NCBI GenBank assembly: GCA_036405895.1
Contig: DASWWS010000002.1
Span: 124,029-188,028 of the forward strand
Length of the DNA: 64,000 nt
From: Minisyncoccota bacterium
Lineage (GTDB): Bacteria > Patescibacteriota > Minisyncoccia > Phycocordibacterales > UBA9973
Direction: 5' to 3'
In this document: positions 1 to 64,000 of the stretch, piece after piece
How the letters are laid out: every line of letters starts with the position of its first letter
How positions within the stretch are numbered: position 1 is the first letter of the stretch
Notes under the pieces: model-generated
The model's input: the letters and a program-made list of their open reading frames with translations, nothing else
What the model was told of the DNA's origin: nothing
Database searches by the model: none
Program-made: the position numbers and the translations under genes

Positions 1-207
1 GCTCTTTCCGCGCAAAGACGCATTCATGTCCATCATCATAGTTGCCATGTCTGAGCCGTCATTGTGCATCATAGTGCCGTCGGGCATCCTATGCTGCCCC
101 TGGTTAACGGCCAAAGATGCAGTATCCCCGCCCCAGATAATAAATCCTGCGAATACGCCGATAATAAGAGCTCCAAGTGCGCTGAATAGTGTTGTATGAT
201 TTTGCAT
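1..207 (-). CDS. Partial small membrane-anchored protein with a Met-rich tail (MQNHTTLFSALGALIIGVFAGFIIWGG...HNDGSDMATMMMDM...). Its C-terminus runs off the window edge.
   Basis: Translated by hand from the minus strand, ATG at 207-205. One TM helix, then an Asp/Met-rich segment reminiscent of Met-rich copper-binding motifs. Too short for the ORF track because it is truncated by the window edge. Confidence 0.3.
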   Translation of the reverse strand, partial: MQNHTTLFSALGALIIGVFAGFIIWGGDTASLAVNQGQHRMPDGTMMHNDGSDMATMMMDMNASLRGKS

Positions 208-248
208 ATTTTTAGAAGTTAAATAAATAATAAAAGAGCTTTTAAGGA

Positions 249-626
249 CTATGGCGCCTTGGGGTGAAGAATGCCTTGAGAAAAAAGGGTTGTTATGAAA
301 TTTTCACGACATGGCCTCGCATAGTAGCGATTCCTCGCAAGGTTCGGTGGATGAAGCAGTATGAAAAAGGAGACAAAAAAGAGTGGAACAAGAAGAAGCA
401 CTAGCTCCCCAACGGTTCCCGTTATAAGGTTTTTCCATGACACGACATGCTCCGTAAAATTCATTGCACAAAGAGAATGCTGTCCAACCATGAAGGGGCA
501 GTTACTCATGGAGCCCGTTGAGTGCTGATGGAGATATCCCGTAGCAAGAAGGCCGAATACGGCAAGGAATACATACCCTGCCAGAGCGAACGGTGCGACT
601 GTTTGCCTTAAAGCGTTCATATTCAA
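249..626 (-). CDS. hypothetical membrane protein
   Basis: ORF-track 125 aa with two hydrophobic segments. No recognisable family. Confidence 0.35.
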   Translation of the reverse strand: MNMNALRQTVAPFALAGYVFLAVFGLLATGYLHQHSTGSMSNCPFMVGQHSLCAMNFTEHVVSWKNLITGTVGELVLLLVPLFFVSFFILLHPPNLARNRYYARPCRENFITTLFSQGILHPKAP

Positions 627-657
627 ATTGTATCAGAAAAAAGAGTGTTTTCTTCAG

Positions 658-1110
658 TTACCACGCCGGATTCATATTTACTCCGAAACAAGACCAATAC
701 GGTGCATTGCTGTTGCACCCGGTATTTGGTTTTCCTTCAAAGTGCACGAACACCACATATCCTTGGCGATCTACCGTTGTCGCATATTGCATGCCGCAAT
801 TGGTTCCTAAAGGATCTACAGGATATGTAGGCAGGAGATTATTGGTCACCAGCGACTGCATAAAGTTATTATTAACAACCGTATACCCTTCGGTTCCCAC
901 ACATTCGTTTTCAGTGATGGGAGGATATGCGCCGTAGGTGTCATAATAGAACTCAAGCGCCGTCTGGATCTGCTTCATATCGGCGAGACGCCTTGTGTCC
1001 CGTGCTTTCACTCGAGCACTGTTGAGGCTCGCCATCACAACGGATGCCAAAATACCGATCACTGCGATGACTACAAGAAGTTCAATAAGAGTGAGCCCGC
1101 GGTTTTTCAC
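658..1110 (-). CDS. type IV pilin / pseudopilin with prepilin N-terminal cleavage-methylation motif
   Basis: N-terminus MKNRGLTLIELLVVIAVIGILASVV, the class III signal G/LTLIEL. Paralogous to the ORFs at 16537, 17000 and 17546. Confidence 0.8.
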   Translation of the reverse strand: MKNRGLTLIELLVVIAVIGILASVVMASLNSARVKARDTRRLADMKQIQTALEFYYDTYGAYPPITENECVGTEGYTVVNNNFMQSLVTNNLLPTYPVDPLGTNCGMQYATTVDRQGYVVFVHFEGKPNTGCNSNAPYWSCFGVNMNPAW

Positions 1111-1156
1111 AAAAGCAGTATACCGCAGCTTTGGGGGTTGTGGCAGTTTAGAGCCT

Positions 1157-1777
1157 TTATTCAGCAGGAGTGAAGAAGTAAACCGTTTTAAACATTACAA
1201 GTTCTTCATACATTTCATTTTCTACAACGTATTCTTTTCCAAACTGGTTTAGTTCGCTTAAATCAAAATTCTTTGGTATTTGCATTACGACTTTTTCAAA
1301 ATGTTTAAATGCAAGATCAAGTATTTCCTTTCCGGAAGGACTAAAATCTTCGAGAGTAAATTTCTCTTTTTGAGAATAATCAGGTCCGCCCCACGGTGGG
1401 GCTATGAACACTGCTTCCGCCTGAAGCTTTGGGGCTTCTTGGAAGTAGTCGCCAGTGATAAAAGTTACCTTGTCTTCAAGGCCATACACTCTAAGATTGT
1501 TTTTTGCCATTTCAATTCTTTGAGAATCAATTTCGATAGCATAGACATGCTCTGCGTGCTTTGCAAAACCGATTGTATTCCCTCCTATTCCGCAAAAGCC
1601 ATCTACTACAGTTCGAGCTCCGGTCTTTCGAGCATTCTTATCCGCAATATCTTCCGGTCCTACAGAATACAACCCTTCAATATCCGTCTGAATCCCCTCG
1701 TCAAATTTACTGAACTTGTTATATCTTCTGTCCCAGTATTTTTGATATTTTTCTCCAAAAGGATTTTCCTGTTTCAT
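1157..1777 (-). CDS. TGS1-like RNA cap guanine-N2 methyltransferase family protein (SAM-dependent)
   Basis: Motifs VVDGFCGIGGNTIGFA and IAPPWGGPDY match the TGS1/PF09445 signature. The ORF-track start at 1861 (MPPQAIY...) lies inside a repeated promoter-like element, so the internal Met (MKQENPFGEKY) is the more likely start. Confidence 0.6.
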   Translation of the reverse strand: MKQENPFGEKYQKYWDRRYNKFSKFDEGIQTDIEGLYSVGPEDIADKNARKTGARTVVDGFCGIGGNTIGFAKHAEHVYAIEIDSQRIEMAKNNLRVYGLEDKVTFITGDYFQEAPKLQAEAVFIAPPWGGPDYSQKEKFTLEDFSPSGKEILDLAFKHFEKVVMQIPKNFDLSELNQFGKEYVVENEMYEELVMFKTVYFFTPAE

Positions 1778-1812
1778 ATGTATAGTATACCAAAAGAGTT
1801 TGCGGAGTTTCG

Positions 1813-1950
1813 GTTTATAGTCGCTGTCGTTAAGAGACGAATAAATCGCTTGCGGAGGCATTATGTAGTCGCTAACGCTTCTTATAATGCACTGCGCAAA
1901 ATATGGTCGTATCTTCGATACTCCCTATTTTGCGGGCGTTGTGGCAGGAT
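1813..1950. repeat. 135-bp intergenic repeat, copy 1. About 90% identical to 3366-3500.
   Basis: Direct alignment of ...cgcttgcggaggcattat(g/a)tagtcgct(a/g)acgct(t/c)cttataatgcactgcgcaaaatatggtcg... It contains an 8-bp inverted repeat GCATTATA/TATAATGC and TATA(A)T boxes. At its distal end it carries a tRNA-3'-end-like core GCGGGCGTTGTGGCAGG. Confidence 0.8.
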
Positions 1951-1970
1951 GTTGGAACTTATTTAAGCAA

Positions 1971-2447
1971 CTACTCTTCTTTAAATATTCTAGAGTAATC
2001 AGACAACCCGGTATCTTTTAAGTCTTCTTCGATTAAATTCTTCGCTAAATCAAAATTTACAACAAAGCATAAAACTTCCATCGTACCACCCCCAATACTT
2101 CCTCCGTCACAATGACCCAAACCTCTCCATCCGAGAAATTCATTCATCCTACTTTCCAGATTGTGTCGCTTAGTCAAATCATTTTCTGATTCTATTTCAT
2201 CAACCTTGTATTCAATAACAAGCCTTTCTAAAAGTTCATCTGCTACTTCAGTATATCCCTCAATTATTTTCTGATCGTATTCTTTTTGAACTTCTTTTTT
2301 AAAACTTGAGAATATTCCTGAGCTGATTTCTCTCGATTGACCTTCTTCGCCAACCTTACCCCAATGAATAATTCCTGCTCTACCGCTTTTATCCCAAGTT
2401 TCCCAATAGAGTAAGCCGTCTCCAGTTTCTTTATATAGTTTTTCCAT
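1971..2447 (-). CDS. WGR-domain protein
   Basis: N-terminal LLYWETWDKSGRAGIIHWGKVGEEGQSREI...F.S...A...Y.QKIIEGY matches the WGR (W-G-R/K-x-G-x-x-GQ) pattern. The C-terminal ~90 aa has no known family. Confidence 0.55.
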   Translation of the reverse strand: MEKLYKETGDGLLYWETWDKSGRAGIIHWGKVGEEGQSREISSGIFSSFKKEVQKEYDQKIIEGYTEVADELLERLVIEYKVDEIESENDLTKRHNLESRMNEFLGWRGLGHCDGGSIGGGTMEVLCFVVNFDLAKNLIEEDLKDTGLSDYSRIFKEE

Positions 2448-2454
2448 GACAAAA

Positions 2455-2510
2455 TTATATCACGGTATAGCTGCGGGCGTTGTGGCAGAAGTTAGAATCT
2501 TTTTAATCAA
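2455..2510. repeat. Partial copy of the intergenic repeat and tRNA-3'-end-like core (GCTGCGGGCGTTGTGGCAGAAG)
   Basis: Shares CTGCCACAACGCCCGCA with the distal end of repeat copy 1. Confidence 0.6.
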
Positions 2511-2531
2511 TTCCAAATTCTAATAACCTTT

Positions 2532-3335
2532 CTATTTAAAAACCGTATCAATCTCTTTCACCAACCAGCTTCCGAGATTCTCTAGAGTATCCACTATTGT
2601 ATTTTTGTCAGAAGTTGGATTAACGGCAAGCTCTAACGCTTTGTACATTTCTTCCTTTTTCTCTGGATAGTATTTTGAGAATTCTTCATAACAAGGATAG
2701 AGGTCGCGTGTGTATTTCTGGGACCGTTCCATCACAAGCTCAAACCCTGAACGTATAATACGCTTCATAATCCAAGTACATCGACGCTTTATCTCTTCTT
2801 CACTACGCTCTTCTTGCAACCACTCTTTCGTCTTATTGATTTCTCGTTCGATGCCTTCAAAATGTTGAGCTGTATCTACGCCCGGCTTTAGAGCCGGAAG
2901 AGTACTAAAAAGATTGTTACCGTACACGCAGATACTTTGGGTCTTGATCATTATTCGATCCCCTTTCGAGTCTGGTATCTCTTCAAGTGGTACGACGCCT
3001 ATTTCTACTCCGACTATAAATGGAAATTGTTTCTTTACTTTTTCTACAAAATCTTTTGACCATTGGATATCAACGTCATCGTATGACACTGTAACAACAG
3101 CGAAACTGTCTATGTCGGAGATGTTGTTTATCGCTTGCCCCTTCGCTACCGAACCTCTTATATAGACACTGTGCAAATGTTCACCAAGGTGTTTTTGATA
3201 TGCATCTTTGACCATTTCAACCGCGGGCATCCATGCCGCCTGAATCTTTTCTGGTGATGTAGTATTGACGATAAAACCATCGGTATCAGTTTGCAAAAAT
3301 GATCCAATGGCTTGTACTTCGTTTTTCATGTCCAA
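2532..3335 (-). CDS. Nucleotidyltransferase of the aminoglycoside-adenylyltransferase (ANT/AadA-like, NTase + DUF4111-like) family
   Basis: YIRGSVAKGQAINNISDIDSFAVV matches the GS-x9-DxD Pol-beta-superfamily NTase motif. Size and C-terminal helical domain resemble AadA/ANT(9). No experimental basis for the substrate. Confidence 0.65.
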   Translation of the reverse strand: MDMKNEVQAIGSFLQTDTDGFIVNTTSPEKIQAAWMPAVEMVKDAYQKHLGEHLHSVYIRGSVAKGQAINNISDIDSFAVVTVSYDDVDIQWSKDFVEKVKKQFPFIVGVEIGVVPLEEIPDSKGDRIMIKTQSICVYGNNLFSTLPALKPGVDTAQHFEGIEREINKTKEWLQEERSEEEIKRRCTWIMKRIIRSGFELVMERSQKYTRDLYPCYEEFSKYYPEKKEEMYKALELAVNPTSDKNTIVDTLENLGSWLVKEIDTVFK

Positions 3336-3365
3336 ATTGTATCATGGGAAAGCTGCGGAGGTGGG

Positions 3366-3500
3366 TTTATAGTCGCTCTCGCTAAAAACAGAGTGGGTCG
3401 CTTGCGGAGGCATTATATAGTCGCTGACGCTCCTTATAATGCACTGCGCAAAATATGGTCGCACCTACGGTGCTTCCTATTTTGCGGAGGATGTGAGACG
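3366..3500. repeat. 135-bp intergenic repeat, copy 2, upstream of the NTase gene. It ends in a 15-nt copy of the 3' end of the adjacent tRNA (3484-3498).
   Basis: Aligned to 1813-1950. The distal core gcggaggatgtgaga is identical to the reverse complement of the tRNA 3' end at 3694-3708. Confidence 0.8.
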
Positions 3501-3693
3501 CTGAGCTATTCGCCCGCGAGTCTTTGTTTGATCAGTCACCAAACAAAGCTCTGGGCACCGGCTCAGTAGATTCTTCTGCTGAAGAATCATACTTCCGCCG
3601 TTCTCATCTCAACGTAAACCAAAGCAGTTTGGTTTACTCATCCTCCGCGAATAAAAATGGCCCAGATTTCTCTGGGACGCATTTTTATACTCG
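3501..3693. ncRNA. Structured ~190-nt tRNA-associated module A. It consists of a closing stem, three internal hairpins and a bidirectional terminator hairpin.
   Basis: Homologous to 4399-4579. Its hairpins covary with the second copy: GATTCTTC-TGCT-GAAGAATC vs GATTTCTT-TGCTA-AGAAATC, and GTAAACCAAA-GCAG-TTTGGTTTAC vs GCAATGCA-GTT-TGCATTGC. The terminator inner stem reads CCCAGA..TCTGGG here and CCGACC..GGTCGG in the other copy. The two ends are complementary: GCGGAGGATG..CATCCTCCGC. Confidence 0.5.
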
Positions 3694-3779
3694 CGGAGGA
3701 TGTGAGATTCGAACTCACGGGCCTTTAAGGGGCCGACGGTTTAGTAAACCGTTGATTTAAACCACTCATCCAATCCTCC
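3694..3779 (-). tRNA. Type-II (long variable arm) tRNA, Ser-like. The apparent anticodon is ACU, which is unusual.
   Basis: Hand-folded: acceptor GGAGGAT/ATCCTCC, T-arm GTGAG-TTCGAAT-CTCAC, variable arm GGCC-CCTTAAA-GGCC, anticodon stem ACGGT/ACCGT with loop TTACTAA. Discriminator G. No encoded CCA. Confidence 0.65.
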
Positions 3780-3833
3780 AGGACACCAATAAGTGTTTTG
3801 ATATCCTACCATACTCGCCTAAATAGAAAAGAA

Positions 3834-3868
3834 AACAGCCTAACGAGGACCGTCCTCGTTAGGCTGTT
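3834..3868. terminator. GGACNGTCC-core palindromic hairpin (AACAGCCTAACGAGGACCGTCCTCGTTAGGCTGTT) followed by TTTTT
   Basis: Perfect inverted repeat with a T-run. Member of a dispersed family listed in findings. Confidence 0.75.
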
Positions 3869-3880
3869 TTTAAGTACGTA

Positions 3881-4312
3881 TTAGTACTGAGGCTGAGGCT
3901 CGTGCTTCATCAAGCGCATCAGGTGCGAAAGCGAGTATCGGCCGGGACCCTGCACCAAAAGCGGGATGAGGGCTGCAATGAATACGAGGTTCACTTCCCA
4001 TCCGCCGAGGAATTCCATGTTCATCAAATTCTTTACAACAAATGCAGCAACAATCATGACAATAATAAGGAGGAATGAAACAATCTCGGTTCCAATACCC
4101 ACAATGAGCGCCAGACCGCCGATTGTTTCAACAAGCGTCACAATCCATGCCATGAGTCCCGCAAGCGGGAATCCCCATGCAACGAAGCCTTCCGTTACCG
4201 CCTCAATCCCCATGTTGAACTTCTGCAAGCCATGAAGGAAGAAAGCAATACCGACAATAATGCGGACAATCAACAGCGCTGTATTTATTTTGCCTTTGAA
4301 TATATTTCTCAT
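3881..4312 (-). CDS. DoxX-family integral membrane protein
   Basis: 143 aa with four predicted TM helices. LHGLQKF...GG motif typical of DoxX. Confidence 0.6.
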   Translation of the reverse strand: MRNIFKGKINTALLIVRIIVGIAFFLHGLQKFNMGIEAVTEGFVAWGFPLAGLMAWIVTLVETIGGLALIVGIGTEIVSFLLIIVMIVAAFVVKNLMNMEFLGGWEVNLVFIAALIPLLVQGPGRYSLSHLMRLMKHEPQPQY

Positions 4313-4345
4313 GTACTAAAGTGTATCACTGATAGGTATAACAGA

Positions 4346-4376
4346 AAACTAGCAAGGACGGTCCTTGCTAGTTTTT
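4346..4376. terminator. GGACGGTCC-core palindromic hairpin (CTAGCAAGGACGGTCCTTGCTAG) flanked by A/T runs
   Basis: Inverted repeat seen directly. Confidence 0.7.
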
Positions 4377-4398
4377 TATTTTTGCGGAGACGGCGAGA

Positions 4399-4579
4399 AT
4401 TTCTCCCTCGCCTCTCGTTGTGTCAGACACACTTCCTCGGGCTGGTCACCAGCTCAGTAGATTTCTTTGCTAAGAAATCATACTTCCGCTGTTCGAATCT
4501 CACCCGCAATGCAGTTTGCATTGCTCGTCTCCGCGAATAAAAATGGCCCGACATTAGGTCGGACTCATTTTTATACTCG
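4399..4579. ncRNA. Structured tRNA-associated module B, homologous to 3501-3693. It is bounded by a 15-nt copy of the tRNA-Ser 3' end at 4384-4398.
   Basis: See module A. Closing stem GCGGAGACG...CGTCTCCGC. Minus-strand T-arm-like GCGAG-GGAGAAATT-CTCGC. Terminator hairpin at 4531-4582. Confidence 0.5.
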
Positions 4580-4664
4580 CGGAGACGGCGAGATTCGAAC
4601 TCGCGAGGCTGTGACACCTGCCTCCTTAGCAAGGAGGTACAATCGACCACTCTGACACGTCTCC
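4580..4664 (-). tRNA. tRNA-Ser(GCU)
   Basis: Hand-folded: acceptor GGAGACG/CGTCTCC, anticodon stem CCTCC/GGAGG with loop TTGCTAA (anticodon GCT), long variable arm, T-arm GCGAG-TTCGAAT-CTCGC. Confidence 0.85.
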
Positions 4665-4725
4665 AGTACCGCCACTGTATCATGAAAATACAGTTTTTTA
4701 AAGACTACCCTGCTATACTCTATAC

Positions 4726-5025
4726 ATGACCACTACACACAAAGTACTTGTTGGAATTCTTATCATTATTGTTATTGCGCTTCTTGCGCGCTACGTTGTT
4801 TTTAAAGAAAAGTTCGATGAATGGGGTGCAGGACTCCAGCGTATTGAAGACTGGCAGACTGAGTACAAGCAAAAGAACCCAAATGCTTCCAAAGAAGAAA
4901 TGGATGCTGCATTTGAAGCTGGCATGGACAACATCACTGAGTGGAAAGCAGAGTATAAGCGCGATAATCCAGGCGCGACAGATGCCGAGGCGGATGCTGC
5001 ATTTTCCGCAATGTGGAATAACTAA
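4726..5025 (+). CDS. Small membrane-anchored protein with an internal ~28-aa duplication
   Basis: One N-terminal TM helix. Repeats EDWQTEYKQKNPNASKEEMDAAFEAGM and TEWKAEYKRDNPGATDAEADAAFSAMW. Confidence 0.45.
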   Translation: MTTTHKVLVGILIIIVIALLARYVVFKEKFDEWGAGLQRIEDWQTEYKQKNPNASKEEMDAAFEAGMDNITEWKAEYKRDNPGATDAEADAAFSAMWNN

Positions 5026-5041
5026 TTCTATTTACTGATAT

Positions 5042-5626
5042 ATGCAACCAACCGGAAAAATTCGACTTGAGGCATTCAGCGACGGAGTATTCGCTATTGC
5101 CATCACGCTCCTTGCGCTCGAGCTCCATGTCCCCGCCTTTCTTGGGACCACTTTCTTAGGTTCTCTCCACGAACTCATCCCACTGATTCCTTCAATGCTC
5201 ACCTTTGTACTCTCATTTATCACCATTGCAATCTTTTGGGTCAATCACCACCAGCTCACCCAAAACTTTAGCACCATCACCAAGCGGCGCATTCTTTGGT
5301 CAAATATCCTCTTTCTCCTCTTCTTAACCCTCATCCCCTTTGTTACCGCTGCCGTAAGCATCAGCCCGACTGCGCCCTTAGCAGTATTCTTCTACAGTTT
5401 AGTATTGCTTGGTTCATCGCTCTCCTTCACCCTTATGCGCTATTTTGTGCACAAAGGCTGCGGCCAAAGCCATATCCCCATGACCCGTAGCCTCATTGGA
5501 CCAATCGTGTACCTCCTTGCGGTTATTGCTTCGATTTTTTCAGTCTGGATTGCCTATTTTCTCCTTGCTATCCCGGCATTATTCTATTTCCTCCCAAAAG
5601 GGAGCCTCAAAGAGACAGATGAGTAG
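5042..5626 (+). CDS. TMEM175/DUF1211-family putative potassium channel
   Basis: Starts RLEAFSDGVFAIAITLLALE, the family signature, with six predicted TM helices. Confidence 0.7.
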   Translation: MQPTGKIRLEAFSDGVFAIAITLLALELHVPAFLGTTFLGSLHELIPLIPSMLTFVLSFITIAIFWVNHHQLTQNFSTITKRRILWSNILFLLFLTLIPFVTAAVSISPTAPLAVFFYSLVLLGSSLSFTLMRYFVHKGCGQSHIPMTRSLIGPIVYLLAVIASIFSVWIAYFLLAIPALFYFLPKGSLKETDE

Positions 5627-5727
5627 TCCCCATATCTATTTTTACTCAGTCGTGTTATAGTGGAAAAGTTGTAATGTGCTCCTTTGTTAAAGGTCCGTTG
5701 CAAAATAATAGTAAGTAACAACCAATA

Positions 5728-6027
5728 ATGAACAATAAAGTATTCGTCGGTAGCCTCTCATTCAATACCGACCAGAATGGATTAGCAGCATACTTCGCTT
5801 CAGTCGGCACTGTAACAAGTGCAAACATCATCACTGATAAGATGACTGGACGCAGCAAAGGTTTCGGCTTCGTAGAATTTTCTTCTGACGCTGAAGCTCA
5901 GGCTGCTGTTGATAAACTCAACAACACTGAACTCGACGGCCGCACACTTTTCGTTGACCTTGCACAGCCTCGCGCTGACAAGCCAGCAGGTGGCAACCGC
6001 GAGCGCACTGGTGGCTACAACCACTAA
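5728..6027 (+). CDS. RRM-type RNA-binding protein (glycine-rich C-terminus)
   Basis: RNP-2 VFVGSL and RNP-1 KGFGFVEF motifs. Confidence 0.85.
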   Translation: MNNKVFVGSLSFNTDQNGLAAYFASVGTVTSANIITDKMTGRSKGFGFVEFSSDAEAQAAVDKLNNTELDGRTLFVDLAQPRADKPAGGNRERTGGYNH

Positions 6028-6034
6028 TCCTCCA

Positions 6035-6062
6035 AAAAACCAGTCTTCGGACTGGTTTTTTG
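6035..6062 (+). terminator. Intrinsic terminator AAAAAACCAGTCTTCGGACTGGTTTTTT
   Basis: GC hairpin plus T-run immediately after the RRM gene. Confidence 0.8.
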
Positions 6063-6118
6063 TTTGCACAGGTTTTTCTATTATTTTCCTTCCCTTGCCG
6101 TGATACACTACTTATACA

Positions 6119-6600
6119 TGAATCGACACATCATCAAAAACACGCTCTTTGCACTGGTCAGTATCATTTTTCTTCTCAGCGCTATAGGAAAGTTTGCCGA
6201 CCGCGAGGCAATTGTCGAACTCTTTGCCAATGCTGGCATGGCAGACTATCTTATCCGCTTTGCAGTGATACAGCTGATTATTGTTGCGTGCCTGTGGTAC
6301 AAGCCGCTTCGCAGTCTTGGGGTATTGGTTGCAAGCGCATTCCTCGGAGGGGTGATTGTCATGATGATTAACACAGACTGCAGCCCTCTCTCGGCAGGAC
6401 TCACACTTATCATGCTGTGGATCGCGTACAAGCTTGAATGGTGGGGATACTGGAATCACTACACTGACACCTGTTCCTGCGGGTGGTGCAAGCTCCATGG
6501 AAAAGGGAAGGGCAAAAAAGCCGTCTGCCCCAATCCAAAAGACGAATGCGACTGCGGCAACCACTGTAAATGCCCCAAGGGCAAGTGCACCTGTTCGTAA
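6119..6600 (+). CDS. DoxX-like 4-TM membrane protein fused to a C-terminal Cys-rich metallothionein-like tail
   Basis: The internal start MNRHIIKNTLF is preferred because the terminator ends at 6062. The tail CSCGWCKLHGKGKGKKAVCPNPKDECDCGNHCKCPKGKCTCS has 10 Cys in 42 aa. Confidence 0.5.
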
Positions 6601-6622
6601 TTGTGCGCTACAATAAAAGAAT

Positions 6623-8794
6623 ATGACGCTTGAGTCACCTATCGAAACATTGATCCGACTCAAGGAAGATACCCGAGCCGGCCTTCGCCGTTTGGGTATT
6701 TTTTCTGTGCGCGACCTTTTGTACCACTTCCCCACCCGCTATGCAGACGCAAGTATCTTTACTTCCATCGCAGGCCTGGTCGAAGGCGAGACGGCGACTA
6801 TCCGCGGAACCGTGAAAAAGATTGCCACGAAGAAATCATGGAAGACAAAAGTCCCTATGAGCGAAGGCGTGATCGAAGACATGAGCGGCACCATTACGGT
6901 TGTATGGTTCAATCAGCCATACTTGGCGCGCATGATTCGCACAGGAAGCGTCGTAGAGCTCACTGGAAAAGTCACGCTTTATAAAGACATGCCGGCATTG
7001 GTAAACCCCACCGCGCGCGAAGAGCGCGTGATGCCGATTGATAGCCACGACTCTTTATTTGGCACAGGCGACGCAAATGAGGGTGGAGTGTTGACGCCGG
7101 TGTATGCCGAAACAAAAGACGTATCGAGTTTGTGGTTCTCCCACACGATAGCGCGAGCACTTTCCACGCTCGATAGTATTCCCGACCATATCCCCAACAC
7201 CCTTCTTGAGCAATACTCACTACCAAGCCTCAAGACTGCGCTCATTTGGATACACAGCCCCAAAAACCACAACGATGCAACAATTGCGCGCAAGCGCTTT
7301 GCATATGACGAGATCTTTTCCATCAATGTTGCCCGCGCGCAAGAACGGTTGCGGGTAAAAAGTCAGCGTGCCTACTCTATCGATATGAGCACCATTGATA
7401 TGAATTATTTTTTAAAGCGCTTTTCTTTTCCTCTTACCACAGCGCAAAACTCTTCCATTGAACACATTCTCAAGGACCTCGAACAAGATGTGCCGATGTC
7501 GCGCCTCTTAGAAGGCGATGTAGGCAGCGGCAAAACCGCAGTTGCAGCAGTTGCAGCATATGCAACCGTCATGAACCGTCCGAGCAACTCTGGAAAAAAA
7601 CAAACGTTTGGAAACCTCCAAGTTGCATATATGGCGCCAACAGAGCTTTTAGCAACGCAGCACTTCGAATCCTTCATCGAGCTTTTTGAAGGAACGGGCA
7701 TTTCGCTTGCGCTCATCACCGGAAGCGGCTGCCGCAAGTATCCGAGCAAGGTCGCGTCGAACACAAAAGGATGGACCACTATTTCCCGCGCCCAGCTTTC
7801 AAAATGGATCGCGAACGGCGAGATACCGATAGTGATCGGCACGCACACGCTCATTCAAAAATCCCTTACCTTCAAGCATCTCGCACTCGCCATCATCGAT
7901 GAGCAGCACCGCTTCGGGCTCAAGCAGCGCCAGGGCCTCGCAAAAAAAGACACGCACTTCCCTCACTTGCTTTCAATGACTGCAACTCCCATCCCGCGCA
8001 CACTTGCACTAACCTTGTACGGCGACCTTGATCTCTCAGTGCTCGACGTATTGCCGGCGGGGCGCAAAAAGATCGAGACCTCGCTCGTCACCATTGATAA
8101 GCGCGAAGCAATGTATGAGGCCATCCGCGCCATTCTTAAAGAGGGCCGGCAGCTTTATGTCATCTGCCCGCGCATCGGCGACCCGGATCCGGATAAAGCA
8201 AAAGCAATACAAGCAAAGTCGGTAACAACAGAAGCGGTGCGCCTCCAGAAAGAAGTCTTCCCGGAATTCCGCATTGGTGTACTGCACAGCAAAATGACGA
8301 AAGAAAAAAAGGAGGACGCCATGAAAAGCTTTGCCAATCATGAAACCGATATATTGGTTGCAACAAGTGTGGTTGAAGTCGGGGTAAACGTGCCGAACGC
8401 AACCCAAATAATCATCGAAGGTGCCGAGCGCTTTGGGCTCTCCCAGCTTCACCAGCTTCGCGGCCGCGTTGCGCGCTCAAGCTACCAGGCGCACTGCTAT
8501 TTGTTTGCGGATGCAAAAACCGAGCGCACGCTCGAGCGCATGAACTATTTCCTGAAAGCAGAGGACGGTTTTGCGCTCGCCGAGTACGACCTCGCAATGC
8601 GCGGTACCGGCGAACTTACCGGCACCAGCCAGTGGGGCATCTCCGACATTGGCATGGAGGCGCTTCGCAACATCAAGCTTGTCGAAGCTGCGCGGCAAAG
8701 TGCGCAGGCGCTTGTTGCAAGCGATCCGACATTGGCCGACCACCCCCTCTTGGTTGCAATTGTTTCCAAATACGAAACCATGCATTTTGAATAA
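6623..8794 (+). CDS. recG: ATP-dependent DNA helicase RecG
   Basis: 723 aa. DEQHRFG and helicase motifs. The N-terminal wedge region resembles RecG. Confidence 0.9.
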   Translation: MTLESPIETLIRLKEDTRAGLRRLGIFSVRDLLYHFPTRYADASIFTSIAGLVEGETATIRGTVKKIATKKSWKTKVPMSEGVIEDMSGTITVVWFNQPYLARMIRTGSVVELTGKVTLYKDMPALVNPTAREERVMPIDSHDSLFGTGDANEGGVLTPVYAETKDVSSLWFSHTIARALSTLDSIPDHIPNTLLEQYSLPSLKTALIWIHSPKNHNDATIARKRFAYDEIFSINVARAQERLRVKSQRAYSIDMSTIDMNYFLKRFSFPLTTAQNSSIEHILKDLEQDVPMSRLLEGDVGSGKTAVAAVAAYATVMNRPSNSGKKQTFGNLQVAYMAPTELLATQHFESFIELFEGTGISLALITGSGCRKYPSKVASNTKGWTTISRAQLSKWIANGEIPIVIGTHTLIQKSLTFKHLALAIIDEQHRFGLKQRQGLAKKDTHFPHLLSMTATPIPRTLALTLYGDLDLSVLDVLPAGRKKIETSLVTIDKREAMYEAIRAILKEGRQLYVICPRIGDPDPDKAKAIQAKSVTTEAVRLQKEVFPEFRIGVLHSKMTKEKKEDAMKSFANHETDILVATSVVEVGVNVPNATQIIIEGAERFGLSQLHQLRGRVARSSYQAHCYLFADAKTERTLERMNYFLKAEDGFALAEYDLAMRGTGELTGTSQWGISDIGMEALRNIKLVEAARQSAQALVASDPTLADHPLLVAIVSKYETMHFE

Positions 8795-8795
8795 A

Positions 8796-8826
8796 AAAGC
8801 CACACAATATTACTGTGTGGCTTTCT
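8796..8826. terminator. Bidirectional terminator AAAAAGCCACACAATATTACTGTGTGGCTTTCT between convergent genes
   Basis: Hairpin flanked by A-run and T-run. Confidence 0.7.
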
Positions 8827-8835
8827 CTCATTGTG

Positions 8836-9372
8836 TTACTTAATGAGAGTAATAATTTGTCCTTTTGGTACAGGAATCGTAACAATGTGCGATACCCCTG
8901 TATCAAGGTTTCGGTACTCGGCCGTGAGCTCAACGCTTGAGCTCATCTTATTTTCCATTGCCGTACTAATGTCGCTCGTGACAAGAACTTTTTGTGTTCC
9001 ATTTTTGTTTGTGTCGAACGATGAAAAATCAGTACCGCTTTGGGTAGCAACGCGCTTAGACGTGCTCGTTCCTCCCAATGTTACTGCGGACTTAATTGCA
9101 CTGTATGCGATAGGGATTGATTCTTCTTGAAGAAATCGCACCCGGCAAAATAGTGTAATCTCCACATTCTCAGGATTGTTGATCGTTAGATCTCCGGCAA
9201 ACATAAGAATGCCGGCCTGAGGTGTTTTCACTTCAGCGTCGTCATAGGTAGTGCTTTTCTTAAATGAAAATGTCGGCGCCTGAAATGCAGGTTCAACATA
9301 TCCTTCTTCCTTTTCGCAGCTTGTAGCGAAAAACAGGGTTGCCGCCAGGGCGCATAACAATACATTTTTCAT
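8836..9372 (-). CDS. Lipoprotein, hypothetical
   Basis: Signal peptide with lipobox ATSC. Confidence 0.55.
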   Translation of the reverse strand: MKNVLLCALAATLFFATSCEKEEGYVEPAFQAPTFSFKKSTTYDDAEVKTPQAGILMFAGDLTINNPENVEITLFCRVRFLQEESIPIAYSAIKSAVTLGGTSTSKRVATQSGTDFSSFDTNKNGTQKVLVTSDISTAMENKMSSSVELTAEYRNLDTGVSHIVTIPVPKGQIITLIK

Positions 9373-9576
9373 GGTCTATTTAGTTTTTATGGTTCAAATT
9401 TACTTTGTTTATTTTTTATATTATATCACTTTATTTATAAAAAGTCAATAGAGCTCCTCTGCCTAAAAATTGTCTTTTACGTCAGGACTGATAGAATCAA
9501 AGGGTTCTCATTTCCGCTCTTAGCTGTTTGGTGTACGGGCCAAGCAAGGTAGGGGTTATAGAAAATCAATATACTT

Positions 9577-9650
9577 CCGCTCTTAGCTCAGTTGGTTAGA
9601 GCGCCGAGCTTATACCTCGGTGGTCCATGGTTCGAATCCATGAGGGCGGA
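9577..9650 (+). tRNA. tRNA-Ile(UAU)
   Basis: Hand-folded: acceptor CCGCTCT/AGGGCGG (one G-U pair), D-arm GCTC-AGTTGGTTA-GAGC, anticodon stem CCGAG/CTCGG with loop CTTATAC, T-arm CATGG-TTCGAAT-CCATG. Confidence 0.8.
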
Positions 9651-9744
9651 CATTAAGTAAACAAATATGCAGTATGCCTCTGAGGCAATGGCGTGTAGCG
9701 TTTCGACCCCAGGGAGAGGCGGACAAGTGCTATACTGTACACAT

Positions 9745-10215
9745 ATGAATGAATTTGTAGCAAAGAAACTCGGCGAAGTGCTCGCCTTTAACCAAGTCGG
9801 CACGGACACCTATGAAAAAGGAAAAGAAGCACTCATCGCAGTACTGGGAGCTGAACGTTTTGCGGATATTGAAGACAAGAACCGCATTCACGGAGAAGCA
9901 GTGATGAAGATCGCGACCGACGCGGGCATGATCGACACAACGCTTGCAAAAGCCGAAAAGACCGGAGAGAAGCTCAAGGCTATGCGCGACCTCTATGTTG
10001 GTGACCAATGGGACAATGCCACAGAGCTGATGGAATGGAGCGGATTTTTCGAAGGCGCAGCAATCGTGCACTGGGCGCTGGTGCGCGGTGCGGCAGAAGG
10101 CATGAATGACGAAACCCTCCTCGAACTTTCAAACGAAGGAGTGAATTGGCACTATGAGCTTTTGGAAATGGCTGAAAGCGAACTCGGCACCACCGGACAG
10201 AACAAGGCTTCCTAA
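9745..10215 (+). CDS. Hypothetical protein
   Basis: The ORF-track start at 9667 overlaps the tRNA, so the internal Met (MNEFVAKKLGEV) is more likely. No family recognised. Confidence 0.45.
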   Translation: MNEFVAKKLGEVLAFNQVGTDTYEKGKEALIAVLGAERFADIEDKNRIHGEAVMKIATDAGMIDTTLAKAEKTGEKLKAMRDLYVGDQWDNATELMEWSGFFEGAAIVHWALVRGAAEGMNDETLLELSNEGVNWHYELLEMAESELGTTGQNKAS

Positions 10216-10219
10216 TAAT

Positions 10220-10281
10220 CAGAAGGACCGTCCTTCTGAAAATAAAAACAACCTAACGAGGACCGTCCTCGTTAGGTTGTT
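10220..10281. terminator. Two tandem GGACCGTCC-core hairpins (CAGAAGGACCGTCCTTCTG and AACAACCTAACGAGGACCGTCCTCGTTAGGTTGTT) between convergent genes
   Basis: Perfect inverted repeats, the second followed by TTTTT. Confidence 0.75.
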
Positions 10282-10289
10282 TTTATTGT

Positions 10290-12188
10290 TTAAAGCTCGA
10301 TTTTCTTTAATGGAATGCCGTGAGCGGAAATAATTGCTTCATATTCCGGCTGTTCGAGCGTTTCCACTTCGATTAGCTTTGCGGTGATTGCTTCGAGCAC
10401 ACCCTTGTGTTCGGTAAGAACAGTGCGGGCACGCTCAAATCCTTCTTTCATGATGCGCTGCACTTCGGAGTCGACAAGTGCACTAGTCTGCTCTGAATAT
10501 TCTTTTCCTTTCACTCCTTCGCCGAACATTGCGCGGCCTCCGTCGTTTTCAAGGGCAAGCGGGCCGATGGCATCGCTCATCCCCCATCGTGTCACCATGG
10601 CGCGTGCAAGCGCGGTTGCAACCTGAAGGTCGTTTGAAGGACCGGTTGTCACGTCCCCAAAGATTGATTCTTCTGCAACGTATCCTGCAAGCGACATTGC
10701 AATGTCGTCGAGATATTCTTTCTTGGTGGTAAGCTTTCGCTCTTCAAGCGGAAGCTTCAGCGTGTACCCACCGGCGCGCCCTCGTGCAACAATAGAAACT
10801 TTGTGCACCGGGTCAGCATCCGGAAGAACTGATGCAACAAGCGCATGCGCTGCTTCATGATACGCCGTGATTTTCTTTTCTTTCTTTGTCAGCAAATGGC
10901 TCTTGCGCTCAGGCCCGATCATCACTTTTTCAATGGAGCGTACAAGGTCAAACTGCGATATCTTCTTTCGATTTTCGCGTGCTGCCAAGATTGCACCTTC
11001 GTTCATTAATGAGTAGAGGTCGGCTCCGGAGAATCCGGGTGTGCGCTCTGCTATCACCTTGAGATTCACGTCTTCTGCAAACGGCTTTTTGGTGCTGTGC
11101 ACATTCAAAATGTCTTCGCGGTCGCGACGGTCTGGAAGGTCAAGCATCACTCGGCGGTCAAATCGGCCTGGACGCAACAGTGCTGGGTCCAATACATCGC
11201 TTCGGTTCGTTGCCGCCATCACGATTACCTTGTCGTTCGGTTCAAAGCCGTCCATCTCCACCAATATTTGGTTGAGTGTCTGTTCTCGCTCGTCGTTTCC
11301 ACCGCCATATCCGCCTCCGCGTACGCGTCCTACCGCATCAATTTCATCGATAAAAATAATGGACGGTGCTGCGCGCTTTGCCATCTTGAAAAGGTCGCGC
11401 ACGCGCGATGCGCCCACACCGACAAACATCTCAACAAATTCTGATCCTGAAAGATGGAAGAACGGCACACTTGCCTCCCCCGCTACAGCGCGAGCCAAGA
11501 GCGTCTTCCCTGTTCCTGGTGCACCGGCGAGCAATACTCCTTTTGGAATGCGCGCTCCGATATCCAAAAACTTTTTTGGATTCTTCAAAAAGTCCACAAT
11601 TTCTTTGAGTTCTTCCTTGGCTTCGCGCGCACCTGCAACATCTTTGAATGTTACCCTGTTTGTCGTATCGCTTGGGTCAGTGATGCGCGCTTTTGACTGC
11701 CCGAAATTAAATGCCTGCATGCCAGCACCCTTTGCCTGGCGTGTAAGCATCCAAAAAAAGAATCCAATCAATACTACCGGCAAAAGTATTGGGAGAATGG
11801 TAAGGAAAAAGAATGCGAGGCCTGATGCGCTGGCAACAGTAATGTCGACTGCGCTGATGCGAGGCTCTTCAACACCATATGCTGCCAATGTTTCCACCAA
11901 TGAAGCACTTGGTTCTTTTTTGCTTTCAAGAATTGTCTCGTCTGTTTTTGTAACAGTGAGCGCTTGGTCGTCGATGACAATGCTCTTCACCTCCCCTGCC
12001 TGCACAAGGCGTGCAACTTCTGAAAGGGTCACCACTTCGTTCTTTTCTGTCCCCATACCAGAGACAACAGAGTAGCCGGCAGTAAGGAGTGCGAAGATAA
12101 GGAGGGTTGAAAATATATAGGAAGAAAGAGAGCGCTTGGGAGGCGTCTTTTTTATAGGGTTCGGTGTAGGGATTTCTTGTTTGGACAT
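10290..12188 (-). CDS. ftsH: ATP-dependent zinc metalloprotease FtsH
   Basis: Walker A GAPGTGKT, second region of homology, and HEAAHA zinc motif. 632 aa. Confidence 0.95.
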
Positions 12189-12455
12189 AGGCTTTATTAT
12201 ACATAAAAACGATAAAAACGCCTTTTAGGGGGTATCGACCTCCAGGTTACTAAATATTTTTCAGGGTATCGCCTCACAAATCACTAAGCATAATTCTTCG
12301 CTCCACTCGAATTCTGCCAAGTGTTCGCGAGCCCGGCTCGGTTCCGCCATAGGCGGATACCTGCGCCTTTTCGATACCCACGCAAGACAAGCAGTTGCCC
12401 TGTTCCATCTCCACCTAAAAAACAAAAAACGCCCAAGGGCGCTAATGTTGTTACA
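12189..12455 (-). promoter_or_regulatory. Structured region between ssrA and ftsH with TATAAT 7 nt upstream of the ftsH ATG, repeated CGATACCC motifs, and the ssrA intrinsic terminator (12423-12446)
   Basis: Minus strand reads ...GCGCCCTTGGGCGC-TTTTTTGTTTTTT, a terminator. Three CGATACCC motifs follow. GTATAATAAAGCCT then ATG. Confidence 0.5.
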
Positions 12456-12841
12456 GGTGGAGATGGGGGTATCGAAACCCCGTGCAAATGATCACGAACA
12501 AGTACTTCTCCATGCGTAGTACGATTTAATTGTTAAGACAGAATCTCAAAACCGTACAAAACGATTCATGTCCGAGCCTCGATTGTTTCGGAGTACTGAC
12601 GAGACACGCAGTACTTCCTACGTTCGATGAATGTTGCCGCGACTACGTTATCGAACATCACGTAGAGCGACACCGGATTGACCTAAATTTAGGCGAATGC
12701 CGGAGCGAAGTTTCCAAAATATGGAGACTTCACTGATGCTGTGCTGTTGCCAGGTAAGCGTTCGGACGAATTTTACGAGATACGTCCATTCTCGGCATGC
12801 ATACAGGCCCGATACATCAAATGTCGAAACCTTTCATCCCC
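12456..12841 (-). ncRNA. ssrA: tmRNA (ssrA)
   Basis: Minus strand 5' end GGGGAUGAAAGGUUUCGAC matches the tmRNA 5' consensus. The GCAUGCCGAG...CUCGUAAAA PK1 region is almost identical to E. coli tmRNA. A tag reading frame ends ...GNFAPAFA-UAA (stop at 12689-12691). The 3' T-arm-like GGGGT-TTCGATA-CCCC is followed by acceptor strand CATCTCC-A-CC, which pairs with the 5' GGGGATG using one G-U. It is adjacent to smpB. Confidence 0.8.
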
Positions 12842-12863
12842 AAAGTTGCAATACAGAGCAACT

Positions 12864-13008
12864 TTGGCGCCAGGAGTCGTTTTCGACATTTGTCGAAAAC
12901 TATCGTGGTGCAAAAATTACTGTGCCCTGCTGAAGCTCCATAACAAATTTGGCGCCAGGAGATTTTTTTAGCTTCGCTAAAAAAATTCGTGGTGCAAAAG
13001 CGCCAGGA
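12864..13008. repeat. Tandem 85-bp repeat, 2.1 copies. Each unit is GGCGCCAGGAG-hairpin-TCGTGGTGCAAAA, lying between smpB and ssrA.
   Basis: Unit 1 hairpin GTTTTCGACA-TTT-GTCGAAAAC and unit 2 hairpin TTTTTTAGC-TTC-GCTAAAAAA show compensatory changes between the conserved flanks. Confidence 0.7.
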
Positions 13009-13032
13009 GTTCTATTTGGAAAATCACACTCT

Positions 13033-13473
13033 CTATTGAGCCCCTTCGCGCCTTAGCTCCCGATCAAGGTCGCGCGCTTTGAGCGTTTCTCGTTTGTCGA
13101 AGTTCTTTTTCCCTTTCGCTATTGCGATTTGTACCTTTACGATACTCCCTTTATTATACAACGATATAGGCACTACCGTCAAACCCTTGCTCGAAAGCGC
13201 CCGTAACAAATCATAGAGCTCTTTTTTATTCACTAAAAGCTTTCGGGTGCGATACGGATCATACGCCGAAGAAACATTCTTCTCCTGCCAGGCAGGAATA
13301 TGAGCGCCAAGAAGATAGAGTTCTCCCCCGAGCACTTGCACATAGGCCCCATTGAGGCTGCCGTGATTTGCTTTGAGGGATTTCACTTCAGTACCGAGAA
13401 GCTGTATGCCCGCTTCGAGTGTTTCCTCGAAAGAGTAGTCATGCGATGCTTTTTTATTCCGGATAAATTCCAT
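13033..13473 (-). CDS. smpB: SsrA-binding protein SmpB
   Basis: KKASHDYSFEETLEAGIQLLGTEVKSLK...RTRKLLVNKKE matches the SmpB family. Start moved to MEFIRNKK, since the ORF-track N-terminal extension is hydrophobic junk. Confidence 0.9.
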   Translation of the reverse strand: MEFIRNKKASHDYSFEETLEAGIQLLGTEVKSLKANHGSLNGAYVQVLGGELYLLGAHIPAWQEKNVSSAYDPYRTRKLLVNKKELYDLLRALSSKGLTVVPISLYNKGSIVKVQIAIAKGKKNFDKRETLKARDLDRELRREGAQ

Positions 13474-13557
13474 ACTAGACCAATCGTACCATGTATGAAC
13501 AAATATTGACATATCCGCATAACATGCGATAATAGTGACAAAACAAAATTGATAACT

Positions 13558-13923
13558 ATGCAAAGTGAACAAAAAACCCGGTATTCCGACTCTGAACTAA
13601 GAGAGTTCAAAGCGCTCATAGTGGAAAAACTAAAAAGCAGCCGCGAAGAATTAGCAGACTTTTTAAGCCAGATGAGCATCGACAACGAAAAAGTTTCGTT
13701 GAGTGACTACAGTGCCGTAACAGAGGAAAAAGAATACCTTGGCAAGCAGGCGGGCCGCAAGAAAACATTTATTCAAAACCTGGAAAATGCACTGATACGC
13801 ATTGAAAACAAGACGTACGGTATCTGCCGGATAACAGGTAATCTGATACCGAAAGGGCGTTTACTTGCAGTACCTCACGCTACGTTATGCATGGAGGCAA
13901 AATTGAAACAATCAGCCGCATAA
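13558..13923 (+). CDS. DksA/TraR-family transcription factor-like protein
   Basis: Coiled-coil N-terminus and C-terminal C-x-x...C zinc-finger-like region (YGICRITGNLIPKGRLLAVPHATLC). Only a partial Cys set. Confidence 0.5.
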   Translation: MQSEQKTRYSDSELREFKALIVEKLKSSREELADFLSQMSIDNEKVSLSDYSAVTEEKEYLGKQAGRKKTFIQNLENALIRIENKTYGICRITGNLIPKGRLLAVPHATLCMEAKLKQSAA

Positions 13924-13940
13924 CAACACTCATCGAAAAA

Positions 13941-13975
13941 AGCCAAACCGCATGCGGTTTGGCTTTTGTTTTTAC
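13941..13975. terminator. Bidirectional terminator AAAAAAGCCAAACCGCATGCGGTTTGGCTTTTGTTTTT
   Basis: Perfect hairpin flanked by A- and T-runs between convergent genes. Confidence 0.8.
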
Positions 13976-14559
13976 AGCTCAAGATCAATTCCAATTCCGA
14001 GCATTACGGCTTTTGGTCCGACAGTTGCCGAAACATTAAACAATCCAAGTGTGTACTGAGTACGAATACCGGTCACCGCTTCCGTTTGGCTATAGAGCCC
14101 GAGCGAAAGCTTCTCTCCTACTCCGTACATCACCGACGTCATTTGGAAAAATCCATACGGGCGAGAATAATACGGATTGGTGTACAGCATAAACTTCCCT
14201 TTCTGGCTCTCCTCTTGTGCATGCGATTCAAAATACGCATATGCATTAAGGCTTGCACTGGTGCGGCCCCGAGCAAAATCAATACCCGGGCCAAGTGAAA
14301 GTTCAACATAGTTATCGCCTGGTGCAAATGCAATCAAGGGCCCAAGAGAGACGCCCAGAAGCCCTGGTTCATTTACAACAAATCCAAATACCCCAACTCC
14401 TCGCTTGTTTGTATGAGCAAACGATGCCCATTGAAAAGTTTCAAGACCTTTTGCATCAAACTGTTTGGTTGCTTGAGCTTCGGCGCTTACAAGAGTTTGT
14501 TGCGCCATTGCTGTACTTGTTGCCACCAAGGCAAGAAGTACTGTGAGTAATTTCTTCAT
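13972..14559 (-). CDS. Secreted beta-rich hypothetical protein
   Basis: Signal peptide MKKLLTVLLALVATSTAMA. Alternating hydrophobic pattern. Confidence 0.5.
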   Translation of the reverse strand: MKKLLTVLLALVATSTAMAQQTLVSAEAQATKQFDAKGLETFQWASFAHTNKRGVGVFGFVVNEPGLLGVSLGPLIAFAPGDNYVELSLGPGIDFARGRTSASLNAYAYFESHAQEESQKGKFMLYTNPYYSRPYGFFQMTSVMYGVGEKLSLGLYSQTEAVTGIRTQYTLGLFNVSATVGPKAVMLGIGIDLEL

Positions 14560-14617
14560 TTTCCTTTGTTAATTTGCGTATATTATAGCACAAATTGAAC
14601 AAAAAATCAAGTATATA

Positions 14618-15391
14618 TTATATGGTGTACTCTCCTATTCGCACTCTCTTAATACGGTACGCAAGGGCTGGAATACCCGCTGTTGCTCCTACAACTTCCG
14701 CAAGGGCTCTCATATATGTACCCGAAGTTGCAGTAATACGAATCGTGATAAAAGGAATTTCTTTTTCTCCCTCTTTTGCAATTACTTCCATCCACTTTTT
14801 TATAATTTCTTCTTGCCGAAAGTCTCCTGCAACATTTTGTATAACAGGCAGTGTTTCCTCAATACCTTCTGCAAGTGTTCTGTATTCTATTCCCTGCAAT
14901 TGAACACCGGTAACCTGCACTTTCTTTGTTGGCACCCTTACCACTGTTCCCGCTCTCGCATGAACAAAAAGAGGCATTCCGTCTACCGTTCGAGAGGAAT
15001 ACAGAGGATATGCAAGTTCAGTTACCCCTTCCAAACTTTTAACAGCATTCTCAATAGATTCTTTTACGATAGCTGTGTCTGTATTAATTGCCGTAACAAG
15101 GCCCAGCATATCCGCCGTATCAGTGCTCACCCCTAATAACACCGTGAGCTCATAGGTTTTATCTAGTCCTAAAAGGTCATCTTTATAAAATCGAGCATCG
15201 CCCTTAAGGATAATCACCACTCCTTCGGCCATTGGATCGAGCCTTCCGGCATAGGTAAGCTTGATTGCATCCGTTAGACCCTGTTCACTGCGAAAGCGCT
15301 CTAAAAGGACTGCAAGTGTCTCGCCGGGGTGCTTCCACACAGCAAAAACATCTTGACTATTTGGGCCTTTTTGGGTATCATGTGAAGACAT
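14618..15391 (-). CDS. truB: tRNA pseudouridine(55) synthase TruB
   Basis: YAGRLDPMAEGVV (the GxLDP catalytic Asp motif). Start moved to the Met before FAVWKHPGETL. Confidence 0.85.
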   Translation of the reverse strand: MSSHDTQKGPNSQDVFAVWKHPGETLAVLLERFRSEQGLTDAIKLTYAGRLDPMAEGVVIILKGDARFYKDDLLGLDKTYELTVLLGVSTDTADMLGLVTAINTDTAIVKESIENAVKSLEGVTELAYPLYSSRTVDGMPLFVHARAGTVVRVPTKKVQVTGVQLQGIEYRTLAEGIEETLPVIQNVAGDFRQEEIIKKWMEVIAKEGEKEIPFITIRITATSGTYMRALAEVVGATAGIPALAYRIKRVRIGEYTI

Positions 15392-15409
15392 TATTGTACT
15401 ACTATAGCT

Positions 15410-15925
15410 TTGAAGGAACGAATCAACAAACAAATACACGCATCAGAACTTCGCGTCGTTGACGAGGAGGGTGAAAACAAAGGAGTCATGTCTCTGACAG
15501 AGGCATTGGCTTTGGCTGAAAGCCTGGGCGTGGACTTGATTGAGACCGGGCCGAATGCGCGCCCCCCTATTGCAAAGCTTATGGAGTTCGGTAAGTACCA
15601 GTACGAACAGAAGAAAAAGCTCCAAAAAGCACGCACAGGAGCTAAGCCTACGGAAACAAAGTCCATTCAGATTAAGATTGGTACCGGCGACCACGACCTC
15701 GAGCTGAAGGCAAAAACCGCCAGCAAGTGGCTCAAGGAAGGACACCGCATCAAAGTAGAGCTTTTCCTTCGAGGACGCTCAAAGGGCATGGAAGAGCCAT
15801 TTTTAAAGGAACGACTCGACCGGGTCTTGCATTTTATCACCGAACAGTATAAGATTGCGGAACCACATAAGCGCTCTCCTAAGGGTTTGGCTATCGTTAT
15901 CGAACGAGACAGAGCAGCAAAATAG
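15410..15925 (+). CDS. infC: translation initiation factor IF-3
   Basis: IF3 N- and C-domains. Part of the infC-rpmI-rplT synteny. The true start may be a non-AUG codon upstream. Confidence 0.85.
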   Translation: MKERINKQIHASELRVVDEEGENKGVMSLTEALALAESLGVDLIETGPNARPPIAKLMEFGKYQYEQKKKLQKARTGAKPTETKSIQIKIGTGDHDLELKAKTASKWLKEGHRIKVELFLRGRSKGMEEPFLKERLDRVLHFITEQYKIAEPHKRSPKGLAIVIERDRAAK

Positions 15926-15934
15926 ACATAATAT

Positions 15935-16126
15935 ATGGCAGCAAAGACCAACAAATCATATACAAAACGCCTTAAGCTTACCAAAACAGGTAAGATTATT
16001 GGACGAAAGCCAGGATTTAACCACTTTAATGCAAAGCAGTCACGAGTACACCAGCTCAACGGCAAGCGAGGCGTCGAATTCCCAATGACTCCGAAAGAGA
16101 TTGGCCTTTTTATCCCTCATCGATAA
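15935..16126 (+). CDS. rpmI: 50S ribosomal protein L35
   Basis: MAAKTNKSYTKRLKLTKTGKI... family match and synteny. Confidence 0.9.
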   Translation: MAAKTNKSYTKRLKLTKTGKIIGRKPGFNHFNAKQSRVHQLNGKRGVEFPMTPKEIGLFIPHR

Positions 16127-16144
16127 TAATTTTAATATACCTAT

Positions 16145-16492
16145 ATGACACGAGTAAAACGAGGAACAATTGCAAACAAGCGCCGAAAGAACGTATTAGC
16201 CCAGGTAAAGGGGTACCGTTTTGGCCGCAGCACCAAGGAGCGAATGGCAAAGGATGCTATTGCCCACGCTGGGACCTACGCATTTGCACACCGCCGCGAC
16301 AAGAAAAGCGACAAGCGCCGATTGTGGCAGGTGCAGATCAATGCAGCAGTTCGCGAGCTTGGCCTCACCTACTCTGTGTTTATCGATAAGCTCAAGAAAG
16401 CGAACATCGAAGTAGACCGCAAAATCCTCTCTACTCTTGCACAAAACAGCCCTGCATCATTCAAGCGAATCTTTGATACAGTAAATAAATAA
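16145..16492 (+). CDS. rplT: 50S ribosomal protein L20
   Basis: MTRVKRGTIANKRRK... family match. Confidence 0.9.
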   Translation: MTRVKRGTIANKRRKNVLAQVKGYRFGRSTKERMAKDAIAHAGTYAFAHRRDKKSDKRRLWQVQINAAVRELGLTYSVFIDKLKKANIEVDRKILSTLAQNSPASFKRIFDTVNK

Positions 16493-16510
16493 GAATAATA
16501 AAAAATCTCC

Positions 16511-16540
16511 CGTTAAACGGGAGATTTTTTATTATTTTAT
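16511..16540. terminator. Bidirectional terminator AAAAATCTCCCGTTAAACGGGAGATTTTTT
   Basis: Hairpin plus T-run between convergent rplT and the pilin gene. Confidence 0.8.
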
Positions 16541-16998
16541 GATGGCCAGTACCCTTCAATAAAACAAGAGTACCCGGAATTTGTGTGATTCTGGTCACAG
16601 CGATTGTTCGGTGCCCAGTTTTCAAATATAGTAAAAATAATGTAGCCCTGATTACTGTTTGTCGGAGCATACTGAAGACGGCACTGTATATTAGCGGGAT
16701 CTTTGGGGTACGCCGGAAGAAACCCCTCTGTCACTAAGCTCTGCATAAAGTTATTGTTCGTTGTTGTATACCCCTCAGTTCCCACACATTCGTTTTCAGT
16801 ATAGTTGGGATAGTATCCATACTTATCGTAATAAAACTCAAGCGCTTTTTGTATTTCCCGAATAGTTGAAACGCGCTGTGCATCACGTCCTTTTGCCCGA
16901 GCACTGTTTAACGACGCGAGAACAACTGATGCCAAAATGCCGATCACTGCGATGACGACGAGGAGTTCGATGAGGGTGAAACCGTTTTGTTTTTTCAT
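16537..16998 (-). CDS. type IV pilin-like protein (prepilin)
   Basis: GFTLIELLVVIAVIGILASVV prepilin motif. Paralogous to 658..1110 and 17546..18016, sharing FYYDKYGYYP...ENECVGTEGYT. Confidence 0.8.
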   Translation of the reverse strand: MKKQNGFTLIELLVVIAVIGILASVVLASLNSARAKGRDAQRVSTIREIQKALEFYYDKYGYYPNYTENECVGTEGYTTTNNNFMQSLVTEGFLPAYPKDPANIQCRLQYAPTNSNQGYIIFTIFENWAPNNRCDQNHTNSGYSCFIEGYWPS

Positions 16999-16999
16999 A

Positions 17000-17524
17000 T
17001 TACCAATTTGTTCGCTCTGCATTCATCATCGCTCCTGGGGTAAACACTCCCGCTGTACACTGTGTCCCAGACCGGTCAGGGTCATAGAAACCAAAGCTTG
17101 CTGGCAAGGGCGGACACGAGACGCTTTCAATGGTTTGGTGGGCAATAAACTTGTAATCAATGCCATCTGAATTATATAAATAGCAGCCGTGCGTGGTAAC
17201 AGGCTTTGGGTCAAGTGGGAGGACTGGTATGTAGGTTGGAGCCAGGTTTGGAATATATCCGGTCGCACCCATGGTACCATATGAACCATAGGCAGAACAG
17301 TTTCCCCGCCATCCTCCTCCGCTCGAAGGATACACACCATAGTCTGCCATATACAGCTCAAGTGCATTCCTGACCTGTGTCAAATCAGCCTTTCTTTTTG
17401 CATCTCTCGACTTTGCCCGAGCACTGTTTAACGACGCGAGAACAACTGATGCCAAAATGCCGATCACTGCGATGACTACTAACAGTTCAATAAGGGTGAA
17501 ACCTCTTTGGCGAGCGCGAAACAT
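17000..17524 (-). CDS. type IV pilin-like protein (prepilin), divergent C-domain
   Basis: MFRARQRGFTLIELLVVIAVIGILASVV. A 64-bp segment is identical at the nucleotide level to 16895-16958. Confidence 0.75.
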   Translation of the reverse strand: MFRARQRGFTLIELLVVIAVIGILASVVLASLNSARAKSRDAKRKADLTQVRNALELYMADYGVYPSSGGGWRGNCSAYGSYGTMGATGYIPNLAPTYIPVLPLDPKPVTTHGCYLYNSDGIDYKFIAHQTIESVSCPPLPASFGFYDPDRSGTQCTAGVFTPGAMMNAERTNW

Positions 17525-17545
17525 GTATCCTCAGTATATCAGCAA

Positions 17546-18016
17546 TTACGAAGGCCACTCGCCTTCCATGAAGCAGGAATATCCTACATCCGTATGTTCC
17601 TGATTGCAGCGGCCGTTTGGCGGCAGTTTCTCAAACTTCACAAAAACAATGTAACTTTGATTGTTAGCATTGTATACGCCGTATTGCACATTGCAGTTTA
17701 CATTGTTGGGATCCTTTGGGTATGCCGGCAAAAACCCTTCGGTGACCAAGCTCTGCATAAAATTATTGTTCACTGTTGTGTACCCTTCCGTACCGACGCA
17801 TTCATTTTCCGTCTCGTGCGGATAATACCCATATTTGTCATAATAAAATTCCAGTCCTTTTTGTATTTCACGGATGGTGGCTGCCCGCTGCGCATCGCGT
17901 GCCTTTCCTCTCGCACTGTTCAAGGATGTCATCACAACGGATGCCAAAATCCCAATCACTGCGATGACGACCAAAAGTTCAATAAGGGTGAAGCCTCGAC
18001 TGGCATTAGATTTCAT
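17546..18016 (-). CDS. type IV pilin-like protein (prepilin)
   Basis: MKSNASRGFTLIELLVVIAVIGILASVV. Closest paralog of 16537..16998. Confidence 0.8.
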   Translation of the reverse strand: MKSNASRGFTLIELLVVIAVIGILASVVMTSLNSARGKARDAQRAATIREIQKGLEFYYDKYGYYPHETENECVGTEGYTTVNNNFMQSLVTEGFLPAYPKDPNNVNCNVQYGVYNANNQSYIVFVKFEKLPPNGRCNQEHTDVGYSCFMEGEWPS

Positions 18017-18033
18017 GTAAAGAGTATAGCAAA

Positions 18034-18798
18034 CTATAGCGTCAGAATTTCCGGATACCCTTCGGTATTGATAAGCACTGTATGTTCAAAATGAGCCGAG
18101 CGAGAGTTGTCGGAAGTCTTCAGCGTGTAGCCGTCTTTCAAGAGTATCACTTCTTCGCTTCCGCGCGAGAGCATTGGCTCGATAGCAATCACCATACCGG
18201 GAACTAATTTATCCCCTTTGCCTTTTTTGCCGTAGTTTGGAATGAATGGGTCTTCGTGGATATGGCGCCCTACGCCGTGCCCTGAAAGCCCGCGGACAAT
18301 ACCAAGGCGATATGGCTTCACAAACTCCTGGATTGCATAGCCAATGTCACCTACCGTTGCTCCTGGCACAATAGCTGCAATCCCTTCATCAAGCGCGCTT
18401 TTGGTAATAGAGAGGAGTTGCTTGTCCTTCGGAGAAATCTCTCCAATGCCTACAGTAATAGCGTGATCGAGGTACACTCCTTCGTACTTCAGTCCCAAGT
18501 CGAGCGCGACAATATCGCCCTCCTTCAATACATATTCCCCCGGTACACCATGCACCACTTCACTGTTAACTGAAGTAATCAGGCTCGCCGGATAGGGGCG
18601 GTCGGCGCCTTCAGGCGTGTAGTTGAGAAATGCAGGAGTGCAACCGGCATCAATAATAAGCTTGTGTGCAATCGCATCAAGTTCTTTTGTTGAAATGCCA
18701 ACCTTTGTTTGCTCCGCGACCTCGCGCAAAATACGCGCAAGGATTGGCCCTCCCTTTCGGAGCTTTGCTATCTCTTCTTCTGTTTTGATGATTATCAT
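18034..18798 (-). CDS. map: methionine aminopeptidase, type I
   Basis: 254 aa, pita-bread fold metal-ligand pattern (D,D,H,E,E). secY-adk-map synteny. Confidence 0.9.
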   Translation of the reverse strand: MIIIKTEEEIAKLRKGGPILARILREVAEQTKVGISTKELDAIAHKLIIDAGCTPAFLNYTPEGADRPYPASLITSVNSEVVHGVPGEYVLKEGDIVALDLGLKYEGVYLDHAITVGIGEISPKDKQLLSITKSALDEGIAAIVPGATVGDIGYAIQEFVKPYRLGIVRGLSGHGVGRHIHEDPFIPNYGKKGKGDKLVPGMVIAIEPMLSRGSEEVILLKDGYTLKTSDNSRSAHFEHTVLINTEGYPEILTL

Positions 18799-18820
18799 GT
18801 ATAAAAAATTACAGTTGCAA

Positions 18821-19408
18821 TTACAATCCTAAAATGTGGCAAATATCGCTGTGCACTTCTTCAATCGTCTGCTCGCCGGCAATATCGTGAAACCGTATCA
18901 GCGGGCTTTCGCGCAAGAGCACGATTGCGGGCTCAACGCTTTGGTGAAACCATTGAATACGCCCCCATACCTCTTCTTCCACGGCATCGTCCGCGCGGCC
19001 GCGCGCCTTGATATGCTCGTACGACCATTCGTCCGATACTTGGAGATTAATCACATGCGCCTCCCATCCGTAAAATTGAATCGCGGAGAGCAGCAACGGC
19101 ACTTCTTCGGGGACGCGCGGTGTTCCGTCAATAAAGACGGCTCCGGTGCCCGTATAGGCTTCTATAAGGCAGTGTGACCACATATGAACGCCGATAAACG
19201 GCGGCGGCAGCTTTCCTTTCTCTACCATTGATTTCACTTTCTTTCCGGTATAGGTGTCATTTGCAATGAGTTCTCGAAATTTCTTGCCGGTTTCAATAAT
19301 GCACGTGGCTAAAAGTGGATCAATTTGCTTGATCTTTGCTTCAAGGAGTTTTACTTGTGTACCCTTACCAGCACCTGAGCGCCCGATAAAGATATATACA
19401 CCGTTCAT
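18821..19408 (-). CDS. adk: adenylate kinase-like nucleoside monophosphate kinase
   Basis: P-loop IGRSGAGKGTQ. Position between secY and map. Start moved to MNGVYIFIG. Divergent lid region. Confidence 0.75.
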   Translation of the reverse strand: MNGVYIFIGRSGAGKGTQVKLLEAKIKQIDPLLATCIIETGKKFRELIANDTYTGKKVKSMVEKGKLPPPFIGVHMWSHCLIEAYTGTGAVFIDGTPRVPEEVPLLLSAIQFYGWEAHVINLQVSDEWSYEHIKARGRADDAVEEEVWGRIQWFHQSVEPAIVLLRESPLIRFHDIAGEQTIEEVHSDICHILGL

Positions 19409-19454
19409 ACGAACAAAGTATAGCAGTAAAGAGATGAAGAAGTAATAAAGAAGA

Positions 19455-20726
19455 TTAGTACTCTTGCATTGACACCTGAGCGTCAACGCGGCGAATGAGG
19501 TCAATGATAACTGAGACAGTAATCAACAAAGATGTTCCACCAATTGCAAATGCAGTGATACCAGAGAGATTTTGCACAATGATCGGAAGCACGGCAACTG
19601 TACCGAGGAAGAGCGAACCAACGAGCGTGATGCGGGTAACAACGCTTGCAAGGTAGCTGTCAGTTGCCTGTCCTGGGCGAGTACCCGGGATAAATGCGCC
19701 GTTTTTCTGAAGATTGTCGGCAATCTGTTTTGGATCAAAGGTGACCGCTGTATAGAAGTAGGTAAAGAACACTACAAGAACAAAGTAGATAGCAGCATAG
19801 AGCCATGTGTTCTGCAAAAACGCAGTGAGTCCCTGGCTGACCGCATAGAGCGCTGGCACTGTCGAAGTCTGCAGGAGTGTGGCAATAAACTGCGGGAAAA
19901 GGAGGAATGAAGACGCAAAGATGATCGGCATCACACCAGCCTGAGTAAGGCGAAGCGGGATGTACGAGTCGCTTCCACTAAAGCCACGCACTCCGCGCAC
20001 TTGGCGCGCGTACGTCACATGTACTGGGCGCTCCGCTTCGTAGATATACACCACTCCTGCAATAACGAGAAGTCCGATTGCAAGATAGAGAAGCACTGTT
20101 GGGAGCATGTCTATTGTGAACGTAAAGAGGAATTGTGAAATACTTGTTGGAAGAACGGCCAAGATACCAGCCAAGATGATGATGGATGTACCATTCCCGA
20201 TACCAAACTCATTAATAAGTTCACCGAGCCACAAAAGGAGCATTGAACCTGCAGTGATGATGACGATATTTGTAAGGAGGGATCCTGCTGAAAGAGTACC
20301 AATAGCGCCCTGAGTCTGAAGGTATTTCAAAAAAGCAAAGGCTTGCAGTACGGAAATAGGCAGCGTCAAAAGACGGGTGTACTGGTTAAAAGTACGGCGG
20401 CCCGCTTCCCCGCTCTCCTGCATCAATTCCTTCATTGAAGGAATCATCATGCCGAGCACCTGCATAATGATAGATGCGGTGATGTAAGGAGAAACACCAA
20501 GCATAACGATAGAGAATGAAGAAAGTCCTCCACCAGAGAGCGTGCTAAAGAGCGAGAGAAGCTGGTTGTTTGCAAGAAATTCTGTCAAACGGCTCGTGTC
20601 TACTCCGGGAACCGGGATAGTACCGAGAAGTCGGAAAATAACAAGAACACCGAGCACAAAAAGGATGCGGTTTCGAAGAGACCGATCCATTATTGCTGTT
20701 TTTAGTTTTTTGAAAAAAGTGTTCAT
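19455..20726 (-). CDS. secY: preprotein translocase subunit SecY
   Basis: 423 aa, 10 TM helices, conserved SecY motifs. Lies after rplO. Confidence 0.9.
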   Translation of the reverse strand: MNTFFKKLKTAIMDRSLRNRILFVLGVLVIFRLLGTIPVPGVDTSRLTEFLANNQLLSLFSTLSGGGLSSFSIVMLGVSPYITASIIMQVLGMMIPSMKELMQESGEAGRRTFNQYTRLLTLPISVLQAFAFLKYLQTQGAIGTLSAGSLLTNIVIITAGSMLLLWLGELINEFGIGNGTSIIILAGILAVLPTSISQFLFTFTIDMLPTVLLYLAIGLLVIAGVVYIYEAERPVHVTYARQVRGVRGFSGSDSYIPLRLTQAGVMPIIFASSFLLFPQFIATLLQTSTVPALYAVSQGLTAFLQNTWLYAAIYFVLVVFFTYFYTAVTFDPKQIADNLQKNGAFIPGTRPGQATDSYLASVVTRITLVGSLFLGTVAVLPIIVQNLSGITAFAIGGTSLLITVSVIIDLIRRVDAQVSMQEY

Positions 20727-20746
20727 GGGGCGGATGGATATAATGC

Positions 20747-21187
20747 CTAGCCGAGGACAGTACCTCCAGCTGCTTCAATTTTTGCTTTCGCAATGTCAGT
20801 AATCTGACATTCGCGGATAGTAACTGCCTTGGTGATTTCCCCTCCTGCGAGGATTTTCACAACCGGGATGCGGCCTTGTGAGCGGCGTACGAGACCTGCT
20901 GCAAAGAGTGCTGCTGGTGTAACTGATGCGCCTGCTGTAAATACGCGTTCGATTTGAGACACGTTTACAGGAGATGGCTTGATAGCAAAGGCCTTGTTGG
21001 TGTTCTTGCCGCGACCGCGAAGTTTTGGCAACTTCTTGATCATATCACGAATCATCGGGCGAATCTTGTGACCTGCACGAGCGCGCTGACCTTTGGTACC
21101 GCGACCAGAAGTCTTACCGCGCTTGCTACCGCGGCCGACGAGCTTTGCTTTCTTGTTTTCAGTTGTGCGCTTGATAGTGTTTAACAT
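20747..21187 (-). CDS. rplO: 50S ribosomal protein L15
   Basis: Family match and synteny. No L30 gene between it and rpsE. Confidence 0.9.
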   Translation of the reverse strand: MLNTIKRTTENKKAKLVGRGSKRGKTSGRGTKGQRARAGHKIRPMIRDMIKKLPKLRGRGKNTNKAFAIKPSPVNVSQIERVFTAGASVTPAALFAAGLVRRSQGRIPVVKILAGGEITKAVTIRECQITDIAKAKIEAAGGTVLG

Positions 21188-21197
21188 GGTAGTGATA

Positions 21198-21836
21198 TTA
21201 TTTCTTCTCTTGTGGAGCTACAGGAGCTGCTACAAATGTTTCTGCTGGCTTAGGAGCCGTGAACACGTGCTTAGTGCTGATAGTAGAAAGTGCCTTCATC
21301 ACCGCGCGCGCTGTGTTGAGCTTGTTCTTGCTTCCTGAAATTACTTTCCCTGAAACGTCTTTGAGTCCTGCGATAACAGCGATGTCGCGAAGTGCTGCAC
21401 CTACTACAAGCCCCTTACCATTGTTTGGGAAAAGCATCACCTTGCTTGAAGTGTACTTTGCATTCACATCGTGAGGAATAGAGTGCTTCTCTGTGCGCTT
21501 GATTTTGATTGCGTTTTTCTTTGCATCCTTGAGAGCCTTTGCAATAGCGAGGGCTGTGTCATTACCCTTCCCTGTTCCAACACCAACCACTCCGAGAAGC
21601 TTGTCTCCGATAATCATAGAAACGGCAAAACTCATACGGCGACCACCTGCAACCACGCGAGTAACTCGGCGGATATCAAGAATTTTTTGGTCAACGTCTT
21701 TTACGCGCTCTGTAAACGGTTTGCCGTCACGGCGAGGTCCGCGAGGACCTGAGCCACCTGCACCACCAGTGCGAGGACCGCGGCTTTGGTAGCTTGATGT
21801 GTTTGATGGAGTTGTAGGTGTAGTAGGTGTAGTCAT
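21198..21836 (-). CDS. rpsE: 30S ribosomal protein S5, with low-complexity N- and C-terminal extensions
   Basis: Core RVTRVVAGGRRMSF...GVGTGKG. N-terminal Thr/Pro/Gly-rich extension. Confidence 0.9.
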   Translation of the reverse strand: MTTPTTPTTPSNTSSYQSRGPRTGGAGGSGPRGPRRDGKPFTERVKDVDQKILDIRRVTRVVAGGRRMSFAVSMIIGDKLLGVVGVGTGKGNDTALAIAKALKDAKKNAIKIKRTEKHSIPHDVNAKYTSSKVMLFPNNGKGLVVGAALRDIAVIAGLKDVSGKVISGSKNKLNTARAVMKALSTISTKHVFTAPKPAETFVAAPVAPQEKK

Positions 21837-21844
21837 AAAAATGT

Positions 21845-22192
21845 TTAGAAGTTAAGTCCCGCTTCTCGAGCTGCGTCAGCTAAAGCTTTCACGCGACCTG
21901 CGTACTTAAAGCCGTTTCGGTCAAACACTACTGTGTCGATTCCTTTTGCTTTTGCAGCTGCTGCAATGCCCTTCCCGACCGTTTGCGCACTTTCCATCTT
22001 TGTTCCCTTTGCTTTTGGAAGATCGTTGAATGCCAAGAGGGTTACTGCTTTTACGTCATCAATAAGCTGAGCGTAGATATGTGTACTTGAACGAAAGACG
22101 CTCAAACGAGGGCGAGTGTCTGTGCCTGAAATAGTAGCACGAATCTTGCGCTTGATGCGGAGTTTCTTCTGTTGTGGCGTTTGTCGTGACAT
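21845..22192 (-). CDS. rplR: 50S ribosomal protein L18
   Basis: Family match and synteny. Confidence 0.9.
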
Positions 22193-22208
22193 ATAATTGA
22201 TTTATTGA

Positions 22209-22748
22209 TTATGCAGTCTTCTTACCTGCCTTGCGACGAATCACTTCGTTATCGTAGCGGAAGCCCTTACCCTTATATGGTTCTGGCTTTTTCTTTGCGC
22301 GTACTGATGCAGCGAATTCTCCCACAACTTCCTTGTTAATACCAGTGATAGTGATGTTATTCTTCTCTGCTGTTACAGTGAGGCCTTCAGGAATTGCAAT
22401 CACAACAGGGTGAGAGAAACCGAGTGCAAGGTGAAGATCAGTGCCTTTGACTTCGCTCTTAAAACCAACCCCTTCGAGGATAAGCTTTTTCACATACGGT
22501 GTGTTTACTCCAGCAATCATGTTCTTCACGTGTGAAGCATGTGTTCCCCAAATAGCGCGAGCAAATGAATCAGTCCCCTTTTGTTCAAAGGTAACGAGCG
22601 CGTTTGCAGCATCGATGTTGATAGTTACCACTTCAGGAAGATTTTTTTCGAGTGTGCCAAGTGGCCCCTTCACGCGGAGAATGCCTCCTTCGTATGTAAC
22701 TTCAGTATTAGCTGGGATTACCAATTGTTGTTTTCCTACTCTGCTCAT
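22209..22748 (-). CDS. rplF: 50S ribosomal protein L6
   Basis: Family match. Start moved to MSRVGKQQLVIP to avoid overlap with rpsH. Confidence 0.9.
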   Translation of the reverse strand: MSRVGKQQLVIPANTEVTYEGGILRVKGPLGTLEKNLPEVVTINIDAANALVTFEQKGTDSFARAIWGTHASHVKNMIAGVNTPYVKKLILEGVGFKSEVKGTDLHLALGFSHPVVIAIPEGLTVTAEKNNITITGINKEVVGEFAASVRAKKKPEPYKGKGFRYDNEVIRRKAGKKTA

Positions 22749-22752
22749 ATAA

Positions 22753-23142
22753 TTACCAAATTTTGAATAACGCTTCTCCACCGACCAATTCTTTCTTTGC
22801 CTGCTTGTCGCTGAGGATTCCTTTCGGAGTTGAAAGGATGATAAGACCGTGGCCGTTTTTCACTGGGCGAAGGTCGCGAGTGCCCATGTATACGCGGCGA
22901 GAAGACTTTGAAATACGCGCAACATCCTGAATCTTTGCAACACCGTCTTTGTACAAGAGTCCGATTTCAATAACAGGAATATTGTTCTTTTCTGTCTTCT
23001 TTGAAACATCAGAAACAAAGCCGTGCTCCTTAAGGCACTGTGCGATTGCGTACTTAAGCGCTGAAAAAGGCACTACCACACGGTCTTTTGAAACCATGGA
23101 AGCGTTTTTCATTGTGATGATCATGTTTGAGATTGAATCCAT
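22753..23142 (-). CDS. rpsH: 30S ribosomal protein S8
   Basis: Family match and synteny. Confidence 0.9.
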   Translation of the reverse strand: MDSISNMIITMKNASMVSKDRVVVPFSALKYAIAQCLKEHGFVSDVSKKTEKNNIPVIEIGLLYKDGVAKIQDVARISKSSRRVYMGTRDLRPVKNGHGLIILSTPKGILSDKQAKKELVGGEALFKIW

Positions 23143-23155
23143 AAAAATAGTGAGA

Positions 23156-23341
23156 TTACCAAGAAGACTTGCGAATACCCGGAATCATGCCCTCGTTGGC
23201 AAGTTCGCGGAAACAAATACGGCATAGCCCGAAATCGCGCATGTAGCCATGACGACGACCACACTTGAAACAGCGGTTTACAATGCGGGTGCTAAATTTT
23301 GGCGTCTTTTTGGAACGCGCAATAACGGATGTCTTTGCCAT
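23156..23341 (-). CDS. rpsN: 30S ribosomal protein S14, type Z (zinc-binding, 61 aa)
   Basis: [12 protein letters not shown]...CFKCGRRHG...CRIC, a C4 zinc ribbon. The ORF-track N-terminal extension was rejected. Confidence 0.85.
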
Positions 23342-23498
23342 ATTGATTGAACGTTCTGTGGAATATCGCGCGTTGCTTTCTTCTGTACTCAAAACTTGGG
23401 TAAAAAAGAGAGAAATGCGGATTACCAAAGAACTCGAGTATCTTATCAAATGAAGCTTCTTTCGTCAACCCGACTTCCCTATTAATAATAAAAGCCCC

Positions 23499-24059
23499 TT
23501 ATACAGGGGCTTTCGCTTCTTTTTGTAAGGCTATTTTCTGTGAAAAATGCTCATACACTTTTGAGTCCGCAAACAATGGATTTTTTACTATGAGCCATAA
23601 ATTATGGTCATACTCTGTCTCGACCAAAGCAATCACCTTCTCAACCATAGAGGGGGCGAGAAATGCGCCCCTTAAAACAAGAAAAGCATCTGGGGAAAGC
23701 TCTTTTGTTGAATAGCCATGCAATATGGTCAATCGATAGTCGTTTTCGGTTTGATCGATCCACGACTCGAGGTATGGCCCTAATAGCTTAGCAAAGTCAG
23801 AAATAAACCCTCCCGCTTCTTGATAGCATTCGAAAAGCTTGTTGATGTTTCTTAGGAAACCAAAACGCTCATCACTTTGAGGGTGAAGGGTTCCTATTCC
23901 ATATGAAAGAGTACTTTCAACATGAGTTCGTGTTGCCGCTTTTTTCTCTTTCAAAAGGGCTTCAGCATTATGATTCGATTTCAAGTAAAGAACCATTAAA
24001 GGGATTCCTGCGATGAAACCTCCTGTAAAGAAATAAATAATTCCATTCATAGTCTTCAA
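23499..24059 (-). CDS. Hypothetical membrane-anchored protein inserted between rpsN and rplE
   Basis: 186 aa, N-terminal TM helix, no family recognised. Flanked by terminator hairpins at 23483-23510 and 24096-24122. Confidence 0.5.
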   Translation of the reverse strand: MKTMNGIIYFFTGGFIAGIPLMVLYLKSNHNAEALLKEKKAATRTHVESTLSYGIGTLHPQSDERFGFLRNINKLFECYQEAGGFISDFAKLLGPYLESWIDQTENDYRLTILHGYSTKELSPDAFLVLRGAFLAPSMVEKVIALVETEYDHNLWLIVKNPLFADSKVYEHFSQKIALQKEAKAPV

Positions 24060-24095
24060 TTTTTTCCTGATACTACTCCCTTCCCCTTAAATGTC

Positions 24096-24122
24096 AAAGA
24101 CCGCCCTTGCGGGCGGTCTTTT
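24096..24122. terminator. Bidirectional terminator AAAGACCGCCCTTGCGGGCGGTCTTTT inside the spc operon
   Basis: Perfect GC hairpin flanked by A/T runs. Confidence 0.75.
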
Positions 24123-24131
24123 AGTAAAAAA

Positions 24132-24680
24132 TTATTTCTCTACTTCTTTCTTGAATGGGATTCCAAGGTGTTCGAAGAATGCGAGGGCTTCAGCTTTGGT
24201 CTTTGCAGAAGACACAAGAGTGATAGCAAGACCGAAGACATCGCGGAGGTCTTCGTCGGAAGTTTCCGGGAAGATAGAATGCTCCTTGATGCCGATAGTC
24301 ATGTTCCCGATTGAGTCCACAACCTTGCGATCAATTCCGCGGAAGTCTTTTGTACGAGGAAGCGCAATGTGGATGAGCTTGTCGACAAAGTGGTTCATGC
24401 GAGCGCCGCGAAGCGTTACCGTGAGTCCTACAGGATCCCCTTCACGGATCTTGAAGCTTGCCACTGACATCTTTGCCACGCGAAGCGTAGGCTTTTGGCC
24501 GGTGATGCGCATAAGGCGGTCTGCCACAAGGTTATTTCGTTCGCGGTCCTTCTTCATTCCTGAACCGGTTCCGCTTGAAACTACCACCTTCATGAGCTTC
24601 GGTGCTGCCATCTTGTTCTTGTAGCCAAACGCGCTGAGCGCTTCAGGTACTTTTTCTTGTTGTGCTTTAGTGAGTTGCAT
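24132..24680 (-). CDS. rplE: 50S ribosomal protein L5
   Basis: Family match and synteny. Confidence 0.9.
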   Translation of the reverse strand: MQLTKAQQEKVPEALSAFGYKNKMAAPKLMKVVVSSGTGSGMKKDRERNNLVADRLMRITGQKPTLRVAKMSVASFKIREGDPVGLTVTLRGARMNHFVDKLIHIALPRTKDFRGIDRKVVDSIGNMTIGIKEHSIFPETSDEDLRDVFGLAITLVSSAKTKAEALAFFEHLGIPFKKEVEK

Positions 24681-24684
24681 AAAA

Positions 24685-24993
24685 TTATTTTAGAGTCTTA
24701 CCGCTTTTCTTCTCAAATCGAACCTTTTTGCCGTCTTCAGTGCGTACACCGATGCGAGTACCGGTACCGGTCTTACTATCGATAAGCATAACATTTGATG
24801 CGTTGAATGCTACTTCAACTTCAACAATAGAGCCTTTCTCGGTCTTTGAACGAGCCTTGATGTGGCGCTTTGCCTTGTTTACACCGTCAACGATAACGCG
24901 ATTGGTTTCTTTGATAACACGCGCAACAGTCCCCTTCTGACCCTTGTTCTTGCCGGCTGTTACTATTACATTGTCTCCTTTTTTGATCTTCAT
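24685..24993 (-). CDS. rplX: 50S ribosomal protein L24
   Basis: KOW motif. Synteny. Confidence 0.9.
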   Translation of the reverse strand: MKIKKGDNVIVTAGKNKGQKGTVARVIKETNRVIVDGVNKAKRHIKARSKTEKGSIVEVEVAFNASNVMLIDSKTGTGTRIGVRTEDGKKVRFEKKSGKTLK

Positions 24994-25005
24994 AAAAATT
25001 TTGTA

Positions 25006-25377
25006 TTAGAGGACTTCAGGTGCCAATGACACGATTTTCTGATAGCCAAGTTCACTGATCTCACGTGGGATCGGTCCAAAGATGCGTCCAGCCTTCGGCT
25101 CTTTCTTTCCTTTATCAATGATAACAACAGCGTTGTCGTCAAAGCGGATGTATGAACCGTCCTTTCGGCGAAATGCTGTCTTTTGGCGTACTACTACACC
25201 ATATACCACATCCTTTTTCTTAATCGGCTTGCGAGGTTCTGCAACCTTTACAGAAAGCACTACCAAGTCGCCAATCATCGCATAGCGACGTCGTGAGCCG
25301 CCGAGCACCTTAAAAATCTTACCGATTTTACCGCCGCCGTTGTCTGTGATTTTTACTACTGTTCCTGCTTGTAACAT
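25006..25377 (-). CDS. rplN: 50S ribosomal protein L14
   Basis: Family match and synteny. Confidence 0.9.
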   Translation of the reverse strand: MLQAGTVVKITDNGGGKIGKIFKVLGGSRRRYAMIGDLVVLSVKVAEPRKPIKKKDVVYGVVVRQKTAFRRKDGSYIRFDDNAVVIIDKGKKEPKAGRIFGPIPREISELGYQKIVSLAPEVL

Positions 25378-25387
25378 ATAATTGAAA

Positions 25388-25633
25388 TTATGCTTTTACT
25401 ACTGAAAAGCGCTTGTCTTTTGAAATTGGGCGACCTTCAACAATAGAAACCAAGTCCCCTTTCTTTGCAGCATTGTCTTCGCTGTGAGCCTTGAACTTCT
25501 TTGTAATCTTGAGGTACTTTTTGTACTTCGGGTGCTTCACAAAACGGGTAACAGCAACAACCACCGTCTTGTCCATTTTGTCGGAGACGACTGTGCCTTT
25601 GAGTATTTTGTTTGTAGTGGTTGTTGTAGTCAT
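25388..25633 (-). CDS. rpsQ: 30S ribosomal protein S17
   Basis: Family match. Only 49 nt separate it from rplP, so there is no L29 gene. Confidence 0.9.
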
Positions 25634-25682
25634 ATTGCGTGTGTATAGTACTTATTTTTCAGTGTTTGGCAAGTTTGGGCGT

Positions 25683-26099
25683 TTATGCGCGTGCAACGAT
25701 GCGGGTCTTCACAGGAAGTTTTGTTCCCGCTTTGCGAAGGGCTTCGCGAGCGATAGCTTCATCAACTCCGTCTACCTCAAAGAGGATACGGCCAGGGAGC
25801 ACTTCTACGTGGTACCCTTCGAGATCACCCTTACCCTTACCCATCGGCTGCTGTGCAGCTTTTTCTGTAAACGGACGGTCTGGGAATACGCGAATCCACA
25901 TGCGGCCAACTTTTGTAAGGTGGCGAGATGCTGCCTTGCGGGCTGCTTCGATCTGGTTTGAAGTAACGCGGCCCATAGATTCTGTCTTAAGACCAAATGA
26001 TCCGAAGTTCACAAGCGTTCCGCGAGTTTCAACGCGCTCACTCATGTCAGTTCGTTTCTTTTGCCATTTTCGGTATTTTACTTTTTTAGGGAATAACAT
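25683..26099 (-). CDS. rplP: 50S ribosomal protein L16
   Basis: Family match and synteny. Confidence 0.9.
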   Translation of the reverse strand: MLFPKKVKYRKWQKKRTDMSERVETRGTLVNFGSFGLKTESMGRVTSNQIEAARKAASRHLTKVGRMWIRVFPDRPFTEKAAQQPMGKGKGDLEGYHVEVLPGRILFEVDGVDEAIAREALRKAGTKLPVKTRIVARA

Positions 26100-26110
26100 G
26101 ATAGTAACTC

Positions 26111-26776
26111 TTATTTCTTAGCGCCGTTAAAGACCATACCCTTGTAAATCCATACTTTGATACCGATACCACCGTATGCGAGGCGTGCTGTTTCGTGTGC
26201 GTAGTCAATATCCGCTCGAAGGGTCTGAAGTGGAACACTTCCGCGCTTTACCACTTCTGTACGAGAAATTTCAGCGCCGCCAAGACGTCCGCCAACATAG
26301 AACTTTGCACCCTGTACTCCGCGAACAGACATCACTTTCTCAATAAGAGTCTTCATAACACGACGGTACGGCATGCGCTTTTCAAGCCCTTCAGCAATCA
26401 TAAATGCAACGATTTTCGCATCCCCTTCTGGGTTTGTTACTTCGATGATTTCAAGCTTGATGTCGTCAGTGACAGTAAGGCCTGCCTGCTTAAGCGCCTT
26501 TACTAAGTCAGTCTTAAGCTTTGTTGCACCTTCACCACTTCGTCCGATAACCATACCTGGGCGTGAGGTGCGGATGATAACGCGGATAGACTTTTGCGCG
26601 CGTTCAAGTTCAACGCTTGATACATAAAAACCGCGAAGACGCTTTTCGAGGAACTGACGAATTGTTACATCAACCGCAAGGTTGTTAACATAGTTCTTGT
26701 CAGTTGCAAACCAGCGTGATTTCCAATCACGGAGGATAACAAGGCGGTGTGCATAAGGGTGTACTACTTTAGACAT
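26111..26776 (-). CDS. rpsC: 30S ribosomal protein S3
   Basis: KH domain. Start moved to MSKVVHPYAHRLVIL. Confidence 0.9.
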   Translation of the reverse strand: MSKVVHPYAHRLVILRDWKSRWFATDKNYVNNLAVDVTIRQFLEKRLRGFYVSSVELERAQKSIRVIIRTSRPGMVIGRSGEGATKLKTDLVKALKQAGLTVTDDIKLEIIEVTNPEGDAKIVAFMIAEGLEKRMPYRRVMKTLIEKVMSVRGVQGAKFYVGGRLGGAEISRTEVVKRGSVPLQTLRADIDYAHETARLAYGGIGIKVWIYKGMVFNGAKK

Positions 26777-26786
26777 ATTATAAAAA

Positions 26787-27131
26787 TTATTTAGATGATT
26801 TCTTAACTGGCGCTTCACCCAAAGTGACGTCGACATGGCTGGTGCGTTTATTGATGCGTTTTGCAACACCCATCGCACGAGCGCGGATACGCTTCATTAC
26901 GAGTCCCTTGTTTACTTCGATATTCTGGATAACGAGAGTAGAGGTGTCGGCACCGAGGTTGTAGGCATTTGCAGCAGCGCTCTTGATAAGCTTCTGGATA
27001 GGCTCAGCAGCGCGCTTTGGCATATATGAGAGCACAGTGTCAGCAGCAGCAAGTGACTTGCCTTTAACAGCGTTCGCTACGAGGCGGACTTTGCGGGGAC
27101 TTTGACGATAGTTAGTGAGTGATGCTTTCAT
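26787..27131 (-). CDS. rplV: 50S ribosomal protein L22
   Basis: Family match and synteny. Confidence 0.9.
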   Translation of the reverse strand: MKASLTNYRQSPRKVRLVANAVKGKSLAAADTVLSYMPKRAAEPIQKLIKSAAANAYNLGADTSTLVIQNIEVNKGLVMKRIRARAMGVAKRINKRTSHVDVTLGEAPVKKSSK

Positions 27132-27155
27132 ACGAATGTGTTAACTGAATAGAGT

Positions 27156-27503
27156 TTATTTCTTCTTAGCGTCTCCGCCTGAAGCTTTTGCTGACTTAGC
27201 AGCAGTGATTTCAGCTTCTTTTTTCTTCTGGTCGATATCCTTCTGCATCTTACCTCCGTGACGGGTAAACTTGCGAGTCGGTGAGAATTCACCCAAGCGG
27301 TGCCCTACCATATCTTCTGTTACGAGGACTTCGAGGTGAGCGCGTCCGTTGTGCACTCCAAAAGTGAAGCCAACCATTTCAGGCGCGATTTGTGAATCGC
27401 GTGACCATGTCTTGATAACGCCTGCAGCCATAGGCTGCTTGCCTTCAATCTTTTTGAGTAATTTTGGGTCAATGTATGGCCCTTTTGCGAGTGATCGTGT
27501 CAT
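27156..27503 (-). CDS. rpsS: 30S ribosomal protein S19, with a Lys-rich C-terminal extension
   Basis: [16 protein letters not shown] core. The C-terminal ~25 aa [28 protein letters not shown] is extra. Confidence 0.9.
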
Positions 27504-27623
27504 GTGAGAAAAAAAGAGGCTCTTTTTGAGCTCCGCATATCTTAGCAAATTACAGGGCAATGTCAAATATATGCTTTAACTAAAAAATTATTATGGATAA
27601 AAAGAGAAAAACCAAGGAATTAC

Positions 27624-28022
27624 TTACACCAAAAAGAGTAGTTTTGGAATGAAAATGATCGCTCCTATTGAGGCTGCACTGAGAACCGAGATAAGCACAG
27701 CGCCGGCTGCGACGTCTTTGGTATCTTTTGCGTACGGATGATACTCGGGGCTGGTGAGATCGATATCTATCTCAAAGGCGGTATTAATCGCTTCTGTTAC
27801 CAAAACAGCCGCCATCGCCAAAATAAGGATGCACCACTCCACCGGAGCGATGCGTAGCCATACCCCAAGAGCGGTTACAAGAGCTGCTGCGGCAATTTGG
27901 ATCCAAAAGTTGTGCTGGGTGCGCACAATGATGCGAAGTCCCCGTACGGCGTATTTAAAGCTTCGAGCGCGTGCGATAAGCGAGAACCGTTTCTTTTCCG
28001 AAATATGTTTTACAGCATTCAT
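27624..28022 (-). CDS. dgkA: diacylglycerol kinase / undecaprenol kinase family (DgkA-like) membrane protein inserted between rplB and rpsS
   Basis: Three TM helices and the EAINTAFE motif of prokaryotic DAGK. Confidence 0.7.
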   Translation of the reverse strand: MNAVKHISEKKRFSLIARARSFKYAVRGLRIIVRTQHNFWIQIAAAALVTALGVWLRIAPVEWCILILAMAAVLVTEAINTAFEIDIDLTSPEYHPYAKDTKDVAAGAVLISVLSAASIGAIIFIPKLLFLV

Positions 28023-28057
28023 AGCGTGAGTATAGCAAACAAACAGCAGATACCCCT

Positions 28058-28166
28058 CCTAGCAAGGACGGTCCTTGCTAGATTTGTTTAACGAGGAAAT
28101 TCCCTTCTCTCAGAAGGACTGTCCTTCTGAGAGAACAAAAAACTCCCGAACGGGAGTTTTTTGCGA
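28058..28166. terminator. Cluster of three hairpins: CTAGCAAGGACGGTCCTTGCTAG, CAGAAGGACTGTCCTTCTG, and AAAAACTCCCGAACGGGAGTTTTTTG
   Basis: Two members of the GGACNGTCC-core family plus an ordinary terminator, between rplB and dgkA. Confidence 0.75.
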
Positions 28167-28181
28167 TAGTTACTATAGAGA

Positions 28182-29027
28182 TTATCGAGTGCCGTTTTTG
28201 CGGCGAGTGATAACGTTCTTGTTTGAGTATTTCTTCGGAGTACGAGTGCGAACACCGTATGCCTGCTTACCGTGACGAGTCTTAGGACCTCGGCGAAGAC
28301 CAATACCTTGAACACCCTCACCACCACCGTGTGGGTGGTCAACCGGGTTCATGGCAGTACCACGAACAGTTGGGCGAATACCCTTCCATCGTGAGCGTCC
28401 AGCCTTACCGTACTTCACGAGCTTGTGTTCGTGGTTAGACACTTCACCAACTGATGCCCATGCAATGTCCTGCACGCGGCGAATTTCGGTCGAAGGCATC
28501 TTGAGCTGTGTGTAGCCCTCCTGCTGCGCAACAACTTGTGCGAATGAACCGGCTGAGCGAACCATCTTTGCTCCTGCTCCTGGCTTGATTTCGATATTGT
28601 ATACAAAAGTACCAGAAGGGATTTTGTTCAAAGGAAGGCGGTTCCCTACTTCAATAGGAGCGTTTTCTGAAACGAGGAATGTGTGTCCTGCAGTAACGTT
28701 CTTTGGAACTACTACATAGCGCTTTTCACCATCGGCATAGACTGCAACACCTACGAATGCTGATCGGTTTGGATCGTATTCAACAGTGGTGATTTTCGCT
28801 GGGATATCGTGCTTGTTGTAGTGGAAGTCCACCAAACGGTATAAACGCTTGTTACCACCGCCCTTGTGAGCTGTAGTGATGCGGCCCATGTTGTTTCGTC
28901 CAACAGAGCGCTTGCGACCCATAGTCAAAGACTTCAAGGGCGTGTCTGTTGTGAGAACCTTGCGGTAATCGATCGTAACGGTGTTACGGCGAGACTGTGT
29001 TGTTGGTTTGTATGTTTTCATTGCCAT
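28182..29027 (-). CDS. rplB: 50S ribosomal protein L2
   Basis: Family match and synteny. Confidence 0.9.
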   Translation of the reverse strand: MAMKTYKPTTQSRRNTVTIDYRKVLTTDTPLKSLTMGRKRSVGRNNMGRITTAHKGGGNKRLYRLVDFHYNKHDIPAKITTVEYDPNRSAFVGVAVYADGEKRYVVVPKNVTAGHTFLVSENAPIEVGNRLPLNKIPSGTFVYNIEIKPGAGAKMVRSAGSFAQVVAQQEGYTQLKMPSTEIRRVQDIAWASVGEVSNHEHKLVKYGKAGRSRWKGIRPTVRGTAMNPVDHPHGGGEGVQGIGLRRGPKTRHGKQAYGVRTRTPKKYSNKNVITRRKNGTR

Positions 29028-29040
29028 AATAATAACTCGG

Positions 29041-29352
29041 TTAGATTACATCAATCGTTACGCCCTTTGGAAGGAATACGTACGCTTTCTTGGTAAAGTT
29101 CCCGCGACCGACACGTCCACCGCGAACATGAATCTTTGGAAGAGAGTTCACAGTGTTCACCTTGAGGGGCTTCTTGTTGTACTTTGCCTGAAATGCTTTT
29201 GCAATTTCGCTCTTTGTAGAGCCCACTGCTACGTTGAAAAGGTATACGCTGAACTGCGCGTAGCCAGCTGCTTTCTCAGTGATGCGCGCATCTTTGAGGA
29301 TGAGATTCTTTGGAGCTTCGACTTCTTTAGTTGTTGTCTTTTTTGTAGCCAT
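29041..29352 (-). CDS. rplW: 50S ribosomal protein L23
   Basis: Family match and synteny. Confidence 0.9.
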   Translation of the reverse strand: MATKKTTTKEVEAPKNLILKDARITEKAAGYAQFSVYLFNVAVGSTKSEIAKAFQAKYNKKPLKVNTVNSLPKIHVRGGRVGRGNFTKKAYVFLPKGVTIDVI

Positions 29353-29356
29353 ATAA

Positions 29357-30133
29357 TTATTTCATCTTAGCTTCTAGAACTGCTACTGCATCCGACGGAT
29401 TCACCACCACAATTGCGTGGAAGGTTGCAACAACAAGTGCGTTGAGCGCTACAGCTGTCGTAAGTGTTACTCCTGGAAGGTTTGCAAAGCTTAGTGCAAG
29501 CGTGTCATTGGTTTCCGGAAGCACGATAAGAACCCCGGTCTTTTTCTTTGTTGTAAGCTTTTCAAAGCCTGCAATACTAGCGAGAGTAGAGAGTACGCTT
29601 GAAGCGTCTTTTGTCTTGATTGCGTCGAGTGAAAGGGTGTCCACAAAAAGGATAGCACTGTCAGCAAACTTCTTAGAGAGCACAGTATAGAGAGCTTTTA
29701 CGCGCATCTTCTTGTTGATCTTCTGAGAGTAGTCTTTGTCGTTGCGTGGACCGAATGTCACACCACCGCCAACCCAAATTGGGGAGCGATTTGAACCGTG
29801 ACGAGCGCGTCCTGTTCCCTTCTGCTTCCATGGCTTTTTACCGCCACCGCGTACTTCGCTGCGGTCTTTAGTGTGTGCTGTTCCTGCACGCATGTTTGCC
29901 TGCATTCCAACAACAACCTGGTGCACAAGGTCGCCATTCCATTTCAGTCCAAATACTGACCCAGGAAGCGCGATTGTTCCGGCTGCCTTTGCAGACTGGC
30001 TGTAGATAGGAGCTGAAAGTTCAGCAACTGCCTTTTTCTCTTTTGGCACTTTTGCTACAACTGACTTAGGCGCCGCTGTCTTGGCAACTGTCTTCTTCGC
30101 AACTGTTTTCTTTGTAGGAGTTGTTTCTTTCAT
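29357..30133 (-). CDS. rplD: 50S ribosomal protein L4, with a ~55-aa Lys/Ala-rich N-terminal extension
   Basis: L4 core begins around ...LPGSVFGLKWNGDLVHQVV. Start placed at MKETTPTKK, just after the rplC stop. Confidence 0.85.
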   Translation of the reverse strand: MKETTPTKKTVAKKTVAKTAAPKSVVAKVPKEKKAVAELSAPIYSQSAKAAGTIALPGSVFGLKWNGDLVHQVVVGMQANMRAGTAHTKDRSEVRGGGKKPWKQKGTGRARHGSNRSPIWVGGGVTFGPRNDKDYSQKINKKMRVKALYTVLSKKFADSAILFVDTLSLDAIKTKDASSVLSTLASIAGFEKLTTKKKTGVLIVLPETNDTLALSFANLPGVTLTTAVALNALVVATFHAIVVVNPSDAVAVLEAKMK

Positions 30134-30137
30134 AAAA

Positions 30138-30761
30138 TTATTTGTTGATCGTCTCAAAAATCTGGACAATAGTGCCTCGACGACCTGGTACTGCTCCGCT
30201 AATAGCAATAGTGTTTGTTGCTACATCCACTGCCACTACTTTGAGGCCTTTTACAGTCACGATATCTCCACCAGTACGTCCTGCCATGCGCATGCCTTTT
30301 ACAACACGTCCGCCAGCGCGTCCTGGACCTCCACCGATAGAACCAGCTTCGCGTTCAGAGTGCTTCTGACCGTGAGAGCGAGGACCTCCTTTAAAGCCGT
30401 GGCGCTTAACCACACCCTGGAAACCTTTCGCCTTTGAAGTACTGGTAACAGTAACATCGTCTCCAGCTTCGAACATTTCTACATTGATAGTGTCGCCAAT
30501 AGCCTGTCCAACTTCGTCTGCACGGAATTCCTTCACTGCTTTGTAGCCTTTGCCGCCGTGCGCGCCAAGAACAGCCTTTGTAACGCGGCTTTCCTTCTGT
30601 TCTTCTGTAGCAAGTGCGATAGCGCTGTAGCCGTCACGTTCAAGCGTTTTGATAGCAGTTACCACGTTAGGCATCGCCTGAATAAGGGTAACTGGGGTGA
30701 CACGGCCGCTTTCATCAAAGCGCTGTGACATATTGATTTTTCTTCCGAGGATATATTTCAT
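30138..30761 (-). CDS. rplC: 50S ribosomal protein L3
   Basis: Family match and synteny. Confidence 0.9.
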   Translation of the reverse strand: MKYILGRKINMSQRFDESGRVTPVTLIQAMPNVVTAIKTLERDGYSAIALATEEQKESRVTKAVLGAHGGKGYKAVKEFRADEVGQAIGDTINVEMFEAGDDVTVTSTSKAKGFQGVVKRHGFKGGPRSHGQKHSEREAGSIGGGPGRAGGRVVKGMRMAGRTGGDIVTVKGLKVVAVDVATNTIAISGAVPGRRGTIVQIFETINK

Positions 30762-30909
30762 ACTGTTCGTGCCCCTCCGCCCCTTATAAATGCGGGACTG
30801 GAGTTATTGGGTATTGGACCATTGCATATAGTAATACGTGCAAGTGGGTAGGATTATACACGGCTTCAAAAAAAGTGCAACTTTTCTTATAAAACCTAAT
30901 GATGTAAAC

Positions 30910-30936
30910 AAAAAGCCCCCTTTCGGGGGCTTTTTG
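30910..30936. terminator. Bidirectional terminator AAAAGCCCCCTTTCGGGGGCTTTTTG between rpsJ and rplC
   Basis: Hairpin plus T-run inside a 176-nt spacer that separates S10 from L3. Confidence 0.8.
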
Positions 30937-30937
30937 T

Positions 30938-31282
30938 TTACATCATCTTAACGTCGATGTCGACACCAGAAGGCATGGATAGGTTCGTCAGAGATTCGAT
31001 TACCTTCGGAGAAGGGTTTTCGATATCGATGAGGCGCTTGTGAACGCGCATCTCGAACTGCTCGCGCGAGTTCTTGTAGATGAACGGAGAGCGGTTCACA
31101 GTGTACTTCTTGATTTCAGTCGGAAGCGGGATCGGACCGCGCACTACTGCGTCATAACGCACTGCAGTGTCGATGATCTGCTTGACTGAAGCGTCAAGAA
31201 TTTTGTTTTCGTAGGCGCGTACGCGAATGCGGAGCATGCTTTGTACGTCGTCTTTTTTAGGTTTTGCTGTTTTTGTTGCCAT
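30938..31282 (-). CDS. rpsJ: 30S ribosomal protein S10
   Basis: Family match. Confidence 0.9.
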   Translation of the reverse strand: MATKTAKPKKDDVQSMLRIRVRAYENKILDASVKQIIDTAVRYDAVVRGPIPLPTEIKKYTVNRSPFIYKNSREQFEMRVHKRLIDIENPSPKVIESLTNLSMPSGVDIDVKMM

Positions 31283-31381
31283 GTTGTGAAGAGCTCGGTG
31301 AGGGTCGGACTGTCGCAGTGGTGAGTTCTGATGTTTTCACGCTCTACGCCCCGGTTCCGCAAACCATTATTCTAATACTGA

Positions 31382-32575
31382 TTAGGCAATAACCTTAGTT
31401 ACCACTCCGGCACCGACTGTGCGGCCACCTTCGCGGATAGCGAAACGCATTTGGTCTTCAACACCAACTGGAACAACAAGTTTAACGTTGATCTTCACAG
31501 TGTCCCCTGGCATAACCATTTCTGTTCCTGCTGGGAGTGTTACTTCACCGGTAACGTCAGTTGTACGGATGTAGAACTGAGGCTTGTAACCGTTGATGAA
31601 AGGAGTGTGACGACCACCTTCTTCCTTTTTAAGAACGTAGATTTCACCTTCGAATTCTGTGTGAGGTTTTACTGAGCCAGTCTTTGCGAGCACCTGTCCA
31701 CGAGTAAGGTCTTCCTTTTTCACACCACGGAGGAGAATACCTGCGTTGTCACCTGCCATACCTTCAGTCAACTGCTTGTTGAACATTTCGATACCGGTAA
31801 CAGTAGTCTTCATAGTATCTTTGATACCAACGATTTCTACTTCTTCACCAACTTTCACGATACCGCGCTCGATACGGCCAGTTACCACTGTACCGCGACC
31901 TTCAATAGAGAAGATGTCTTCGATCGGCATAAGGAAAGGCTTGTCGATGTCACGTTCTGGAAGTGGGAAGTACGTGTCGAGAGCGTTTGTAAGCTCAAGA
32001 ACCTTCTGTGCCCATTCGTCGTCGATAGAAGTAGCTTCAAGTCCCTTAAGACCTGATCCGCGGATGATAGGACAATCCTTGTCAAAGCCCTGTTTCTCAA
32101 GGATTTCACGGATTTCTTCTTCCACGAGTTCGATCATGTCAGGATCATCAACCATGTCGCACTTGTTGAGGAACACGATGATTTTTGGAACACCCACCTG
32201 CTTCGCAAGGAGGATGTGTTCGCGAGTCTGAGGCATAGCACCGTCAGTCGCAGCAACCACGAGCACAGCACCGTCCATCTGAGCGGCACCAGTAATCATG
32301 TTCTTGATGTAGTCGGCGTGGCCTGGTGCATCAATGTGAGCGTAGTGACGAGACGCTGTTTCGTACTCGTTGTGTGAGATGTTGATAGTAATACCACGCG
32401 CCTTTTCTTCAGGTGCGCCGTCAATATCGCTAACTCCTTTCATTTTAACTTTGTCTCCGTTCATGTTCAAAACATGAAGGATCGCCGCTGTAAGGGTAGT
32501 CTTACCGTGGTCAACGTGACCGATGGTACCTACGTTTACGTGCGGCTTTGAGCGATCAAATGCTTCTGCAGCCAT
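31382..32575 (-). CDS. tuf: elongation factor Tu
   Basis: [19 protein letters not shown]-motifs. Start moved to [14 protein letters not shown]. Confidence 0.95.
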
Positions 32576-32742
32576 AATAATATACTGATTAATTAAGTAA
32601 TAAGTTCCAAACAAAAACAATCTGCCCGACGCCGTTTAAAGAGCGCGGACGCAAAAATGATTGTGGGCGTATCGTACTATAAATTGGAAGCCTCTGTCAA
32701 ACCACTCTTCTATACAAAATCCCCTCTTATGAGGGGATTTTG

Positions 32743-32922
32743 TTATTTTGCTGCAGCAAGCGCTGCTTCTCCTTCTCTAATTTTTGCCAACAATGCTTTT
32801 GATTCTTTGTCGAGATTTTCCTCTCCACCAATGGAGTTTAATTCGGCTTGTATTTCTTGGCTCTGTCGGGCAATTTTCTGATCCAAAGTTTCAGGAGAAA
32901 GGGTTTTTTCAAAATTTTCCAT
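32743..32922 (-). CDS. Small hypothetical protein (59 aa, predicted helical, acidic)
   Basis: Hand-translated MENFEKTLSPETLDQKIARQSQEIQAELNSIGGEENLDKESKALLAKIREGEAALAAAK. Followed by a terminator at 32714-32742. Below the ORF-track length cut-off. Confidence 0.3.
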   Translation of the reverse strand: MENFEKTLSPETLDQKIARQSQEIQAELNSIGGEENLDKESKALLAKIREGEAALAAAK

Positions 32923-32924
32923 AA

Positions 32925-33086
32925 TTATCCTTGTGCTGCTGTTAATGCGTCCTTTATATTCTTGATATATTTCTTCAATACGTCATAAGAAAAGCTGATT
33001 TCCTGAAGCAGTTCTTCTTGCTCAAGGTCTGTAGCCTCCCCCATTTGTACTTTTTCGATTAGCTCGTCCATTCGTGCCTGATCCAT
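32925..33086 (-). CDS. Small hypothetical protein (53 aa, predicted helical, acidic)
   Basis: Hand-translated MDQARMDELIEKVQMGEATDLEQEELLQEISFSYDVLKKYIKNIKDALTAAQG. Its stop lies 2 nt before the start of the next small ORF. Confidence 0.3.
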   Translation of the reverse strand: MDQARMDELIEKVQMGEATDLEQEELLQEISFSYDVLKKYIKNIKDALTAAQG

Positions 33087-33168
33087 AGTGTTGTACTACT
33101 CTTTCCTTGTAATAGCAACAGTATAGCATTTTAAGACAAAGACCGGCATAACCGGTCTTTGTTGAGTA

Positions 33169-35310
33169 CTATTTTCGAGATTCGATAATCGTTGCCGCAA
33201 CGTTTTGCGGAACAATGTCGTAGCGGAGGAATTCCATCGTAAACGATGCGCGTCCTTCGGTCATAGAACGAAGCGTTGTCATGTATCCGAACATTTCTGA
33301 AAGAGGAACAATGGCGTTGACCACCTGGTTCATACCGCGAGATTCCATGCCCTCAATGATTCCACGGCGAGATGACATAGAACCCGTAACGTCGCCGAAG
33401 AATTTCTCAGGGGTCACCACTTCCACCTTCATCATCGGTTCGAGGATCACCGGCTTTGCAGCATTTGCTGCGTCTGTGATTGCCATTGAAGCGGCAATTT
33501 TAAACGCCATTTCGTTTGAGTCGACTTCGTGGTAGCTACCGTCATAGAGTTCAACGGAAACATTTTCCATTTTAAAGCCTGCAAGAATACCGCGGTCCAA
33601 GCCTTCCTTGAATCCTTTTTCGATCGGCGGAATGTATTCACCCGGAATCGCACCACCTTTGATAGTGTTGACGATTTCAAGCGTACCGATGCGCTTCACA
33701 TTTTTTGGAAGGTCTTTCGGATCAGCTGACTGATCAAGCGGCTTGATGCGGATTTTTACGTGACCGTAGTTACCCTTACCACCAGACTGTTTGATGTACT
33801 TCCCTTCAGCCTGCGCTTCAGCGGTGATTGTTTCGCGATATGCAACCTGTGGCTTCCCTACATTTGCTTCCACGTTGAACTCGCGCTTCATGCGGTCAAC
33901 AATGATTTCCAAATGAAGTTCACCCATGCCGGCAATAATTGTTTCTTCTGTTTCAGGATCGGTCGACACTTTGAATGTCGGGTCTTCCTGGGCAAGGCGG
34001 TTGAGTGCAAGACCCATTTTTTCTTGGTCTGCCTTTGTCTTTGGTTCAATGCGAAGGTTAATCACGGGTTCCGGGAAGGTAATACGGTCAAGGAGAATTG
34101 GTGTCTTTTCGTCACAGAGTGTGTCAGAAGTGTTTGTCTCTTTAAGACCAACAGCTGCAGCGATTTCACCTGCAAACACTTTTTTCACTTCTTCACGCTG
34201 GTCAGCCTGCATACGAACAATACGGCTCATGCGCTCTTTGTTTCCAGTGCGCGGGTTGTATACATATGACCCTGCTTCAAGTGTACCTGAGTACACACGG
34301 AAGAAGACGAGCTGTCCGACGAACGGGTCAGCCATGGACTTAAACGCAAGCGCTGCAAAAGGAGCCTTGTCGTCGGCTGGGCAAAGCACTTCTTCGTCAG
34401 TGTCAGGGTTCGTTGCACTAACAGGCTTAATATCAGTCGGAGCCGGAAGATAATCGACAACAGCATCAAGCACGAGCTGAACGCCTTTGTTCTTCAAAGC
34501 AGACCCTGCGTATACAGGGAAGATATCGTTGGCAATAACTGCCTTTCGAAGCATTTTCTTAAGGTCAGCGTATGCAGGCTCGTTTCCTTCAAGATATGCA
34601 TTCATCATTGCTTCGTCGTTTTCAACAATGCGTTCAACGAATTCTGCATGGTACTTCTTGGCATCCTCCATCATGTTTTCAGGGATATCCTTTTCGATCA
34701 CTTTATTTCCCATTTCGCCCTCAAAGTAAAATGCTTTCATTTTCAAAAGGTCTACTACCCCTTCGTGGTTTTCCTCAAGTCCTATCGGAAGCTGTGCGCG
34801 AACCGCTTTCTTTGAAAGACGGTCAAGGATGGTTTTGTATGAGTGTTCAAATGATGCACCGGTACGGTCAAGCTTGTTCACAAAACAAATACGAGGAACA
34901 TTGGCCTCATCGGCATAGCGCCAGTTGGTTTCGGACTGCGGTTCAACACCTGCAACACCGTCAAACACCACAACAGCGCCGTCGAGTACGCGAAGTGAGC
35001 GCTTCACTTCAACAGTAAAGTCGATGTGTCCCGGAGTGTCGATAACGTTGAATCGGAAACGACTGTCCTTTGATCCATTTGCGTACGTTGGAATCCAGGT
35101 ACAAGAAACTGCAGCAGCAGTAATAGTGATACCTCGCTCGCGCTCCTGTTCCATCCAGTCGGTAGTTGTTTCGCCGTCGTGCACTTCCCCGATCTTGTGG
35201 CTCTGTCCTGTGTAGTAGAGCACGCGTTCTGAAGTAGTGGTCTTACCCGCATCAATGTGCGCGATAATACCGAAGTTTCTTGTTTTTTCGAGTGAATATT
35301 CCCGTTCCAT
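33169..35310 (-). CDS. fusA: elongation factor G
   Basis: 713 aa. AHIDAGKTT and other GTPase motifs, plus EF-G domains IV and V. Confidence 0.95.
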   Translation of the reverse strand: MEREYSLEKTRNFGIIAHIDAGKTTTSERVLYYTGQSHKIGEVHDGETTTDWMEQERERGITITAAAVSCTWIPTYANGSKDSRFRFNVIDTPGHIDFTVEVKRSLRVLDGAVVVFDGVAGVEPQSETNWRYADEANVPRICFVNKLDRTGASFEHSYKTILDRLSKKAVRAQLPIGLEENHEGVVDLLKMKAFYFEGEMGNKVIEKDIPENMMEDAKKYHAEFVERIVENDEAMMNAYLEGNEPAYADLKKMLRKAVIANDIFPVYAGSALKNKGVQLVLDAVVDYLPAPTDIKPVSATNPDTDEEVLCPADDKAPFAALAFKSMADPFVGQLVFFRVYSGTLEAGSYVYNPRTGNKERMSRIVRMQADQREEVKKVFAGEIAAAVGLKETNTSDTLCDEKTPILLDRITFPEPVINLRIEPKTKADQEKMGLALNRLAQEDPTFKVSTDPETEETIIAGMGELHLEIIVDRMKREFNVEANVGKPQVAYRETITAEAQAEGKYIKQSGGKGNYGHVKIRIKPLDQSADPKDLPKNVKRIGTLEIVNTIKGGAIPGEYIPPIEKGFKEGLDRGILAGFKMENVSVELYDGSYHEVDSNEMAFKIAASMAITDAANAAKPVILEPMMKVEVVTPEKFFGDVTGSMSSRRGIIEGMESRGMNQVVNAIVPLSEMFGYMTTLRSMTEGRASFTMEFLRYDIVPQNVAATIIESRK

Positions 35311-35540
35311 ATATATTGTGTGTATTTGTTGTGTTAATGCTTGTTATCGTCCGTTAAATAGAGTGTGCATACTATACCGAGAGATGGCTTTTTTCGCAAT
35401 AGCAAAGACTGCATTTGCCGAAAATAAAAATCCGCCGGAGTATGAAGCCGGCGGACCTGTTAACCTTTATTAAAACAATGAAAAAGCTTCAAATTCGGCG
35501 TAAGAGCCCTTTCATATCGGACTATACCACTCTCAAAACA

Positions 35541-35572
35541 AAAAGCAACCATGGGTGGCTGCTTTTTGTTTT
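35541..35572. terminator. Terminator-like hairpin AAAAAGCAACCATGGGTGGCTGCTTTTTG between rpsG and fusA
   Basis: Imperfect hairpin flanked by A/T runs in a 386-nt spacer. Confidence 0.55.
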
Positions 35573-35696
35573 TGTGTAAAAAAAGTGATTACCAAGCGAA
35601 GTGAGGGACTACGACTCTACAGCGGCGTTGCCGCTAAGACCTGCATGCTCCACTTTGCAACTGGAAAAACAAAATCCTCTTGCGGGGACTTGGTTT

Positions 35697-36167
35697 TTAC
35701 CAGGCAAAGTGGGCAAATGCCTTGTTGGATTCTGCCATTTTGTGGGTATCCTTGCGCTTTTTAACCGCATTTCCTTCACCTTTTGCAGCAAGCATCAACT
35801 CATCAGCAAGAGCAATAGATGTTTTCACACCCTTGCGAGCGCGCGCTGAGTCAATAATCCATCGCATTGCGAGTGCATTACGGCGTTCTGTACGAACTTC
35901 GCGAGGAACCTGGTAGTTAGCACCTCCGATGCGACGTGAGCGAACTTCCACCAATGGTCCAGCATTCTTCATTGCTGTTTCAAAAGTTTCGAGAGGGTCC
36001 TCTACCGCTTCCTTTTCCTTGATGATATCCATCGCGCCATACACCACAGTGCGAGCAGTGTTTTTCTTGCCGTCCTGCATGATGCAGTTAATAAACTTCT
36101 CGAGTCTCTCTGAAGAGTACTTGATGTCAGGCTTAACGATATTTCGATTTGTTACTTTTCTTCGCAT
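35697..36167 (-). CDS. rpsG: 30S ribosomal protein S7
   Basis: Family match. str-operon synteny. Confidence 0.9.
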   Translation of the reverse strand: MRRKVTNRNIVKPDIKYSSERLEKFINCIMQDGKKNTARTVVYGAMDIIKEKEAVEDPLETFETAMKNAGPLVEVRSRRIGGANYQVPREVRTERRNALAMRWIIDSARARKGVKTSIALADELMLAAKGEGNAVKKRKDTHKMAESNKAFAHFAW

Positions 36168-36173
36168 AATAGT

Positions 36174-36596
36174 TTATTTCTTTGCTGCCTTAGGAAGCTT
36201 GGTACCGTAGAGTGAGCGGCTCTTTCGGCGCTTTTCAATACCCTGAGTATCAAGAACACCGCGTACTACGTGGTAGCGTACACCGATCAAGTCCTTTACG
36301 CGGCCTCCGCGGATCATTACCACTGAGTGTTCCTGAAGGTTGTGCCCTTCACCTGGGATGTAGCCGGTTACTTCCTGACCGTTGGTAAGGCGAATACGAG
36401 CAATTTTTCGAATCGCAGAGTTAGGCTTCTTTGGAGTAGTGGTAGTTACCTTTGTACACACGCCACGCTTAAACGGAGACGGATAGAATACCGGCTTGTT
36501 GTGGATGTGGTTCATGCCGCGCGACAAAGCAATCGCTTTTGGTTTGCGACGGACATTTACGCGGGGTCGTTTGATAAGTTGACTGATTCGAGCCAT
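36174..36596 (-). CDS. rpsL: 30S ribosomal protein S12
   Basis: Family match, including the conserved PKKPNSA region. Confidence 0.9.
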
Positions 36597-36635
36597 GTCC
36601 GAGCATGGTACTACAGGTAGGAAAAAGAATCAAGC

Positions 36636-38564
36636 CTATACGCCAAATCGCTTTCGAAAGAGCCCGGCGCGGGTCGAAAACGGCGCTGTTACCGTACTGG
36701 TTCCCTGCCCTACTACCGCTCCTGGGTCGGAGACAACTGCATAAAAAGTGCCATCCGGCAGGTTAAGATACGCCCGCCCATATACTGAGGAGAGTGCCTT
36801 TACTACCGGAGTATTAGTCTCCTTTTCAAAGACCGTGATAAGCTTCCCGTCAATCGGAAGCTCGGCGGCTTTTGAAAGGAACACGCTCGCATAAGACCCG
36901 AATACTCCCACCGCTCGAAAGAGAGCAACAAGAACATATCCGGCACACAGCAAGAGTGAAACAAGGCTTGGGAAGAAAATGACATGCAATACTGACGCCA
37001 ATAAGCCGATGCCGAAAATGAGAAAGGCTCCATTGGTAAGCGCCACCTCATGATAGAGCAAGAACTCTTTAAATGAAGTAATAACAGGAGCAATGGGCGC
37101 ACCGCCCTGCACTGGAACATCAAATGGCTGTACTGGCTGGTTACCTCGAATAAGGATTGGTTGGTCGCTATATATAGTGTTGTACAAAAGTGGCGCTGCT
37201 GTAGCAAAGCCTAAGGGCGCATTCTGTGCGTCAATGCGAAGCGTGTATGCGCCGTCCGGAACTGCTGCGCTAAACGACCCGTCGCTTTGCGTAATAGCCA
37301 CAACCGCAACCGCACCGTAAGAATTCGTAAGAGTTACGTGCGCAAGCGCGACCGGGCGATGTGTTGCACTGTCATAGACTATCCCCCACGGCTTGACCGC
37401 AGGAGTAATGCCAAGCACCACCAGCAGGTTCTGCCATAAAAGATACGGGAAAAGAAGAAGCTCTTCAGCACCTGCAACTGGTACAACAATAAACAATGCA
37501 AGCGCGAGGGCGATAACAATGATCAGTCCAGCGATAGCAAGAGTACGGAGAAGAGTTTGAACAAAGGGGTCAGCCATCAATTCCGCCAGTGCGCGGTTCA
37601 TTGCATCAAACAGTGTCTGTATCCATGCAATCACCATGCGCAAAAATTCGATGACACGATCACGCGCTTCGGGGAGCTCTATGGTAACAACATTCGTAAT
37701 CGTATCAATGACCGGTGTAATGATAGGGATGCCGGGGTCAGCAGGAGCTGGCTCCTCTATTTCACCGCCGCCTGGGGTAACAGCCCCCGGAGTACCGGGG
37801 GTACCGGGGTTTTGAGAGGGCGGGGTGACAGGAGTGCCCGGTTCTGTTGGCTCTGTAGGATCTATTGGGTAGACAGGGTCAGGATATTCACTGTTTCCTC
37901 CGTCAATACACTCGGGGTCCTCATCATCAACAAATCCATCATTGTCATCGTCAGCGCTGTTGCTGCACTGCGTTACGGTTCCCTCTGGCTGGTCTGGACG
38001 GTAGCGCACAGGACGGTAGTCAGTACGCAAACAGTCGGCTCGAACGGTACAGTTAAATTCGATCCAACCGTAATTCTCGCTCCATGCATACCCAATATCG
38101 CCTCCCACGCCCCTAAAGTATCCCGCTCCATCAATCTGCACTTGCGGTGCATCATTGTTTTCAAACGGACCAAAATTAATCCAGCCGGTATTTTCTCCCC
38201 ATGCAAAACCGTACAGTGTACCGTTTCGGTCAATATCCACTTCAAAGCGCCCGTTCTCATCATTACATCCGCTCGAAGTACTGTCACAGCTCATCACGAT
38301 ATAGCCTGCAATCACCCCCCATGCAAAACCGTACAAGCCGTCATCGGTGATATGGATGTTGTAGTCTTCGGCTGTCGAGAATTTTCCGAAGTTAATTCGG
38401 TCGTCAGTATTGCCGTTGCCCACGTCCGGTGGATTCAAAAAATGAACGAGATAGTTTCCGTCTTCATACGGATCAATCGTACCGTCGTCTACGGCTGCAT
38501 GTGCGCTTGCGCTAAAAAATAATCCGAGAAGGATTAGAAGGAGAGATGCAAGGCGCAATTTCAT
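36636..38564 (-). CDS. Large cell-surface/membrane protein. Signal peptide, three 'G(F/Y)AWxENxGWIxF' repeats, Asp-rich Cys-containing segment, Pro/Thr linker, and a C-terminal multi-TM domain.
   Basis: Repeats GFAWGVIAGYIVM, GFAWGENTGWINF and GYAWSENYGWIEF. Start moved to MKLRLASLLLILLG. Shares the repeat type with 57535..59019. Confidence 0.55.
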   Translation of the reverse strand: MKLRLASLLLILLGLFFSASAHAAVDDGTIDPYEDGNYLVHFLNPPDVGNGNTDDRINFGKFSTAEDYNIHITDDGLYGFAWGVIAGYIVMSCDSTSSGCNDENGRFEVDIDRNGTLYGFAWGENTGWINFGPFENNDAPQVQIDGAGYFRGVGGDIGYAWSENYGWIEFNCTVRADCLRTDYRPVRYRPDQPEGTVTQCSNSADDDNDGFVDDEDPECIDGGNSEYPDPVYPIDPTEPTEPGTPVTPPSQNPGTPGTPGAVTPGGGEIEEPAPADPGIPIITPVIDTITNVVTIELPEARDRVIEFLRMVIAWIQTLFDAMNRALAELMADPFVQTLLRTLAIAGLIIVIALALALFIVVPVAGAEELLLFPYLLWQNLLVVLGITPAVKPWGIVYDSATHRPVALAHVTLTNSYGAVAVVAITQSDGSFSAAVPDGAYTLRIDAQNAPLGFATAAPLLYNTIYSDQPILIRGNQPVQPFDVPVQGGAPIAPVITSFKEFLLYHEVALTNGAFLIFGIGLLASVLHVIFFPSLVSLLLCAGYVLVALFRAVGVFGSYASVFLSKAAELPIDGKLITVFEKETNTPVVKALSSVYGRAYLNLPDGTFYAVVSDPGAVVGQGTSTVTAPFSTRAGLFRKRFGV

Positions 38565-38571
38565 AGAAGCA

Positions 38572-39213
38572 TTATAACGCAATGCCGGTAAGGAGTGAAT
38601 ACAACTTATACGCAAACGGTATTATTACGGTAAATTTGTATTCCAAAACAATAAGAAGAACAAGTGCGGGGAGACTGTATTGTTCGAGTACTCGCATTGT
38701 TGGGAGTGCGCGCCACGGCAACACCGATGAAAGAAATCGAAAGCCGTCCAGAGGTGCAAGTGGAATGCTATTGAAAATAGCAAGAACAATATTGATAATA
38801 ACAATGATGCTAAGAATTTCAATAACGGGAATAGAAACGTTGTGCGTTGCCATAAGTACACGAATCACTAAGCCGCACACGATTGCAACAGCAAAGTTTA
38901 CAGCGATGCCTGCAATAGCAACCCTTGCCTCGCTTTTTCTTCCATTCCGAAGATTCTCCGCTACATAGGGTACTGGCTTTGCCCAACCAACTACAAACCC
39001 GGTTGGTATTAAAAGAAGGGGTACCAATACAGATCCTACCCAATCAAGATGCTTTAACGGATTAAGGGTGATACGCCCCAGCATACGCGCCGTCGGGTCC
39101 CCTTCCCGCTCAGCAGCAAGCCCGTGCGCCACTTCATGCACAATGATGCTGGCGATTAAAATGAGGAAGTGAAAGACGGAAATTTGCCATGTCATGGCAC
39201 CAGTATACATCAA
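38572..39213 (-). CDS. Site-2 protease family (peptidase M50) zinc metalloprotease
   Basis: HEVAHG HExxH motif in a TM helix, plus the downstream LDG motif. Multi-TM protein. Confidence 0.75.
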   Translation of the reverse strand: MMYTGAMTWQISVFHFLILIASIIVHEVAHGLAAEREGDPTARMLGRITLNPLKHLDWVGSVLVPLLLIPTGFVVGWAKPVPYVAENLRNGRKSEARVAIAGIAVNFAVAIVCGLVIRVLMATHNVSIPVIEILSIIVIINIVLAIFNSIPLAPLDGFRFLSSVLPWRALPTMRVLEQYSLPALVLLIVLEYKFTVIIPFAYKLYSLLTGIAL

Positions 39214-39259
39214 AAAAGGAGTTGCATATCCCTATGCCCTATGGTACTATCTGTCCACT

Positions 39260-39505
39260 ATGGCAAAAGAATGCATGATTACAGGAAAGAGCTCTCAGAT
39301 GGGCGGAAAATACGCAAACCGCACCCGTGCGACTATCTTTACTCCGACGGGCAACCACCGCAAGTATGCAAACCTTCAAAAGAAGCGCGTATACGTGCCA
39401 GAAATCGATAAGACCCTTACTCTTACCGTTTCTACCAAAGGCCTTCGCACTATCCAAAAGAACGGTGCCTACAACGCTCTCCGAACAGCAGGCGTACTCA
39501 AATAA
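39260..39505 (+). CDS. rpmB: 50S ribosomal protein L28
   Basis: MAKECMITGKSSQMGGKYANRTRATIFTPTGN...VSTKGLRTIQKNG matches L28. The ORF-track upstream extension was rejected. Confidence 0.85.
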   Translation: MAKECMITGKSSQMGGKYANRTRATIFTPTGNHRKYANLQKKRVYVPEIDKTLTLTVSTKGLRTIQKNGAYNALRTAGVLK

Positions 39506-39513
39506 TTAAAACA

Positions 39514-39544
39514 AAAGACCCCGCGAATCGGGGTCTTTTGTTTT
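39514..39544 (+). terminator. Intrinsic terminator AAAAGACCCCGCGAATCGGGGTCTTTTGTTTT
   Basis: Hairpin plus T-run after rpmB. Confidence 0.8.
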
Positions 39545-39601
39545 GAGACTATTTGTCAGTCTGCCTTACTCGTGTTAGAGTGTGGGCAAAACCGAGACCA
39601 C

Positions 39602-39763
39602 ATGAAAAAATTTTTTACTTCCACCGGACTTTTTTTACTCAGTATTCTTCTTCTAGGATTTTTTAAAAAAGAAGAACCGTCCGAACAGCAGCCTGTTTCA
39701 GAGCCTGACAGTACTAAAGAATACACAGGAGAAGCTGCTGGCGAACTCGGTATTGGGGCGTAA
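39602..39763 (+). CDS. Small secreted/lipo-protein (53 aa) hypothetical
   Basis: MKKFFTSTGLFLLSILLLGFF signal peptide. Followed by the terminator GCACTCTTCCACATAGTGGAAGAGTGC-TTTTTT. Confidence 0.4.
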   Translation: MKKFFTSTGLFLLSILLLGFFKKEEPSEQQPVSEPDSTKEYTGEAAGELGIGA

Positions 39764-39806
39764 TGCGAATCAATGCACTCTTCCACTATGTGGAAGAGTG
39801 CATTTT

Positions 39807-40670
39807 TTATTTCATATACCATTTTACCCCGTCGGTCTGAAGCGTTACTGTCCCCTTTTGCTGCGTACTGATGAAGGGGATAGAAAATTGCTCTAACCGA
39901 TTAGTCACTTCTTTTGCCGGGTGTCCGTAGCTATTAGCAACGCCAGCAGAAACAAGGCCGAGCATCGGACTGGTCGCGGTGAGAAATGCTGCACTGGTCG
40001 AAGTTTTTGACCCATGGTGTCCAAGTTTCAAAATGTCCACATCTACTGCCTTCGGATTTTCTGCTGAAAGAAAATGCTCAACAGATGACGGCGAGTCTCC
40101 TGTTAAGAGCATGCTCGTATCCCCCATCTGCAACCTTCCCACAACAGACGAGCTGTTTGTTTCCCAAAATGCCGTAGACCTGTCGGGAAACAGAATACTA
40201 AAATCTGTTTTTAGGAGTGGGTCGCTATCAAGCGCAATATTCATTCCGCGACGCGCATAGTATGCGGGAATAGTTCTCTTCTGCAGTTCTGCAAACAATG
40301 CTCGAAACTGCTCCGTATCAGTCACAGTATTGGGTGTAAGAAACAACCCCACATCATAGCGCGCGAATACAAGCGGAAGCCCTCCAATATGGTCGGCATC
40401 CGGGTGTGTGGCTATCACTACATCAATACTGCGGTCACCTCGCGGCATCACGCGCGCAAGCTCAGTCAATACTTTTGCATCCTTGCCCGCATCAACAAGT
40501 ATTTGCCTTCCGTTTTTTGCCTGTATCAAAAAACTGTCGCCTTGTCCCACGTTGAGCATATAGACCTCTGCCCGGCCGTCCTCTTTTTTCGGAATCATGA
40601 GAATACACCCTAAACCAAGACCGAGTGTGATGAGTATCATCGTTGCCAGTGTTTGAGGTTTACGGTTCAT
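39807..40670 (-). CDS. Membrane-anchored metallo-beta-lactamase-fold protein corresponding to the ComEC C-terminal nuclease domain
   Basis: LNVGQGDSFLI...HPDADHIGGL, the HxHxDH motif of the MBL fold, as found at the C-terminus of ComEC/Rec2. Confidence 0.7.
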   Translation of the reverse strand: MNRKPQTLATMILITLGLGLGCILMIPKKEDGRAEVYMLNVGQGDSFLIQAKNGRQILVDAGKDAKVLTELARVMPRGDRSIDVVIATHPDADHIGGLPLVFARYDVGLFLTPNTVTDTEQFRALFAELQKRTIPAYYARRGMNIALDSDPLLKTDFSILFPDRSTAFWETNSSSVVGRLQMGDTSMLLTGDSPSSVEHFLSAENPKAVDVDILKLGHHGSKTSTSAAFLTATSPMLGLVSAGVANSYGHPAKEVTNRLEQFSIPFISTQQKGTVTLQTDGVKWYMK

Positions 40671-41274
40671 GATAATAGTATATGATGAAAGTATGTATAC
40701 CGAAAAAACATTCACTATTGCTCCGTTTGCAAGTCTGTCCAAGAAATCAATAGAAGAGCACAAAAAGCTGTATGCGGGCTATGTAAAGAACGCAAACCTT
40801 GTTTTGGAAAAACTTGCTTCCTATAAGGATGACGAGTCAAAAGCATATGAGACCGCTGAGCTATATCGCCAATTTTCTTTTGAATTCAACGGCATGCGCA
40901 ATCACGAATGTTACTTTGCACTTCTTGATGGAAAGAGTGAGCTTGATAATGACAGCACACTTCTCGGTGCCATCAGTGCACAATGGGGCGATATGCAAAC
41001 ATTTAAAGACGCATTCCTCACACTTGCGCTTACCCGCGGTATCGGCTGGGCAATGCTCTCATACGACAAAGCGCAGAACAATTTAGTAATGCACTGGGTG
41101 GACGAACAGCACCTTGGACAGCTGCAAGGCACAACTGCAATCATCGCGCTCGATATGTGGGAGCACTCCTATGTTGCCGACTATCAGCCGTCCGGTAAAA
41201 AACAGTATGTAACAGACTTCATTGAGAATATGAACTGGTCTGCGGCAGAAGATTTTTTCGCACGCGCGAAATAA
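40669..41274 (+). CDS. sodA: Fe/Mn superoxide dismutase-like protein
   Basis: N-terminal His region IEEHKKLYAGYV. NGMRNHECYFALL matches the GGxxNHxxFW region. C-terminal DMWEHSYVADY...NW matches the DxWEHAYY signature. Confidence 0.7.
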   Translation: MIIVYDESMYTEKTFTIAPFASLSKKSIEEHKKLYAGYVKNANLVLEKLASYKDDESKAYETAELYRQFSFEFNGMRNHECYFALLDGKSELDNDSTLLGAISAQWGDMQTFKDAFLTLALTRGIGWAMLSYDKAQNNLVMHWVDEQHLGQLQGTTAIIALDMWEHSYVADYQPSGKKQYVTDFIENMNWSAAEDFFARAK

Positions 41275-42685
41275 ATTCCGAGAGCTCTCCCTTAAAGAGG
41301 GTGAGAAAAAATAAACAGTAGATTCCAACAACACTCCATGCCGAAAGGTCTGGAGTGTTATAGAGAGGAAGCAATGAAAACAATTGGAGTCCCTCTATCA
41401 CTACAGTTCCCACAAATGAAAGCAGTGCGCCTAACGCAGCCGCAACAGGAGCAATAAAAGAGCTTATGAGAACAACGGCTCCTCCTATCATAATCACGGG
41501 GGTAGCAACACCAAGAAAAATATTTGCTGGCACTGACGCAAGCGGAGCTATTCCTGCAAAATACATGAGATATGGCAGCATAAACAACGGCAGTAGCACC
41601 GCAAGCATCACAAGCTCCCGTATATTTACTATTGCGGTTTTTGGAATAAATGAAAACAGCATTTCGGCTTTTGGAATCACAGTGACCATACAAAGCGTTG
41701 CAAGAAATGAGAGATGAAAGCCGGGGTCGTAAAAAACCATTAGGGGCGACCAGAAGAAAAATACTATATAGCTAATAAACAGCGCTCGGAGGGCATTGTA
41801 TTCTTGAAGTCCCATCGTTGCCAAAAGTGCAATAGAACCCATCACTCCTGCACGCACAGCGGCAACCCCGGCCCCGCTGATAAGAACAAGAAAAATGATC
41901 CCAAAAAATGTCAGTACAAGGCGCACTCGAGTAGGAACACTGCGAAACATCACTCCAATAAATCCGCCCAAGAGGGTAATGTTGTAGCCTGAAAGGACTA
42001 ATACATGAAGCACTCCTGTAGTGCGAAAGAGGTCTTCTGTATCTTTTGGTATGCCGCCTTGGTACCCAAGCACCATACCAGAAACAATGCCGTCGACAGG
42101 AAATGAAATATGCCGGACAAATATATCAGAGAGCACATAGCGAGCAGTTGCAGCAACCCGTCGTGCGCTGAGAGCTCCAACGTGAACAAGAGCAATTTCG
42201 CTATCGTACATCACTGCAACAATACCTTTGCTTTCCAAATAATCCTTGTATGCAAAAAGCCTCCCTGTATCAGTAATAAAATCCTGTGGTTGCTCAACAA
42301 TACCGGTGATACTAACAATATCTCCGGGTACTACTGAAAGTGCTTCATATACAGTGACCTGTATTCTTTGGGAATAAGCCTCATCGCGTACTGTAAGGTT
42401 TGTACGGTCAAGCTCTCTGTTAACTGAGAGTACTGTTGCTTCAACTCTTCGCTCTCCAAACAATTCCAGCTGTAGCACCGTTTGCCGACTCCACACCAAA
42501 AGTCCTCCGATGATGCAAAAAATCACTACTGCACTTCCGGCTACCATCCCCTTTTTACTCGATACATACAGCCATGTGCACGCACCGAAAAATATACTAA
42601 TAAGGGCTAATTGTAAAAACGATACTCCAAACACATGGAACAATGCCGCACCGAAAGTAAGAAAAAGTATGGCAATCTCTACCAT
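41219..42685 (-). CDS. comEC: ComEC/Rec2 competence-domain membrane protein (DUF4131 plus the Competence domain, without an MBL domain)
   Basis: 488 aa polytopic protein. Conserved GAGVAAVRAGVMG region of the ComEC channel domain. Confidence 0.7.
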   Translation of the reverse strand: MVEIAILFLTFGAALFHVFGVSFLQLALISIFFGACTWLYVSSKKGMVAGSAVVIFCIIGGLLVWSRQTVLQLELFGERRVEATVLSVNRELDRTNLTVRDEAYSQRIQVTVYEALSVVPGDIVSITGIVEQPQDFITDTGRLFAYKDYLESKGIVAVMYDSEIALVHVGALSARRVAATARYVLSDIFVRHISFPVDGIVSGMVLGYQGGIPKDTEDLFRTTGVLHVLVLSGYNITLLGGFIGVMFRSVPTRVRLVLTFFGIIFLVLISGAGVAAVRAGVMGSIALLATMGLQEYNALRALFISYIVFFFWSPLMVFYDPGFHLSFLATLCMVTVIPKAEMLFSFIPKTAIVNIRELVMLAVLLPLFMLPYLMYFAGIAPLASVPANIFLGVATPVIMIGGAVVLISSFIAPVAAALGALLSFVGTVVIEGLQLFSLLPLYNTPDLSAWSVVGIYCLFFLTLFKGELSEFISRVRKNLLPQTSSYSQ

Positions 42686-42730
42686 ACTTTCACTCTAGCA
42701 AAACCACTATTAAATTTTCTTTAAGAGTAC

Positions 42731-42769
42731 CTAACGAGGACGGTCCTCGTTAGAAGGACCGTTCTTCTG
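42731..42769. terminator. GGACGGTCC-core hairpins (CTAACGAGGACGGTCCTCGTTAG plus a degenerate AGAAGGACCGTTCTTCT)
   Basis: Between comEC-N and rnhA. Confidence 0.65.
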
Positions 42770-42773
42770 AAAT

Positions 42774-43523
42774 TTAGAGAAGGCTTGCGAGGGTGTACTC
42801 TTGGATAAGTCCTGTTTCTTCACCCTTTGAAAATACCTTTTTATACTTTGCACCCTTCTTTCCTTTCACCCGCGCTTCGCATTCTGCCCATGTCTTATCG
42901 GTGTACACTTTTCCGCCCACCGATGAAACATAGGAGTATGCGGGACCTGTCTCTTTTTTTGCCCCTGGTTTTTTTACAGGCTTTTGCACTGATTTCGGTG
43001 GAGTATCAATCAGCTGTTGCTCGTATGCTTTCAGTGTTCCGTTAAAAAGGGTGTGGGGATTTTTCAACGCAGCCGCAACAGCAAGTTCGTCGCAGCGGTC
43101 ATTGTATTGGTGCCCGCTGTGTCCTTCGACTTTCACCAATTCAAGTTGTTTTCCAAAGTGGTCGCGCAGTTCCAAAAGCGCCTGCCACTGTATTTTGTTT
43201 TCCACGGGCTTTTTTGTTGCCGTGAGCCAGCCATTTCTTTTCCACCCATCGAGCCAGCTCTCAAGGCCACGGAGTACGTAGATCGAGTCGGCGTGCACCA
43301 ACACTTTCGCATCAGGAAAATGCTTCTTTGCATATTCCAATCCCTTTTCTACTGCCAAAAGCTCCATTTGGTTATTGGTCGCAGGGGTAACATTGCCGGC
43401 AAGCTCTACTGCTTTTGTGTCAGTCATCACTATTGCCGCCCACCCCCCGGGGCCTGGGTTTCCACGTGAAGCGCCGTCAGTATAAATCGTTACAGTGTTT
43501 TTCATCGAATCATTATATGACAA
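42774..43523 (-). CDS. rnhA: Ribonuclease HI with a C-terminal hybrid-binding-domain (HBD/Cauli_VI-like) extension
   Basis: N-terminal YTDGASRGNPGPGGWAAI RNase H motif. C-terminal YSYVSSVGGKVYTDKTWAECEARVKGKKGAKYKKVFSKGEE matches the RNase H1 N-terminal HBD consensus. Confidence 0.8.
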   Translation of the reverse strand: MSYNDSMKNTVTIYTDGASRGNPGPGGWAAIVMTDTKAVELAGNVTPATNNQMELLAVEKGLEYAKKHFPDAKVLVHADSIYVLRGLESWLDGWKRNGWLTATKKPVENKIQWQALLELRDHFGKQLELVKVEGHSGHQYNDRCDELAVAAALKNPHTLFNGTLKAYEQQLIDTPPKSVQKPVKKPGAKKETGPAYSYVSSVGGKVYTDKTWAECEARVKGKKGAKYKKVFSKGEETGLIQEYTLASLL

Positions 43524-43647
43524 AAAACAAGAATAGTCCCTGAGAACCGACTAACGGAGCCTGTCTGAGGCGAGTTGGAAGAATTCAACAGCCAGAAAAA
43601 TATGTGTGTGGTTCGAAGGGAGCTATTCTTATTTTTTGGAGTATTTC

Positions 43648-45288
43648 TTATAAAACCTCCCGTATTCTGAGGCGCACTCCGCTTCGAAAGCCTGGTTCGA
43701 GTGTTGCAGTAAAAGAAATGGTTGCGCCTGGAGAACACTGTGCGCACAGTTCATCGCTCGCAAAAAACGTAAACGCTGTCATGCTTGCAGTCGCGTCCTG
43801 CACCACACATTCCAAATGCTCGCGTGTTTTGCCGAACTTTTTCGCACTTACCACTTCAACATCTTTGAACAAAAACAATGGTTCAGGATTTCCTACCCCA
43901 AACGGTGCAAATCTTCTGATAACCTGATGGTGGCGAGTCGTTGCAATAGCAAGTGGGACTTCTATCGGTGTATGCGCAATGACTGCCTTTTCTGTATCCC
44001 CCACAGTTTCAATCGCACCATTGAGCGCATCTTCTAAAAAGTGTACCTGTTCTTTGCTCACAGAAAACCCGCCCGCTGCCTGGTGTCCTCCTGCGTGAAG
44101 AATCGCTCCTTCGGGAAGCGCCTGAAACAAATACGCGGCATGGTGCACTGCAATCATCCGGCATGAGCCTTTGAGGCTTCCGTCCCCCGCCTCGCCCCAC
44201 ACAAAAAAGCTTCGCTCGTACGTTTCCTGCAGCTTGTTTGCAACCAATCCTAAGACTGCTGGGCGCCATGTCGGGTCGCCAATTACCACAATAGCAGGCA
44301 GTTCGCGCGTGGAGAGGCGCGCATGCGCTTCTTTTACAATGCGTGCCACCAAAAGCTTTCGCTCGTTATTTATCTTGTCGAGTTCAGTAACGATAGTCAT
44401 CGCCTCTGATCGGTCCTCAGTTGCAAGCAAATTAAATGCGAGCATCGGGGTACGCATGCGCGACGCAGCATTGAGGCGCGGCGCAACAGTGAATGTCAGA
44501 TCAGTCTCGGAGAGCTTGTCCATCATCAGTCCATTGTTGGCAAAGAGTGTCTTCAAACCAACGCGACGCGTCTTTTTCATCACCATCATGCCGTATGCTA
44601 CAAGGACGCGGTTTTCGCCGGTCAGCGGGACCATGTCTGAGAGTGTTGCGAATCCCACCATGTCGAGGAGCCACTTCTCCCAGCCCGCTACAATGCCGTA
44701 CTCTTTCCCGTATTTTTCCAAAAATGCACGCACAAGCGTGAACGCAACACCTGCTCCGCAAAGGTCTTGATTAGAGTAGGTACCTTTTGCGGGATGCACA
44801 ACAGCGTATGCTGCGGGGTATTCCGGGAGTGGTGCGTGGTGGTCGGTCACTATGCAATCTATCCCGCGGCTTTGCGCGTCTGCAATTTCAGCAAGGGCGG
44901 TAATACCAACGTCCACGGTGAGCATCAGCGTTACTCGCTGTTTTTGCATCTCGTTAATACCAAGCACGCTCACGCCATATCCTTCATCATGGCGGTCCGG
45001 GATATATACTCGTACATAGTCTGCAACACCGAGTGCCTTAAAAAAATCGAGGAGGATTACTGCAGCCGGAATGCCATCGCAGTCATAGTCGGCGTAAATG
45101 CCAATAAATTCTTTCGCATCCACTGCGCGCTTGATGCGTTCAACCGCACGCTCCATGTCCTCAAATTTCCACACGTCGCCAAGGCTGTATGAAGGGAAAA
45201 GGAATTCTTGCTGTGCCTCTGGTGTGAGCCCCATTCGATCAATTAAAATAGCCTGCAATTCATCAGGCGTCGGAGTAGTTGGTTCCAT
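43648..45288 (-). CDS. recJ: single-stranded-DNA-specific exonuclease RecJ
   Basis: DHH motifs (IYADYDCDG and IVTDHHAP) and DHHA1 region. Start at MEPTTPTP, with its ATG inside the palindrome arm at 45286-45288. Confidence 0.85.
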   Translation of the reverse strand: MEPTTPTPDELQAILIDRMGLTPEAQQEFLFPSYSLGDVWKFEDMERAVERIKRAVDAKEFIGIYADYDCDGIPAAVILLDFFKALGVADYVRVYIPDRHDEGYGVSVLGINEMQKQRVTLMLTVDVGITALAEIADAQSRGIDCIVTDHHAPLPEYPAAYAVVHPAKGTYSNQDLCGAGVAFTLVRAFLEKYGKEYGIVAGWEKWLLDMVGFATLSDMVPLTGENRVLVAYGMMVMKKTRRVGLKTLFANNGLMMDKLSETDLTFTVAPRLNAASRMRTPMLAFNLLATEDRSEAMTIVTELDKINNERKLLVARIVKEAHARLSTRELPAIVVIGDPTWRPAVLGLVANKLQETYERSFFVWGEAGDGSLKGSCRMIAVHHAAYLFQALPEGAILHAGGHQAAGGFSVSKEQVHFLEDALNGAIETVGDTEKAVIAHTPIEVPLAIATTRHHQVIRRFAPFGVGNPEPLFLFKDVEVVSAKKFGKTREHLECVVQDATASMTAFTFFASDELCAQCSPGATISFTATLEPGFRSGVRLRIREVL

Positions 45289-45332
45289 GCTCTGAGTATA
45301 GCATTTATCAAATTTGCTATACTCAGAGCATG
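45286..45332. promoter_or_regulatory. Perfect 18-bp inverted repeat with an 11-bp spacer (CATGCTCTGAGTATAGCA-tttatcaaatt-TGCTATACTCAGAGCATG). It contains symmetric extended -10 boxes (TGCTATACT) 6 nt upstream of both divergent start codons.
   Basis: Read directly. Both ATG codons (recJ on minus, hit on plus) lie in the outer arm ends. This implies leaderless divergent transcripts and a possible operator. Confidence 0.6.
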
Positions 45333-45722
45333 ACGGACACAATATTTGGAAAAATCATTTTGGGAGAAATCCCTTCCACAAAAGTATATGAGGATGGCGA
45401 CTGTCTGGCCTTTATGGATATCAACCCTGTTGCCAAAGGGCACGTATTATTAATACCGAAAGCGCACTTTGTATGGATGCAAGACGTCCCCGATGTACTC
45501 CTTTCTATGCTTTTTATCCGTGCAAAACGACTGATGATCGCAATGAAAGAGTCTTTAGGGTGCGACTATGTACAAGTTTCGGTTGTCGGGAAAGACGTAC
45601 CACACTTTCACATTCACCTTATCCCGCGCTATATGAACGATGAACTGCACGGCTGGCGCACGGGTACGTATGAAGAAGGCGAGGTTATTGAATTTGCCAA
45701 AAAAATAACAACTGCACTGTAA
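45330..45722 (+). CDS. HIT-family (histidine triad) nucleotide hydrolase
   Basis: HFHIHLIP histidine-triad motif. Start at MTDTIFGKI. Confidence 0.8.
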   Translation: MTDTIFGKIILGEIPSTKVYEDGDCLAFMDINPVAKGHVLLIPKAHFVWMQDVPDVLLSMLFIRAKRLMIAMKESLGCDYVQVSVVGKDVPHFHIHLIPRYMNDELHGWRTGTYEEGEVIEFAKKITTAL

Positions 45723-45756
45723 AATAAAAATTCCTGGGGTTTGGCCTCAGGAATTT

Positions 45757-46890
45757 TTATTTGAGTGCATCAATCCCAGGCAATGTACCGTTTGAGAGAT
45801 AGTCGAGTGCCGCGCCACCACCAGTTGAGACGAATACTCGTTTTGAAAGTGCAGTATTGCTTGAGAGGATCTTTTCAAGTGCAGCACCAGTGTCCCCACC
45901 CCCAATGACAGCTGTCGCTTTTGATTCCACGATTGCTTGTGCAAGAGAAACAGTTCCTTTGGTAAATCCTTTTTCATACCAACCAGTTGGGCCGTTCCAT
46001 ACGACAAGCTTTGCCTTCTCAATTTTCTTCGCAATGAGTGCAGTGCTCTGGGGGCCAATATCGGCAATAATGTCATCTGCCTCCACTTCGTCGGGAGTCA
46101 GCGTTACTTTTTTAGTGCCTCGAGCGACAATGACATCGATCGGAAGAAGAAGTTTTGGGTTGCCCAGAAGCGGCTTGATTGCCTTGTCATAGCCTTCTTC
46201 TACCACTGACTTCCCTACAGGAAATCCGGCACTCTTGTAGAAATTATTTAAAATAGCGCCTCCTATTACTACATTGTCCGCACTTTCAGCAAAGCGCTTG
46301 AGAAGTGGGATTTTTGTACTGAATTTCGCACCTCCAAGAATAAAAAGAAAGGGGTGCTTTGGCTTTTCTACCACAACAGAGAGCGCTTTTACTTCTGCCT
46401 GCAGAGTGAACCCTGCGTACGAAGGAAGGAATTTTGGCACGCCCACAATGGATGCATGCTTTCTGTGCGATACTGAAAACGCATCATTTACATACGCGTC
46501 TCCATATGAGGCAAGTACTTTTGCAAAAGATTTATCGTTCTTCTCTTCACCCTCATATCGGCGAATATTTTCAAACAGTATCACTGTTCCCTTTGGAACT
46601 TTCGCTACAATATCATGCGTTCGGGAGTCCGCAAGATCGTTATCAATAAATACGATGTTGTAGCGTTTGGAAAGCACTGTTGCAACAGGGCGCAGGCTTC
46701 CCTCTCCGTCGCCCACATGCGCAAGAAGGAGTGGGGTGCCGCCCTTTTTCAATACTGCATCAATACTTCCGTACGCAGCTTCTATGCGACGAGTATCGGC
46801 AACCTTTCCGTTTTTCAGCGGCACATTAAAGTCAACACGGATAAGCACGCGTTTGTTTTTTATTGAGGGAATTTTTTGCAGTGGTGTCAT
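45757..46890 (-). CDS. pgk: phosphoglycerate kinase
   Basis: 377 aa. N-terminal RVDFNVP motif and C-terminal ATP-binding region. Confidence 0.95.
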   Translation of the reverse strand: MTPLQKIPSIKNKRVLIRVDFNVPLKNGKVADTRRIEAAYGSIDAVLKKGGTPLLLAHVGDGEGSLRPVATVLSKRYNIVFIDNDLADSRTHDIVAKVPKGTVILFENIRRYEGEEKNDKSFAKVLASYGDAYVNDAFSVSHRKHASIVGVPKFLPSYAGFTLQAEVKALSVVVEKPKHPFLFILGGAKFSTKIPLLKRFAESADNVVIGGAILNNFYKSAGFPVGKSVVEEGYDKAIKPLLGNPKLLLPIDVIVARGTKKVTLTPDEVEADDIIADIGPQSTALIAKKIEKAKLVVWNGPTGWYEKGFTKGTVSLAQAIVESKATAVIGGGDTGAALEKILSSNTALSKRVFVSTGGGAALDYLSNGTLPGIDALK

Positions 46891-46905
46891 ATGGTATTCA
46901 AAAAG

Positions 46906-47658
46906 TTATTGCAGCGATTTAGCGAGCATGCCAAAGCGCTTTGCATCGAGTGAAACGCGTCCTACCAATAGTCCCTGTACAGTGCCTTCCACAACAAACT
47001 GCTTTGCATTTTGCTCATTCACTGACCCGCCGTAGAGGACCGTAATACCTGCAGCAAATTTCTCTCCATGAACATCGCGGATGAGCTTGCGGATATATAT
47101 CACCATTTCTCGGCACTCAAGTGCTGTTGCTTCGCGCTTTGCATCCTTGCCAATTGCCCAGACGGGCTCGTACGCTATCACAATGTTTTTAAATGCAGCC
47201 TTTGAAACGCTTGAAAGCAGCAAGTCGAGTTGGTCTTTTACGACGCTCAAATACCACCCCTGTGCATCGCGCTCGCGCTCTCCGATGCAAACGATAGGGA
47301 TAATCTTTTTTTCGATTAAACGCGTTACTTGAAGATTTACCGTTTCGTTGGTCTCTCCGCGCTCCCGACTCTCAGAGTGCCCTACGATGCAGTAGTCCAC
47401 CCCTATTCCTTTGAGCTGTGTTGCACTGACAAGCCCCGTATTGGCAACTTCTGTTTCAACAGAGACACTTTGTGCTCCAATCAAAAGCGGTGCGTGTGCA
47501 GACTTAACAACAGGAGCTAGGTGCACAAATGAAGGGCACACTGCCACTTTCAGAAATTTTTTGTAGGTGCGTGCAAGTGCTGCTGTCTTTTTCGCAAGTT
47601 CAAGTGCGAGAGAAGGCTTTTCAGGAGCCATTTTCCAGTTTCCGACCAATAGTATCAT
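46906..47658 (-). CDS. tpiA: triosephosphate isomerase
   Basis: GNWKM start, catalytic AYEPVWAIG and GGS regions. Confidence 0.9.
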   Translation of the reverse strand: MILLVGNWKMAPEKPSLALELAKKTAALARTYKKFLKVAVCPSFVHLAPVVKSAHAPLLIGAQSVSVETEVANTGLVSATQLKGIGVDYCIVGHSESRERGETNETVNLQVTRLIEKKIIPIVCIGERERDAQGWYLSVVKDQLDLLLSSVSKAAFKNIVIAYEPVWAIGKDAKREATALECREMVIYIRKLIRDVHGEKFAAGITVLYGGSVNEQNAKQFVVEGTVQGLLVGRVSLDAKRFGMLAKSLQ

Positions 47659-47679
47659 TGTCTTAGTATAGCAGATTTT

Positions 47680-49434
47680 TTATACCTCTTTCCACGAATC
47701 AATATTCCATGATCCGCTCGGTCCGCTCGAAAAATTGAGGTTTGCAATTCCACTCTCATAGGTAACAGAGCTGCCTCCAGAAATACTAATGGCATAGCCC
47801 GTCACTTGTTTTGCAGTCACCCCTCCTGTAAGGCTAATAGTTCCGTTCTGGGCGACAAGGATAACCGCCCCTGATCCTCCGTCTTGGGTGATTGCATTGC
47901 TTGCAGTCGACTTCGAAACAAGCAGAATGTAGCTGCCTGTTGTACCGGAACCATTCGCCGTCCCGCCCCCCGAAAGAGCAATTCTACCGTTTACCAAGAC
48001 CGCATCGCTTGCTGTTCCATAGGCGCTCGAGAGCCGTATTGTTGAGCCTCCACTAATCGTCAGTGTCCCCGTTACCCAGAGCGTTCCGTCAAGTATTACT
48101 GTTGACCCACCCGTTACAGTAAGATTGCCAACAATTTTTCTCGGCCCCATATTGACCGTAGTCCCGCTTCCGACAGTAATATTTCCGGTAGTAGTTGTTC
48201 CGAGAACGGCTTTTTCTTCCCATGAAGCAATTGCATCTTCAGATACCGGCCACTCCCCTTCAGCATCAACCGCTCCAGTTGTCGTGCAGGCCTTATTGTT
48301 TCCAGTTCCGCTTTGGCAATGAATGGTTCCACCCACAATGGAATCGTTTACTGTGTACGCCCGCGCATCTCCACCAATGCCCCCTCCTTTTAAGTTATCA
48401 ATCAGTCCGGTGCTTCCCCCCATAAATACGCCAAAATATCCATCCAAACCGTTTGGCGTGGTTGCACTAAAGCTTCCGCCAAATACCCCGACCTTCGCCA
48501 TGCCATTTGCATAGGTGCTGTTTGTCGCACCAAGCGTATAGTACGAGCCATAGGTTGAGCTGGTATCAAGCACTATCCAATACGTGCTCCCTGCATTGAG
48601 TGTAGGAGCGGCTCCGAACGGAACAGAGATGTATGAATACCCGGTTCCTATGTCCTCATGGTCAAGCGTTGCAGAGGCAATTGTTGTTCCCGGATTTCCA
48701 CCACTATTTGCAGTGATGCGCACGGTGATATCTCCCATCCACGCCGCTGAACTTTTTTTAATATATAGCCGGACATTTGAAAGCGTATTGGATTCGGACA
48801 CCTGAAAACTCTGCGCCATGTCGTCGGTGTAGTTCGTCTGCCAGTCCACGCTCCCACCAAAGCGTATCTCTGCCGGAGGAACAGCAGCACCGTCATTTTG
48901 CTGGTTGGCAGTCGGGCTTGAAACAGTAGCGCTCACTGCAGTGCCGCTGATACTGTTTGAGCCGCTGTTGTTTGCGGTGATAGGGCCATTGGAATAGACG
49001 TTACCGACAATGCTCCCGCTCTGAAGCGATATGCCTCCGCGGCCCGCTTGCAGTCCGTATTGAAATGATGCACCCGCGCCCTGCGAAACGGTGACAGAAA
49101 CGCTTCGATTGCGGTCTTTTGCATCCCCCACAGAAGTAATCTGCTTTTCCGTAAGATTGACCGTTGTTACCGTAGTAGTTGTTTCAGCGGTACCTAAAAC
49201 AAGCGTCTCGCTTGCCGAAAGCTGCTTGCCGGTGCGCAGTCGGTACAACACATCCTCAACCCCGCTCTCGGCAATAAAATAGCTTTGCTTTGCCTGAAGC
49301 GAGTCTTCCGCGATGCGGTTTGCGTGCAGCGCCGGCACCACCAGCCCCAATGCAATAGAAAGAGAGAGTGCGACAAAGAGCACCATGGTGATAATCAGAA
49401 CGCTTCCTTGATTATACGAGTTTCTTTTTTTCAT
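47680..49434 (-). CDS. Large pilus-associated protein (putative minor pilin or tip adhesin) with an N-terminal TM anchor and Gly/Thr/Ser-rich body
   Basis: Last gene of the pilB-pilC-pseudopilin operon. N-terminus LIITMVLFVALSLSIALGLVVPALHANRIAEDSLQAKQSYFIAESGVED resembles PilX-type N-termini. Confidence 0.5.
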   Translation of the reverse strand: MKKRNSYNQGSVLIITMVLFVALSLSIALGLVVPALHANRIAEDSLQAKQSYFIAESGVEDVLYRLRTGKQLSASETLVLGTAETTTTVTTVNLTEKQITSVGDAKDRNRSVSVTVSQGAGASFQYGLQAGRGGISLQSGSIVGNVYSNGPITANNSGSNSISGTAVSATVSSPTANQQNDGAAVPPAEIRFGGSVDWQTNYTDDMAQSFQVSESNTLSNVRLYIKKSSAAWMGDITVRITANSGGNPGTTIASATLDHEDIGTGYSYISVPFGAAPTLNAGSTYWIVLDTSSTYGSYYTLGATNSTYANGMAKVGVFGGSFSATTPNGLDGYFGVFMGGSTGLIDNLKGGGIGGDARAYTVNDSIVGGTIHCQSGTGNNKACTTTGAVDAEGEWPVSEDAIASWEEKAVLGTTTTGNITVGSGTTVNMGPRKIVGNLTVTGGSTVILDGTLWVTGTLTISGGSTIRLSSAYGTASDAVLVNGRIALSGGGTANGSGTTGSYILLVSKSTASNAITQDGGSGAVILVAQNGTISLTGGVTAKQVTGYAISISGGSSVTYESGIANLNFSSGPSGSWNIDSWKEV

Positions 49435-49435
49435 A

Positions 49436-49921
49436 CTACTGCGTACGCAACAAAGCGGTCGAATAAAATGACGCAGTCCTGATAACCCCTCCGGTTGCCG
49501 TAAGCGTAAGCTCCACCTTCACTCCTTCCCCAACTGGAGTGGTGATGCGGCGAAAGACCATATTCGTTACAGCTACCTGGCTGGTAGAAAGAATTCCTGT
49601 TGTACTGTTTTCCGTTATAGTAGCTGCGCCATTTGAAACAGCAAACGCAACCGTATCTCCCCCGCTTGCAAGCGTAAGTGTTCCAGGGTGAGTGCCAAAC
49701 GTACCCGTTGAAATGCTTTCGGCGTCGCGCACTTCGCGCGTAATGCGCTCAATGATAAGTTCGCCGTTGTTCTGAAGTCTTCGGAATCCTTGTGCGCTTG
49801 CGTACGTGCGCATCAACACCACCAATGAATGCACCAAAAGAACCGAAATCATGGCAAAAAGCGCGACATAGACCAATAGTTCGAGCAATGAATATCCTTT
49901 GTTTGTATTTTTTATTTTCAT
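49436..49921 (-). CDS. pseudopilin (prepilin-type N-terminus)
   Basis: KGYSLLELLVYVALFAMISVLLV. Placed in the operon. Confidence 0.65.
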   Translation of the reverse strand: MKIKNTNKGYSLLELLVYVALFAMISVLLVHSLVVLMRTYASAQGFRRLQNNGELIIERITREVRDAESISTGTFGTHPGTLTLASGGDTVAFAVSNGAATITENSTTGILSTSQVAVTNMVFRRITTPVGEGVKVELTLTATGGVIRTASFYSTALLRTQ

Positions 49922-49922
49922 A

Positions 49923-50390
49923 CTATTGCCTAATGTTTGCTATATAAAATGCCAAACTTTTTGTTTGCAAGCCGGTTGATGCAGACCAGGAAACAGTTAC
50001 CGTCACAAGCTTTGTTCCCGAATCAGTTGTTCCGCTTGCCGCAATGTCGTCCGTTGCATTTCGGGAAACGTTCGTTACGACAATGCTTCTGGTAAAGCGG
50101 TCAATTACAACAGGAGTTGTGGTAAATACCCACGCGCTTCCATTGTATGACAAATAGTACGTCGTGCCCGGAGTAAGCGAGCTGATGCTGCTCCATGAGG
50201 TATCGCGAATCGCCTTTGTAGCTTCTGCCCCCTCTTCAAGAAGAAATGACGCTTGTGTTCGCTCAAGCGCACGCTGGGAGACTTCTACTGTGTTCTGTAT
50301 TGAACCAATCAATAAAATAAGCACCACCGCAATAACAGACGATGCGATAATCACTTCTATAAGAAAAAATCCGCGTTGTGAAGAATGCAT
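49923..50390 (-). CDS. pseudopilin (prepilin-type N-terminus)
   Basis: QRGFFLIEVIIASSVIAVVLILLIG. Start moved to MHSSQRG. Confidence 0.6.
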   Translation of the reverse strand: MHSSQRGFFLIEVIIASSVIAVVLILLIGSIQNTVEVSQRALERTQASFLLEEGAEATKAIRDTSWSSISSLTPGTTYYLSYNGSAWVFTTTPVVIDRFTRSIVVTNVSRNATDDIAASGTTDSGTKLVTVTVSWSASTGLQTKSLAFYIANIRQ

Positions 50391-50391
50391 A

Positions 50392-50841
50392 TTAATTTCG
50401 TGCGACAGTACCAGTGGCGGTAACAGTGATAGTGCGGAGTGTCCCGCTTGGCAATTGCAATTGTAGTGTACCATGATGCGCAGTTGTTCCGCGCAGTCGG
50501 TCAAACGTTATTGTTGACCCCCCGCCGGAAAGAGCAACTGTTCCAAGCACTACAGGTGATTCGTATAAAAAGATTTGATTGGTGGGAGCTGCGCTTTGAT
50601 ATGTTGCCCCGCGAAACAAAATTGCGCGGTCGGCCTCCAGCCGAACGCTGTAGTTCGTGTTCTCGGTCCCCGCAAGCGTTTTTGCGCGCGCCTCATTGAT
50701 GACAGTAAGCACTGCATTGGTCGTATTTTGCAGCGCTTGCTCTCGTCTGAATCGAATAATCGGCAAAGATGCAATACCCATCAATACTCCAACAATAGTC
50801 AGGACAATCAAAAGCTCAATAATGGTAAACCCTTTTTTCAT
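50392..50841 (-). CDS. pseudopilin, GspH/FimT-like
   Basis: MKKGFTIIELLIVLTIVGVLMGIA prepilin motif. Confidence 0.75.
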   Translation of the reverse strand: MKKGFTIIELLIVLTIVGVLMGIASLPIIRFRREQALQNTTNAVLTVINEARAKTLAGTENTNYSVRLEADRAILFRGATYQSAAPTNQIFLYESPVVLGTVALSGGGSTITFDRLRGTTAHHGTLQLQLPSGTLRTITVTATGTVARN

Positions 50842-50842
50842 A

Positions 50843-52048
50843 CTATTGAATACTGTCCATCAGTGAATACATAGGCGAAAGCATTGAAATGGCAAAAAAT
50901 CCCACCGCGCCTCCGATAAAGATCATCAGTACAGGCTCGATGATAGTAGAGAGATCCTTTGTCTTTGCATCAACCTCCGCTTCGTAAAATACCGCAATAT
51001 CGAGCAGCATGTTTGCAAGCTTCCCCGTCTCTTCTCCGACCGCTACCATTTCGCCAACCATCACCGGATAAAGATTGGTGTGTCGCTGAAGCACGCTCGA
51101 CATCGTTTCACCTTTTTCCACGCGCTCTTCAATTTCGGCAAGCACGCTCTTATAATAGCTGTTTTGCAGCACTTCTTTGGTGATGCCGATTGCGCGCGAA
51201 ATGCTCACTCCTGCAACCAAGAGAGATGAGAGCGTGCGGGCAGTACGGGCTGCATTCACCTCTTGTACCAATACGCCAACCACCGGCACGCGAGTGCTCA
51301 TATAGTCTGAAAACTTCTGCACTGCCGGGCGCTTAAACGCAAAGTAGCCTCCCACCACTATCACTGCAATGCCCAGGAGAAGAAATGCAATATGGTTTGA
51401 AATCATATCCGAAACCCATACCACAATGCGCGTTGAAGTCGGCAGGTCAACATTGAGTTCTTTGAATGTTTTTGTCAGTACTGGCACAACATAAATAAAC
51501 ATGAGTATTCCGATAATGAATATAGCGACAATAATAATCGCCGGGTACATGAGGGCACTTTTTATTTTTCGGTTGAGGTTGTAGCTTTTTTCAAGATTCC
51601 CGCCGACTTCCATTAATGCCTCAGGCAATCCTCCCGACTCTTCCCCTGCTTTCACCATTGCCACAAAAAGGCTGGAGAAAATAGCCGGGTACTTGGAAAG
51701 TCCCGCTGAAAAGGTCTCCCCATTGTCGATACTCGCAATCAGCGACTCAAGAATTGTTTTAAAATAATTGTTTGTTGTCTGTTTTTTCAATACAACAAGG
51801 GCTCGTGCAAGCGGAAGGCCCGCGCGAAGCATGCCGGCAAGGTTTTTTGTGAAAATGATTTTCTCGCTGAGTTTTACGCGCTTGAATATGCCGTCGAGCG
51901 TCAGCGTGCGCTTCTTTTTTTCTGTCACCGTAATCGGTGTAAGGCCGGTCTCGCGCAAGGTAATAATCGCTTCGGTCTTAGTAGGCTCCTCAATCACTCC
52001 CTCAACCAATGCTCCGGTTGTGTTTCGCGCCGTGTAGGTAAATAGCAT
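50843..52048 (-). CDS. pilC: type IV pilus assembly platform protein PilC / GspF family
   Basis: Two T2SSF domains. Conserved GEESGxL region. Confidence 0.9.
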   Translation of the reverse strand: MLFTYTARNTTGALVEGVIEEPTKTEAIITLRETGLTPITVTEKKKRTLTLDGIFKRVKLSEKIIFTKNLAGMLRAGLPLARALVVLKKQTTNNYFKTILESLIASIDNGETFSAGLSKYPAIFSSLFVAMVKAGEESGGLPEALMEVGGNLEKSYNLNRKIKSALMYPAIIIVAIFIIGILMFIYVVPVLTKTFKELNVDLPTSTRIVVWVSDMISNHIAFLLLGIAVIVVGGYFAFKRPAVQKFSDYMSTRVPVVGVLVQEVNAARTARTLSSLLVAGVSISRAIGITKEVLQNSYYKSVLAEIEERVEKGETMSSVLQRHTNLYPVMVGEMVAVGEETGKLANMLLDIAVFYEAEVDAKTKDLSTIIEPVLMIFIGGAVGFFAISMLSPMYSLMDSIQ

Positions 52049-52116
52049 AGGATAAGTGTAACAGATTTATAATAAAAAAAGCGCTCCCCTGGGGAGCGCA
52101 AAGTGCAAAAAAATAA

Positions 52117-52548
52117 TTATTTGAAGAGTGTTCGATACTTTGTCGGACTGGTTTCGTTTTCAAGCTCAAGCGAGGTTGCTGTCAAAGTGATAATTCCGTA
52201 CGTAATGGTGCTATTAGAAGCTTTCAGTACAATTTTAGTATCGTTTGCAGTCGGCTCCCAGGTGCCATTAAAACTTCCGCTTCCTCCAAATTCAACATAG
52301 GAAAATGTTTTGTCGGACTTAAAGGTGTAGGTATCCTTTTTTTCTTCCACGGACAGAGGGTCGTTAACACGAGTGCCGGAAACAATTTGCGTCGCAGAAA
52401 CAGGTGTCCACGTTTTTACCAAGAGCAGTGCTTTTGCACTAAGGCCGGGTTGTTCTGTTTTCGGAGTAGGGTTGTCTTTTTTGCAAGAAACAAAAGAAGA
52501 ACTGATAATCATTACCAATCCCGCTAAATAGAGAGAAATCTTTTTCAT
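52117..52548 (-). CDS. Lipoprotein, hypothetical (within the pilus operon)
   Basis: Signal peptide with lipobox SFVSC. Confidence 0.5.
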   Translation of the reverse strand: MKKISLYLAGLVMIISSSFVSCKKDNPTPKTEQPGLSAKALLLVKTWTPVSATQIVSGTRVNDPLSVEEKKDTYTFKSDKTFSYVEFGGSGSFNGTWEPTANDTKIVLKASNSTITYGIITLTATSLELENETSPTKYRTLFK

Positions 52549-52627
52549 TGTTTTTATTTTTATGTGAAAGATAAGTGATTTTCAATACTATGCACCCTAT
52601 GCAATATTTTGTCAACCCTTTGGAGCA

Positions 52628-54373
52628 CTATTCGCTGACAACTCGCAATACGTCATCAATGGTTGTTTTTCCTTGAGCAGCCTGGAAAATGCCATCTTCA
52701 AGCATTGTCATCATCCCCTCTTTTTTTGCTTGTGCTTCCACTTCGTCCGCGGTGCCATTGCGTAAAATAATTTCCTTGATTGTCGGCGTGATTTTCATTA
52801 CCTCATGAATGCCGATACGGCCCTTGTATCCGTCTTCGCTTTCTTCTGAGGCCTTTGGTTTATAAAAGGGAATCTTCTCCCATGGCATACCCTTTTCAAT
52901 TATGTGCTCAGCTTCCAAAAACTTTCTCATTCGATCAAGGTCAAGCGAGTGCCCGAGCGTTGAAACTTCCACTGCGGTAAGAAAATATGTTTCTTTAGCA
53001 GCAGTCAGACGGCGCACCAAGCGCTGTGCCAAAATGGCTTTTGCGGTCGAAACGATAAGAAACGGCTCAACGCCCATATCAATCAATCGAGGGATAGCGC
53101 CAGCGGCTGAGCTTGTGTGGATAGTGGAGAGCACCAAGTGCCCGGTAAGGGCCGCATTCACTGCCAAGTCTGCAGTTTCGCCATCGCGCACCTCTCCAAC
53201 CATGATGATGTTGGGGTCTTGTCGCAAAAGCGCACGCAAGCCGTTGGCAAAGGTCATACCGATGTCAGACTTTACTTGCGTTTGATTGATGCGCGGCATC
53301 TGATACTCGATCGGGTCTTCAACGGTTGAGATGTTTACCTCCGGCGTATTTAAAATATCGAGCAATGTATAGAGCGTAGTAGTTTTTCCGCTTCCAGTCG
53401 GCCCTGACGCCAAGATAATGCCTGAGTGCTGGCGAAGTGCTTCGTGGATTGCTTCGAGCCCGCTTCCATGAAAGCCTAAGCCTTCAAGCGTAAAGCCGTG
53501 CGTGCTTTCGCGCAAAATACGGACTACTGCCTTTTCGCCATAGTATGTTGGAATGGTCGAGACACGAAACGATACGGGCGTCTCATCAAGCACCATTTTA
53601 AAGCGCCCATCCTGCGGCAAGCGCTTCTCGTCGAGCTTAAGACTCGAGAGCACTTTGATTCGCGCCGTAATTGCCGGAGCTGCACCCTTTGGCAAAGTCA
53701 TTGCGTCATGAAGAATGCCATCGATACGGTAGCGGATTATCATTTCATTTTCTCCGGGCTCCATGTGGATGTCAGACGCGCCCTGCATGATAGCGTGCGA
53801 AATCAATGAGTCCACAATCTTGATTACCGGCAAGTCTTCAGCAAGGGCCTTGAGGTCTCCCACTGATGCGTCCGCATTCACTTGCGGAACATTCTTCAGC
53901 GACAATGCTTCAGTTTGAATAATAGAGTCGAACTCTGCTTGGAGGCTCTTTCGATACTGCTGGAGCACGGCTTTGATAGTTTCGGTATCTGTCAGGCGCG
54001 GCAAGATGCGGAGCTGCGTCTTTTTTTTGATAAAGTCGATAGCGGGCAAGTTATCGATGTCGAGCATTGCAACCTCCAAATCGCTTCCCGACTTTTTATA
54101 CGCAACAATATTGTAGCGGCGCGCGATTGATTCAGGAATCAGCGCAAGCGTGTCCGGGTCGAGACGCTCTTTTGTCAGCCCAATAAATGGAATACCCAAT
54201 ACATATGCCTCTAATCGCTTGATCTCGCTTTCTTTCACTTTTCCCGCATTCAAAAGGAAGTCTGAAAGCGACTGATCTTTATTTTCTCGAGCATCGTAGG
54301 ATTCAATGTCGGCAAGAGATGCGATATTTGCATCAAGTACAAGATTGCGGAGTTTTATTTGATCGATCACCAT
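52628..54373 (-). CDS. pilB: type IV pilus assembly ATPase PilB / GspE family
   Basis: N-terminal GSPII_E_N domain, Walker A SGPTGSGKTTTLY, Asp and His boxes. Confidence 0.9.
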   Translation of the reverse strand: MVIDQIKLRNLVLDANIASLADIESYDARENKDQSLSDFLLNAGKVKESEIKRLEAYVLGIPFIGLTKERLDPDTLALIPESIARRYNIVAYKKSGSDLEVAMLDIDNLPAIDFIKKKTQLRILPRLTDTETIKAVLQQYRKSLQAEFDSIIQTEALSLKNVPQVNADASVGDLKALAEDLPVIKIVDSLISHAIMQGASDIHMEPGENEMIIRYRIDGILHDAMTLPKGAAPAITARIKVLSSLKLDEKRLPQDGRFKMVLDETPVSFRVSTIPTYYGEKAVVRILRESTHGFTLEGLGFHGSGLEAIHEALRQHSGIILASGPTGSGKTTTLYTLLDILNTPEVNISTVEDPIEYQMPRINQTQVKSDIGMTFANGLRALLRQDPNIIMVGEVRDGETADLAVNAALTGHLVLSTIHTSSAAGAIPRLIDMGVEPFLIVSTAKAILAQRLVRRLTAAKETYFLTAVEVSTLGHSLDLDRMRKFLEAEHIIEKGMPWEKIPFYKPKASEESEDGYKGRIGIHEVMKITPTIKEIILRNGTADEVEAQAKKEGMMTMLEDGIFQAAQGKTTIDDVLRVVSE

Positions 54374-54470
54374 TGCTTGTAGTATAGCAACAACACTGCA
54401 AGTATGCGCAATAAAAAAACCACTTCCGTGTTGAAAGTGGTTTTTTTATTTTTTCTACAATGCCCGCAAA

Positions 54471-55667
54471 TTATGGATTAAGAGTAATGTCGATAATAGT
54501 GGCACTTCTGTCGATATAGTAGTCAAAATTTGCTTTTATACCTCCAAAAAGTCCTCCACGCCATGACATACCGTACAAGTATGCATAGAGGTCAACTGTG
54601 TCTCCCGGCTGAAGTACTATCGTTTTTTCAAAGCTGAAATTATACGGAACATCTCCAAATGACTTCCATTTATTCACCTGACTCAAAGAATATTGTGCGT
54701 AGAAATAATTATCCACTGGAACATCTTCGCCTGGTTGGTTGTTCCAGATATCGTAAAATCCTGATCCTACTGGAGCGAGAGGGTAATGGTCATTGTTGAT
54801 TTTTACAAAGAAATTTGTATTTCCAAATGCTATCGCACTGTTATACCTATTCTTAAGCCCCATAGAACCTCTTGCACTGATTTTGATCGAGTATGTTCCT
54901 GCCTCTTGAACTGTTAAGAGACGTCCCTTGTCGAGAGCAAACTCTGTTTTACTGATACCAGGAAGAGTATCAATAATAACACCCTCAGGCCTACTGTTAT
55001 CAATACCTATTTTGCCAATATAAGGAACAGTAACAAATTTCTGTGTCCATGCATGGTTAGGGCTTGGTCCATCTATTTCAACCCACTGTCGAAGAGTAGG
55101 GAAGGTAAAATCTTGACGCTTATATGATGGAGCTACTGAATAGAAACGCTTGAGAGTAGGGGCGTTACAAGTGCCGTCTGAAGAACGGGTATGACCCTGC
55201 GGGATAGTATACTGGTGCCCAGAAATGTTTGAACACAAGTCATCAGTACACAAACCAATAACTCCGCTACCATCCGCACATAATCGCGAGTTATCCGGAT
55301 TGGCGACAAATTGATTTTGTATATAATCTGCTGCTGCAAGATTACCACTGATAGCCGCATCGGTCACAGTACTCATAGGAACACTACCGAGCTGAAGGGT
55401 GCTTGTAGTATCAAGAGGGGTTCCTCCTCGTACTGTCCCCCGAAGCGAAAGGTCTTGCTCGAATGAAGCGTTTTGCGAAACAATAAAATTATTAACAGAG
55501 AGTCCTCCTGTCTTTATTTGAGCTGGGCCCACATGGATTGGTATACCCGTATTGCTTCCATAGGGAATGCTTGCGGGTGCTGTCCACTGAGCAAGAGTAC
55601 TTGCAGCAAATGCGAGCGTTAGACCGAAAGCGATATATTTAAGGTTGGTGAGGAGTGTTTTTTTCAT
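54471..55667 (-). CDS. Secreted paralog family member 1 (398 aa)
   Basis: Signal peptide MKKTLLTNLKYIAFG shared with the two downstream paralogs. GGLSV motif. LCADGSGVIGLC Cys pair. Confidence 0.55.
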   Translation of the reverse strand: MKKTLLTNLKYIAFGLTLAFAASTLAQWTAPASIPYGSNTGIPIHVGPAQIKTGGLSVNNFIVSQNASFEQDLSLRGTVRGGTPLDTTSTLQLGSVPMSTVTDAAISGNLAAADYIQNQFVANPDNSRLCADGSGVIGLCTDDLCSNISGHQYTIPQGHTRSSDGTCNAPTLKRFYSVAPSYKRQDFTFPTLRQWVEIDGPSPNHAWTQKFVTVPYIGKIGIDNSRPEGVIIDTLPGISKTEFALDKGRLLTVQEAGTYSIKISARGSMGLKNRYNSAIAFGNTNFFVKINNDHYPLAPVGSGFYDIWNNQPGEDVPVDNYFYAQYSLSQVNKWKSFGDVPYNFSFEKTIVLQPGDTVDLYAYLYGMSWRGGLFGGIKANFDYYIDRSATIIDITLNP

Positions 55668-55671
55668 ATAA

Positions 55672-56445
55672 TTAACAGTTCAATTCAATAATGTAAGCAT
55701 CTCCTGGATTAAGATAAAAGTCTGTTGCACCACCTGGCAAAGGAACAGGAGACCATCCTGGCAAGCAACTAATGTCAGACGAGGTGATGTTATAGCTGCC
55801 CGGGTCCACTTGATATACATCCGACATACCCATATTGGTTCCTAACGGTAATTCGATAGTATACATATTCGCATTATCACTGTTGCGAATAACTACATTA
55901 GTTCCAACCTGCATTGATCCGTTAACATACAGTCTCACAACCGTTTCAACAGTAGCAACAGGAGGGGGCGGAGGAGGTATTACGGTTACAGTTGAATCAC
56001 ATAATACAAGTGTTCCCGATTCATCAGCGCAAACACCCGCATTTATAGGGTTGGCTAGTTGAGCGCTTTGTACTGTATATACAGTGTTGGCGACTCCCCC
56101 AGAAATAGCAACATGCGCCATTGCGCCATCTGCACCAAATTCCACCGTTCCCCGCTGCTCAGTAGGATTACCCCCTCGAAGTGCTCCAGTAAAAAATGAT
56201 TGACCATCAATCTGTGCGTCTGCCATCGCCATAAACCATCCACCCAAGGAAAGTGAACCCTCCTTGATCTGGTCAGCACTACCGCTCGTAATTACAGTCG
56301 GCGCATTATTGTTAGGGAACGAAGCGCTTGGTCCTGTATAAGAATTGGAAGGTGTCCCCCAACTTGCGTGGGCATAGCTTGCAAGTGTCGCCAAAACAAT
56401 GCCGAAAGCGATATATTTAAGGTTGGTGAGGAGTGTTTTTTTCAT
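55672..56445 (-). CDS. Secreted paralog family member 2 (257 aa)
   Basis: Identical N-terminus (nucleotide-identical start and upstream junction to member 3). C-terminal domain ~80% identical to member 3, ending ...IELNC. Confidence 0.55.
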   Translation of the reverse strand: MKKTLLTNLKYIAFGIVLATLASYAHASWGTPSNSYTGPSASFPNNNAPTVITSGSADQIKEGSLSLGGWFMAMADAQIDGQSFFTGALRGGNPTEQRGTVEFGADGAMAHVAISGGVANTVYTVQSAQLANPINAGVCADESGTLVLCDSTVTVIPPPPPPVATVETVVRLYVNGSMQVGTNVVIRNSDNANMYTIELPLGTNMGMSDVYQVDPGSYNITSSDISCLPGWSPVPLPGGATDFYLNPGDAYIIELNC

Positions 56446-56449
56446 ATAA

Positions 56450-57187
56450 TTAACAGTTCAAGGTAATAATAACGTGCTCTCCTTCATTAAGGACAAAGTC
56501 TGTTGCAGCACCGGGCAAAGGAACAGGAGACCATGTCGGCAAGCAACTAATGTCAGACGAGGTGATGTTATAGCTGCCCGGGTCGACACGATATGGATTT
56601 GACATACCCATATTGCTTCCTATTGGAAGCTCGATGTTGTACATATTCGCATTATTACTGTTGCGAATAACTACATTAGTTCCCACCTGGTTTGTATTGT
56701 CGACATAAAGACTGACTTGGCCATATGGAGTTTGAGAGGGTGGTGGTACTGCCGGAGGTTGGGGCGCCTGATCTCCGCAAAGAAAGAATGTTCCGTCTTG
56801 ATTTGCGCATACCGGCTTTTTTCCTCCCCCTGAAGCGAGCGAGTTTGATTGTATTGTCCCTTTTGTACTGATAGAACCGTTGATCAGTGCGTTTACTTTA
56901 TAACTTGAGTCTCCAACAGCAACAGTACTAGTGCCGTTTCCTTGTATGTTACCCCCCGTTATCACTCCTTTAACAAAAGTGTCCTGACTGAAAAGTGCGC
57001 TTCCGCGACCATAAAATGTCCCAACAGAAAGTCCTCCTGTCTTATCTTGATTAATTGCCGTGATATTAAGCGGTGCGTCAGTATTTGCACCAAATGCACC
57101 AGTTGTCGGAGGGGTATATGCAGAAACCACTCCTGCAACACCGAGCAAGATTCCAAGTGCAATAAGGCGATAGTAGGTGGTTTTCAT
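56450..57187 (-). CDS. Secreted paralog family member 3
   Basis: Start moved to MKTTYYRLIALGILLG. C-terminal VGTNVVIRNSNNANMYNIELP...SSDISCLPTWSPVPLPGAATDF...ITLNC. Confidence 0.55.
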   Translation of the reverse strand: MKTTYYRLIALGILLGVAGVVSAYTPPTTGAFGANTDAPLNITAINQDKTGGLSVGTFYGRGSALFSQDTFVKGVITGGNIQGNGTSTVAVGDSSYKVNALINGSISTKGTIQSNSLASGGGKKPVCANQDGTFFLCGDQAPQPPAVPPPSQTPYGQVSLYVDNTNQVGTNVVIRNSNNANMYNIELPIGSNMGMSNPYRVDPGSYNITSSDISCLPTWSPVPLPGAATDFVLNEGEHVIITLNC

Positions 57188-57188
57188 A

Positions 57189-57521
57189 TTACTGGTTAAA
57201 ACTGTTAAGCATTTGTAATCGATCACTTGAAGTTGTCGTTGTCGGCGTAGAAGTAGATCCAAGAAGTTGTCCTTGTGCATACGTGTTCTGTACGTCTTCA
57301 TTTACGGGAAGAGAAGATTCTCTCAACCGCTCGAGGACACCTTCCGGGGTCTTCTCTTTTTGCTTTGCAATAAAATACCATACCCCCAAAAGAATCAACA
57401 CAATAACCAAAATAATAGCAATCATGGTGCGCTGTTTTTTCTGGTCGTAATCACTGGGAACACCGTGCTCTTCAAGAACGCGAGGGTTATAGTTATTGTT
57501 TTGTGCAACAGATGTGGGCAT
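57189..57521 (-). CDS. Small single-TM protein
   Basis: 110 aa, central TM helix, Thr-rich C-terminus. Confidence 0.4.
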   Translation of the reverse strand: MPTSVAQNNNYNPRVLEEHGVPSDYDQKKQRTMIAIILVIVLILLGVWYFIAKQKEKTPEGVLERLRESSLPVNEDVQNTYAQGQLLGSTSTPTTTTSSDRLQMLNSFNQ

Positions 57522-57534
57522 GATGATAAATATA

Positions 57535-59019
57535 CTAGAATTCTATGAATATTGGCTTCTTTTTCTCGATTGCAACTGTAGCCGCCGCTTCGCTTCCACA
57601 TTGTACCGTGACAGAGGTTATTGCGGGAGGAACTATAATGTCGCTCATTATGCTCCATATACCACTGTTGCCTTGCTGCACCAGGTTTACAGTACGAGTG
57701 CTCGCACCCCATGTAATATTACAACTTGCGCCTGCACCGATGCGAGAAATGATAATTCGCTGTCGACTTCCTGGGGTGGTACCAACCGGACAAGCAGAGA
57801 GGCCGCCAGCCGGAATAGGAGAACCATCAGGACAGTATGGATCATGGGCAACTCCATCACATCCCGTACAATTTGGACCAGGATCAGGAAGAACAGTAAT
57901 GGTTGTTTTTACACACATTCCTCCTTCGAGAATATAGCCGGTAGGAATCGTCTGTTGTGCACCGTCGATATTAGGACACATATCGTCTTGAACACAATTA
58001 GCACCTGATGCCGTGTATCCGTACGGGATGGTTGTCTGCGTACCGTCTATGTTTGCACACATATCAGGCGGTGTTATTTCACAACTAAAGCTTGTACTCA
58101 CCGCATCTGAGAAAAATGGTGCAGTTGCAGGACTTCGGGAGTGCGCCCATGCACCATAGCTCGCTCCTGGAATGCCGGCGGTAGTATAGCTCGTTGCGGC
58201 CCCTTCCCAACAGCTGTCTCCTGGATTATTACAAGGACCTGCACCTTCTTCCCATCCGTTTGCAAGATTATTAACACGGAAACTGTACCAATCGGCACCC
58301 GATACTGGAGCAACTGTTACAGTAATTTGATCTCCTGGAGCTGGACATGATGCAGTAATAGCAGGCACCGGAGGGCGGCACTGGAATGAAGGGTCAACAG
58401 TGGGCGCTCCCTGTGACCACACAGTCCCAGCCGGACAAGAGACACTTCCTACAGATCCATTCACACTTGTCCACCCTATCACTTCAGACCCCCATAGAGA
58501 GCCAGTGAGTGTGCGTGTCCCACCACTATCGGGCCCCAGTGTAAGGCCGTACCCGCTTCCCGAAAGGGAAAGAAAGCCATCCCAGTCTCCCAAATAAGCA
58601 TTATTTGCCAAGGCACCACTACACCCTGAAGCAAAAACAGAACAAGCGCGAGCCCATCCTTTTATTCCATATGATCCGTCAGGACCTGGATATGCCAAGT
58701 CTACATAGGCGCCTTGCGTGCAGCCACTCGTCGGACATCCAGCCGGAGAAAAAGTGATCCATCCGATATTTGAAGACCACGCGGTCCCTGAAATAGCTCC
58801 ACTTGCCGGATCAACAGAAACGCCATAGTCAGAACCGGTACAGGAGGAGGTATTGGTTGGGTCAGTACAGTTATTGAGCGATATCCACCCGATATTTGAA
58901 GACCACATATTCCCACTTGCATTGCTATTGGTACCAGCGCGCAATGATGATGCAGCAAAGAGCGCAAGAGTGGTCATAGTGGCGAGAGCGATGAGAAGTA
59001 CTTTGGTGCGAGTCTTCAT
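57535..59019 (-). CDS. Large secreted Cys-rich protein with 'AWSSNIGWI(S/T)(L/F)' repeats and 'C-x-NIDG-x-QTTIP-x-GY' repeats
   Basis: Start moved to MKTRTKVLLIALATMTT, a signal peptide. Repeats MWSSNIGWISL, AWSSNIGWITF, MCANIDGTQTTIPYGY and MCPNIDGAQQTIPTGY seen directly. Confidence 0.55.
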   Translation of the reverse strand: MKTRTKVLLIALATMTTLALFAASSLRAGTNSNASGNMWSSNIGWISLNNCTDPTNTSSCTGSDYGVSVDPASGAISGTAWSSNIGWITFSPAGCPTSGCTQGAYVDLAYPGPDGSYGIKGWARACSVFASGCSGALANNAYLGDWDGFLSLSGSGYGLTLGPDSGGTRTLTGSLWGSEVIGWTSVNGSVGSVSCPAGTVWSQGAPTVDPSFQCRPPVPAITASCPAPGDQITVTVAPVSGADWYSFRVNNLANGWEEGAGPCNNPGDSCWEGAATSYTTAGIPGASYGAWAHSRSPATAPFFSDAVSTSFSCEITPPDMCANIDGTQTTIPYGYTASGANCVQDDMCPNIDGAQQTIPTGYILEGGMCVKTTITVLPDPGPNCTGCDGVAHDPYCPDGSPIPAGGLSACPVGTTPGSRQRIIISRIGAGASCNITWGASTRTVNLVQQGNSGIWSIMSDIIVPPAITSVTVQCGSEAAATVAIEKKKPIFIEF

Positions 59020-59208
59020 GAATACATAGAGTATAGTGCACATACGACAACACGTGCAAGCGTTGTAAAGAAAATGTGTGGATAAAAAGTTTTTCTCCTC
59101 TGTCTTGCGTCCTGTAGCGAGTATGCTATACATATATATGTACATGTCCCGGGCACACCTATGGGGCATTTTTAGTAAATTAGTAGGACAAAATAATAAC
59201 AATCACAT

Positions 59209-60501
59209 ATGTTAGACATCAAAGCATTAAAATTAGCACTCGAACAATTGGAAACTGAACGCCGCATCGGCCGCGACAAGCTCGTCGATGCGATCGAGCA
59301 GTCACTCGCAGCAGCGTATAAGAAAGAATACGGCAAAAAGGGCCAGGTCATCCGCGCGATGATCGACCTTGATGCAGGCGCTGTTTCATTTGAACAAGTA
59401 AAGACCGTTGTTGACGACACGCTCGTGCGCTTTTTGGCAGAAGACGAGGAGATTGCAGAAGACGATACAGATCTTCGCGAGCGCTTCAACGAAGAGAAGC
59501 ATATTCTTCTCGACGACGCCCAGATGATTAAAGCTGGCGCCACTATCGGCGACGAGCTAGTATTCACTCTCGAACCAAAAGACGATTTTGGCCGCATTGC
59601 TGCACAAACTGCAAAGCAAGTCATCATGCAGCGCATCCGCGAAGCGGAACGCACCAGCATCATGGAAGAGTTCGGCGGAAAAGAAGGCGATATTATCTCA
59701 GGCTACATTCAAAAAGTTGACCGAGGAAGCGTATTCGTGGACTTCAACCGCGCAACAGGCATTATCCCGATTAGCGAGCAGATTCCCGGCGAGCGCTACG
59801 TTCGCGGTGCCCGCATTCGAGCATACCTCTACCATGTCGAAGACACTCCTCGCGGAATCACCCTTCGCCTCTCCCGCACTCATCCAAAATTCCTCGAAAA
59901 GCTCTTTGCGCTTGAAAGCCCAGAAGTTGCAAGCGGCGTAGTTGAAATCAAAGCAATTGCTCGCGAACCAGGAAGTCGTTCGAAAATTGCTGTATGGACA
60001 GACGACGCAAACATTGACCCAGTTGGTTCATGTGTAGGCCAGAAAGGTGTGCGCGTTTCAACTGTAATGAACGAGCTCGGGGGTGAAAAAATCGATATCA
60101 TCGAATGGTCTCCTGAGACTGCAGAGTTCGTGCAGAAGTCTCTCTCACCTGCGAGAGTACTCGACCTTGAGCTCAACGATGAAGAACACAAAGTAAGCGT
60201 TGAAGTTACTCCCGACCAACTCTCTCTTGCAATCGGTAAGGGTGGACAAAACGTGCGCCTTGCAGCAAAGCTCACTGGCTGGAAAATCGACATCAAGGGC
60301 TCTGAAGCAGAGGTAACCGAAGAGAGTGAAAGCACAGAGGGCGACGACTTTGTTTCACTCAAAGATCTCGCCGTGTCTGACACGGCAACAGAAGAATCTT
60401 CTGAAGAAGTTGCAGAAGAAACTGTAACAGAAGCTGAACCAGTTGCAGAAGAAACAACTGAAAAAGTTGCTGACGAAGTATCAGAAGAAGAATCAAAATA
60501 A
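59209..60501 (+). CDS. nusA: transcription termination/antitermination factor NusA
   Basis: N-terminal domain, S1 domain (GIIPISEQIPGERY), two KH domains, and an acidic C-terminal tail. Confidence 0.9.
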   Translation: MLDIKALKLALEQLETERRIGRDKLVDAIEQSLAAAYKKEYGKKGQVIRAMIDLDAGAVSFEQVKTVVDDTLVRFLAEDEEIAEDDTDLRERFNEEKHILLDDAQMIKAGATIGDELVFTLEPKDDFGRIAAQTAKQVIMQRIREAERTSIMEEFGGKEGDIISGYIQKVDRGSVFVDFNRATGIIPISEQIPGERYVRGARIRAYLYHVEDTPRGITLRLSRTHPKFLEKLFALESPEVASGVVEIKAIAREPGSRSKIAVWTDDANIDPVGSCVGQKGVRVSTVMNELGGEKIDIIEWSPETAEFVQKSLSPARVLDLELNDEEHKVSVEVTPDQLSLAIGKGGQNVRLAAKLTGWKIDIKGSEAEVTEESESTEGDDFVSLKDLAVSDTATEESSEEVAEETVTEAEPVAEETTEKVADEVSEEESK

Positions 60502-60505
60502 TTCT

Positions 60506-61036
60506 ATGAATCTCCTTCACGAAATTACTGCAGGAAACAATGTGCCCGACATCATCAATGTCATCATTGAAATTCCAAAAGGTTCAAAAAATAAATACGA
60601 AATCGACAAGGAAACCGGCCTCATCATGCTCGACCGTGCAATGCACACGAGCCAAGACTATCCTTTCGACTACGGCTTCATGCCGCAAAGCCACTGGGAA
60701 GACGGCGACCCATTGGATGTTGTAGTCCTCACCACCTATCCGCTCGCGCCCGGCATCTTGGTAAAGGTTCGCCCAGTCGGGATTGTAAACATGATCGACG
60801 ACGGCGACTCTGATGCGAAGATCATCGCAGTGCCTGACAAGGATCCTCGATTCGACCATGTACAAGACCTCTCTGACGTAAACAAGCACACCATCAAAGA
60901 GATCGAGCATTTTTTTCTGACGTACAAACAAATTCAGAAGAAAGACGTTTCGATTGATGGAATCGGGAACAAGGCAGACGCTCAAGCTGCAATCCTCAAA
61001 AGCCAAGAACTCTACAAAGAAAAGTTTCAGAAATAA
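60506..61036 (+). CDS. ppa: inorganic pyrophosphatase
   Basis: EIPKGSKNKYEIDKETG and DGDPLDVVVL family motifs. Start moved to MNLLHEITAG. Confidence 0.9.
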   Translation: MNLLHEITAGNNVPDIINVIIEIPKGSKNKYEIDKETGLIMLDRAMHTSQDYPFDYGFMPQSHWEDGDPLDVVVLTTYPLAPGILVKVRPVGIVNMIDDGDSDAKIIAVPDKDPRFDHVQDLSDVNKHTIKEIEHFFLTYKQIQKKDVSIDGIGNKADAQAAILKSQELYKEKFQK

Positions 61037-61055
61037 TCAAACCAATAGGTTTATA

Positions 61056-61090
61056 CAAAAACGAGCAAGGACGGTCCTTGCTCGTTTTTG
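61056..61090. terminator. GGACGGTCC-core hairpin CAAAAACGAGCAAGGACGGTCCTTGCTCGTTTTTG
   Basis: Perfect inverted repeat flanked by A-run and T-run after ppa. Confidence 0.75.
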
Positions 61091-61171
61091 TATTACATAA
61101 GAAATCCCAGCAAAAGCAAGTAATACCCTTCCCTTTCGGTCGTCTCTATGCTATAAATACCTATATATAGT

Positions 61172-61630
61172 ATGAAATACCTTATTACTACATTCGCCCT
61201 TGTTATCGGCCTCATGGCACCAACGGTAACACTTGCACAAACAACCCAACCGGCTCCTGCCCCAACCCTTTTTGACGTTAATGCAAATGCGCCCCTTTCA
61301 GCGCGCAAGGTCTATGTTGAGACCAATCTCCGCGACCTTTTGACACAGCTAAGCGATATCCGCTTTCGCGTCCAGACAGCGAGCAATCGCCTTGCCCAAA
61401 ACGGCATTAACGTAAACGCATCGAATACAAGTCTCAATCTTGCGCACGCAGCGCTATTGACTGCACAAACAAATCTCGACATTTTTGCACAAACCCCTAT
61501 TGATGAAAGCCCTGCTACCGTTGCAACCCTTCGCGCACGTGCAAAGGCTGCTGAAGACTCCCTTAAAACAGCGCGCGCAAGCCTTATTGAAAGCATTGCA
61601 ACGCTCAAGCTTACGCTCAGCTCACAATAG
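61172..61630 (+). CDS. Secreted hypothetical protein
   Basis: Signal peptide MKYLITTFALVIGLMAPTVTLA. Helical, Ala/Leu-rich. Confidence 0.45.
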   Translation: MKYLITTFALVIGLMAPTVTLAQTTQPAPAPTLFDVNANAPLSARKVYVETNLRDLLTQLSDIRFRVQTASNRLAQNGINVNASNTSLNLAHAALLTAQTNLDIFAQTPIDESPATVATLRARAKAAEDSLKTARASLIESIATLKLTLSSQ

Positions 61631-61656
61631 CCAATACTGGGGTATACTAAGAGTAT

Positions 61657-61935
61657 ATGGATAACACAACTCTCGGCCACACCTCTTTCGAACATATCCC
61701 CCACGAAGTTTTGCACCCAAAACGCAAGACCAATCGCCTGTGGACCCTTGTTCTTATTCTTATAATACTCGGATTATTCGGAACATTTTGGTATATCAAG
61801 CGCGATGAAATCATGGCAACCCCCGCGGCCGTTGTTTCTGTTTCCCCGGCTACAGCAACTGAATCACCAAGCGTAACCGATCTTGAAAGCGACCTTGCGA
61901 ACACCACAATTGCGGACTTTCACGAGGTGCTCTAA
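61657..61935 (+). CDS. Small single-TM hypothetical protein
   Basis: 92 aa with one TM helix. Confidence 0.4.
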   Translation: MDNTTLGHTSFEHIPHEVLHPKRKTNRLWTLVLILIILGLFGTFWYIKRDEIMATPAAVVSVSPATATESPSVTDLESDLANTTIADFHEVL

Positions 61936-61989
61936 GAGATTTTTCATACCCTCGTCATAGCGGAGTGCCTGTGTTAGAATGCCCCCACT

Positions 61990-63039
61990 ATGGCTACAGA
62001 AAAACAATACACAATCGAAACAACCAAACTTCCCGGAAGCCTTGTCGAAATGAAAGGCGAATTGTCTTGGGAGGCATTTTCAGCATTTGAAGATAAAACA
62101 TTTAAAGACATTGCAAGCCAGCTCGCTGTAGACGGATTCCGCAAAGGAAATGTTCCTGAAGCGGTTGCAAAGAAGCATATCGACGACGACATGTTGCTTG
62201 CTGAAATGGCACAACGCGCTATGGAGGAGTACTATCCAGAAATCGTGAAGGAACAAAAGCTCGACCTCATCGGACGCCCCGACCTTTCTATTACCAAACT
62301 CGCCCGCGGTAATGCGCTTGGTTTTACTATTCGCGCTGCAGTACTTCCTGATATCACTTTGCCTGACTACAAGGTACTTGCAAAAAAAGCATCTCCTGTT
62401 GAAACAGTAGAAACAACAGAAGAAGATATCGACAAAGTTGTTGAAGACCTCCGCCACATGCGCGCATACGGACACGTGCACAAAGGCGAAGACGCCCACA
62501 CTCACGGCCACACCGAAGAGCTTCCTGAAGTGAATGATGAATTTGCAAAATCATTCGGAAGTTTTGAAACGGTTGCATCAATGCGCGAAAAAATCCGCGA
62601 AAACATCACCCGTGAAAAAGGCCAAGAAGCGCAAGATAAACGCCGCATTGCGATCATGGAGAGTATTATCGCCGAGACATCATTTGATGTTCCTGACCTG
62701 GTGCTCAAAAGCGAACAGGAAAAAATGCTCTCTCAAATCGAAGCCGATGTAGCGCGCGCAGGATTTACCCTCGACGCGTACCTTACCCAAAGCCAGAAAA
62801 CAAAAGAAGGATTGCTTGAAGAATTCAAGCCCGAAGCCGAGAAGCGCGCGCGCTTCCAGCTCGTGATTAATGCAATTGCACGTGACGCAAAGATCATGCC
62901 AACAGATGAAGAAGTTGAGAAAGAAGCGGACCGCATGATGGCAACCTACCCCGGCGCCGACAAGGCCCGCGCCATGGCCTACGCTGACATGCTCCTAACC
63001 AACGAGCAGACACTCTCCCTTCTGGAGTCCGAAAAATAA
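61990..63039 (+). CDS. tig: trigger factor, apparently lacking the central FKBP-type PPIase domain
   Basis: N-terminal ribosome-binding signature GFRKGNVP. tig-clpP synteny. 349 aa instead of ~430. The N-domain runs directly into a C-domain-like helical region. His-rich segment HVHKGEDAHTHGHTEE. Confidence 0.75.
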   Translation: MATEKQYTIETTKLPGSLVEMKGELSWEAFSAFEDKTFKDIASQLAVDGFRKGNVPEAVAKKHIDDDMLLAEMAQRAMEEYYPEIVKEQKLDLIGRPDLSITKLARGNALGFTIRAAVLPDITLPDYKVLAKKASPVETVETTEEDIDKVVEDLRHMRAYGHVHKGEDAHTHGHTEELPEVNDEFAKSFGSFETVASMREKIRENITREKGQEAQDKRRIAIMESIIAETSFDVPDLVLKSEQEKMLSQIEADVARAGFTLDAYLTQSQKTKEGLLEEFKPEAEKRARFQLVINAIARDAKIMPTDEEVEKEADRMMATYPGADKARAMAYADMLLTNEQTLSLLESEK

Positions 63040-63043
63040 AATA

Positions 63044-63075
63044 AAAAGGCCCCCGCTCACGCGGGGGTTTTTTGT
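63044..63075 (+). terminator. Intrinsic terminator AAAAAGGCCCCCGCTCACGCGGGGGTTTTTTG
   Basis: Strong GC hairpin plus T-run after tig. Confidence 0.85.
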
Positions 63076-63398
63076 TAATTGAATGCCGGAGTAAGTTCTT
63101 CACATTTTTTCCAGGCAACAATTACATGATCTTTTCGTTTTCGCTTCAATATCCGATTACATAAACGATGCAATCCTTGTGCTCGATGAGGTGAACGGGC
63201 TATAAGAGCAGCGAATAGCATTTTCACTCTAATGCAATACTGCGTTCCACTTTCACATTCTTCACTAATAACAGTAATTGATCGCAGTGCCTGAGCAAGT
63301 TTGAAGGGAATAATTTTTTTAAGAGCTGGGAGGGCGCATGAAACGTTTATCGTCCGTTCGCTTGCAGGTAGTTCTTTCATATAAAAGGGTTTCATCAC
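63075..63398 (-). CDS. Hypothetical protein (107 aa) antisense between tig and clpP
   Basis: ORF-track only. Basic, with no family recognised. Confidence 0.25.
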   Translation of the reverse strand: MMKPFYMKELPASERTINVSCALPALKKIIPFKLAQALRSITVISEECESGTQYCIRVKMLFAALIARSPHRAQGLHRLCNRILKRKRKDHVIVAWKKCEELTPAFN

Positions 63399-63522
63399 AG
63401 TCTAGTACACATTTTCCAATAGTCAATAGAGCTTCCGATTTTTATAAAAAATCGCTATAGTACAGGAGTCAGCATTCAGTCATTGCCGCATTCCCTTTTT
63501 AGTTTTAATTTATTTTCACACC

Positions 63523-64000
63523 ATGTTAATCCCAACCGTTATCGAAAAAACAGTCGGCGGCGAGCGCGCCTACGACATCTACTCACGCCTACTTAAGGAC
63601 CGCATTATTTTTCTTGGAGGGCCGATTGATGACCACACCGCAAACCTTGTTATTGCACAACTTCTCTTTTTGACCAACGAAGACTCCAAAAAAGATATTT
63701 ACCTCTATATCAATTCTCCAGGAGGAGTTATTACATCCGGCATGGCCATTTATGACACCATGCAATTCATCAAACCCGACGTAGCAACTATTTGCATCGG
63801 TATGGCGGCATCAATGGGGGCATTTCTCCTTGCAGGAGGGGCCAAAGGAAAGCGCTTTGCACTTCCAAATTCTGAAATTATGATTCACCAGCCATCCGGA
63901 GGCGCCGAAGGTCAGGCAACTGATATCGAAATCAGCGCGAAGCGCATTTTGAAAATGCGTTCAAAACTCAATCAGATTATGGCAAAAAATACTGGCCAAA
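63523..64000 (+). CDS. clpP: ATP-dependent Clp protease proteolytic subunit ClpP (3' partial, continues past the window)
   Basis: Hand-translated [37 protein letters not shown]...[14 protein letters not shown] (catalytic Ser region)...MIHQPSGG (catalytic His). Confidence 0.9.

Follow-up and report, generated by a model that had tools for sequence, protein, structure and literature searches.

The str-S10-spc cluster of a Paceibacterota bacterium: absence of L30 and of L29 at its usual site, apparently separate transcription units, and a candidate S8-type leader before rpsN

Is the ribosomal-protein cluster of this uncultured bacterium one operon that was recently interrupted, or a set of units that have long stood apart? 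The str-S10-spc cluster lies on the minus strand of the 64-kb window, which is the whole stretch of DNA analyzed here. A first-pass annotation described it as a streamlined super-operon without L29 and L30, interrupted by two foreign genes. We examined this description by comparison with the best 80 related loci by L16 match (Paceibacterota).

Results

Gene order and host

The gene order is rpsL-rpsG / fusA / two small ORFs / tuf-rpsJ / rplC-D-W-B / dgkA / rpsS-rplV-rpsC-rplP-rpsQ-rplN-X-E / orphan gene / rpsN-rpsH-rplF-R-rpsE-rplO-secY-adk-map, followed by pilins (Table 1). Order and coordinates agree with the first-pass annotation. The ribosomal proteins and the products of fusA, tuf, secY, adk, and map all score above the curated Pfam cut-offs for their families, and the rpsN product is a 61-aa protein of the zinc-ribbon type. 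It had also been noted that infA-rpmJ-rpsM-rpsK-rpoA-rplQ do not follow map and that pilin genes lie there instead. Three N_methyl pilin genes were indeed found at this place, and no alpha-operon genes were present among the window ORFs scanned.

Judging from its closest matches, the host is an uncultured member of the Paceibacterota (CPR) that is Parcubacteria/Nomurabacteria-like. The nearest L16 relatives are Paceibacterota/Nomurabacteria MAGs, with identity up to 91%. The best 80 L16 loci are titled Nomurabacteria, Paceibacterota, Parcubacteria, Patescibacteria, Minisyncoccia, Yonathbacteria, 'uncultured Candidatus Saccharibacteria' or uncultured bacterium, and Candidatus Paceibacterota is NCBI's source name for the orphan protein.

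Table 1. Features of the cluster from rpsL to the pilin genes, all on the minus strand.
Feature	Position	Basis or detail
rpsL, rpsG	36174-36596, 35697-36167	Pfam S12, S7; unit 1, 6 nt apart
S7-fusA spacer, 386 nt	35311-35696	hairpins and promoter-like sites
Weak hairpin directly after rpsG	35665-35691	z -1.2
Strong A/T-flanked hairpin, S7-fusA spacer	35535-35572	-22.6 kcal/mol, z -4.8
-10-like TGGTATAGT, S7-fusA spacer	35521-35529	motif
Canonical terminator, S7-fusA spacer	35421-35456	hairpin scan
fusA promoter-like site	35371-35399	motif
fusA (EF-G)	33169-35310	Pfam
Terminator hairpin after fusA	33136-33162	-18.6 kcal/mol, z -4.2
Extended -10 box of the sORFs	33120-33128	motif
Acidic orphan sORF, 53 aa	32925-33086	ORF only
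Acidic orphan sORF, 59 aa	32743-32922	ORF only
Terminator of the sORFs	32714-32743	z -7.1
tuf promoter-like TTGACA-18-TACGAT	32671-32700	motif
tuf leader hairpin and U-run	32608-32664	conserved with promoter in relatives
tuf, rpsJ	31382-32575, 30938-31282	Pfam; one unit, 30938-32700
23-bp perfect hairpin terminator after rpsJ, A-tract 5', T-tract 3'	30898-30947	-39.2 kcal/mol, z -10.6
rplC promoter-like TTGCAC-16-TATAAT, TG just upstream of -10	30853-30880	motif, alignment
rplC-rplD-rplW-rplB unit	28182-30880	Pfam
Three hairpins after rplB	28059-28162	terminator 28136-28162; palindromes 28107-28133, 28059-28081
dgkA-family lipid kinase (predicted), 132 aa	27624-28022	PF01219
rpsS promoter (predicted) TTGACA-16-TAAGAT	27539-27566	conserved clade-wide
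rpsS short leader hairpin	27509-27534	conserved clade-wide
rpsS-rplV-rpsC-rplP-rpsQ-rplN-rplX-rplE unit	24132-27566	Pfam
rplP-rpsQ spacer, 49 nt	25634-25682	rplP stop to rpsQ start
Orphan gene cassette	23491-24121	hairpins, promoter-like site, 183-aa ORF
Terminator after rplE	24096-24121	overlaps -35 of orphan-gene promoter
Orphan-gene promoter-like TTGACA-16-TAGTAT	24070-24097	motif
Orphan ORF, 183-186 aa	23499-24050/24059	ORF only
Terminator after orphan gene	23491-23513	
rpsN promoter (predicted) TTGACG-17-TAAGAT	23440-23468	motif
rpsN structured leader	23348-23437	covariance model, 57.2 bits, E 2e-9
rpsN-rpsH-rplF-rplR-rpsE-rplO-secY-adk-map, tightly packed	18034-23341	Pfam, gaps
Three type IV pilin-like genes directly 3' of map	16537-18016	PF07963 (N_methyl), TIGR02532

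Absence of L30 and L29

The rpsE-rplO gap is 10 nt here and at most 128 nt in 60 relatives. Since 10 nt leaves no room for L30, the earlier statement that rpmD is missing, as expected for CPR, holds. The passage on this protein in Tsurumaki et al. (2022, RNA 28:1041, PMC9297842) gives uL30 as absent from all CPR.

The L29 gene normally lies between rplP and rpsQ and encodes ~60-75 aa. The 49-nt spacer at this site contains no ORF and no structure (z +0.87), and it is too short for rpmC, as had been claimed. A clade-specific profile, built from the L29 of 39 relatives, matched nothing in the six-frame translation of the 64-kb window (best E 3.2) and nothing in ~10 kb beyond it; this search covered ~74 kb of a 276-kb contig. 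L29 is gone from its usual slot, from the window, and from ~10 kb beyond, and it is probably absent from the whole genome.

The absence, though real at this locus, is not peculiar to it. The L16-S17 gap is bimodal in the 80 relatives, at 10-88 nt in 41 loci versus 186-479 nt in 39 loci, and the ORFs in relatives' gaps match PF00831. Thus 41 of the 80 related Paceibacterota loci, in at least two clades, also lack L29, and a relocated L29 was found within +/-10 kb in none of these 41. L29 is missing from the canonical site in the near-complete single-contig relatives AWSN01000001, LBRL01000001, and CBFHKH010000001. On a neighbor-joining tree of eight concatenated proteins the losses fall in at least two clades, with scattered cases besides; such a tree is approximate and, therefore, the number of independent losses is uncertain.

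L004 is a close relative that retains a very divergent L29, and the 49-nt spacer can be aligned with the final ~20 nt of its L29 ORF and the sequence downstream. From this alignment, the spacer appears to be a deletion scar that keeps the 3' end of the L29 gene. It also holds a promoter-like TTGCCA-16-TACTAT (25645-25672) that is conserved in relatives. A deletion in place, between rplP and rpsQ, would have taken out L29, and the last ~20 nt of the gene may have been spared because the -35 box of the rpsQ promoter lies there. The same kind of loss would have occurred repeatedly in the clade.

Extended ribosomal proteins

Extensions had been reported for L4, S19, and S5. In L4 (258 residues) the Pfam domain begins at residue 54, in S5 (212 residues) it begins at residue 49, and in S19 (115 residues) it ends at residue 82. 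The extensions are real, but they are the norm for the clade and not peculiar to this genome. The S19 tail corresponds to the Ala/Lys-rich C-terminal tail of uS19, ~25 aa long, that was published as Parcubacteria-specific (PMC9297842).

Terminators, promoters, and transcription units

Intrinsic terminators are expected to have a stable G+C-containing stem and a U-run just past a stop codon; nine hairpins of this type (z -3.0 to -10.6) cut the cluster. They sit after rpsG (two, inside the spacer), fusA, the 59-aa sORF, rpsJ, rplB, rplE, and the orphan gene, and none was found between tuf and S10, dgkA and S19, or L16 and S17. The terminators reported earlier in the rpsJ-rplC (176 nt) and rpsG-fusA (386 nt) spacers were recovered as strong hairpins, with z -10.6 and -4.8. 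Several of the U-runs are short, or paired with an upstream A-run. The terminator scan found 35 hairpins compared to 21.1 +/- 4.6 in shuffles. One of the palindromes after rplB, 28059-28081, recurs at 4349-4371 and 61064-61082.

Promoter-like sites are present in every spacer >45 nt except the 99-nt tuf-S10 spacer. Overall, the region has no more of them than expected by chance (25 versus 20.9 +/- 4.8). What speaks for promoters is their position and conservation. The sites are conserved in relatives together with their leaders, and the leader of the rplC unit is conserved in a subclade. At every break there is at least one of two features, a strong terminator hairpin or a promoter-like site. 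The S7-fusA spacer matched no Rfam family, and the same gap is merely 12-81 nt in 6 relatives. The tuf-S10 gap is 26-216 nt in 50 of 50 relatives.

Read in this way, the cluster would be about nine transcription units and not one operon: S12-S7; fusA; the two small ORFs; tuf-S10; L3-L2; dgkA with S19-L5, including an internal S17 promoter; the orphan gene; and S14 through map. A sigma-70-like promoter would open each unit, and an intrinsic terminator would close most of them. This division into about nine separately promoted units appears to be normal for the clade.

Break points and the genes they hold

In relatives, gaps >300 nt occur at L2|S19 (46 of 56), L5|S14 (52 of 66), fusA|tuf (14 of 19), secY|adk (16 of 48), and S10|L3 (5 of 51), while almost every other junction has such a gap in 0-2 loci. 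The six L16|S17 gaps >300 nt are in L29-bearing loci. In relatives, L2|S19 and L5|S14 hold mostly unrelated genes, and 163 of the 248 ORFs in the wide-gap slots are singletons. The breaks in this cluster are real, but comparison with relatives does not present them as recent, since those at L2|S19 and L5|S14 are common across the clade. These two junctions appear to be ancient, clade-wide break points filled with variable genes, and they may tolerate insertions because they lie between independent units.

The dgkA product matches PF01219 (DAGK_prokar) with 113.9 bits (cut-off 22.3) over profile positions 1-102 of 102, and it matches E. coli DgkA structures with E 7e-9. No NCBIfam equivalog matched it. 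The E..N..E..D and KD motifs, which we take to be the catalytic acidic residues and the Lys-Asp pair of DgkA, are identical in the alignment to 3ze3_A. The product is predicted to be a DgkA-family lipid kinase of the diacylglycerol or undecaprenol kinase type. Its gene was called a foreign insertion, a claim contradicted by its native GC content (48.9%) and by its position, since 31 of 80 related loci also have it between L2 and S19, immediately before rpsS. We regard dgkA as a probable long-standing resident of the L2|S19 slot. The terminator hairpins said to flank both inserts are present on both sides of the orphan gene (z -6.5 and -4.2) but only upstream of dgkA. No structure is apparent between dgkA and S19 (z +0.28), where a promoter-like site lies, and dgkA is probably read through into rpsS.

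The orphan protein is modeled as all-helical with a hydrophobic N-terminus (pLDDT 68, no fold match). It has no Pfam or NCBIfam match and no match in the 80 relatives, and a search for homologues among 5.8 billion proteins returned only itself. Its GC content is 39.9%, and the 183-aa gene would be a recent orphan in the L5|S14 slot. The fusA-tuf spacer of 593 nt, which was overlooked earlier, holds the two small acidic ORFs. Their GC content is 39-40%, and they have no family match and no homologue in the 80 relatives. By these comparisons, only the 183-aa gene and the two small ORFs seem to be lineage-specific orphans.

A structured leader upstream of rpsN

Of 67 rpsN-bearing sequences, 63 match the leader model, each exactly once and with the match lying between rplE and rpsN; 1.37 Mb contained no further match at E <0.1. 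The median distance from leader to rpsN start is 14 nt, and rpsH is the next gene after rpsN. RNAalifold folds the leader into helices P1 and P2, with compensatory changes in 14 of 17 pairs. For the helix-21-like structure, 87% of cells pair (shuffles, 66%; slid controls, 34-49%), and the covariation score is 0.64 versus 0.24, with 0 of 500 shuffles exceeding it. Covariation is strong in the inner helix P1; in the outer helix, ~60-70% of cells are paired, by many different pair types. No Rfam leader matched the window at gathering score; at E up to 1, only terminator-like chance matches were found in 20000-37000, and none at 23348-23437.

The internal loop of the leader resembles 16S helix 21, with 5' AAUC (within 23417-26) and 3' GAUAUU (within 23360-70). 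Features of the S8 site include the 596-644 pair, the 597-643 pair (G-C in rRNA) in a triple with 641, and an invariant A642 (PMC4176348). In the leader, the equivalent of 596-644 is AU in 33, GC in 28, and CG in 1, and is never unpaired; one unpaired column (595) lies 5' of it. The equivalent of 597-643 is always paired (n=62), as A-U in 59, G-C in 2, and C-G in 1. Among 47 sequences, the equivalents of A597, U598, C599, G639, A640, A642, and U643 are invariant, and that of U641 is nearly so (at least 90%). There is a one-base bulge beside G639, and the S8 of the clade reads S-T-P where S-T-S/T is usual. Two relatives, L024 and L040, have the G597-C643 pair as in E. coli, and L024 reads AGUC/GAUACU, as does E. 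coli.

Since the core is like the S8-binding loop of helix 21 and the leader is not in Rfam, we propose it as a candidate S8 autoregulatory leader. The internal loop would copy the S8-binding site of helix 21, and the leader ends a few nt before the rpsN start. Excess free S8 would bind the leader and block initiation of rpsN translation, and the downstream genes would be repressed too, by coupling. The rpsS and tuf units also have conserved hairpin leaders, which may be regulatory in a similar way.

Discussion

The overall explanation, which we consider probable, is that L30 and, in place, L29 have been lost from a cluster of separate units with slots between them, and that rpsN carries an S8-type leader. 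The first-pass annotation viewed the locus as a single super-operon, recently interrupted by two foreign genes and with leaky internal terminators. The orphan gene and the small ORFs do look like recent acquisitions, with their low GC content (39-40%) and lack of relatives, and read-through could still take place. However, the break points, promoters, and leaders are common to the clade, so the breaks long predate the present inserts, and dgkA keeps its position in 31 relatives and has native GC. The conserved promoters and leaders at L2|S19 and L5|S14 argue for old separate units rather than a recently interrupted super-operon, which we think improbable. Because the source is a metagenome-assembled genome, faulty assembly or binning also has to be considered, for example a chimeric contig or a collapsed region. 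Separate assemblies of five sequencing runs reproduce the L16-S17 junction, dgkA, and the orphan gene identically, dozens of unrelated MAGs share the synteny and the same gaps, and GC is even across the cluster, which together make an artefact extremely unlikely.

For L29, another possible explanation is that the protein was relocated or has diverged beyond recognition and is still on the ribosome. The contig is at least 276 kb, of which ~74 kb was searched. Pfam also gives the L29 of the clade low scores (29-36 bits, with one copy failing), and ordinary annotation could therefore miss a copy that had moved and diverged; the L004 copy is very divergent. On the other hand, the scar points to in-place deletion, and the +/-10 kb surveys of all 41 L29-lacking loci gave no copy. 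L004-type L29 forms just 2 clusters among 5.8 billion proteins, a set that includes the proteins of the source genome, and lineage-specific loss of uL29 in CPR is reported in the relevant passage of PMC9297842. We therefore give relocation or extreme divergence little weight. A stronger challenge concerns the rpsN leader, which could be a real RNA but not an S8 operator: a 5' stabilizing stem-loop, a site for S14 or L5, or a zinc- or growth-rate-responsive element. The A-U at 597-643, the extra bulge, and S-T-P in S8 depart from the canonical site, and rpsN is of the zinc-ribbon type here. Such a role is possible but doubtful. The conserved unpaired bases all agree with the S8 core in register, as do the two flanking pairs; the 596-644 pair covaries, A642 is invariant, and L024 and L040 carry the E. 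coli G597-C643 pair. In addition, the S8 gene comes second in the unit, and the motif lies next to the rpsN start. We lean, with some reserve, towards an undescribed r-protein leader family across much of Paceibacterota, through which S8 autoregulates rpsN-rpsH-...-secY by helix 21 mimicry, independently of the gammaproteobacterial operator. If true, the S8 leader would explain L5|S14 as a fixed break and insertion slot.

Loss of L30, lineage-specific loss of L29, and the S19 tail are already published for CPR. The arrangement at L30 is the same as the one described in the passage of PMC9297842 on this protein, with uL30 missing and rpsE adjoining rplO. That source, as far as its text on uL29 goes, counts it among the proteins lost lineage-specifically in CPR/Patescibacteria (Brown et al. 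2015, as cited in Tsurumaki et al. 2022) and names only some Peregrinibacteria; here, the loss is in Paceibacterota, in about half of 80 loci and at least two clades, with an apparent deletion scar and a retained promoter-like site.

Compared with known DgkA/undecaprenol kinase (PF01219), the dgkA product matches over the full length and keeps the acidic and KD motifs. What differs is the fixed position of the gene inside a ribosomal-protein cluster, upstream of rpsS, across a CPR clade. The E. coli str, S10, and spc operons have the shared genes in the same order from rpsL to secY. In E. coli the cluster is split at S17|L14, with tuf as the last gene of the str operon. The cluster described here is split at S7|fusA, fusA|tuf, S10|L3, L2|S19, and L5|S14. 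It groups S10 with tuf, has neither L29 nor L30, and continues past secY with adk and map, and the alpha operon is not beside it.

The E. coli spc operon has an S8 translational operator that is reportedly a mimic of 16S helix 21 (Olins & Nomura 1981; Merianos et al. 2004), with its features reviewed in PMC4176348. Like this operator, the rpsN leader has a helix with an asymmetric loop and equivalents of A595, 596-644, 597-643, U598, A640, U641, and the invariant A642, and it lies on the S8-encoding mRNA beside a start codon. Unlike the operator, which is at the rplE start, it is in the 5' UTR of rpsN; its 597-643 pair is A-U, a one-base bulge lies beside G639, and it adds the covarying helix P2 and a variable tip. 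The passage of PMC3616713 on the E. coli S8 element confines it to Gammaproteobacteria and, thus, the rpsN leader would be an independent invention.

Gene content of the ribosomal cluster

All genes of the ribosomal cluster were confirmed by Pfam, and the gene order and gaps given in the first-pass annotation proved accurate when compared with these matches and the measured spacers. By L16, the closest relatives are Paceibacterota/Nomurabacteria MAGs with at most 91% identity, and the cluster arrangement has been assembled independently from five sequencing runs. As first proposed, pilin-like genes rather than infA-rpoA genes follow map, and no alpha-operon genes were found among the window ORFs scanned. 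The alpha operon is likewise not 3' of adk/map in the relatives; in one close relative pilins separate adk from map, and in others adk is followed by a kinase-like gene. On the upstream side of rpsL are a 659-aa CarboxypepD_reg-domain protein, an M50 peptidase, and ComEC-related genes, and rpoBC is not there. Other scanned ORFs include type IV pilus machinery, PGK, TIM, RecJ, RecG, FtsH, NusA, and trigger factor.

Coordinates of genes, hairpins, and other features in the window
Feature	Position	Strand	Evidence or detail
rpsL	36174-36596	-	Pfam
rpsG	35697-36167	-	Pfam
Hairpin, S7-fusA spacer (after rpsG)	35535-35572	-	z -4.8
Putative transcribed unit, S7-fusA spacer	35421-35530	-	~100 nt
Hairpin, S7-fusA spacer (after rpsG)	35421-35456	-	z -3.0
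fusA	33169-35310	-	Pfam
Hairpin after fusA	33136-33162	-	z -4.2
Hairpin after second fusA-tuf small ORF	32714-32743	-	z -7.1
tuf leader	32608-32664	-	conserved hairpin
tuf	31382-32575	-	Pfam
rpsJ	30938-31282	-	Pfam
Hairpin after rpsJ	30898-30947	-	z -10.6
rplC leader	30762-30852	-	conserved hairpin
rplC	30138-30761	-	Pfam
rplD	29357-30133	-	Pfam
rplW	29041-29352	-	Pfam
rplB	28182-29027	-	Pfam
Hairpin after rplB and two palindromes	28136-28162	-	z -5.3 and -6.3
dgkA (DAGK_prokar)	27624-28022	-	Pfam PF01219
rpsS leader hairpin	27509-27534	-	conserved hairpin
rpsS	27156-27503	-	Pfam
rplV	26787-27131	-	Pfam
rpsC	26111-26776	-	Pfam
rplP	25683-26099	-	Pfam
rplP-rpsQ spacer	25634-25682		49 nt
rpsQ	25388-25633	-	Pfam
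rplN	25006-25377	-	Pfam
rplX	24685-24993	-	Pfam
rplE	24132-24680	-	Pfam
Hairpin after rplE	24096-24121	-	z -6.5
Orphan 183-aa ORF	23499-24050	-	no family match
Hairpin after orphan gene	23491-23513	-	z -4.2
Predicted rpsN promoter	23440-23468
rpsN leader	23348-23437		~90 nt
rpsN, 61 aa, zinc-ribbon type	23156-23341	-	Pfam
rpsH	22753-23142	-	Pfam
rplF	22209-22748	-	Pfam
rplR	21845-22192	-	Pfam
rpsE	21198-21836	-	Pfam
rplO	20747-21187	-	Pfam
secY	19455-20726	-	Pfam
adk	18821-19408	-	Pfam
map	18034-18798	-	Pfam
Three pilin-like genes, 3' of map	16537-18016	-	profile matches
Recurring palindromes	28059-28081, 4349-4371, 61064-61082; 28107-28133, 10219-10239
Trigger factor	61990-63039	+	349 aa
tmRNA	12455-12841	-	108.7 bits
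tRNA-Ile(UAU)	9577-9651	+
tRNA-Ser(GCU)	4579-4664
tRNA-Ser(ACU)	3693-3779	-	type II

The extensions first proposed for L4, S19, and S5 were borne out by Pfam domain coordinates. The N terminus of L4 is extended by 53 Lys/Ala/Thr-rich residues and the C terminus of S19 by 33 Lys/Ala-rich residues; S5 is extended at both ends, by 48 Thr/Pro/Gly/Arg-rich residues at the N terminus and 24 residues at the C terminus. Sizes are alike in the relatives (S19, 112-132 aa; S5, 181-248 aa; L4, 219-261 aa), and the S19 tail has been published as Parcubacteria-specific (PMC9297842). Judged by these sizes, the extensions are clade traits and not peculiarities of this genome. Overall, the first-pass interpretation was half right. 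Most features are ordinary for the clade and partly published.

The window also contains a full-length tmRNA gene and a type-II tRNA with a long variable arm, whose anticodon loop UUACUAA gives the anticodon ACU (Ser, AGU). A serine tRNA with A34 is uncommon, and there is also an ordinary tRNA-Ser(GCU) close by. The tRNA-Ile with anticodon UAU may decode AUA without lysidine (TilS).

Inserted genes and insertion slots

The dgkA gene encodes a full-length PF01219 protein that keeps the acidic and Lys-Asp motifs when aligned to E. coli DgkA. It had been described as a foreign insertion, but its GC content (48.9%) is native, and in 31 of 80 related Paceibacterota loci it occupies the rplB-rpsS interval in the same orientation, usually 70-110 nt upstream of rpsS. 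By composition and position, dgkA is an old resident and not a foreign gene. The 183-aa orphan has a GC content of 39.9%, no Pfam or NCBIfam match, and no tblastn match in the 80 relatives, and it finds only itself among 5.8 billion proteins. Its single-sequence AlphaFold model is all-helical (pLDDT 68) with no Foldseek match in the PDB (best E 0.54). A third insert, missed by the first-pass annotation, is found in the fusA-tuf spacer (593 nt): two acidic ORFs, 53 and 59 aa long, both low-GC orphans.

Gap widths were measured at every junction in the 80 loci with 10-kb flanks. Gaps of more than 300 nt occur mostly at L2-S19 (46 of 56 loci), L5-S14 (52 of 66), fusA-tuf (14 of 19), secY-adk (16 of 48), and S10-L3 (5 of 51, of which four belong to the window's subclade). 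Elsewhere such gaps are seen in 0-2 loci at almost every junction; the six loci at L16-S17 are L29-bearing. The slots hold 248 ORFs in the relatives, 163 of which are singletons; among those found repeatedly are dgkA, pyrimidine-synthesis genes, and pilins. Our analysis adds these fixed insertion slots to what is known of the clade, whose ribosomal cluster is organized unlike textbook operons, with slots that collect dgkA, pyrimidine genes, pilins, and orphans.

In a second clade (L017, L024, L047, L063, and others), the L2-S19 slot holds, next to dgkA, genes that by sequence appearance encode orotate phosphoribosyltransferase, OMP decarboxylase, dihydroorotase, and dihydroorotate dehydrogenase. 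When the spacers were examined as mobile repeats, only short palindromes recurred within the window. These are near-identical, intergenic, perfect palindromes of 19-23 nt, of the CTAGCAAGGACSGTCCTTGCTAG and GAAGGAC-GTCCTTC types, and may be a REP-like or shared-terminator element.

Transcription units and leaders

The terminators first proposed between rpsJ and rplC and between rpsG and fusA were recovered as hairpins, and the z-score test detected no structure in the tuf-S10, dgkA-S19, and L16-S17 spacers. Both dgkA and the orphan had been called terminator-flanked. This holds on both sides of the orphan; dgkA is bounded upstream only, because the dgkA-S19 spacer is unstructured, and its transcript is probably read through into rpsS. 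Apart from the tuf-S10 spacer (99 nt), all spacers of more than 45 nt contain a sigma-70-like match. Putative -10 boxes lie at 35371, 33120, 32671, 30853, 28029, 27539, 25645, 24070, and 23440, which would place transcript starts ~7 nt further downstream. The number of such matches overall is not above chance, and it is position and conservation that argue that the sites are real. Subclade members share both the predicted promoters and the leaders of rpsS, rpsN, rplC, tuf, and rpsQ, and the predicted rpsS and rpsN promoters are conserved in almost all of the 80 loci. From the hairpins and the position and conservation of the promoter-like sites, we infer about nine units instead of the single interrupted super-operon originally suggested.

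Several spacers contain further structures. In the 386-nt S7-fusA spacer, a putative unit runs from an extended -10 box (TGGTATAGT) to a terminator (GTCCGCCGG...CCGGCGGAT and a U-run). Rfam gives no match for this unit, which could represent a small RNA or encode a leader peptide (MKGLLRRI); this junction is only 12-81 nt in the relatives. The rpsS leader of most of the 80 loci has a short conserved hairpin, (A/G)AGCUC-loop-GAGCU(U/C), and then a U-rich run, downstream of a clade-wide promoter-like ATTTGAC(A/T)-17-TGCTAnTAT. The basal pair of the hairpin switches between A-U and G-C, which suggests a real structure; this could be an attenuator or another ribosomal-protein leader. In the window and its subclade relatives, the tuf leader has a conserved hairpin followed by UUGUUUUUGUUUG. 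This resembles a terminator placed in the 5' UTR and may attenuate the tuf-rpsJ unit. In the subclade with S10 and L3 apart, a GGAC...GUGGUCCAAUG hairpin is conserved in the rplC leader and could be an L4-type regulatory site.

Absence of L30 and L29 from the cluster

The rpsE-rplO spacer is 10 nt, too short for L30, as first noted, and this agrees with the published absence of uL30 from all CPR (PMC9297842). L29 had also been reported missing, and this stands at the scope of the locus and the window. The 49-nt rplP-rpsQ spacer has no ORF and no structure. In the 80 relatives, the L16-S17 gap is bimodal, with 10-88 nt in 41 loci and 186-479 nt in 39. Relatives in which L29 is missing from its usual place include three near-complete genomes on a single contig: AWSN01000001 (RAAC4_OD1_1), LBRL01000001, and CBFHKH010000001. 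Each of the 39 wide gaps holds an ORF of 57-74 aa, and three of the four scanned matched PF00831. A clade-specific L29 profile built from these ORFs recovers 39 of 39 (E 2e-15 to 3e-28) and finds no second or relocated copy in any of the 80 loci. A six-frame search of the window with it gives no significant match (best E 3.2), and neither does one of the ~10 kb past the 3' end of the window. The top matches are the fusA-tuf small ORFs, which would be candidates for a displaced L29, but E values of 3.2-3.7 are noise, and these ORFs are acidic (pI 4.3-4.7) with no family match.

In a neighbor-joining tree built from eight concatenated proteins, loci without L29 fall into at least two large clades, with further scattered cases. 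A close relative in the window's subclade (L004) retains a very divergent L29 (2760-3041; 29.3 bits on PF00831), whose type has only two clusters among 5.8 billion proteins; such divergence would be in keeping with a relaxation of selection preceding loss. The 49-nt spacer can be aligned to the sequence of this relative, starting at the final ~20 nt of the L29 ORF and continuing downstream. Here and in all subclade members there is a promoter-like T(C/A)GACA or TTGCCA, 16 nt, and TAnnAT, whose end is 9-22 nt upstream of the rpsQ start. The element is missing in the other large clade without L29, where rplP almost abuts rpsQ. Such spacers bear the signature of in-place deletions that would have occurred more than once. 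In the window's lineage, the deletion would have left in place the stretch of L29 that also serves as the -35 box of the predicted rpsQ promoter.

A compensating extension elsewhere was also considered. The median L23 is 108 aa in L29-lacking loci versus 93 aa in L29-bearing ones, but this is inconsistent, as several L29-bearing clades have longer L23 still (127-145 aa). Length differences in L24 seem due to start-codon choice and give no consistent signal.

uL29 is part of the lining of the peptide exit site, the docking place of trigger factor, SRP, and SecY; lineages without it would thus be natural experiments on uL29-free ribosomes. Trigger factor docks beside uL23/uL29, and its retention in an organism without L29 at its locus is worth noting. 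The protein is short; its N- and C-terminal domains were found, and the domain search did not match a PPIase domain. Lineage-specific uL29 loss in CPR has been published in a text that names only some Peregrinibacteria (PMC9297842), and two OD1-genome papers (PMC3812714, PMC4508563) do not mention L29, L30, or ribosomal proteins. The present analysis adds the deletion scar and recurrent loss within Paceibacterota. With its scar and a close relative carrying a decaying copy, the locus would be a clean, datable case of L29 loss by deletion, a loss that would have recurred within one clade.

A candidate S8-binding leader upstream of rpsN

Since CPR bacteria are uncultured, the make-up of their ribosomes and the regulation of their genes can be read only from sequence. 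An element between the predicted rpsN promoter and the start codon recurs upstream of rpsN in the relatives. RNAalifold on a MAFFT alignment of 47 copies predicts two helices, in which 14 of 17 pairs show compensatory changes. The structure comprises an outer helix, a single unpaired base, two base pairs, an asymmetric loop, helix P1, an internal loop, helix P2, and a variable tip. In this structure, 87.4% of cells pair, compared to 66.2% in shuffles and 34-49% with slid partners, and the covariation score (0.64 versus 0.24) was exceeded by none of 500 shuffles. A covariance model of this alignment gave exactly one match in 63 of 67 rpsN-bearing sequences, on the coding strand and always between rplE and rpsN, ending a median of 14 nt from the rpsN start codon. 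There were no other matches with E <0.1 in 1.37 Mb. The element is absent from Rfam, whose known leaders gave no match in the window, and the text of a survey of 20 new ribosomal leaders nowhere mentions rpsN, rpsH, or Parcubacteria.

The invariant core, 5'-(A/G)AUC and GAUAU(U/C)-3', reproduces in register the S8-binding loop of 16S helix 21, with site features taken from PMC4176348. In 16S numbering, the equivalents are an unpaired 595, a 596-644 pair that is A-U (33) or G-C (28) and never broken, a 597-643 pair, U598, C599-G639, A640, U641, and an invariant A642. From this likeness, we infer that S8, the product of the second gene, would bind the rpsN leader and repress translation. L5-S14 would then be a functional operon boundary clade-wide. 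If it binds S8, the leader is one of very few cis-regulatory RNAs proposed for CPR and a case of convergent rRNA mimicry. We consider this candidate S8 mimic the most interesting and most testable addition made here.

The leader differs from the E. coli site in that most copies have A-U at 597-643 and in a one-base bulge next to G639. The RNA-contact tripeptide of S8 is S-T-P in 55 of 66 relatives versus the usual S-T-S/T, which might go with the A-U at 597-643. The G597-C643 pair of E. coli is present in two relatives, and the leader of one of the two (L024) reads AGUC/GAUACU, the E. coli sequence. The S8 operator of E. coli lies at the start of rplE and is described as restricted to Gammaproteobacteria (PMC3616713).

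Follow-up and report, generated by a model that had tools for sequence, protein, structure and literature searches.

Two independent and widely reused modules, both large, used thousands of times and lacking a curated model, make up a 642-residue protein encoded by an ultra-small Paceibacterota (CPR/Patescibacteria) bacterium in the 64,000-nucleotide stretch of DNA analysed here (the window). One is a GWI triple-repeat domain, the other a C-terminal membrane module (C-module), and neither was found to be described in a literature search combining CPR with carboxypeptidase-regulatory, site-2 protease or surface families. We lean towards viewing this protein (the target) as a membrane-anchored envelope or surface protein built of these two modules, with the GWI domain as a predicted binder and the neighbouring M50 protease gene as an incidental companion.

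By one estimate, CPR/Patescibacteria represent about a quarter of bacterial diversity. Because they live attached to other cells, their surface proteins have a central place in their biology; most of these proteins are annotated as “hypothetical”. Defining the GWI domain and the C-module would improve the annotation of thousands of proteins and provide targets for structural and binding studies.

Counted from its ATG, the target has 642 residues and is identical to the product called by NCBI. Fourteen full-length homologues of 24-84% identity keep both the gene model and the architecture; an upstream TTG start giving 659 residues was rejected, being without support from the homologues. The modules succeed one another in the order signal peptide, three GWI repeats, Asp/Cys knot, Pro/Thr linker and C-terminal membrane region with a CarboxypepD_reg domain (Table 1). 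The putative Sec-type signal peptide (MKLRLASLLLILLGLFFSASAHA↓A, cleavage site read from the sequence) follows an N-terminal pattern common to all homologues. An earlier sequence-only reading of this DNA is thus borne out on the length of the protein and on its signal peptide, supported by the ORF, the NCBI product and a conserved hydrophobic N-terminus predicted to direct Sec export. Its description of a secreted and membrane-anchored surface protein agrees with the predicted combination of signal peptide and C-terminal membrane module, the term “giant” being too strong for 642 residues.

According to the proposed organisation, the target would be exported via Sec and anchored in the cytoplasmic membrane by its C-module. 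Outside the cell, the target would display a domain of about 160 residues, in which three GWI beta-hairpins would pack into a closed, barrel-like and disulfide-stapled all-beta fold, then an acidic knot that is disulfide-bonded and resembles a calcium site, and finally a stalk of some 75 residues rich in Pro and Thr. Within the membrane, a stop-transfer helix would lead to a transthyretin-like sandwich, a two-helix hairpin and a second sandwich. The GWI ligand would thereby be tied or presented at a set distance from the membrane. The target gene lies in a variable slot between the M50 gene and rpsL.

Table 1. Position of the target, its predicted parts and other genes of the window discussed in the text
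Feature	Position	Strand	Basis
Target gene (HEY0980345.1, “carboxypeptidase regulatory-like domain-containing protein”)	36636..38564	-	ORF, homologues, NCBI product
Signal peptide, aa 1-23, MKLRLASLLLILLGLFFSASAHA	38496..38564	-	hydropathy; conserved N-terminal pattern in homologues
GWI-repeat domain (three beta-hairpin repeats, closing Cys pairs 93/100 and 172/178), aa 24-185	38010..38495	-	
Repeat 1 (degenerate), aa 76-90, LYGFAWGVIAGYIVM	38295..38339	-	repeat HMM i-E 0.18; aligns with canonical repeats of homologues
Repeat 2, aa 117-131, LYGFAWGENTGWINF	38172..38216	-	repeat HMM i-E 5.9e-11; nearly invariant family-wide
Repeat 3, aa 157-170, IGYAWSENYGWIEF	38055..38096	-	repeat HMM i-E 6.5e-11
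Acidic double-disulfide-type knot, aa 194-220 (C200...DDDNDGFVDDEDPEC219)	37905..37985	-	NCBIfam NF033662
Pro/Thr-rich acidic linker, aa 223-297	37674..37898	-	composition
Amphipathic helix H1, aa 298-331, clade-specific	37572..37673	-	AlphaFold2 helix 8-41 of C-module model; conserved only in P0002-P0009
Long hydrophobic helix H2, aa 333-383, one crossing plus juxtamembrane segment	37416..37568	-	hydropathy; continuous 51-residue AlphaFold2 helix
Beta-sandwich 1 (CarboxypepD_reg/transthyretin-like), aa 394-486, predicted cytoplasmic	37107..37385	-	
TM helical hairpin H3/H4, aa 497-551	36912..37076	-	hydropathy; AlphaFold2 helices 207-240 and 244-261, 3-residue loop
Beta-sandwich 2, aa 560-642, C-terminal, predicted cytoplasmic	36639..36887	-	AlphaFold2 strands 270-351, pLDDT 85-93
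M50 site-2-protease family gene, 207 aa (HEY0980346.1), neighbour	38572..39195	-	PF02163; start 39195 from homologues and NCBI model
rpsL (S12), neighbour	36174..36596	-	ORF; 39 nt downstream of target, then rpsG, fusA
Second GWI-domain protein, 494 aa (HEY0980368.1, hypothetical)	57535..59019	-	domain HMM E 2e-17
PilB	52628-54373		pilus cluster
PilC	50843-52048		pilus cluster
Pseudopilins	49439-50859		pilus cluster

The extracellular region and its predicted ligand

The repeat follows the motif G-[YF]-A-W-[GS]-E-N-x-G-W-I-x-F with a period of about 29-41 residues. The three copies announced for the target were all located, two of them scoring strongly with the repeat HMM and the first being degenerate, and the five instances initially counted in the window become four strong and two weak ones. 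The domain occurs in two ORFs of the window only, the target and the second GWI protein, for which a common repeat had also been proposed; the latter matches, at the E value of Table 1, a domain HMM built without it. This second protein has no C-terminal membrane module and is the product of the first gene of a type IV pilus cluster.

The domain is modelled as a confident all-beta fold (pLDDT 92.9) with no close solved relative: the best match of a PDB sequence search with the GWI profile was not under E 0.4, and a Foldseek search against the PDB gave nothing significant. Pfam (scanned to E<=10) and NCBIfam assign no family to the GWI domain of the target, which agrees with the initial view that the repeat belongs to no described domain, a few homologues being borderline to the ChW repeat. 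At least 6,338 clusters (90% identity) carry the domain, mostly as short secreted proteins, and in some of them it is fused to PG_binding_1, TSP3, fn3 or ChW-scoring segments. For one stand-alone GWI protein (P0049), a split-gene (“Rosetta stone”) relationship with the CarboxypepD_reg protein that follows it was considered and rejected, the latter not being a C-module: it consists of one external sandwich, then a single C-terminal TM helix.

Residues 194-220 align to positions 1-27 of the 32-residue NF033662 repeat as a single copy (E 1.1e-5, 25 bits) and do not reach the 41 bits required at the protein level, for multi-repeat proteins; the Asp/Cys-rich stretch noted earlier is therefore NF033662-like, and homologues have from 0 to 2 copies of it. 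The linker noted with it is confirmed by its composition (24% Pro, 15% Thr and zero Lys/Arg), and its sequence and length vary among homologues. All six ectodomain cysteines of the target are engaged in three local pairs, and no cysteine is present in the beta-sandwiches.

Given that W, E, N and the G-W dipeptide are nearly invariant at 25% overall identity, the GWI domain probably binds a conserved ligand. By analogy with ChW/choline-binding repeats, we infer that this ligand is most likely a glycan or a cell-wall polymer, on the basis of residue conservation, of the fusion partners and of the borderline ChW scores that a few homologues reach (24 vs a cutoff of 22 bits). The domain could also recognise the surface of a host bacterium rather than the cell's own envelope and serve episymbiotic attachment, possibly with type IV pili. 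CPR bacteria rely on pili and surface proteins for contacting their host according to two publications (PMC9894109, PMC6744442), and the position of a GWI protein at the head of the window's pilus cluster would suit such an adhesin. The prepilin motif G↓F-T-L-I-E is found in the window only in ORFs 16540-18085 and 49439-50859, and neither in the target nor in the second GWI protein. In seven of 80 C-module loci, PilB, PilC or pilins are encoded at a distance of about 3 kb or less, and in L010 and L030 the gene stands together with PilM/N/O and response regulators; however, five of these seven are a single orthologous arrangement with unrelated genes in between, and the neighbourhoods of three stand-alone GWI proteins are unrelated to one another and devoid of pilus genes. 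Moreover, the repeat is nearly invariant even between very distant lineages, and the target gene stands in a housekeeping operon; both points favour a conserved ligand over a host-specific one, and we consider a host adhesin rather unlikely.

The C-terminal membrane module

The carboxypeptidase-regulatory-like segment of the sequence-only reading is recovered as a CarboxypepD_reg domain (PF13620) at residues 394-447, with an E value of 1.5e-8 and a score over the Pfam gathering cutoff, and a second PF13620 stretch is present in some homologues. The polytopic picture with at least eight TM helices does not hold: beyond the signal peptide, hydropathy reveals no more than four hydrophobic helices, and AlphaFold2 models H2 as one long helix and H3/H4 as a hairpin flanked by two beta-sandwiches. 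The C-terminal half of the target most likely crosses the membrane three times according to these predictions.

Over 104 aligned sequences, Lys/Arg clusters sit on the beta-sandwich side of every helix, with a K+R of 3.6 after H2, about 6 before and at the start of H3 and 2.1 after H4, compared to 0.3 in the hairpin loop, and the linker side of the membrane region has a net charge of about -20. Both sandwiches are thus predicted to lie, most likely, on the cytoplasmic side. Transthyretin-like/CarboxypepD_reg domains are usually extracytoplasmic, and so usually are those matched in structure searches, which counts against this location. If both halves of H2 spanned the membrane, the target would have four TM helices and its sandwiches would form, outside, the membrane-proximal base of a wholly extracellular stalk. 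Such a form is conceivable for the target since most Lys/Arg flanks have disappeared from the clade to which it belongs (the post-H2 segment reads LGITPAVKPW) and the two halves of its H2 are long stretches of high hydrophobicity (KD 3.25 and 1.8); moreover, an unrelated neighbour protein in locus L084 has such a sandwich outside, before its C-terminal TM helix. In the aligned family, however, this arrangement would expose about eight Lys/Arg of each protein to the outside, with almost none left inside, and the second half of H2 (H2b) has only 14-16 residues in one subfamily, too short for a membrane span. AlphaFold2 renders H2 as continuous and not as a hairpin, and the sandwiches lack cysteines whereas each ectodomain module has Cys pairs. 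The four-helix topology therefore appears unlikely, and the three-crossing form with internal sandwiches is retained below.

An exhaustive HMMER search with the C-module profile retrieved 11,129 representatives with a threshold of E<=1e-3, of which 2,215 reach E<=1e-30. The module is about 310 residues long and, among the best 150 matches listed, full-length matches end at or near the protein C-terminus. A GWI domain is present in 67 of the 148 best representatives scanned; in others, its place is taken by typical extracellular passengers (NHL propellers, Big_5/Big_7, Calx-beta, SpaA or fn3). The whole module has no counterpart among solved structures, and the best of the closely superposing chains align over 71-76 residues, which corresponds to a single sandwich.

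Paralogues often adjoin CheY-like regulators and type IV pilus genes, and the recurrence of CheY-like neighbours fits a cytoplasmic face for the sandwiches. In 14 of 80 loci (about one expected by chance), which represent at least seven distinct arrangements, a stand-alone receiver-domain gene lies <=400 nt from that of the C-module, and several loci bring a C-module gene together with response regulators and with PilM/N/O or PilB/C. Together with the predicted inside location of the sandwiches, these receiver genes and Pil-plus-regulator loci leave room for a more daring proposal, doubtful at this stage, in which the C-module would be a CPR-specific transmembrane coupling device whose cytoplasmic sandwiches dock CheY-like regulators and, by way of these, possibly the type IV pilus machinery, linking ectodomain binding to behaviour in either direction. 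If the cytoplasmic location and the CheY-like link were true, they would point to a new way for these minimal cells to join their surface and interior, and a coupling device would define a new receptor class in bacteria devoid of classical chemoreceptors.

The M50 neighbour and the slot upstream of rpsL

The M50 protease gene reported directly upstream of the target is confirmed by a match to PF02163 (E 7.6e-15, 55.3 bits vs a cutoff of 27.2), which places its product in the Peptidase M50 family, and its stop codon is located 7 nt before the target ATG on the same strand. The active site is intact, with H20, E21 and H24 (HExxH) and NxxPxxxLDG conserved in 14 sequences; the best PDB match is MJ0392 (3b4r, E 5.9e-11) and the protein is related to RseP and SpoIVFB. 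On the other side, the synteny of the target with rpsL recurs in homologue loci, and no terminator-like site was detected between the two genes. A sigma-70-like sequence (TTCACT-17-TATAAT) overlaps the M50 stop codon, but promoter-like sites are at chance frequency in the region (7 vs 5.5 expected) and no internal promoter is therefore claimed. The target is probably co-transcribed with the str operon, judging from this gene arrangement, and would in that case be constitutively expressed.

This adjacency had been taken as a pointer to possible processing of the target by the protease, and the conservation of the gene neighbourhood had been proposed as a check. The pairing does recur in homologues down to 26% identity and, because it persists across deep divergence within Paceibacteria, a functional link may exist. 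It is neither family-wide nor reciprocal: 26 of 80 species-level C-module loci are near an M50 gene (21 adjacent and 5 near) and about 54 are far from any, one MAG even holding a first copy near M50 and a second away from it (L006 vs L014). Conversely, of 64 informative M50 loci, 47 have rpsL as the gene immediately after M50, and a C-module gene intervenes in only three. Elsewhere the M50-rpsL gap holds unrelated genes, which encode Peptidase_S74 fibre proteins, a histidine kinase accompanied by a response regulator, or response regulators on their own. The constant pairs are rpmB<>M50 and target-rpsL. Cleavage of the target within the membrane by the adjacent protease, releasing the ectodomain or freeing a cytoplasmic part (regulated intramembrane proteolysis), would take advantage of the tight same-strand spacing, of the intact HExxH...LDG site and of a conserved Pro/Arg motif (P-x-R-L-W) in the H2b of the family that could destabilise the helix. 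The characterised substrates of site-2 proteases (RseA, RsiW, FtsL, signal peptides) are nevertheless oriented N-in/C-out, whereas the signal peptide, the ectodomain disulfides and the charge bias of the target predict an anchor helix with its N-side outside and its C-side inside. We consider such cleavage very improbable: as M50 keeps its place upstream of rpsL whether or not the target gene is there, its presence most likely reflects genome layout and not a protease-substrate relationship. Explaining this neighbour by the layout of the operon prevents a tempting but unsupported protease-substrate annotation.

Comparison with known systems

ChW repeats are about 50 residues long, have an invariant GW dipeptide, are arranged in triplets, as which they would act, and occur in secreted or wall-associated proteins, their ligand being unknown (PMC5817068). 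The GWI repeat resembles them (PF07538) as a short extracellular repeat built around an invariant Gly-Trp and present three times per domain, and the homologues P0054, P0079 and P0102 reach 23.5-24.4 bits, for a cutoff of 22, on the segment G-x-x-W-x-E-N-I-G-W-I-S-L. It differs by its shorter period, its flanking motif and its hosts, which are CPR, Peregrinibacteria and some Planctomycetota MAGs instead of Firmicutes or Actinobacteria. Moreover, the target has no ChW match even at E<=10, let alone at the gathering score of the Pfam family, and a tblastn of one ChW-scoring GWI domain against 50,697 phage records, where ChW endolysins would be included, gave no match and did not strengthen the relationship. 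For the acidic knot, the similarity to NF033662 is real at the level of the repeat; the target has one copy, and the NF033662 repeat is itself uncharacterised.

As a membrane protein encoded beside an M50 protease with an intact active site, the target recalls the RseA/RseP and RsiW/RasP pairs. It departs from them by the predicted N-out/C-in orientation of its helix, by the absence of an attached sigma factor and by an adjacency that is neither reciprocal nor family-wide.

The C-module also shares with the LPXTG/sortase, PGF-CTERM/archaeosortase and GlyGly-CTERM/rhombosortase systems the principle of a conserved C-terminal element behind variable extracellular passengers in one lineage. LPXTG-, PGF-CTERM- and GlyGly-CTERM-type signals are tails of 20-40 residues, consisting of a motif, a TM helix and basic residues, that a dedicated enzyme removes. 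The C-module differs from these, and from PEP-CTERM, by its length of about 310 residues, by its two folded domains and by its three membrane helices; none of the sorting-signal models of NCBIfam matches the target or six family members (E<=1), and no dedicated enzyme partner was found among the neighbours of C-module genes. Compared to other CarboxypepD_reg (PF13620) proteins, the originality of the C-module lies in the predicted cytoplasmic location of its domains, unusual for this fold, and in the interleaving of two such domains with membrane helices in a unit of fixed size.

Gene layout and architecture of the surface protein

The interval 36636-39213 covers two minus-strand genes, encoding the surface protein and, directly upstream, a site-2 protease (M50), whose NCBI records both derive from a Candidatus Paceibacterota MAG under the names "carboxypeptidase regulatory-like domain-containing protein" and "site-2 protease family protein", respectively. 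A longer TTG start of the surface protein gene, overlapping the upstream gene, is backed by no homologue. The genes rpsL, rpsG and fusA come next in the same orientation, after a gap of 39 nt; upstream of M50, rpmB is divergently oriented, and no terminator-like site was found between M50, the surface protein gene and rpsL. A sigma-70-like TTCACT-17-TATAAT site (38571-38599, -) overlaps the stop codon of M50, has its end 7 nt ahead of the ATG and would, if real, yield a nearly leaderless transcript; the frequency of such sites in this region is at chance level. ComEC is split (39807-42685) into a Competence/DUF4131 membrane part (41219-42685, -) and a metallo-beta-lactamase part (39807-40763, -), with a Fe/Mn superoxide dismutase gene (40669-41274, +) in between, an arrangement recurring in many related loci. 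The window also encodes a tRNA-Ile with anticodon TAT (UAU) at 9577-9651 (+); such tRNAs are uncommon in bacteria, where AUA is usually read by a lysidine-modified CAU tRNA.

Coordinates of the two genes and of the segments of the surface protein
Feature	Position	Strand	Details and basis
Surface protein gene	36636-38564	-	642 aa from ATG; homologue comparison
M50 protease ORF	38572-39213, true start 39195	-	207 aa; start from homologues and public gene model
Signal peptide	aa 1-23		hydropathy segment
Domain with three GWI repeats and two local Cys pairs	aa 24-185		
Asp-rich segment, Cys200 to Cys219	aa 194-220		one unit of NCBIfam acidic double-disulfide repeat, below protein cutoff
Linker, 24% Pro, 15% Thr, no Lys or Arg	aa 223-297		
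Membrane module	aa ~298-642		Pfam, hydropathy, AlphaFold2
Amphipathic helix	aa 298-331		AlphaFold2
Single continuous 51-residue hydrophobic helix (H2)	aa 333-383		AlphaFold2
Beta-sandwich 1	aa 394-486		AlphaFold2
Tight helical hairpin (H3/H4)	aa 497-530 and 534-551		AlphaFold2
Beta-sandwich 2	aa 560-642		AlphaFold2

The sequence-only reading was mostly correct in its observations and about half right in interpreting them. The product is a conserved, exported and membrane-anchored modular protein, in which CarboxypepD_reg (aa 394-447) is the sole Pfam match. It represents a CPR surface protein made of two undescribed but very common modules, the N-terminal domain with three G-W-I repeats (GWI domain) and the C-terminal membrane module (C-module).

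Distribution and relatives of the two modules

The GWI profile retrieved 6,338 clusters (90% identity) from 7,475 scored candidates, nearly all named "hypothetical" and devoid of any Pfam domain, from Patescibacteria, Peregrinibacteria and some Planctomycetota MAGs, with PG_binding_1, TSP3 and fn3 as occasional fusion partners. Two of the Planctomycetota proteins (P0079 and P0102) display a dockerin-like, Asp-rich C-terminal tail ending in …CPDGW[EQ]LK; as they lie outside the CPR, the module is not strictly CPR-specific. Within the window the domain is carried by the surface protein (E 9e-51) and the 57535-59019 protein (E 2e-17) only, so that the repeat shared by these two according to the sequence-only reading was borne out. 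AlphaFold2 gave a confident all-beta model of the domain (pLDDT 92.9, pTM 0.88) from 121 aligned sequences (window domain and 120 homologues), for which Foldseek against the PDB returned nothing significant; a PDB sequence search gave no match either. The sole, marginal tie to a described family is ChW, whose Pfam model reaches 23.5-24.4 bits (cutoff 22) with three homologues, precisely at the repeat core, and leaves the window protein unmatched even at E<=10. ChW repeats likewise have an invariant GW at their centre and are believed to engage a wall ligand of unknown identity as triplets (PMC5817068), which makes ChW the closest known analogue of GWI and at most a putative parent family.

An exhaustive profile search of 1.84 billion representatives gave 11,129 C-module matches at E<=1e-3, 4,872 at E<=1e-10 and 2,215 at E<=1e-30. 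Among the best 150 of the 11,129, nearly every match spans the whole profile, in a protein of 271-3,040 aa, and ends at most a few dozen residues from the C-terminus; the exceptions are three giants (3,865-6,305 aa) with only many partial stretches. The GWI domain is N-terminal in 67 of the 148 top representatives scanned, and others bear NHL propellers, Big_5/Big_7, Calx-beta, SpaA or fn3. The C-module behaves as a generic C-terminal anchor of surface proteins. No NCBIfam model matches it, and no solved structure resembles it beyond one sandwich. Among species-representative genomes, 371 stretches encode it; the best 80 of these are nearly all labelled as CPR lineages, several being labelled "bacterium" or "uncultured bacterium" only and one short contig Gammaproteobacteria. 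In 14 loci (including L006, L007, L011, L039, L041, L042, L043, L052, L066, L067 and L080) the C-module gene adjoins large signal-peptide proteins that share DPGETLDPxCxPGxxNC…SQWTT as an N-terminal motif. A Peptidase_S74 (endosialidase chaperone) domain is present in L006, the single member scanned, so that these neighbours resemble tail-fibre proteins.

Membrane topology and the M50 neighbour

The C-terminal half had been read as containing at least eight TM helices, which is wrong, since beyond the signal peptide hydropathy shows just four hydrophobic stretches; the protein is not polytopic in that sense. The AlphaFold2 model of the membrane module (pLDDT 80.7) was built from 104 aligned sequences (window protein and 103 homologues), across which the ten-residue stretch joining H2 to sandwich 1 averages 3.6 Lys/Arg and 0.08 Asp/Glu, about six Lys/Arg lie on the approach to H3 and two at the H4 exit, the hairpin loop of H3/H4 and the central part of H2 have almost no Lys/Arg, and the linker side is strongly acidic. 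With an exported N-terminal part, the positive-inside rule then predicts a single crossing in H2 and two cytoplasmic sandwiches. Other lines agree with this predicted topology: the second half of H2 measures just 14-16 residues in one subfamily, insufficient to cross the membrane, and Cys pairs occur in all ectodomain modules and no Cys in the sandwiches. Most of these basic flanks have disappeared in the clade to which the window protein belongs, and both halves of its H2 are very hydrophobic, so that the predicted topology of this particular protein leans on family homology and the AlphaFold2 helix; these same traits favour a four-TM arrangement with the sandwiches outside the cell, which we consider unlikely.

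Adjacency had also suggested processing by M50. M50 lies immediately upstream in 21/80 C-module loci and 2-3.5 kb upstream in five more, nearly all within the block ComEC-SOD-MBL-rpmB(-)-M50-X-rpsL-rpsG-fusA, where X is the place of the surface protein gene, while about 54 of the 80, including a second copy in the same MAG, lie elsewhere without M50. Conversely, searching metagenomes with an alignment of M50 proteins yielded 80 loci (40-55% identity), 64 of them with enough downstream sequence: M50 is directly followed by rpsL in 47, rpsL is 0.3-2.5 kb further downstream in about a dozen, and only three have a C-module gene in the gap. In other loci this gap is filled by fibre-like proteins of the Peptidase_S74 type, by lone response regulators, or by a response regulator together with a histidine kinase. 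Conservation therefore applies to the units rpmB<>M50-rpsL and X-rpsL, with X occupying a variable insertion slot. The order rpmB(-)<>M50-rpsL-rpsG-fusA is kept in Paceibacteria-type genomes (those 47 among L089-L168; window 38572-39505, 36174-36596). Moreover, the anchor helix is predicted N-out/C-in, the reverse of known S2P substrates. Given this non-reciprocal linkage and the opposite predicted orientation, adjacency is no evidence for processing, which is highly improbable, and the position of M50 is best explained by operon layout.

Putative ligand, pilus context and response regulators

From the near-invariant W/E/N/G-W core, the resemblance to ChW, the fusion of relatives to PG_binding_1 and the position in a housekeeping operon, we infer that the GWI domain binds a conserved ligand, most likely a wall or glycan polymer, which would be kept at stalk length from the membrane. 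A competing role as host-specific adhesin appears doubtful, and retains some weight owing to the repeated occurrence of GWI proteins close to type IV pilus genes: the 57535-59019 gene heads the window's pilus cluster, and seven of the 80 C-module loci are near PilB, PilC or pilins, although five of these seven represent one orthologous arrangement.

Three tandem pilin genes with the canonical GFTLIELLVV N-terminus and two further prepilin-like genes downstream of PilC (16540-18085, -; 49439-50859, -) give the window a full type IV pilus set at 47680-59019 and a separate major-pilin array. The second GWI protein is separated from PilB by a run of three secreted proteins (398, 257 and 283 aa; 54471-57301, -), none of which has a Pfam match or a prepilin motif; two share the N-terminus MKKTLLTNLKYIAFG, and two a ~90-aa Cys-ending C-terminal domain (…VGTNVVIRNS.NANMY.IELP…LNC).

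When the neighbours of the 80 loci were clustered, stand-alone response regulators with a receiver domain emerged as the most frequent C-module neighbours not belonging to the str block. A CheY-like receiver gene (~130 aa, PF00072) lies within 400 nt of the C-module gene in 14 of the 80 species-level loci (L010, L013, L023, L024, L052, L056, L059, L063, L066, L068, L071, L073, L074 and L076), where about one is expected by chance. The 14 comprise no fewer than seven distinct arrangements and regulator subtypes, and the rest of the 828 kb of these loci has only four other stand-alone receiver ORFs. Pfam confirmed Response_reg in these neighbours, some loci combine the C-module gene also with PilM/N/O or PilB, and the window itself contains no stand-alone response regulator. 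These neighbours fit a cytoplasmic face of the C-module and form the basis for a rather unlikely reading of it as a transmembrane coupling device. The main value of this analysis is the definition of the GWI domain and the C-module, together with the possible link between the sandwiches and CheY-like regulators.

The protein belongs among the known modular anchored surface proteins; compared with sorting signals, its C-module is far larger and would carry folded domains on the inner face of the membrane.

Follow-up and report, generated by a model that had tools for sequence, protein, structure and literature searches.

The MBL domain of the DNA-uptake protein ComEC is a Mn-dependent nuclease that lies outside the membrane along with the OB fold (PMC12455585, PMC13539106), and the H-x-D-x-D-H motif of this nuclease has been defined (PMC12455585). 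In vitro, the nuclease is about seven-fold faster when the DNA-binding fold is on the same polypeptide (PMC12455585). In Streptococcus pneumoniae, which has ComEC and EndA, strand degradation is carried out by a separate membrane-bound nuclease (PMC12455585). ComEC proteins without the MBL domain have been reported as the “DC” profile (Pimentel & Zhang 2018; PMC6299819), and a ComEC family of CPR lacks the MBL fusion (Meheust et al. 2019; PMC6744442); the absence of the fusion in CPR was already published in 2019. A comEC gene is required for natural transformation in a cultivated Saccharibacterium (PMC10633639), and SOD has been reported in 66-83% of groundwater Patescibacteria genomes (PMC8672522). 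In the literature that we searched, neither a two-gene ComEC nor a SOD gene between comEC genes is explicitly described.

The locus described here belongs to an ultra-small bacterium of the Patescibacteria/CPR (Minisyncoccota; Paceibacterota) and lies in a contig of which a stretch of 64,000 nucleotides (the window) was analysed. The channel and MBL genes are on the same strand, 548 nt apart, with an antisense gene in the gap. The features, from right to left on the forward strand, are as follows.

41219..42685, minus strand: predicted ComEC channel subunit gene, 488 aa; OB fold (DUF4131) and transmembrane Competence part, without MBL domain
41219..41274: convergent tail-to-tail overlap of the channel and SOD genes, 56 nt, from sequence
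40693..41274, plus strand: Fe/Mn-family SOD gene, 193 aa; between, and antisense to, both ComEC genes
40671..40692: head-to-head spacer of 22 nt that separates the MBL and SOD starts, from sequence
39807..40670, minus strand: predicted ComEC nuclease subunit gene, 287 aa; MBL domain behind a single N-terminal transmembrane anchor
39772..39804: hairpin, perfect 15 bp, two bases past the MBL stop codon

The ComEC and SOD genes

A sequence-only reading of the window had placed the channel part at 41219-42685 and a membrane-anchored MBL domain at 39807-40670, both on the minus strand, and HMM searches bear this out, with Competence matching the 488-aa ORF and Lactamase_B the 287-aa ORF. The channel protein matches Pfam Competence (PF03772) over residues 204-464 at 118.2 bits (cut-off 23; E 5e-34), and DUF4131 (PF13567) over residues 26-160 near threshold, at 34.2 bits against a cut-off of 31.6. 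It scores 45.6 bits with TIGR00360 (cut-off 36.5) and 57.9 bits with TIGR00361 (model positions 47-350), and its residues 121-443 align to residues 146-467 of the solved ComEC 30bt_A. The MBL protein matches Lactamase_B at 64.8 bits (Pfam) and corresponds to positions 426-663 of the 663-position ComEC/Rec2 model TIGR00361 (128.9 bits, E 1.7e-37). Each protein alone scores below the full-length cut-off of TIGR00361 (190.05 bits), the level of a one-polypeptide ComEC; the parts are encoded by two genes.

The N-terminus of the MBL protein (approximately residues 8-26, LATMILITLGLGLGCILMI) is a hydrophobic anchor that aligns to the helix preceding the MBL domain in solved ComEC. Among solved structures, the protein matches a crystallised ComEC MBL domain (9ic4_A, E 5.5e-34) and, in the full-length ComEC 30bt_A, residues 515-792. 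Its ComEC-type H-x-D-x-D-H motif, H89-P-D91-A-D93-H94, aligns to an identical THPDADHIGGL in both structures, and residues H89, D91, D93, H94, D192, H218/H219 and H250 are invariant among 21 homologues. The best 120 homologues are all standalone proteins of 271-318 aa (~285 aa). Both ComEC halves map in order on one solved 801-aa chain, anchor helix included.

We consider it very probable that the locus encodes a natural two-subunit ComEC, normal in Patescibacteria, with an independent SOD gene lying between its genes in an old conserved block. The 488-aa subunit would bind DNA through its extracytoplasmic OB fold and form the transmembrane channel for ssDNA. Its 287-aa partner would be held by a single N-terminal helix, with the N-terminus inside and the catalytic domain outside, and would act as the Mn-dependent MBL nuclease, degrading the strand that is not translocated. 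In terms of fused ComEC, the break would come after the last channel helices and before the helix that leads into the MBL domain, so that the two proteins could reassemble non-covalently in the membrane into the single-chain architecture. Such a complex would take up DNA for transformation and perhaps also to scavenge nucleotides. That the two parts may assemble, import ssDNA and degrade the other strand is supported indirectly, by collinearity and conserved adjacency. Because covalent linkage boosts activity in vitro, the separation could come at a cost unless a complex forms; the OB fold and nuclease on separate polypeptides offer a natural experiment.

The intervening protein is annotated by NCBI and JGI as a Fe-Mn family SOD. 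It matches Sod_Fe_C at 74.9 bits (cut-off 20.9), Sod_Fe_N at 27.1 bits, barely at the cut-off of 27.0, and PDB SODs at E 1e-18, and its scores with NCBIfam equivalog models are 40-74 bits, with cut-offs of 300-363. The AF2 model (pLDDT 92.2) has a two-domain fold that Foldseek matches to many solved Fe/Mn SODs (TM 0.77-0.84 over ~200 columns). In a residue survey of 51 sequences, the one in the window and 50 relatives, the ligands His26, His81, Asp167 and His171 are invariant (51/51) in E. coli MnSOD numbering, which was set by E. coli guide sequences and which places the first ligand His only if a one-residue deletion before Tyr34 is allowed. A second alignment (A2), in which H23, H71, D154 and H158 are invariant, agrees with the four ligands, and the PDB alignments concur. 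In the second sphere, Tyr34 is present in all 51 sequences, and position 146 holds Gln in 39 and His in the other 12; the His30 position is Leu in 51/51. The possibility of a degenerate pseudo-enzyme was rejected on the conservation of every metal ligand and on the confident fold. Judged from its sequence, this is a divergent but intact Fe/Mn superoxide dismutase gene, and its product is most likely a working cytoplasmic metalloenzyme that acts independently of ComEC. The SOD-like gene had first been drawn at 40669-41274; the gene is indeed there between the ComEC parts, but homologues and the recorded gene calls support the ATG at 40693 as its start. The alternative, the ATG at 40669, would run into the MBL start codon.

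Gene order among relatives

The locus was compared with 80 related genome loci, many of them from metagenome-assembled genomes with generic organism labels. The order channel gene, antisense SOD, MBL gene was found in 43 of the 80, and a further nine have the SOD and MBL genes at a contig edge. At 12 loci the channel and MBL genes are directly adjacent with no SOD, and at one (Anaerolineae) the ComEC parts are fused. In more basal relatives, the ComEC genes abut, or the longest ORFs run a few nucleotides into each other. The SOD-containing order is kept down to ~40% MBL identity. Since relatives share a conserved split with both parts intact, the arrangement is normal for the lineage and not an anomaly of this genome.

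A tree of the MBL protein, a single-gene neighbour-joining tree without support values, groups the SOD-containing loci into one large clade, with adjacent-type loci mostly basal. The exceptions are L079, a SOD-containing locus that does not group with the main clade, and a few loci without SOD that do; several members inside the clade (L016, L030 and L041) have lost the SOD from the site and kept the ComEC pair. The pattern suggests a single old SOD insertion into an already split operon. From the locus comparison, the ancestor would have had comEC-N and MBL genes that were split and directly adjacent. The insertion of the SOD on the opposite strand would date to the ancestor of a large clade of Paceibacteria (Nomura-, Kaiser-, Zambryski-, Taylor- and Campbell-bacteria and relatives), and the gene would have been kept between the comEC genes ever since. 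The insertion can serve as a synteny marker for this clade.

The MBL gene is not always close to a channel gene. At L018, 4 kb separate the two, and at L025, L064, L077 and L080 there is no channel gene within ~7 kb upstream of the MBL gene; the MBL protein could have an independent role in some lineages. These five loci would fit an alternative in which the 287-aa protein no longer has a ComEC function and stays near the channel gene by descent only; it might, for instance, be a secreted or anchored nuclease that serves in defence or in the scavenging of nutrients. Matches to defence MBL proteins point the same way, but they are weak and far under the cut-offs (Avs1a, 69.9 bits against a cut-off of 420; Anti-Pycsar Apyc1, also weak). 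Against this alternative, ComEC C-terminal domains are by far the best matches, the ComEC-specific motif is identical, and the anchor helix is homologous to the ComEC helix that precedes the MBL domain. Furthermore, in the 12 basal loci the gene is adjacent to the channel gene or the longest ORFs overlap, and in one locus the two are fused. We therefore regard a departure from ComEC function as quite improbable. Collinearity with solved ComEC and adjacency in relatives likewise lead us to reject two unrelated genes, one of three options left by the sequence-only reading; the option of a natural two-component ComEC is supported, with halves that are collinear with solved ComEC, intact and under purifying selection, and adjacent or fused in relatives.

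The third option was a gene disrupted by insertion. A single comEC broken by the SOD gene, or a chimeric join, in this genome only would make the locus look unusual, as it does, and nothing else favours it. An identical channel protein was found on eight Logan contigs, and the three examined, each from a different run, have the same three-gene layout; the MBL and SOD proteins were each found on 10 contigs, the longest of 276 kb. Relatives with 78-81% MBL identity have the same structure, 56-nt overlap included. The layout is thus not a misassembly, since eight contigs carry the identical channel protein and relatives share the layout. GC is flat across the locus, and no repeats or mobile-element signatures were found flanking the SOD gene. 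All three genes are under purifying selection, with dN/dS of 0.06-0.20 (0.17-0.20 for the channel gene against L084 and L085, and 0.06-0.08 for SOD). Because 43-52 of 80 divergent genomes have the arrangement, with all parts conserved, a recent disruption or artefact is extremely unlikely, and misassembly and recent insertion were rejected on the contigs, the layout of close relatives, the missing flanking repeats and the flat GC. The locus is a lineage-typical variant, the inherited state of the whole lineage and not a disruption.

Gene junctions and the position of the SOD gene

The SOD 3' end had been said to overlap the start of the channel gene by ~55 nt; the overlap is real (56 nt) but lies where the channel gene stops and not where it starts. 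It has the same length in L084 and L085, and convergent channel/SOD overlaps of 20-86 nt occur in 16 of the 43 loci with the same gene order. At the other junction, the 22-nt spacer would place any promoters inside neighbouring coding sequence. In close relatives, this spacer is 44-45 nt long and of unrelated sequence. Promoter-like consensus hexamers lie on both strands at 40659-40741, which is weak evidence. A scan of 39300-43700 gave 11 promoter-like sites where 5.5 are expected, all of them consensus-level matches only, and the terminator scan of the same interval found no terminator-like hairpin between the channel, SOD and MBL genes. The promoter and terminator scans are too weak to define transcription units. 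Downstream of the MBL gene, the hairpin at 39772-39804 (folding energy -24.5 kcal/mol, z = -7) is likely a bidirectional terminator for that gene and for a convergent 53-aa ORF at 39602-39763 on the plus strand.

Does the arrangement itself explain why the antisense SOD has stayed between the comEC genes? The convergent overlap and a head-to-head promoter overlap might let SOD and ComEC expression interfere, and oxygen stress could thereby be linked to DNA uptake; alternatively, two Mn-using enzymes might be co-regulated, the ComEC nuclease being Mn-dependent (PMC12455585) and the SOD of the Fe/Mn family. Such coupling would be consistent with a gene order kept in 43-52 of 80 loci down to ~40% MBL identity, with the recurrence of a convergent overlap of 44-86 nt in many lineages, and with the short spacer and lack of terminator-like hairpins seen here. 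However, RecJ, RNase H, L28 and M50 peptidase are retained next to the three genes in 24-25 of 25 loci with SOD, so the position of the SOD is no more conserved than its surroundings and the gene-order pattern is explained by general synteny, which takes away the chief argument for coupling. The conserved block, RecJ-RNaseH-ComEC-SOD-MBL-L28-M50, is equally conserved throughout, and nothing therefore singles out a functional link between SOD and ComEC. Both junctions are variable: some are overlaps, whereas others span more than 1-2 kb and hold unrelated genes. Relatives with 80% protein identity already differ in the spacer sequence, and several members of the clade have lost the SOD from the site but kept the ComEC pair. 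Functional coupling is, in our judgement, very unlikely.

The gap genes and the spacing differ between genomes. A search of the larger-gap loci for a recurrent extra gene tying SOD to ComEC gave no pattern. The gap ORFs are heterogeneous: some are NUDIX-like, three loci have a small membrane protein (“FLGNYL”), and there are others.

The position of the SOD is most likely frozen synteny in compact genomes and not a mechanistic link; its placement gives no signal above background gene-order conservation. A stronger form of the coupling idea, in which the antisense SOD is a selected regulatory architecture that makes expression of SOD and of the ComEC channel and nuclease mutually antagonistic and DNA uptake redox-gated, would be a long shot. 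If true, it would mean that host-dependent bacteria gate DNA uptake by redox state, and the split would also allow nuclease and channel levels to be set independently.

Comparison with known systems

The locus is otherwise ordinary, and its ComEC and SOD functions are already annotated in public databases. The SOD shares the two-domain fold of Fe/Mn SODs (SodA/SodB; 1ar4, 1p7g, 1coj; cambialistic and archaeal-type) and retains the four metal ligands, Tyr34, Trp169 and Gln/His146. It differs from them as a divergent subfamily: Leu stands for His30, one residue is missing between the first His ligand and Tyr34, and a GMRxHE motif is found in place of GGHxNHS.

Compared with single-chain ComEC/Rec2 (Bacillus subtilis; Moorella structures 30bt and 9ic4), the three modules come in identical order. 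Channel motifs are common to both, e.g., VRAGVMG aligned to SRAGIMAG, the H-x-D-x-D-H motif is the same, and the helix before the MBL domain is homologous. Here, in contrast, the polypeptide is broken into two genes between channel and anchor helix, and the genes are separated by 548 nt that hold an antisense gene. The likeness to S. pneumoniae is that a separate nuclease protein, not an active domain of ComEC, is present in both; EndA is unrelated to the MBL fold, whereas the nuclease here is the ComEC MBL domain itself.

In its profile, DUF4131 plus Competence, the 488-aa protein is exactly like the “DC” and CPR ComEC proteins. In those surveys the nuclease domain is counted as absent or lost, and CPR are scored as lacking it, whereas here it is encoded by a neighbouring, conserved, membrane-anchored gene. 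With the missing domain encoded next door, the ComEC system is therefore split, not truncated, and the “loss” of Lactamase_B in the CPR radiation needs rereading.

Two genes for one ComEC

Three ORFs occupy window positions 39807-42685 by ORF reading:

41219-42685, minus strand: channel gene, 488 aa, with DUF4131 (OB fold, 34.2 bits) and Competence (118.2 bits) domains
40693-41274, plus strand: Fe/Mn superoxide dismutase (SOD) gene, 193 aa, between the two minus-strand genes, with Sod_Fe_C (74.9 bits) and Sod_Fe_N (27.1 bits, barely at the model cut-off in the domain search)
39807-40670, minus strand: metallo-beta-lactamase (MBL) gene, 287 aa from an ATG, with an MBL domain (64.8 bits)

The longest form of the MBL ORF is 318 aa from a TTG start, and the ATG at 40670 was chosen because the homologues are 283-290 aa. 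The SOD start at 40693 is backed by gene calls on record and by homologue alignments, which puts the SOD and MBL starts head-to-head with 22 nt between them. The stop codon of SOD (41272-41274) is 56 nt past that of the channel gene (41219-41221), therefore the two genes overlap tail-to-tail by their stop ends; the sequence-only reading had wrongly placed this overlap at the channel gene start. At that start, a 12-bp stem (42663-42691, minus strand; -16.7 kcal/mol, z = -3.2) pairs codons 5-8 with the start codon (ATG, 42685) and its GAAAG Shine-Dalgarno-like element, and may either control translation or serve as terminator for the RNase H gene upstream. The RNase H gene (42774-43505, minus strand) has a Lys-rich C-terminal extension of ~90 residues and a faint Cauli_VI-type match, and adjoins the channel gene in all 25 SOD-containing relatives.

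The proposal that a competence/channel part and a membrane-anchored MBL part of ComEC are encoded by separate genes is borne out by the domain searches, with Competence on one ORF and the MBL domain on the other, and by matches of both proteins to parts of the same references. On TIGR00361, the ComEC/Rec2 equivalog model, the channel protein matches positions 47-350 and the MBL protein covers 426-663, the last third (E 1.7e-37). In the PDB search, the channel protein matches residues 146-467 and the MBL protein residues 515-792 of the full-length 801-aa ComEC 30bt_A, thus the two tile one ComEC in order. The latter alignment starts within the hydrophobic N-terminal segment of the MBL protein, which therefore corresponds to the helix leading into the MBL domain of single-chain ComEC, and the break falls between the channel helices and this anchor helix. 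The MBL protein also matches 9ic4_A, a ComEC MBL domain crystallized on its own (E 5.5e-34). Its nuclease motif, H89-P-D91-A-D93-H94, belongs to the H-x-D-x-D-H type that is specific to ComEC and was described in Moorella glycerini (PMC12455585); THPDADHIGGL is letter-for-letter the same in solved ComEC proteins, and the motif residues and other conserved His/Asp are invariant across 21 aligned homologues.

An assembly artefact is ruled out by recurrence. The identical channel protein was found on 8 Logan contigs, and the three of these shown, each from a separate sequencing run, have the same three-gene layout and neighbours. Ten contigs carry the MBL protein and ten the SOD protein; the longest, at 276 kb, is from NCBI and bears the label Candidatus Paceibacterota. 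Two related loci, L084 (81% MBL identity) and L085 (78%), share the gene lengths and the 56-nt overlap. Against these two, the channel gene has a dN/dS of 0.17-0.20, SOD one of 0.06-0.08 and MBL one of ~0.09, at a synonymous divergence >1; judged by these ratios, all three genes look functional.

Distribution of the split among relatives

Each of the best 120 MBL homologues, which come from Paceibacterota, Minisyncoccia and Patescibacteria, is a standalone protein, 271-318 aa long; their sources call them either ComEC/Rec2 family competence protein or MBL fold metallo-hydrolase. The ORFs of 80 related genome loci were searched with the three window proteins. The channel gene, antisense SOD and MBL gene occur in this order at 43 loci, named genomes including Nomura-, Kaiser-, Zambryski-, Taylor- and Campbell-bacteria, and 9 more show SOD and MBL with a contig end cutting the channel side. 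At 12 loci, Levyibacteriota and Andersenbacteria included, the channel and MBL genes are directly adjacent without SOD; five of these pairs are spaced by 6-20 nt, in another five the longest ORFs overlap by 4-22 nt, and the remaining two leave gaps of 71 and 201 nt. Three loci have non-SOD content between the two genes, and 12 an MBL gene with no channel gene found beside it, 7 of these having too little upstream sequence for a decision. Only L075, from Anaerolineae, encodes a fused ComEC (808 aa). Split ComEC is thus the rule in this lineage, and the arrangement singled out by the sequence-only reading is normal there.

A single-gene neighbor-joining tree was built on the MBL domain, with the fused protein as root and without support values. 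In it, the adjacent-type loci are mostly basal, and the loci with SOD group together in one large clade (outlier L079), with a few SOD-less members inside it (L016, L030, L041). The simplest history would be a split adjacent pair, one old SOD insertion and occasional loss. Standalone ComEC-type MBL proteins of ~290-350 aa were also seen outside Patescibacteria, in L080 ([Eubacterium] yurii), L077 (Anaerolineae) and L070, with no channel gene found within ~7 kb upstream of the MBL gene; L070 is a bin labelled Methanomicrobiales, the archaeal label being probably a binning error.

The dismutase gene and its neighborhood

A synteny baseline was drawn from 35 loci, those in which the MBL gene has 5.5 kb or more of sequence on each side; 25 of these loci contain SOD. 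In these 25, RNase H, L28 and the M50 peptidase are always kept, RecJ in 24, and S12 and S7 in 20 each; therefore the triad is no more conserved than the surrounding block. Between the channel gene and SOD there is anything from an 86-nt overlap to a 1.8-kb distance, and SOD and MBL lie up to 2.4 kb apart; the gaps hold unrelated genes. The 22-nt spacer is replaced by unrelated sequence of 44-45 nt in relatives at 80% protein identity. The SOD placement is best explained by frozen synteny. Regulatory interference between the SOD and ComEC genes has a low probability. A simple promoter/terminator scan placed no terminator inside the triad and gave promoter matches at consensus level only, which neither supports nor excludes read-through. 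Among the gap occupants are a ~145-aa membrane protein (FLGNYL...) between channel and SOD genes (L019 5232-5657, L021 4529-4972, L039 5830-6276) and NUDIX-like ORFs between SOD and MBL (L004, L059).

The window SOD is labelled Fe-Mn family SOD in public sources, and its confident AlphaFold2 model (pLDDT 92.2) superposes over its full length on solved SODs of the Fe, Mn and cambialistic types (TM 0.77-0.84). In 51/51 SOD sequences from the loci, all four metal ligands are kept together with Tyr34 and Trp169 (E. coli MnSOD numbering), and position 146 is Gln or His. Unlike textbook SODs, every member has Leu at the His30 position, and the clade lacks one residue between Tyr34 and the first metal ligand and shows GMRxHE in place of GGHxNHS; by alignment it is a distinct subfamily. 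For Patescibacteria from groundwater, SOD genes are reported in 66-83% of genomes (PMC8672522).

Further along the minus strand, a 642-aa protein (36636-38564) starts with a signal-like N-terminus and combines repeated GFAWG/GWI(N/E)F motifs with several hydrophobic segments, a linker rich in Pro and Thr, and a CarboxypepD_reg match; it keeps its position in the close relatives L084 and L085 but in only 1/35 more distant loci. The window also holds a full-length tmRNA gene (12455-12841, minus strand, 108.7 bits) and a tRNA-Ile with anticodon TAT (UAU; 9577-9651, plus strand). The UAU anticodon is an uncommon bacterial way to read AUA codons, and given this tRNA the genome may not need the lysidine (TilS) route.

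Predicted mechanism and relation to known ComEC

By homology with the solved and characterized ComEC of PMC12455585 and PMC13539106, the 488-aa subunit would form the ssDNA channel and carry the external OB fold that binds DNA. Its 287-aa partner, with the N-terminus inside and catalytic domain outside, would act as a Mn-dependent endo- and 5'-exonuclease on the non-translocated strand. The two would have to associate in the membrane, as the homologous anchor helix and the OB-MBL interface of the full-length structure suggest. Covalent linkage to a DNA-binding fold raised nuclease activity ~seven-fold in vitro (PMC12455585), and a stable non-covalent complex would provide the same proximity. 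In a cultivated Saccharibacterium, comEC is needed for natural transformation and dispensable for growth (PMC10633639).

In the literature searched, including PMC6299819 and PMC6744442, neither the missing domain as a conserved neighboring gene nor an SOD gene between two comEC genes in a large clade is described. The 'DC' profile, DUF4131 and Competence only, is common (PMC6299819), CPR genomes were reported to be essentially free of the ComEC-MBL fusion (Meheust et al. 2019, PMC6744442), and some of these small MBL proteins are already labelled ComEC family by database annotators. Two-subunit ComEC is thus partly anticipated, normal for its lineage and of little surprise to a specialist. It changes the reading of domain 'loss' in CPR ComEC, and offers a natural split of the single-chain protein for structure-function work.
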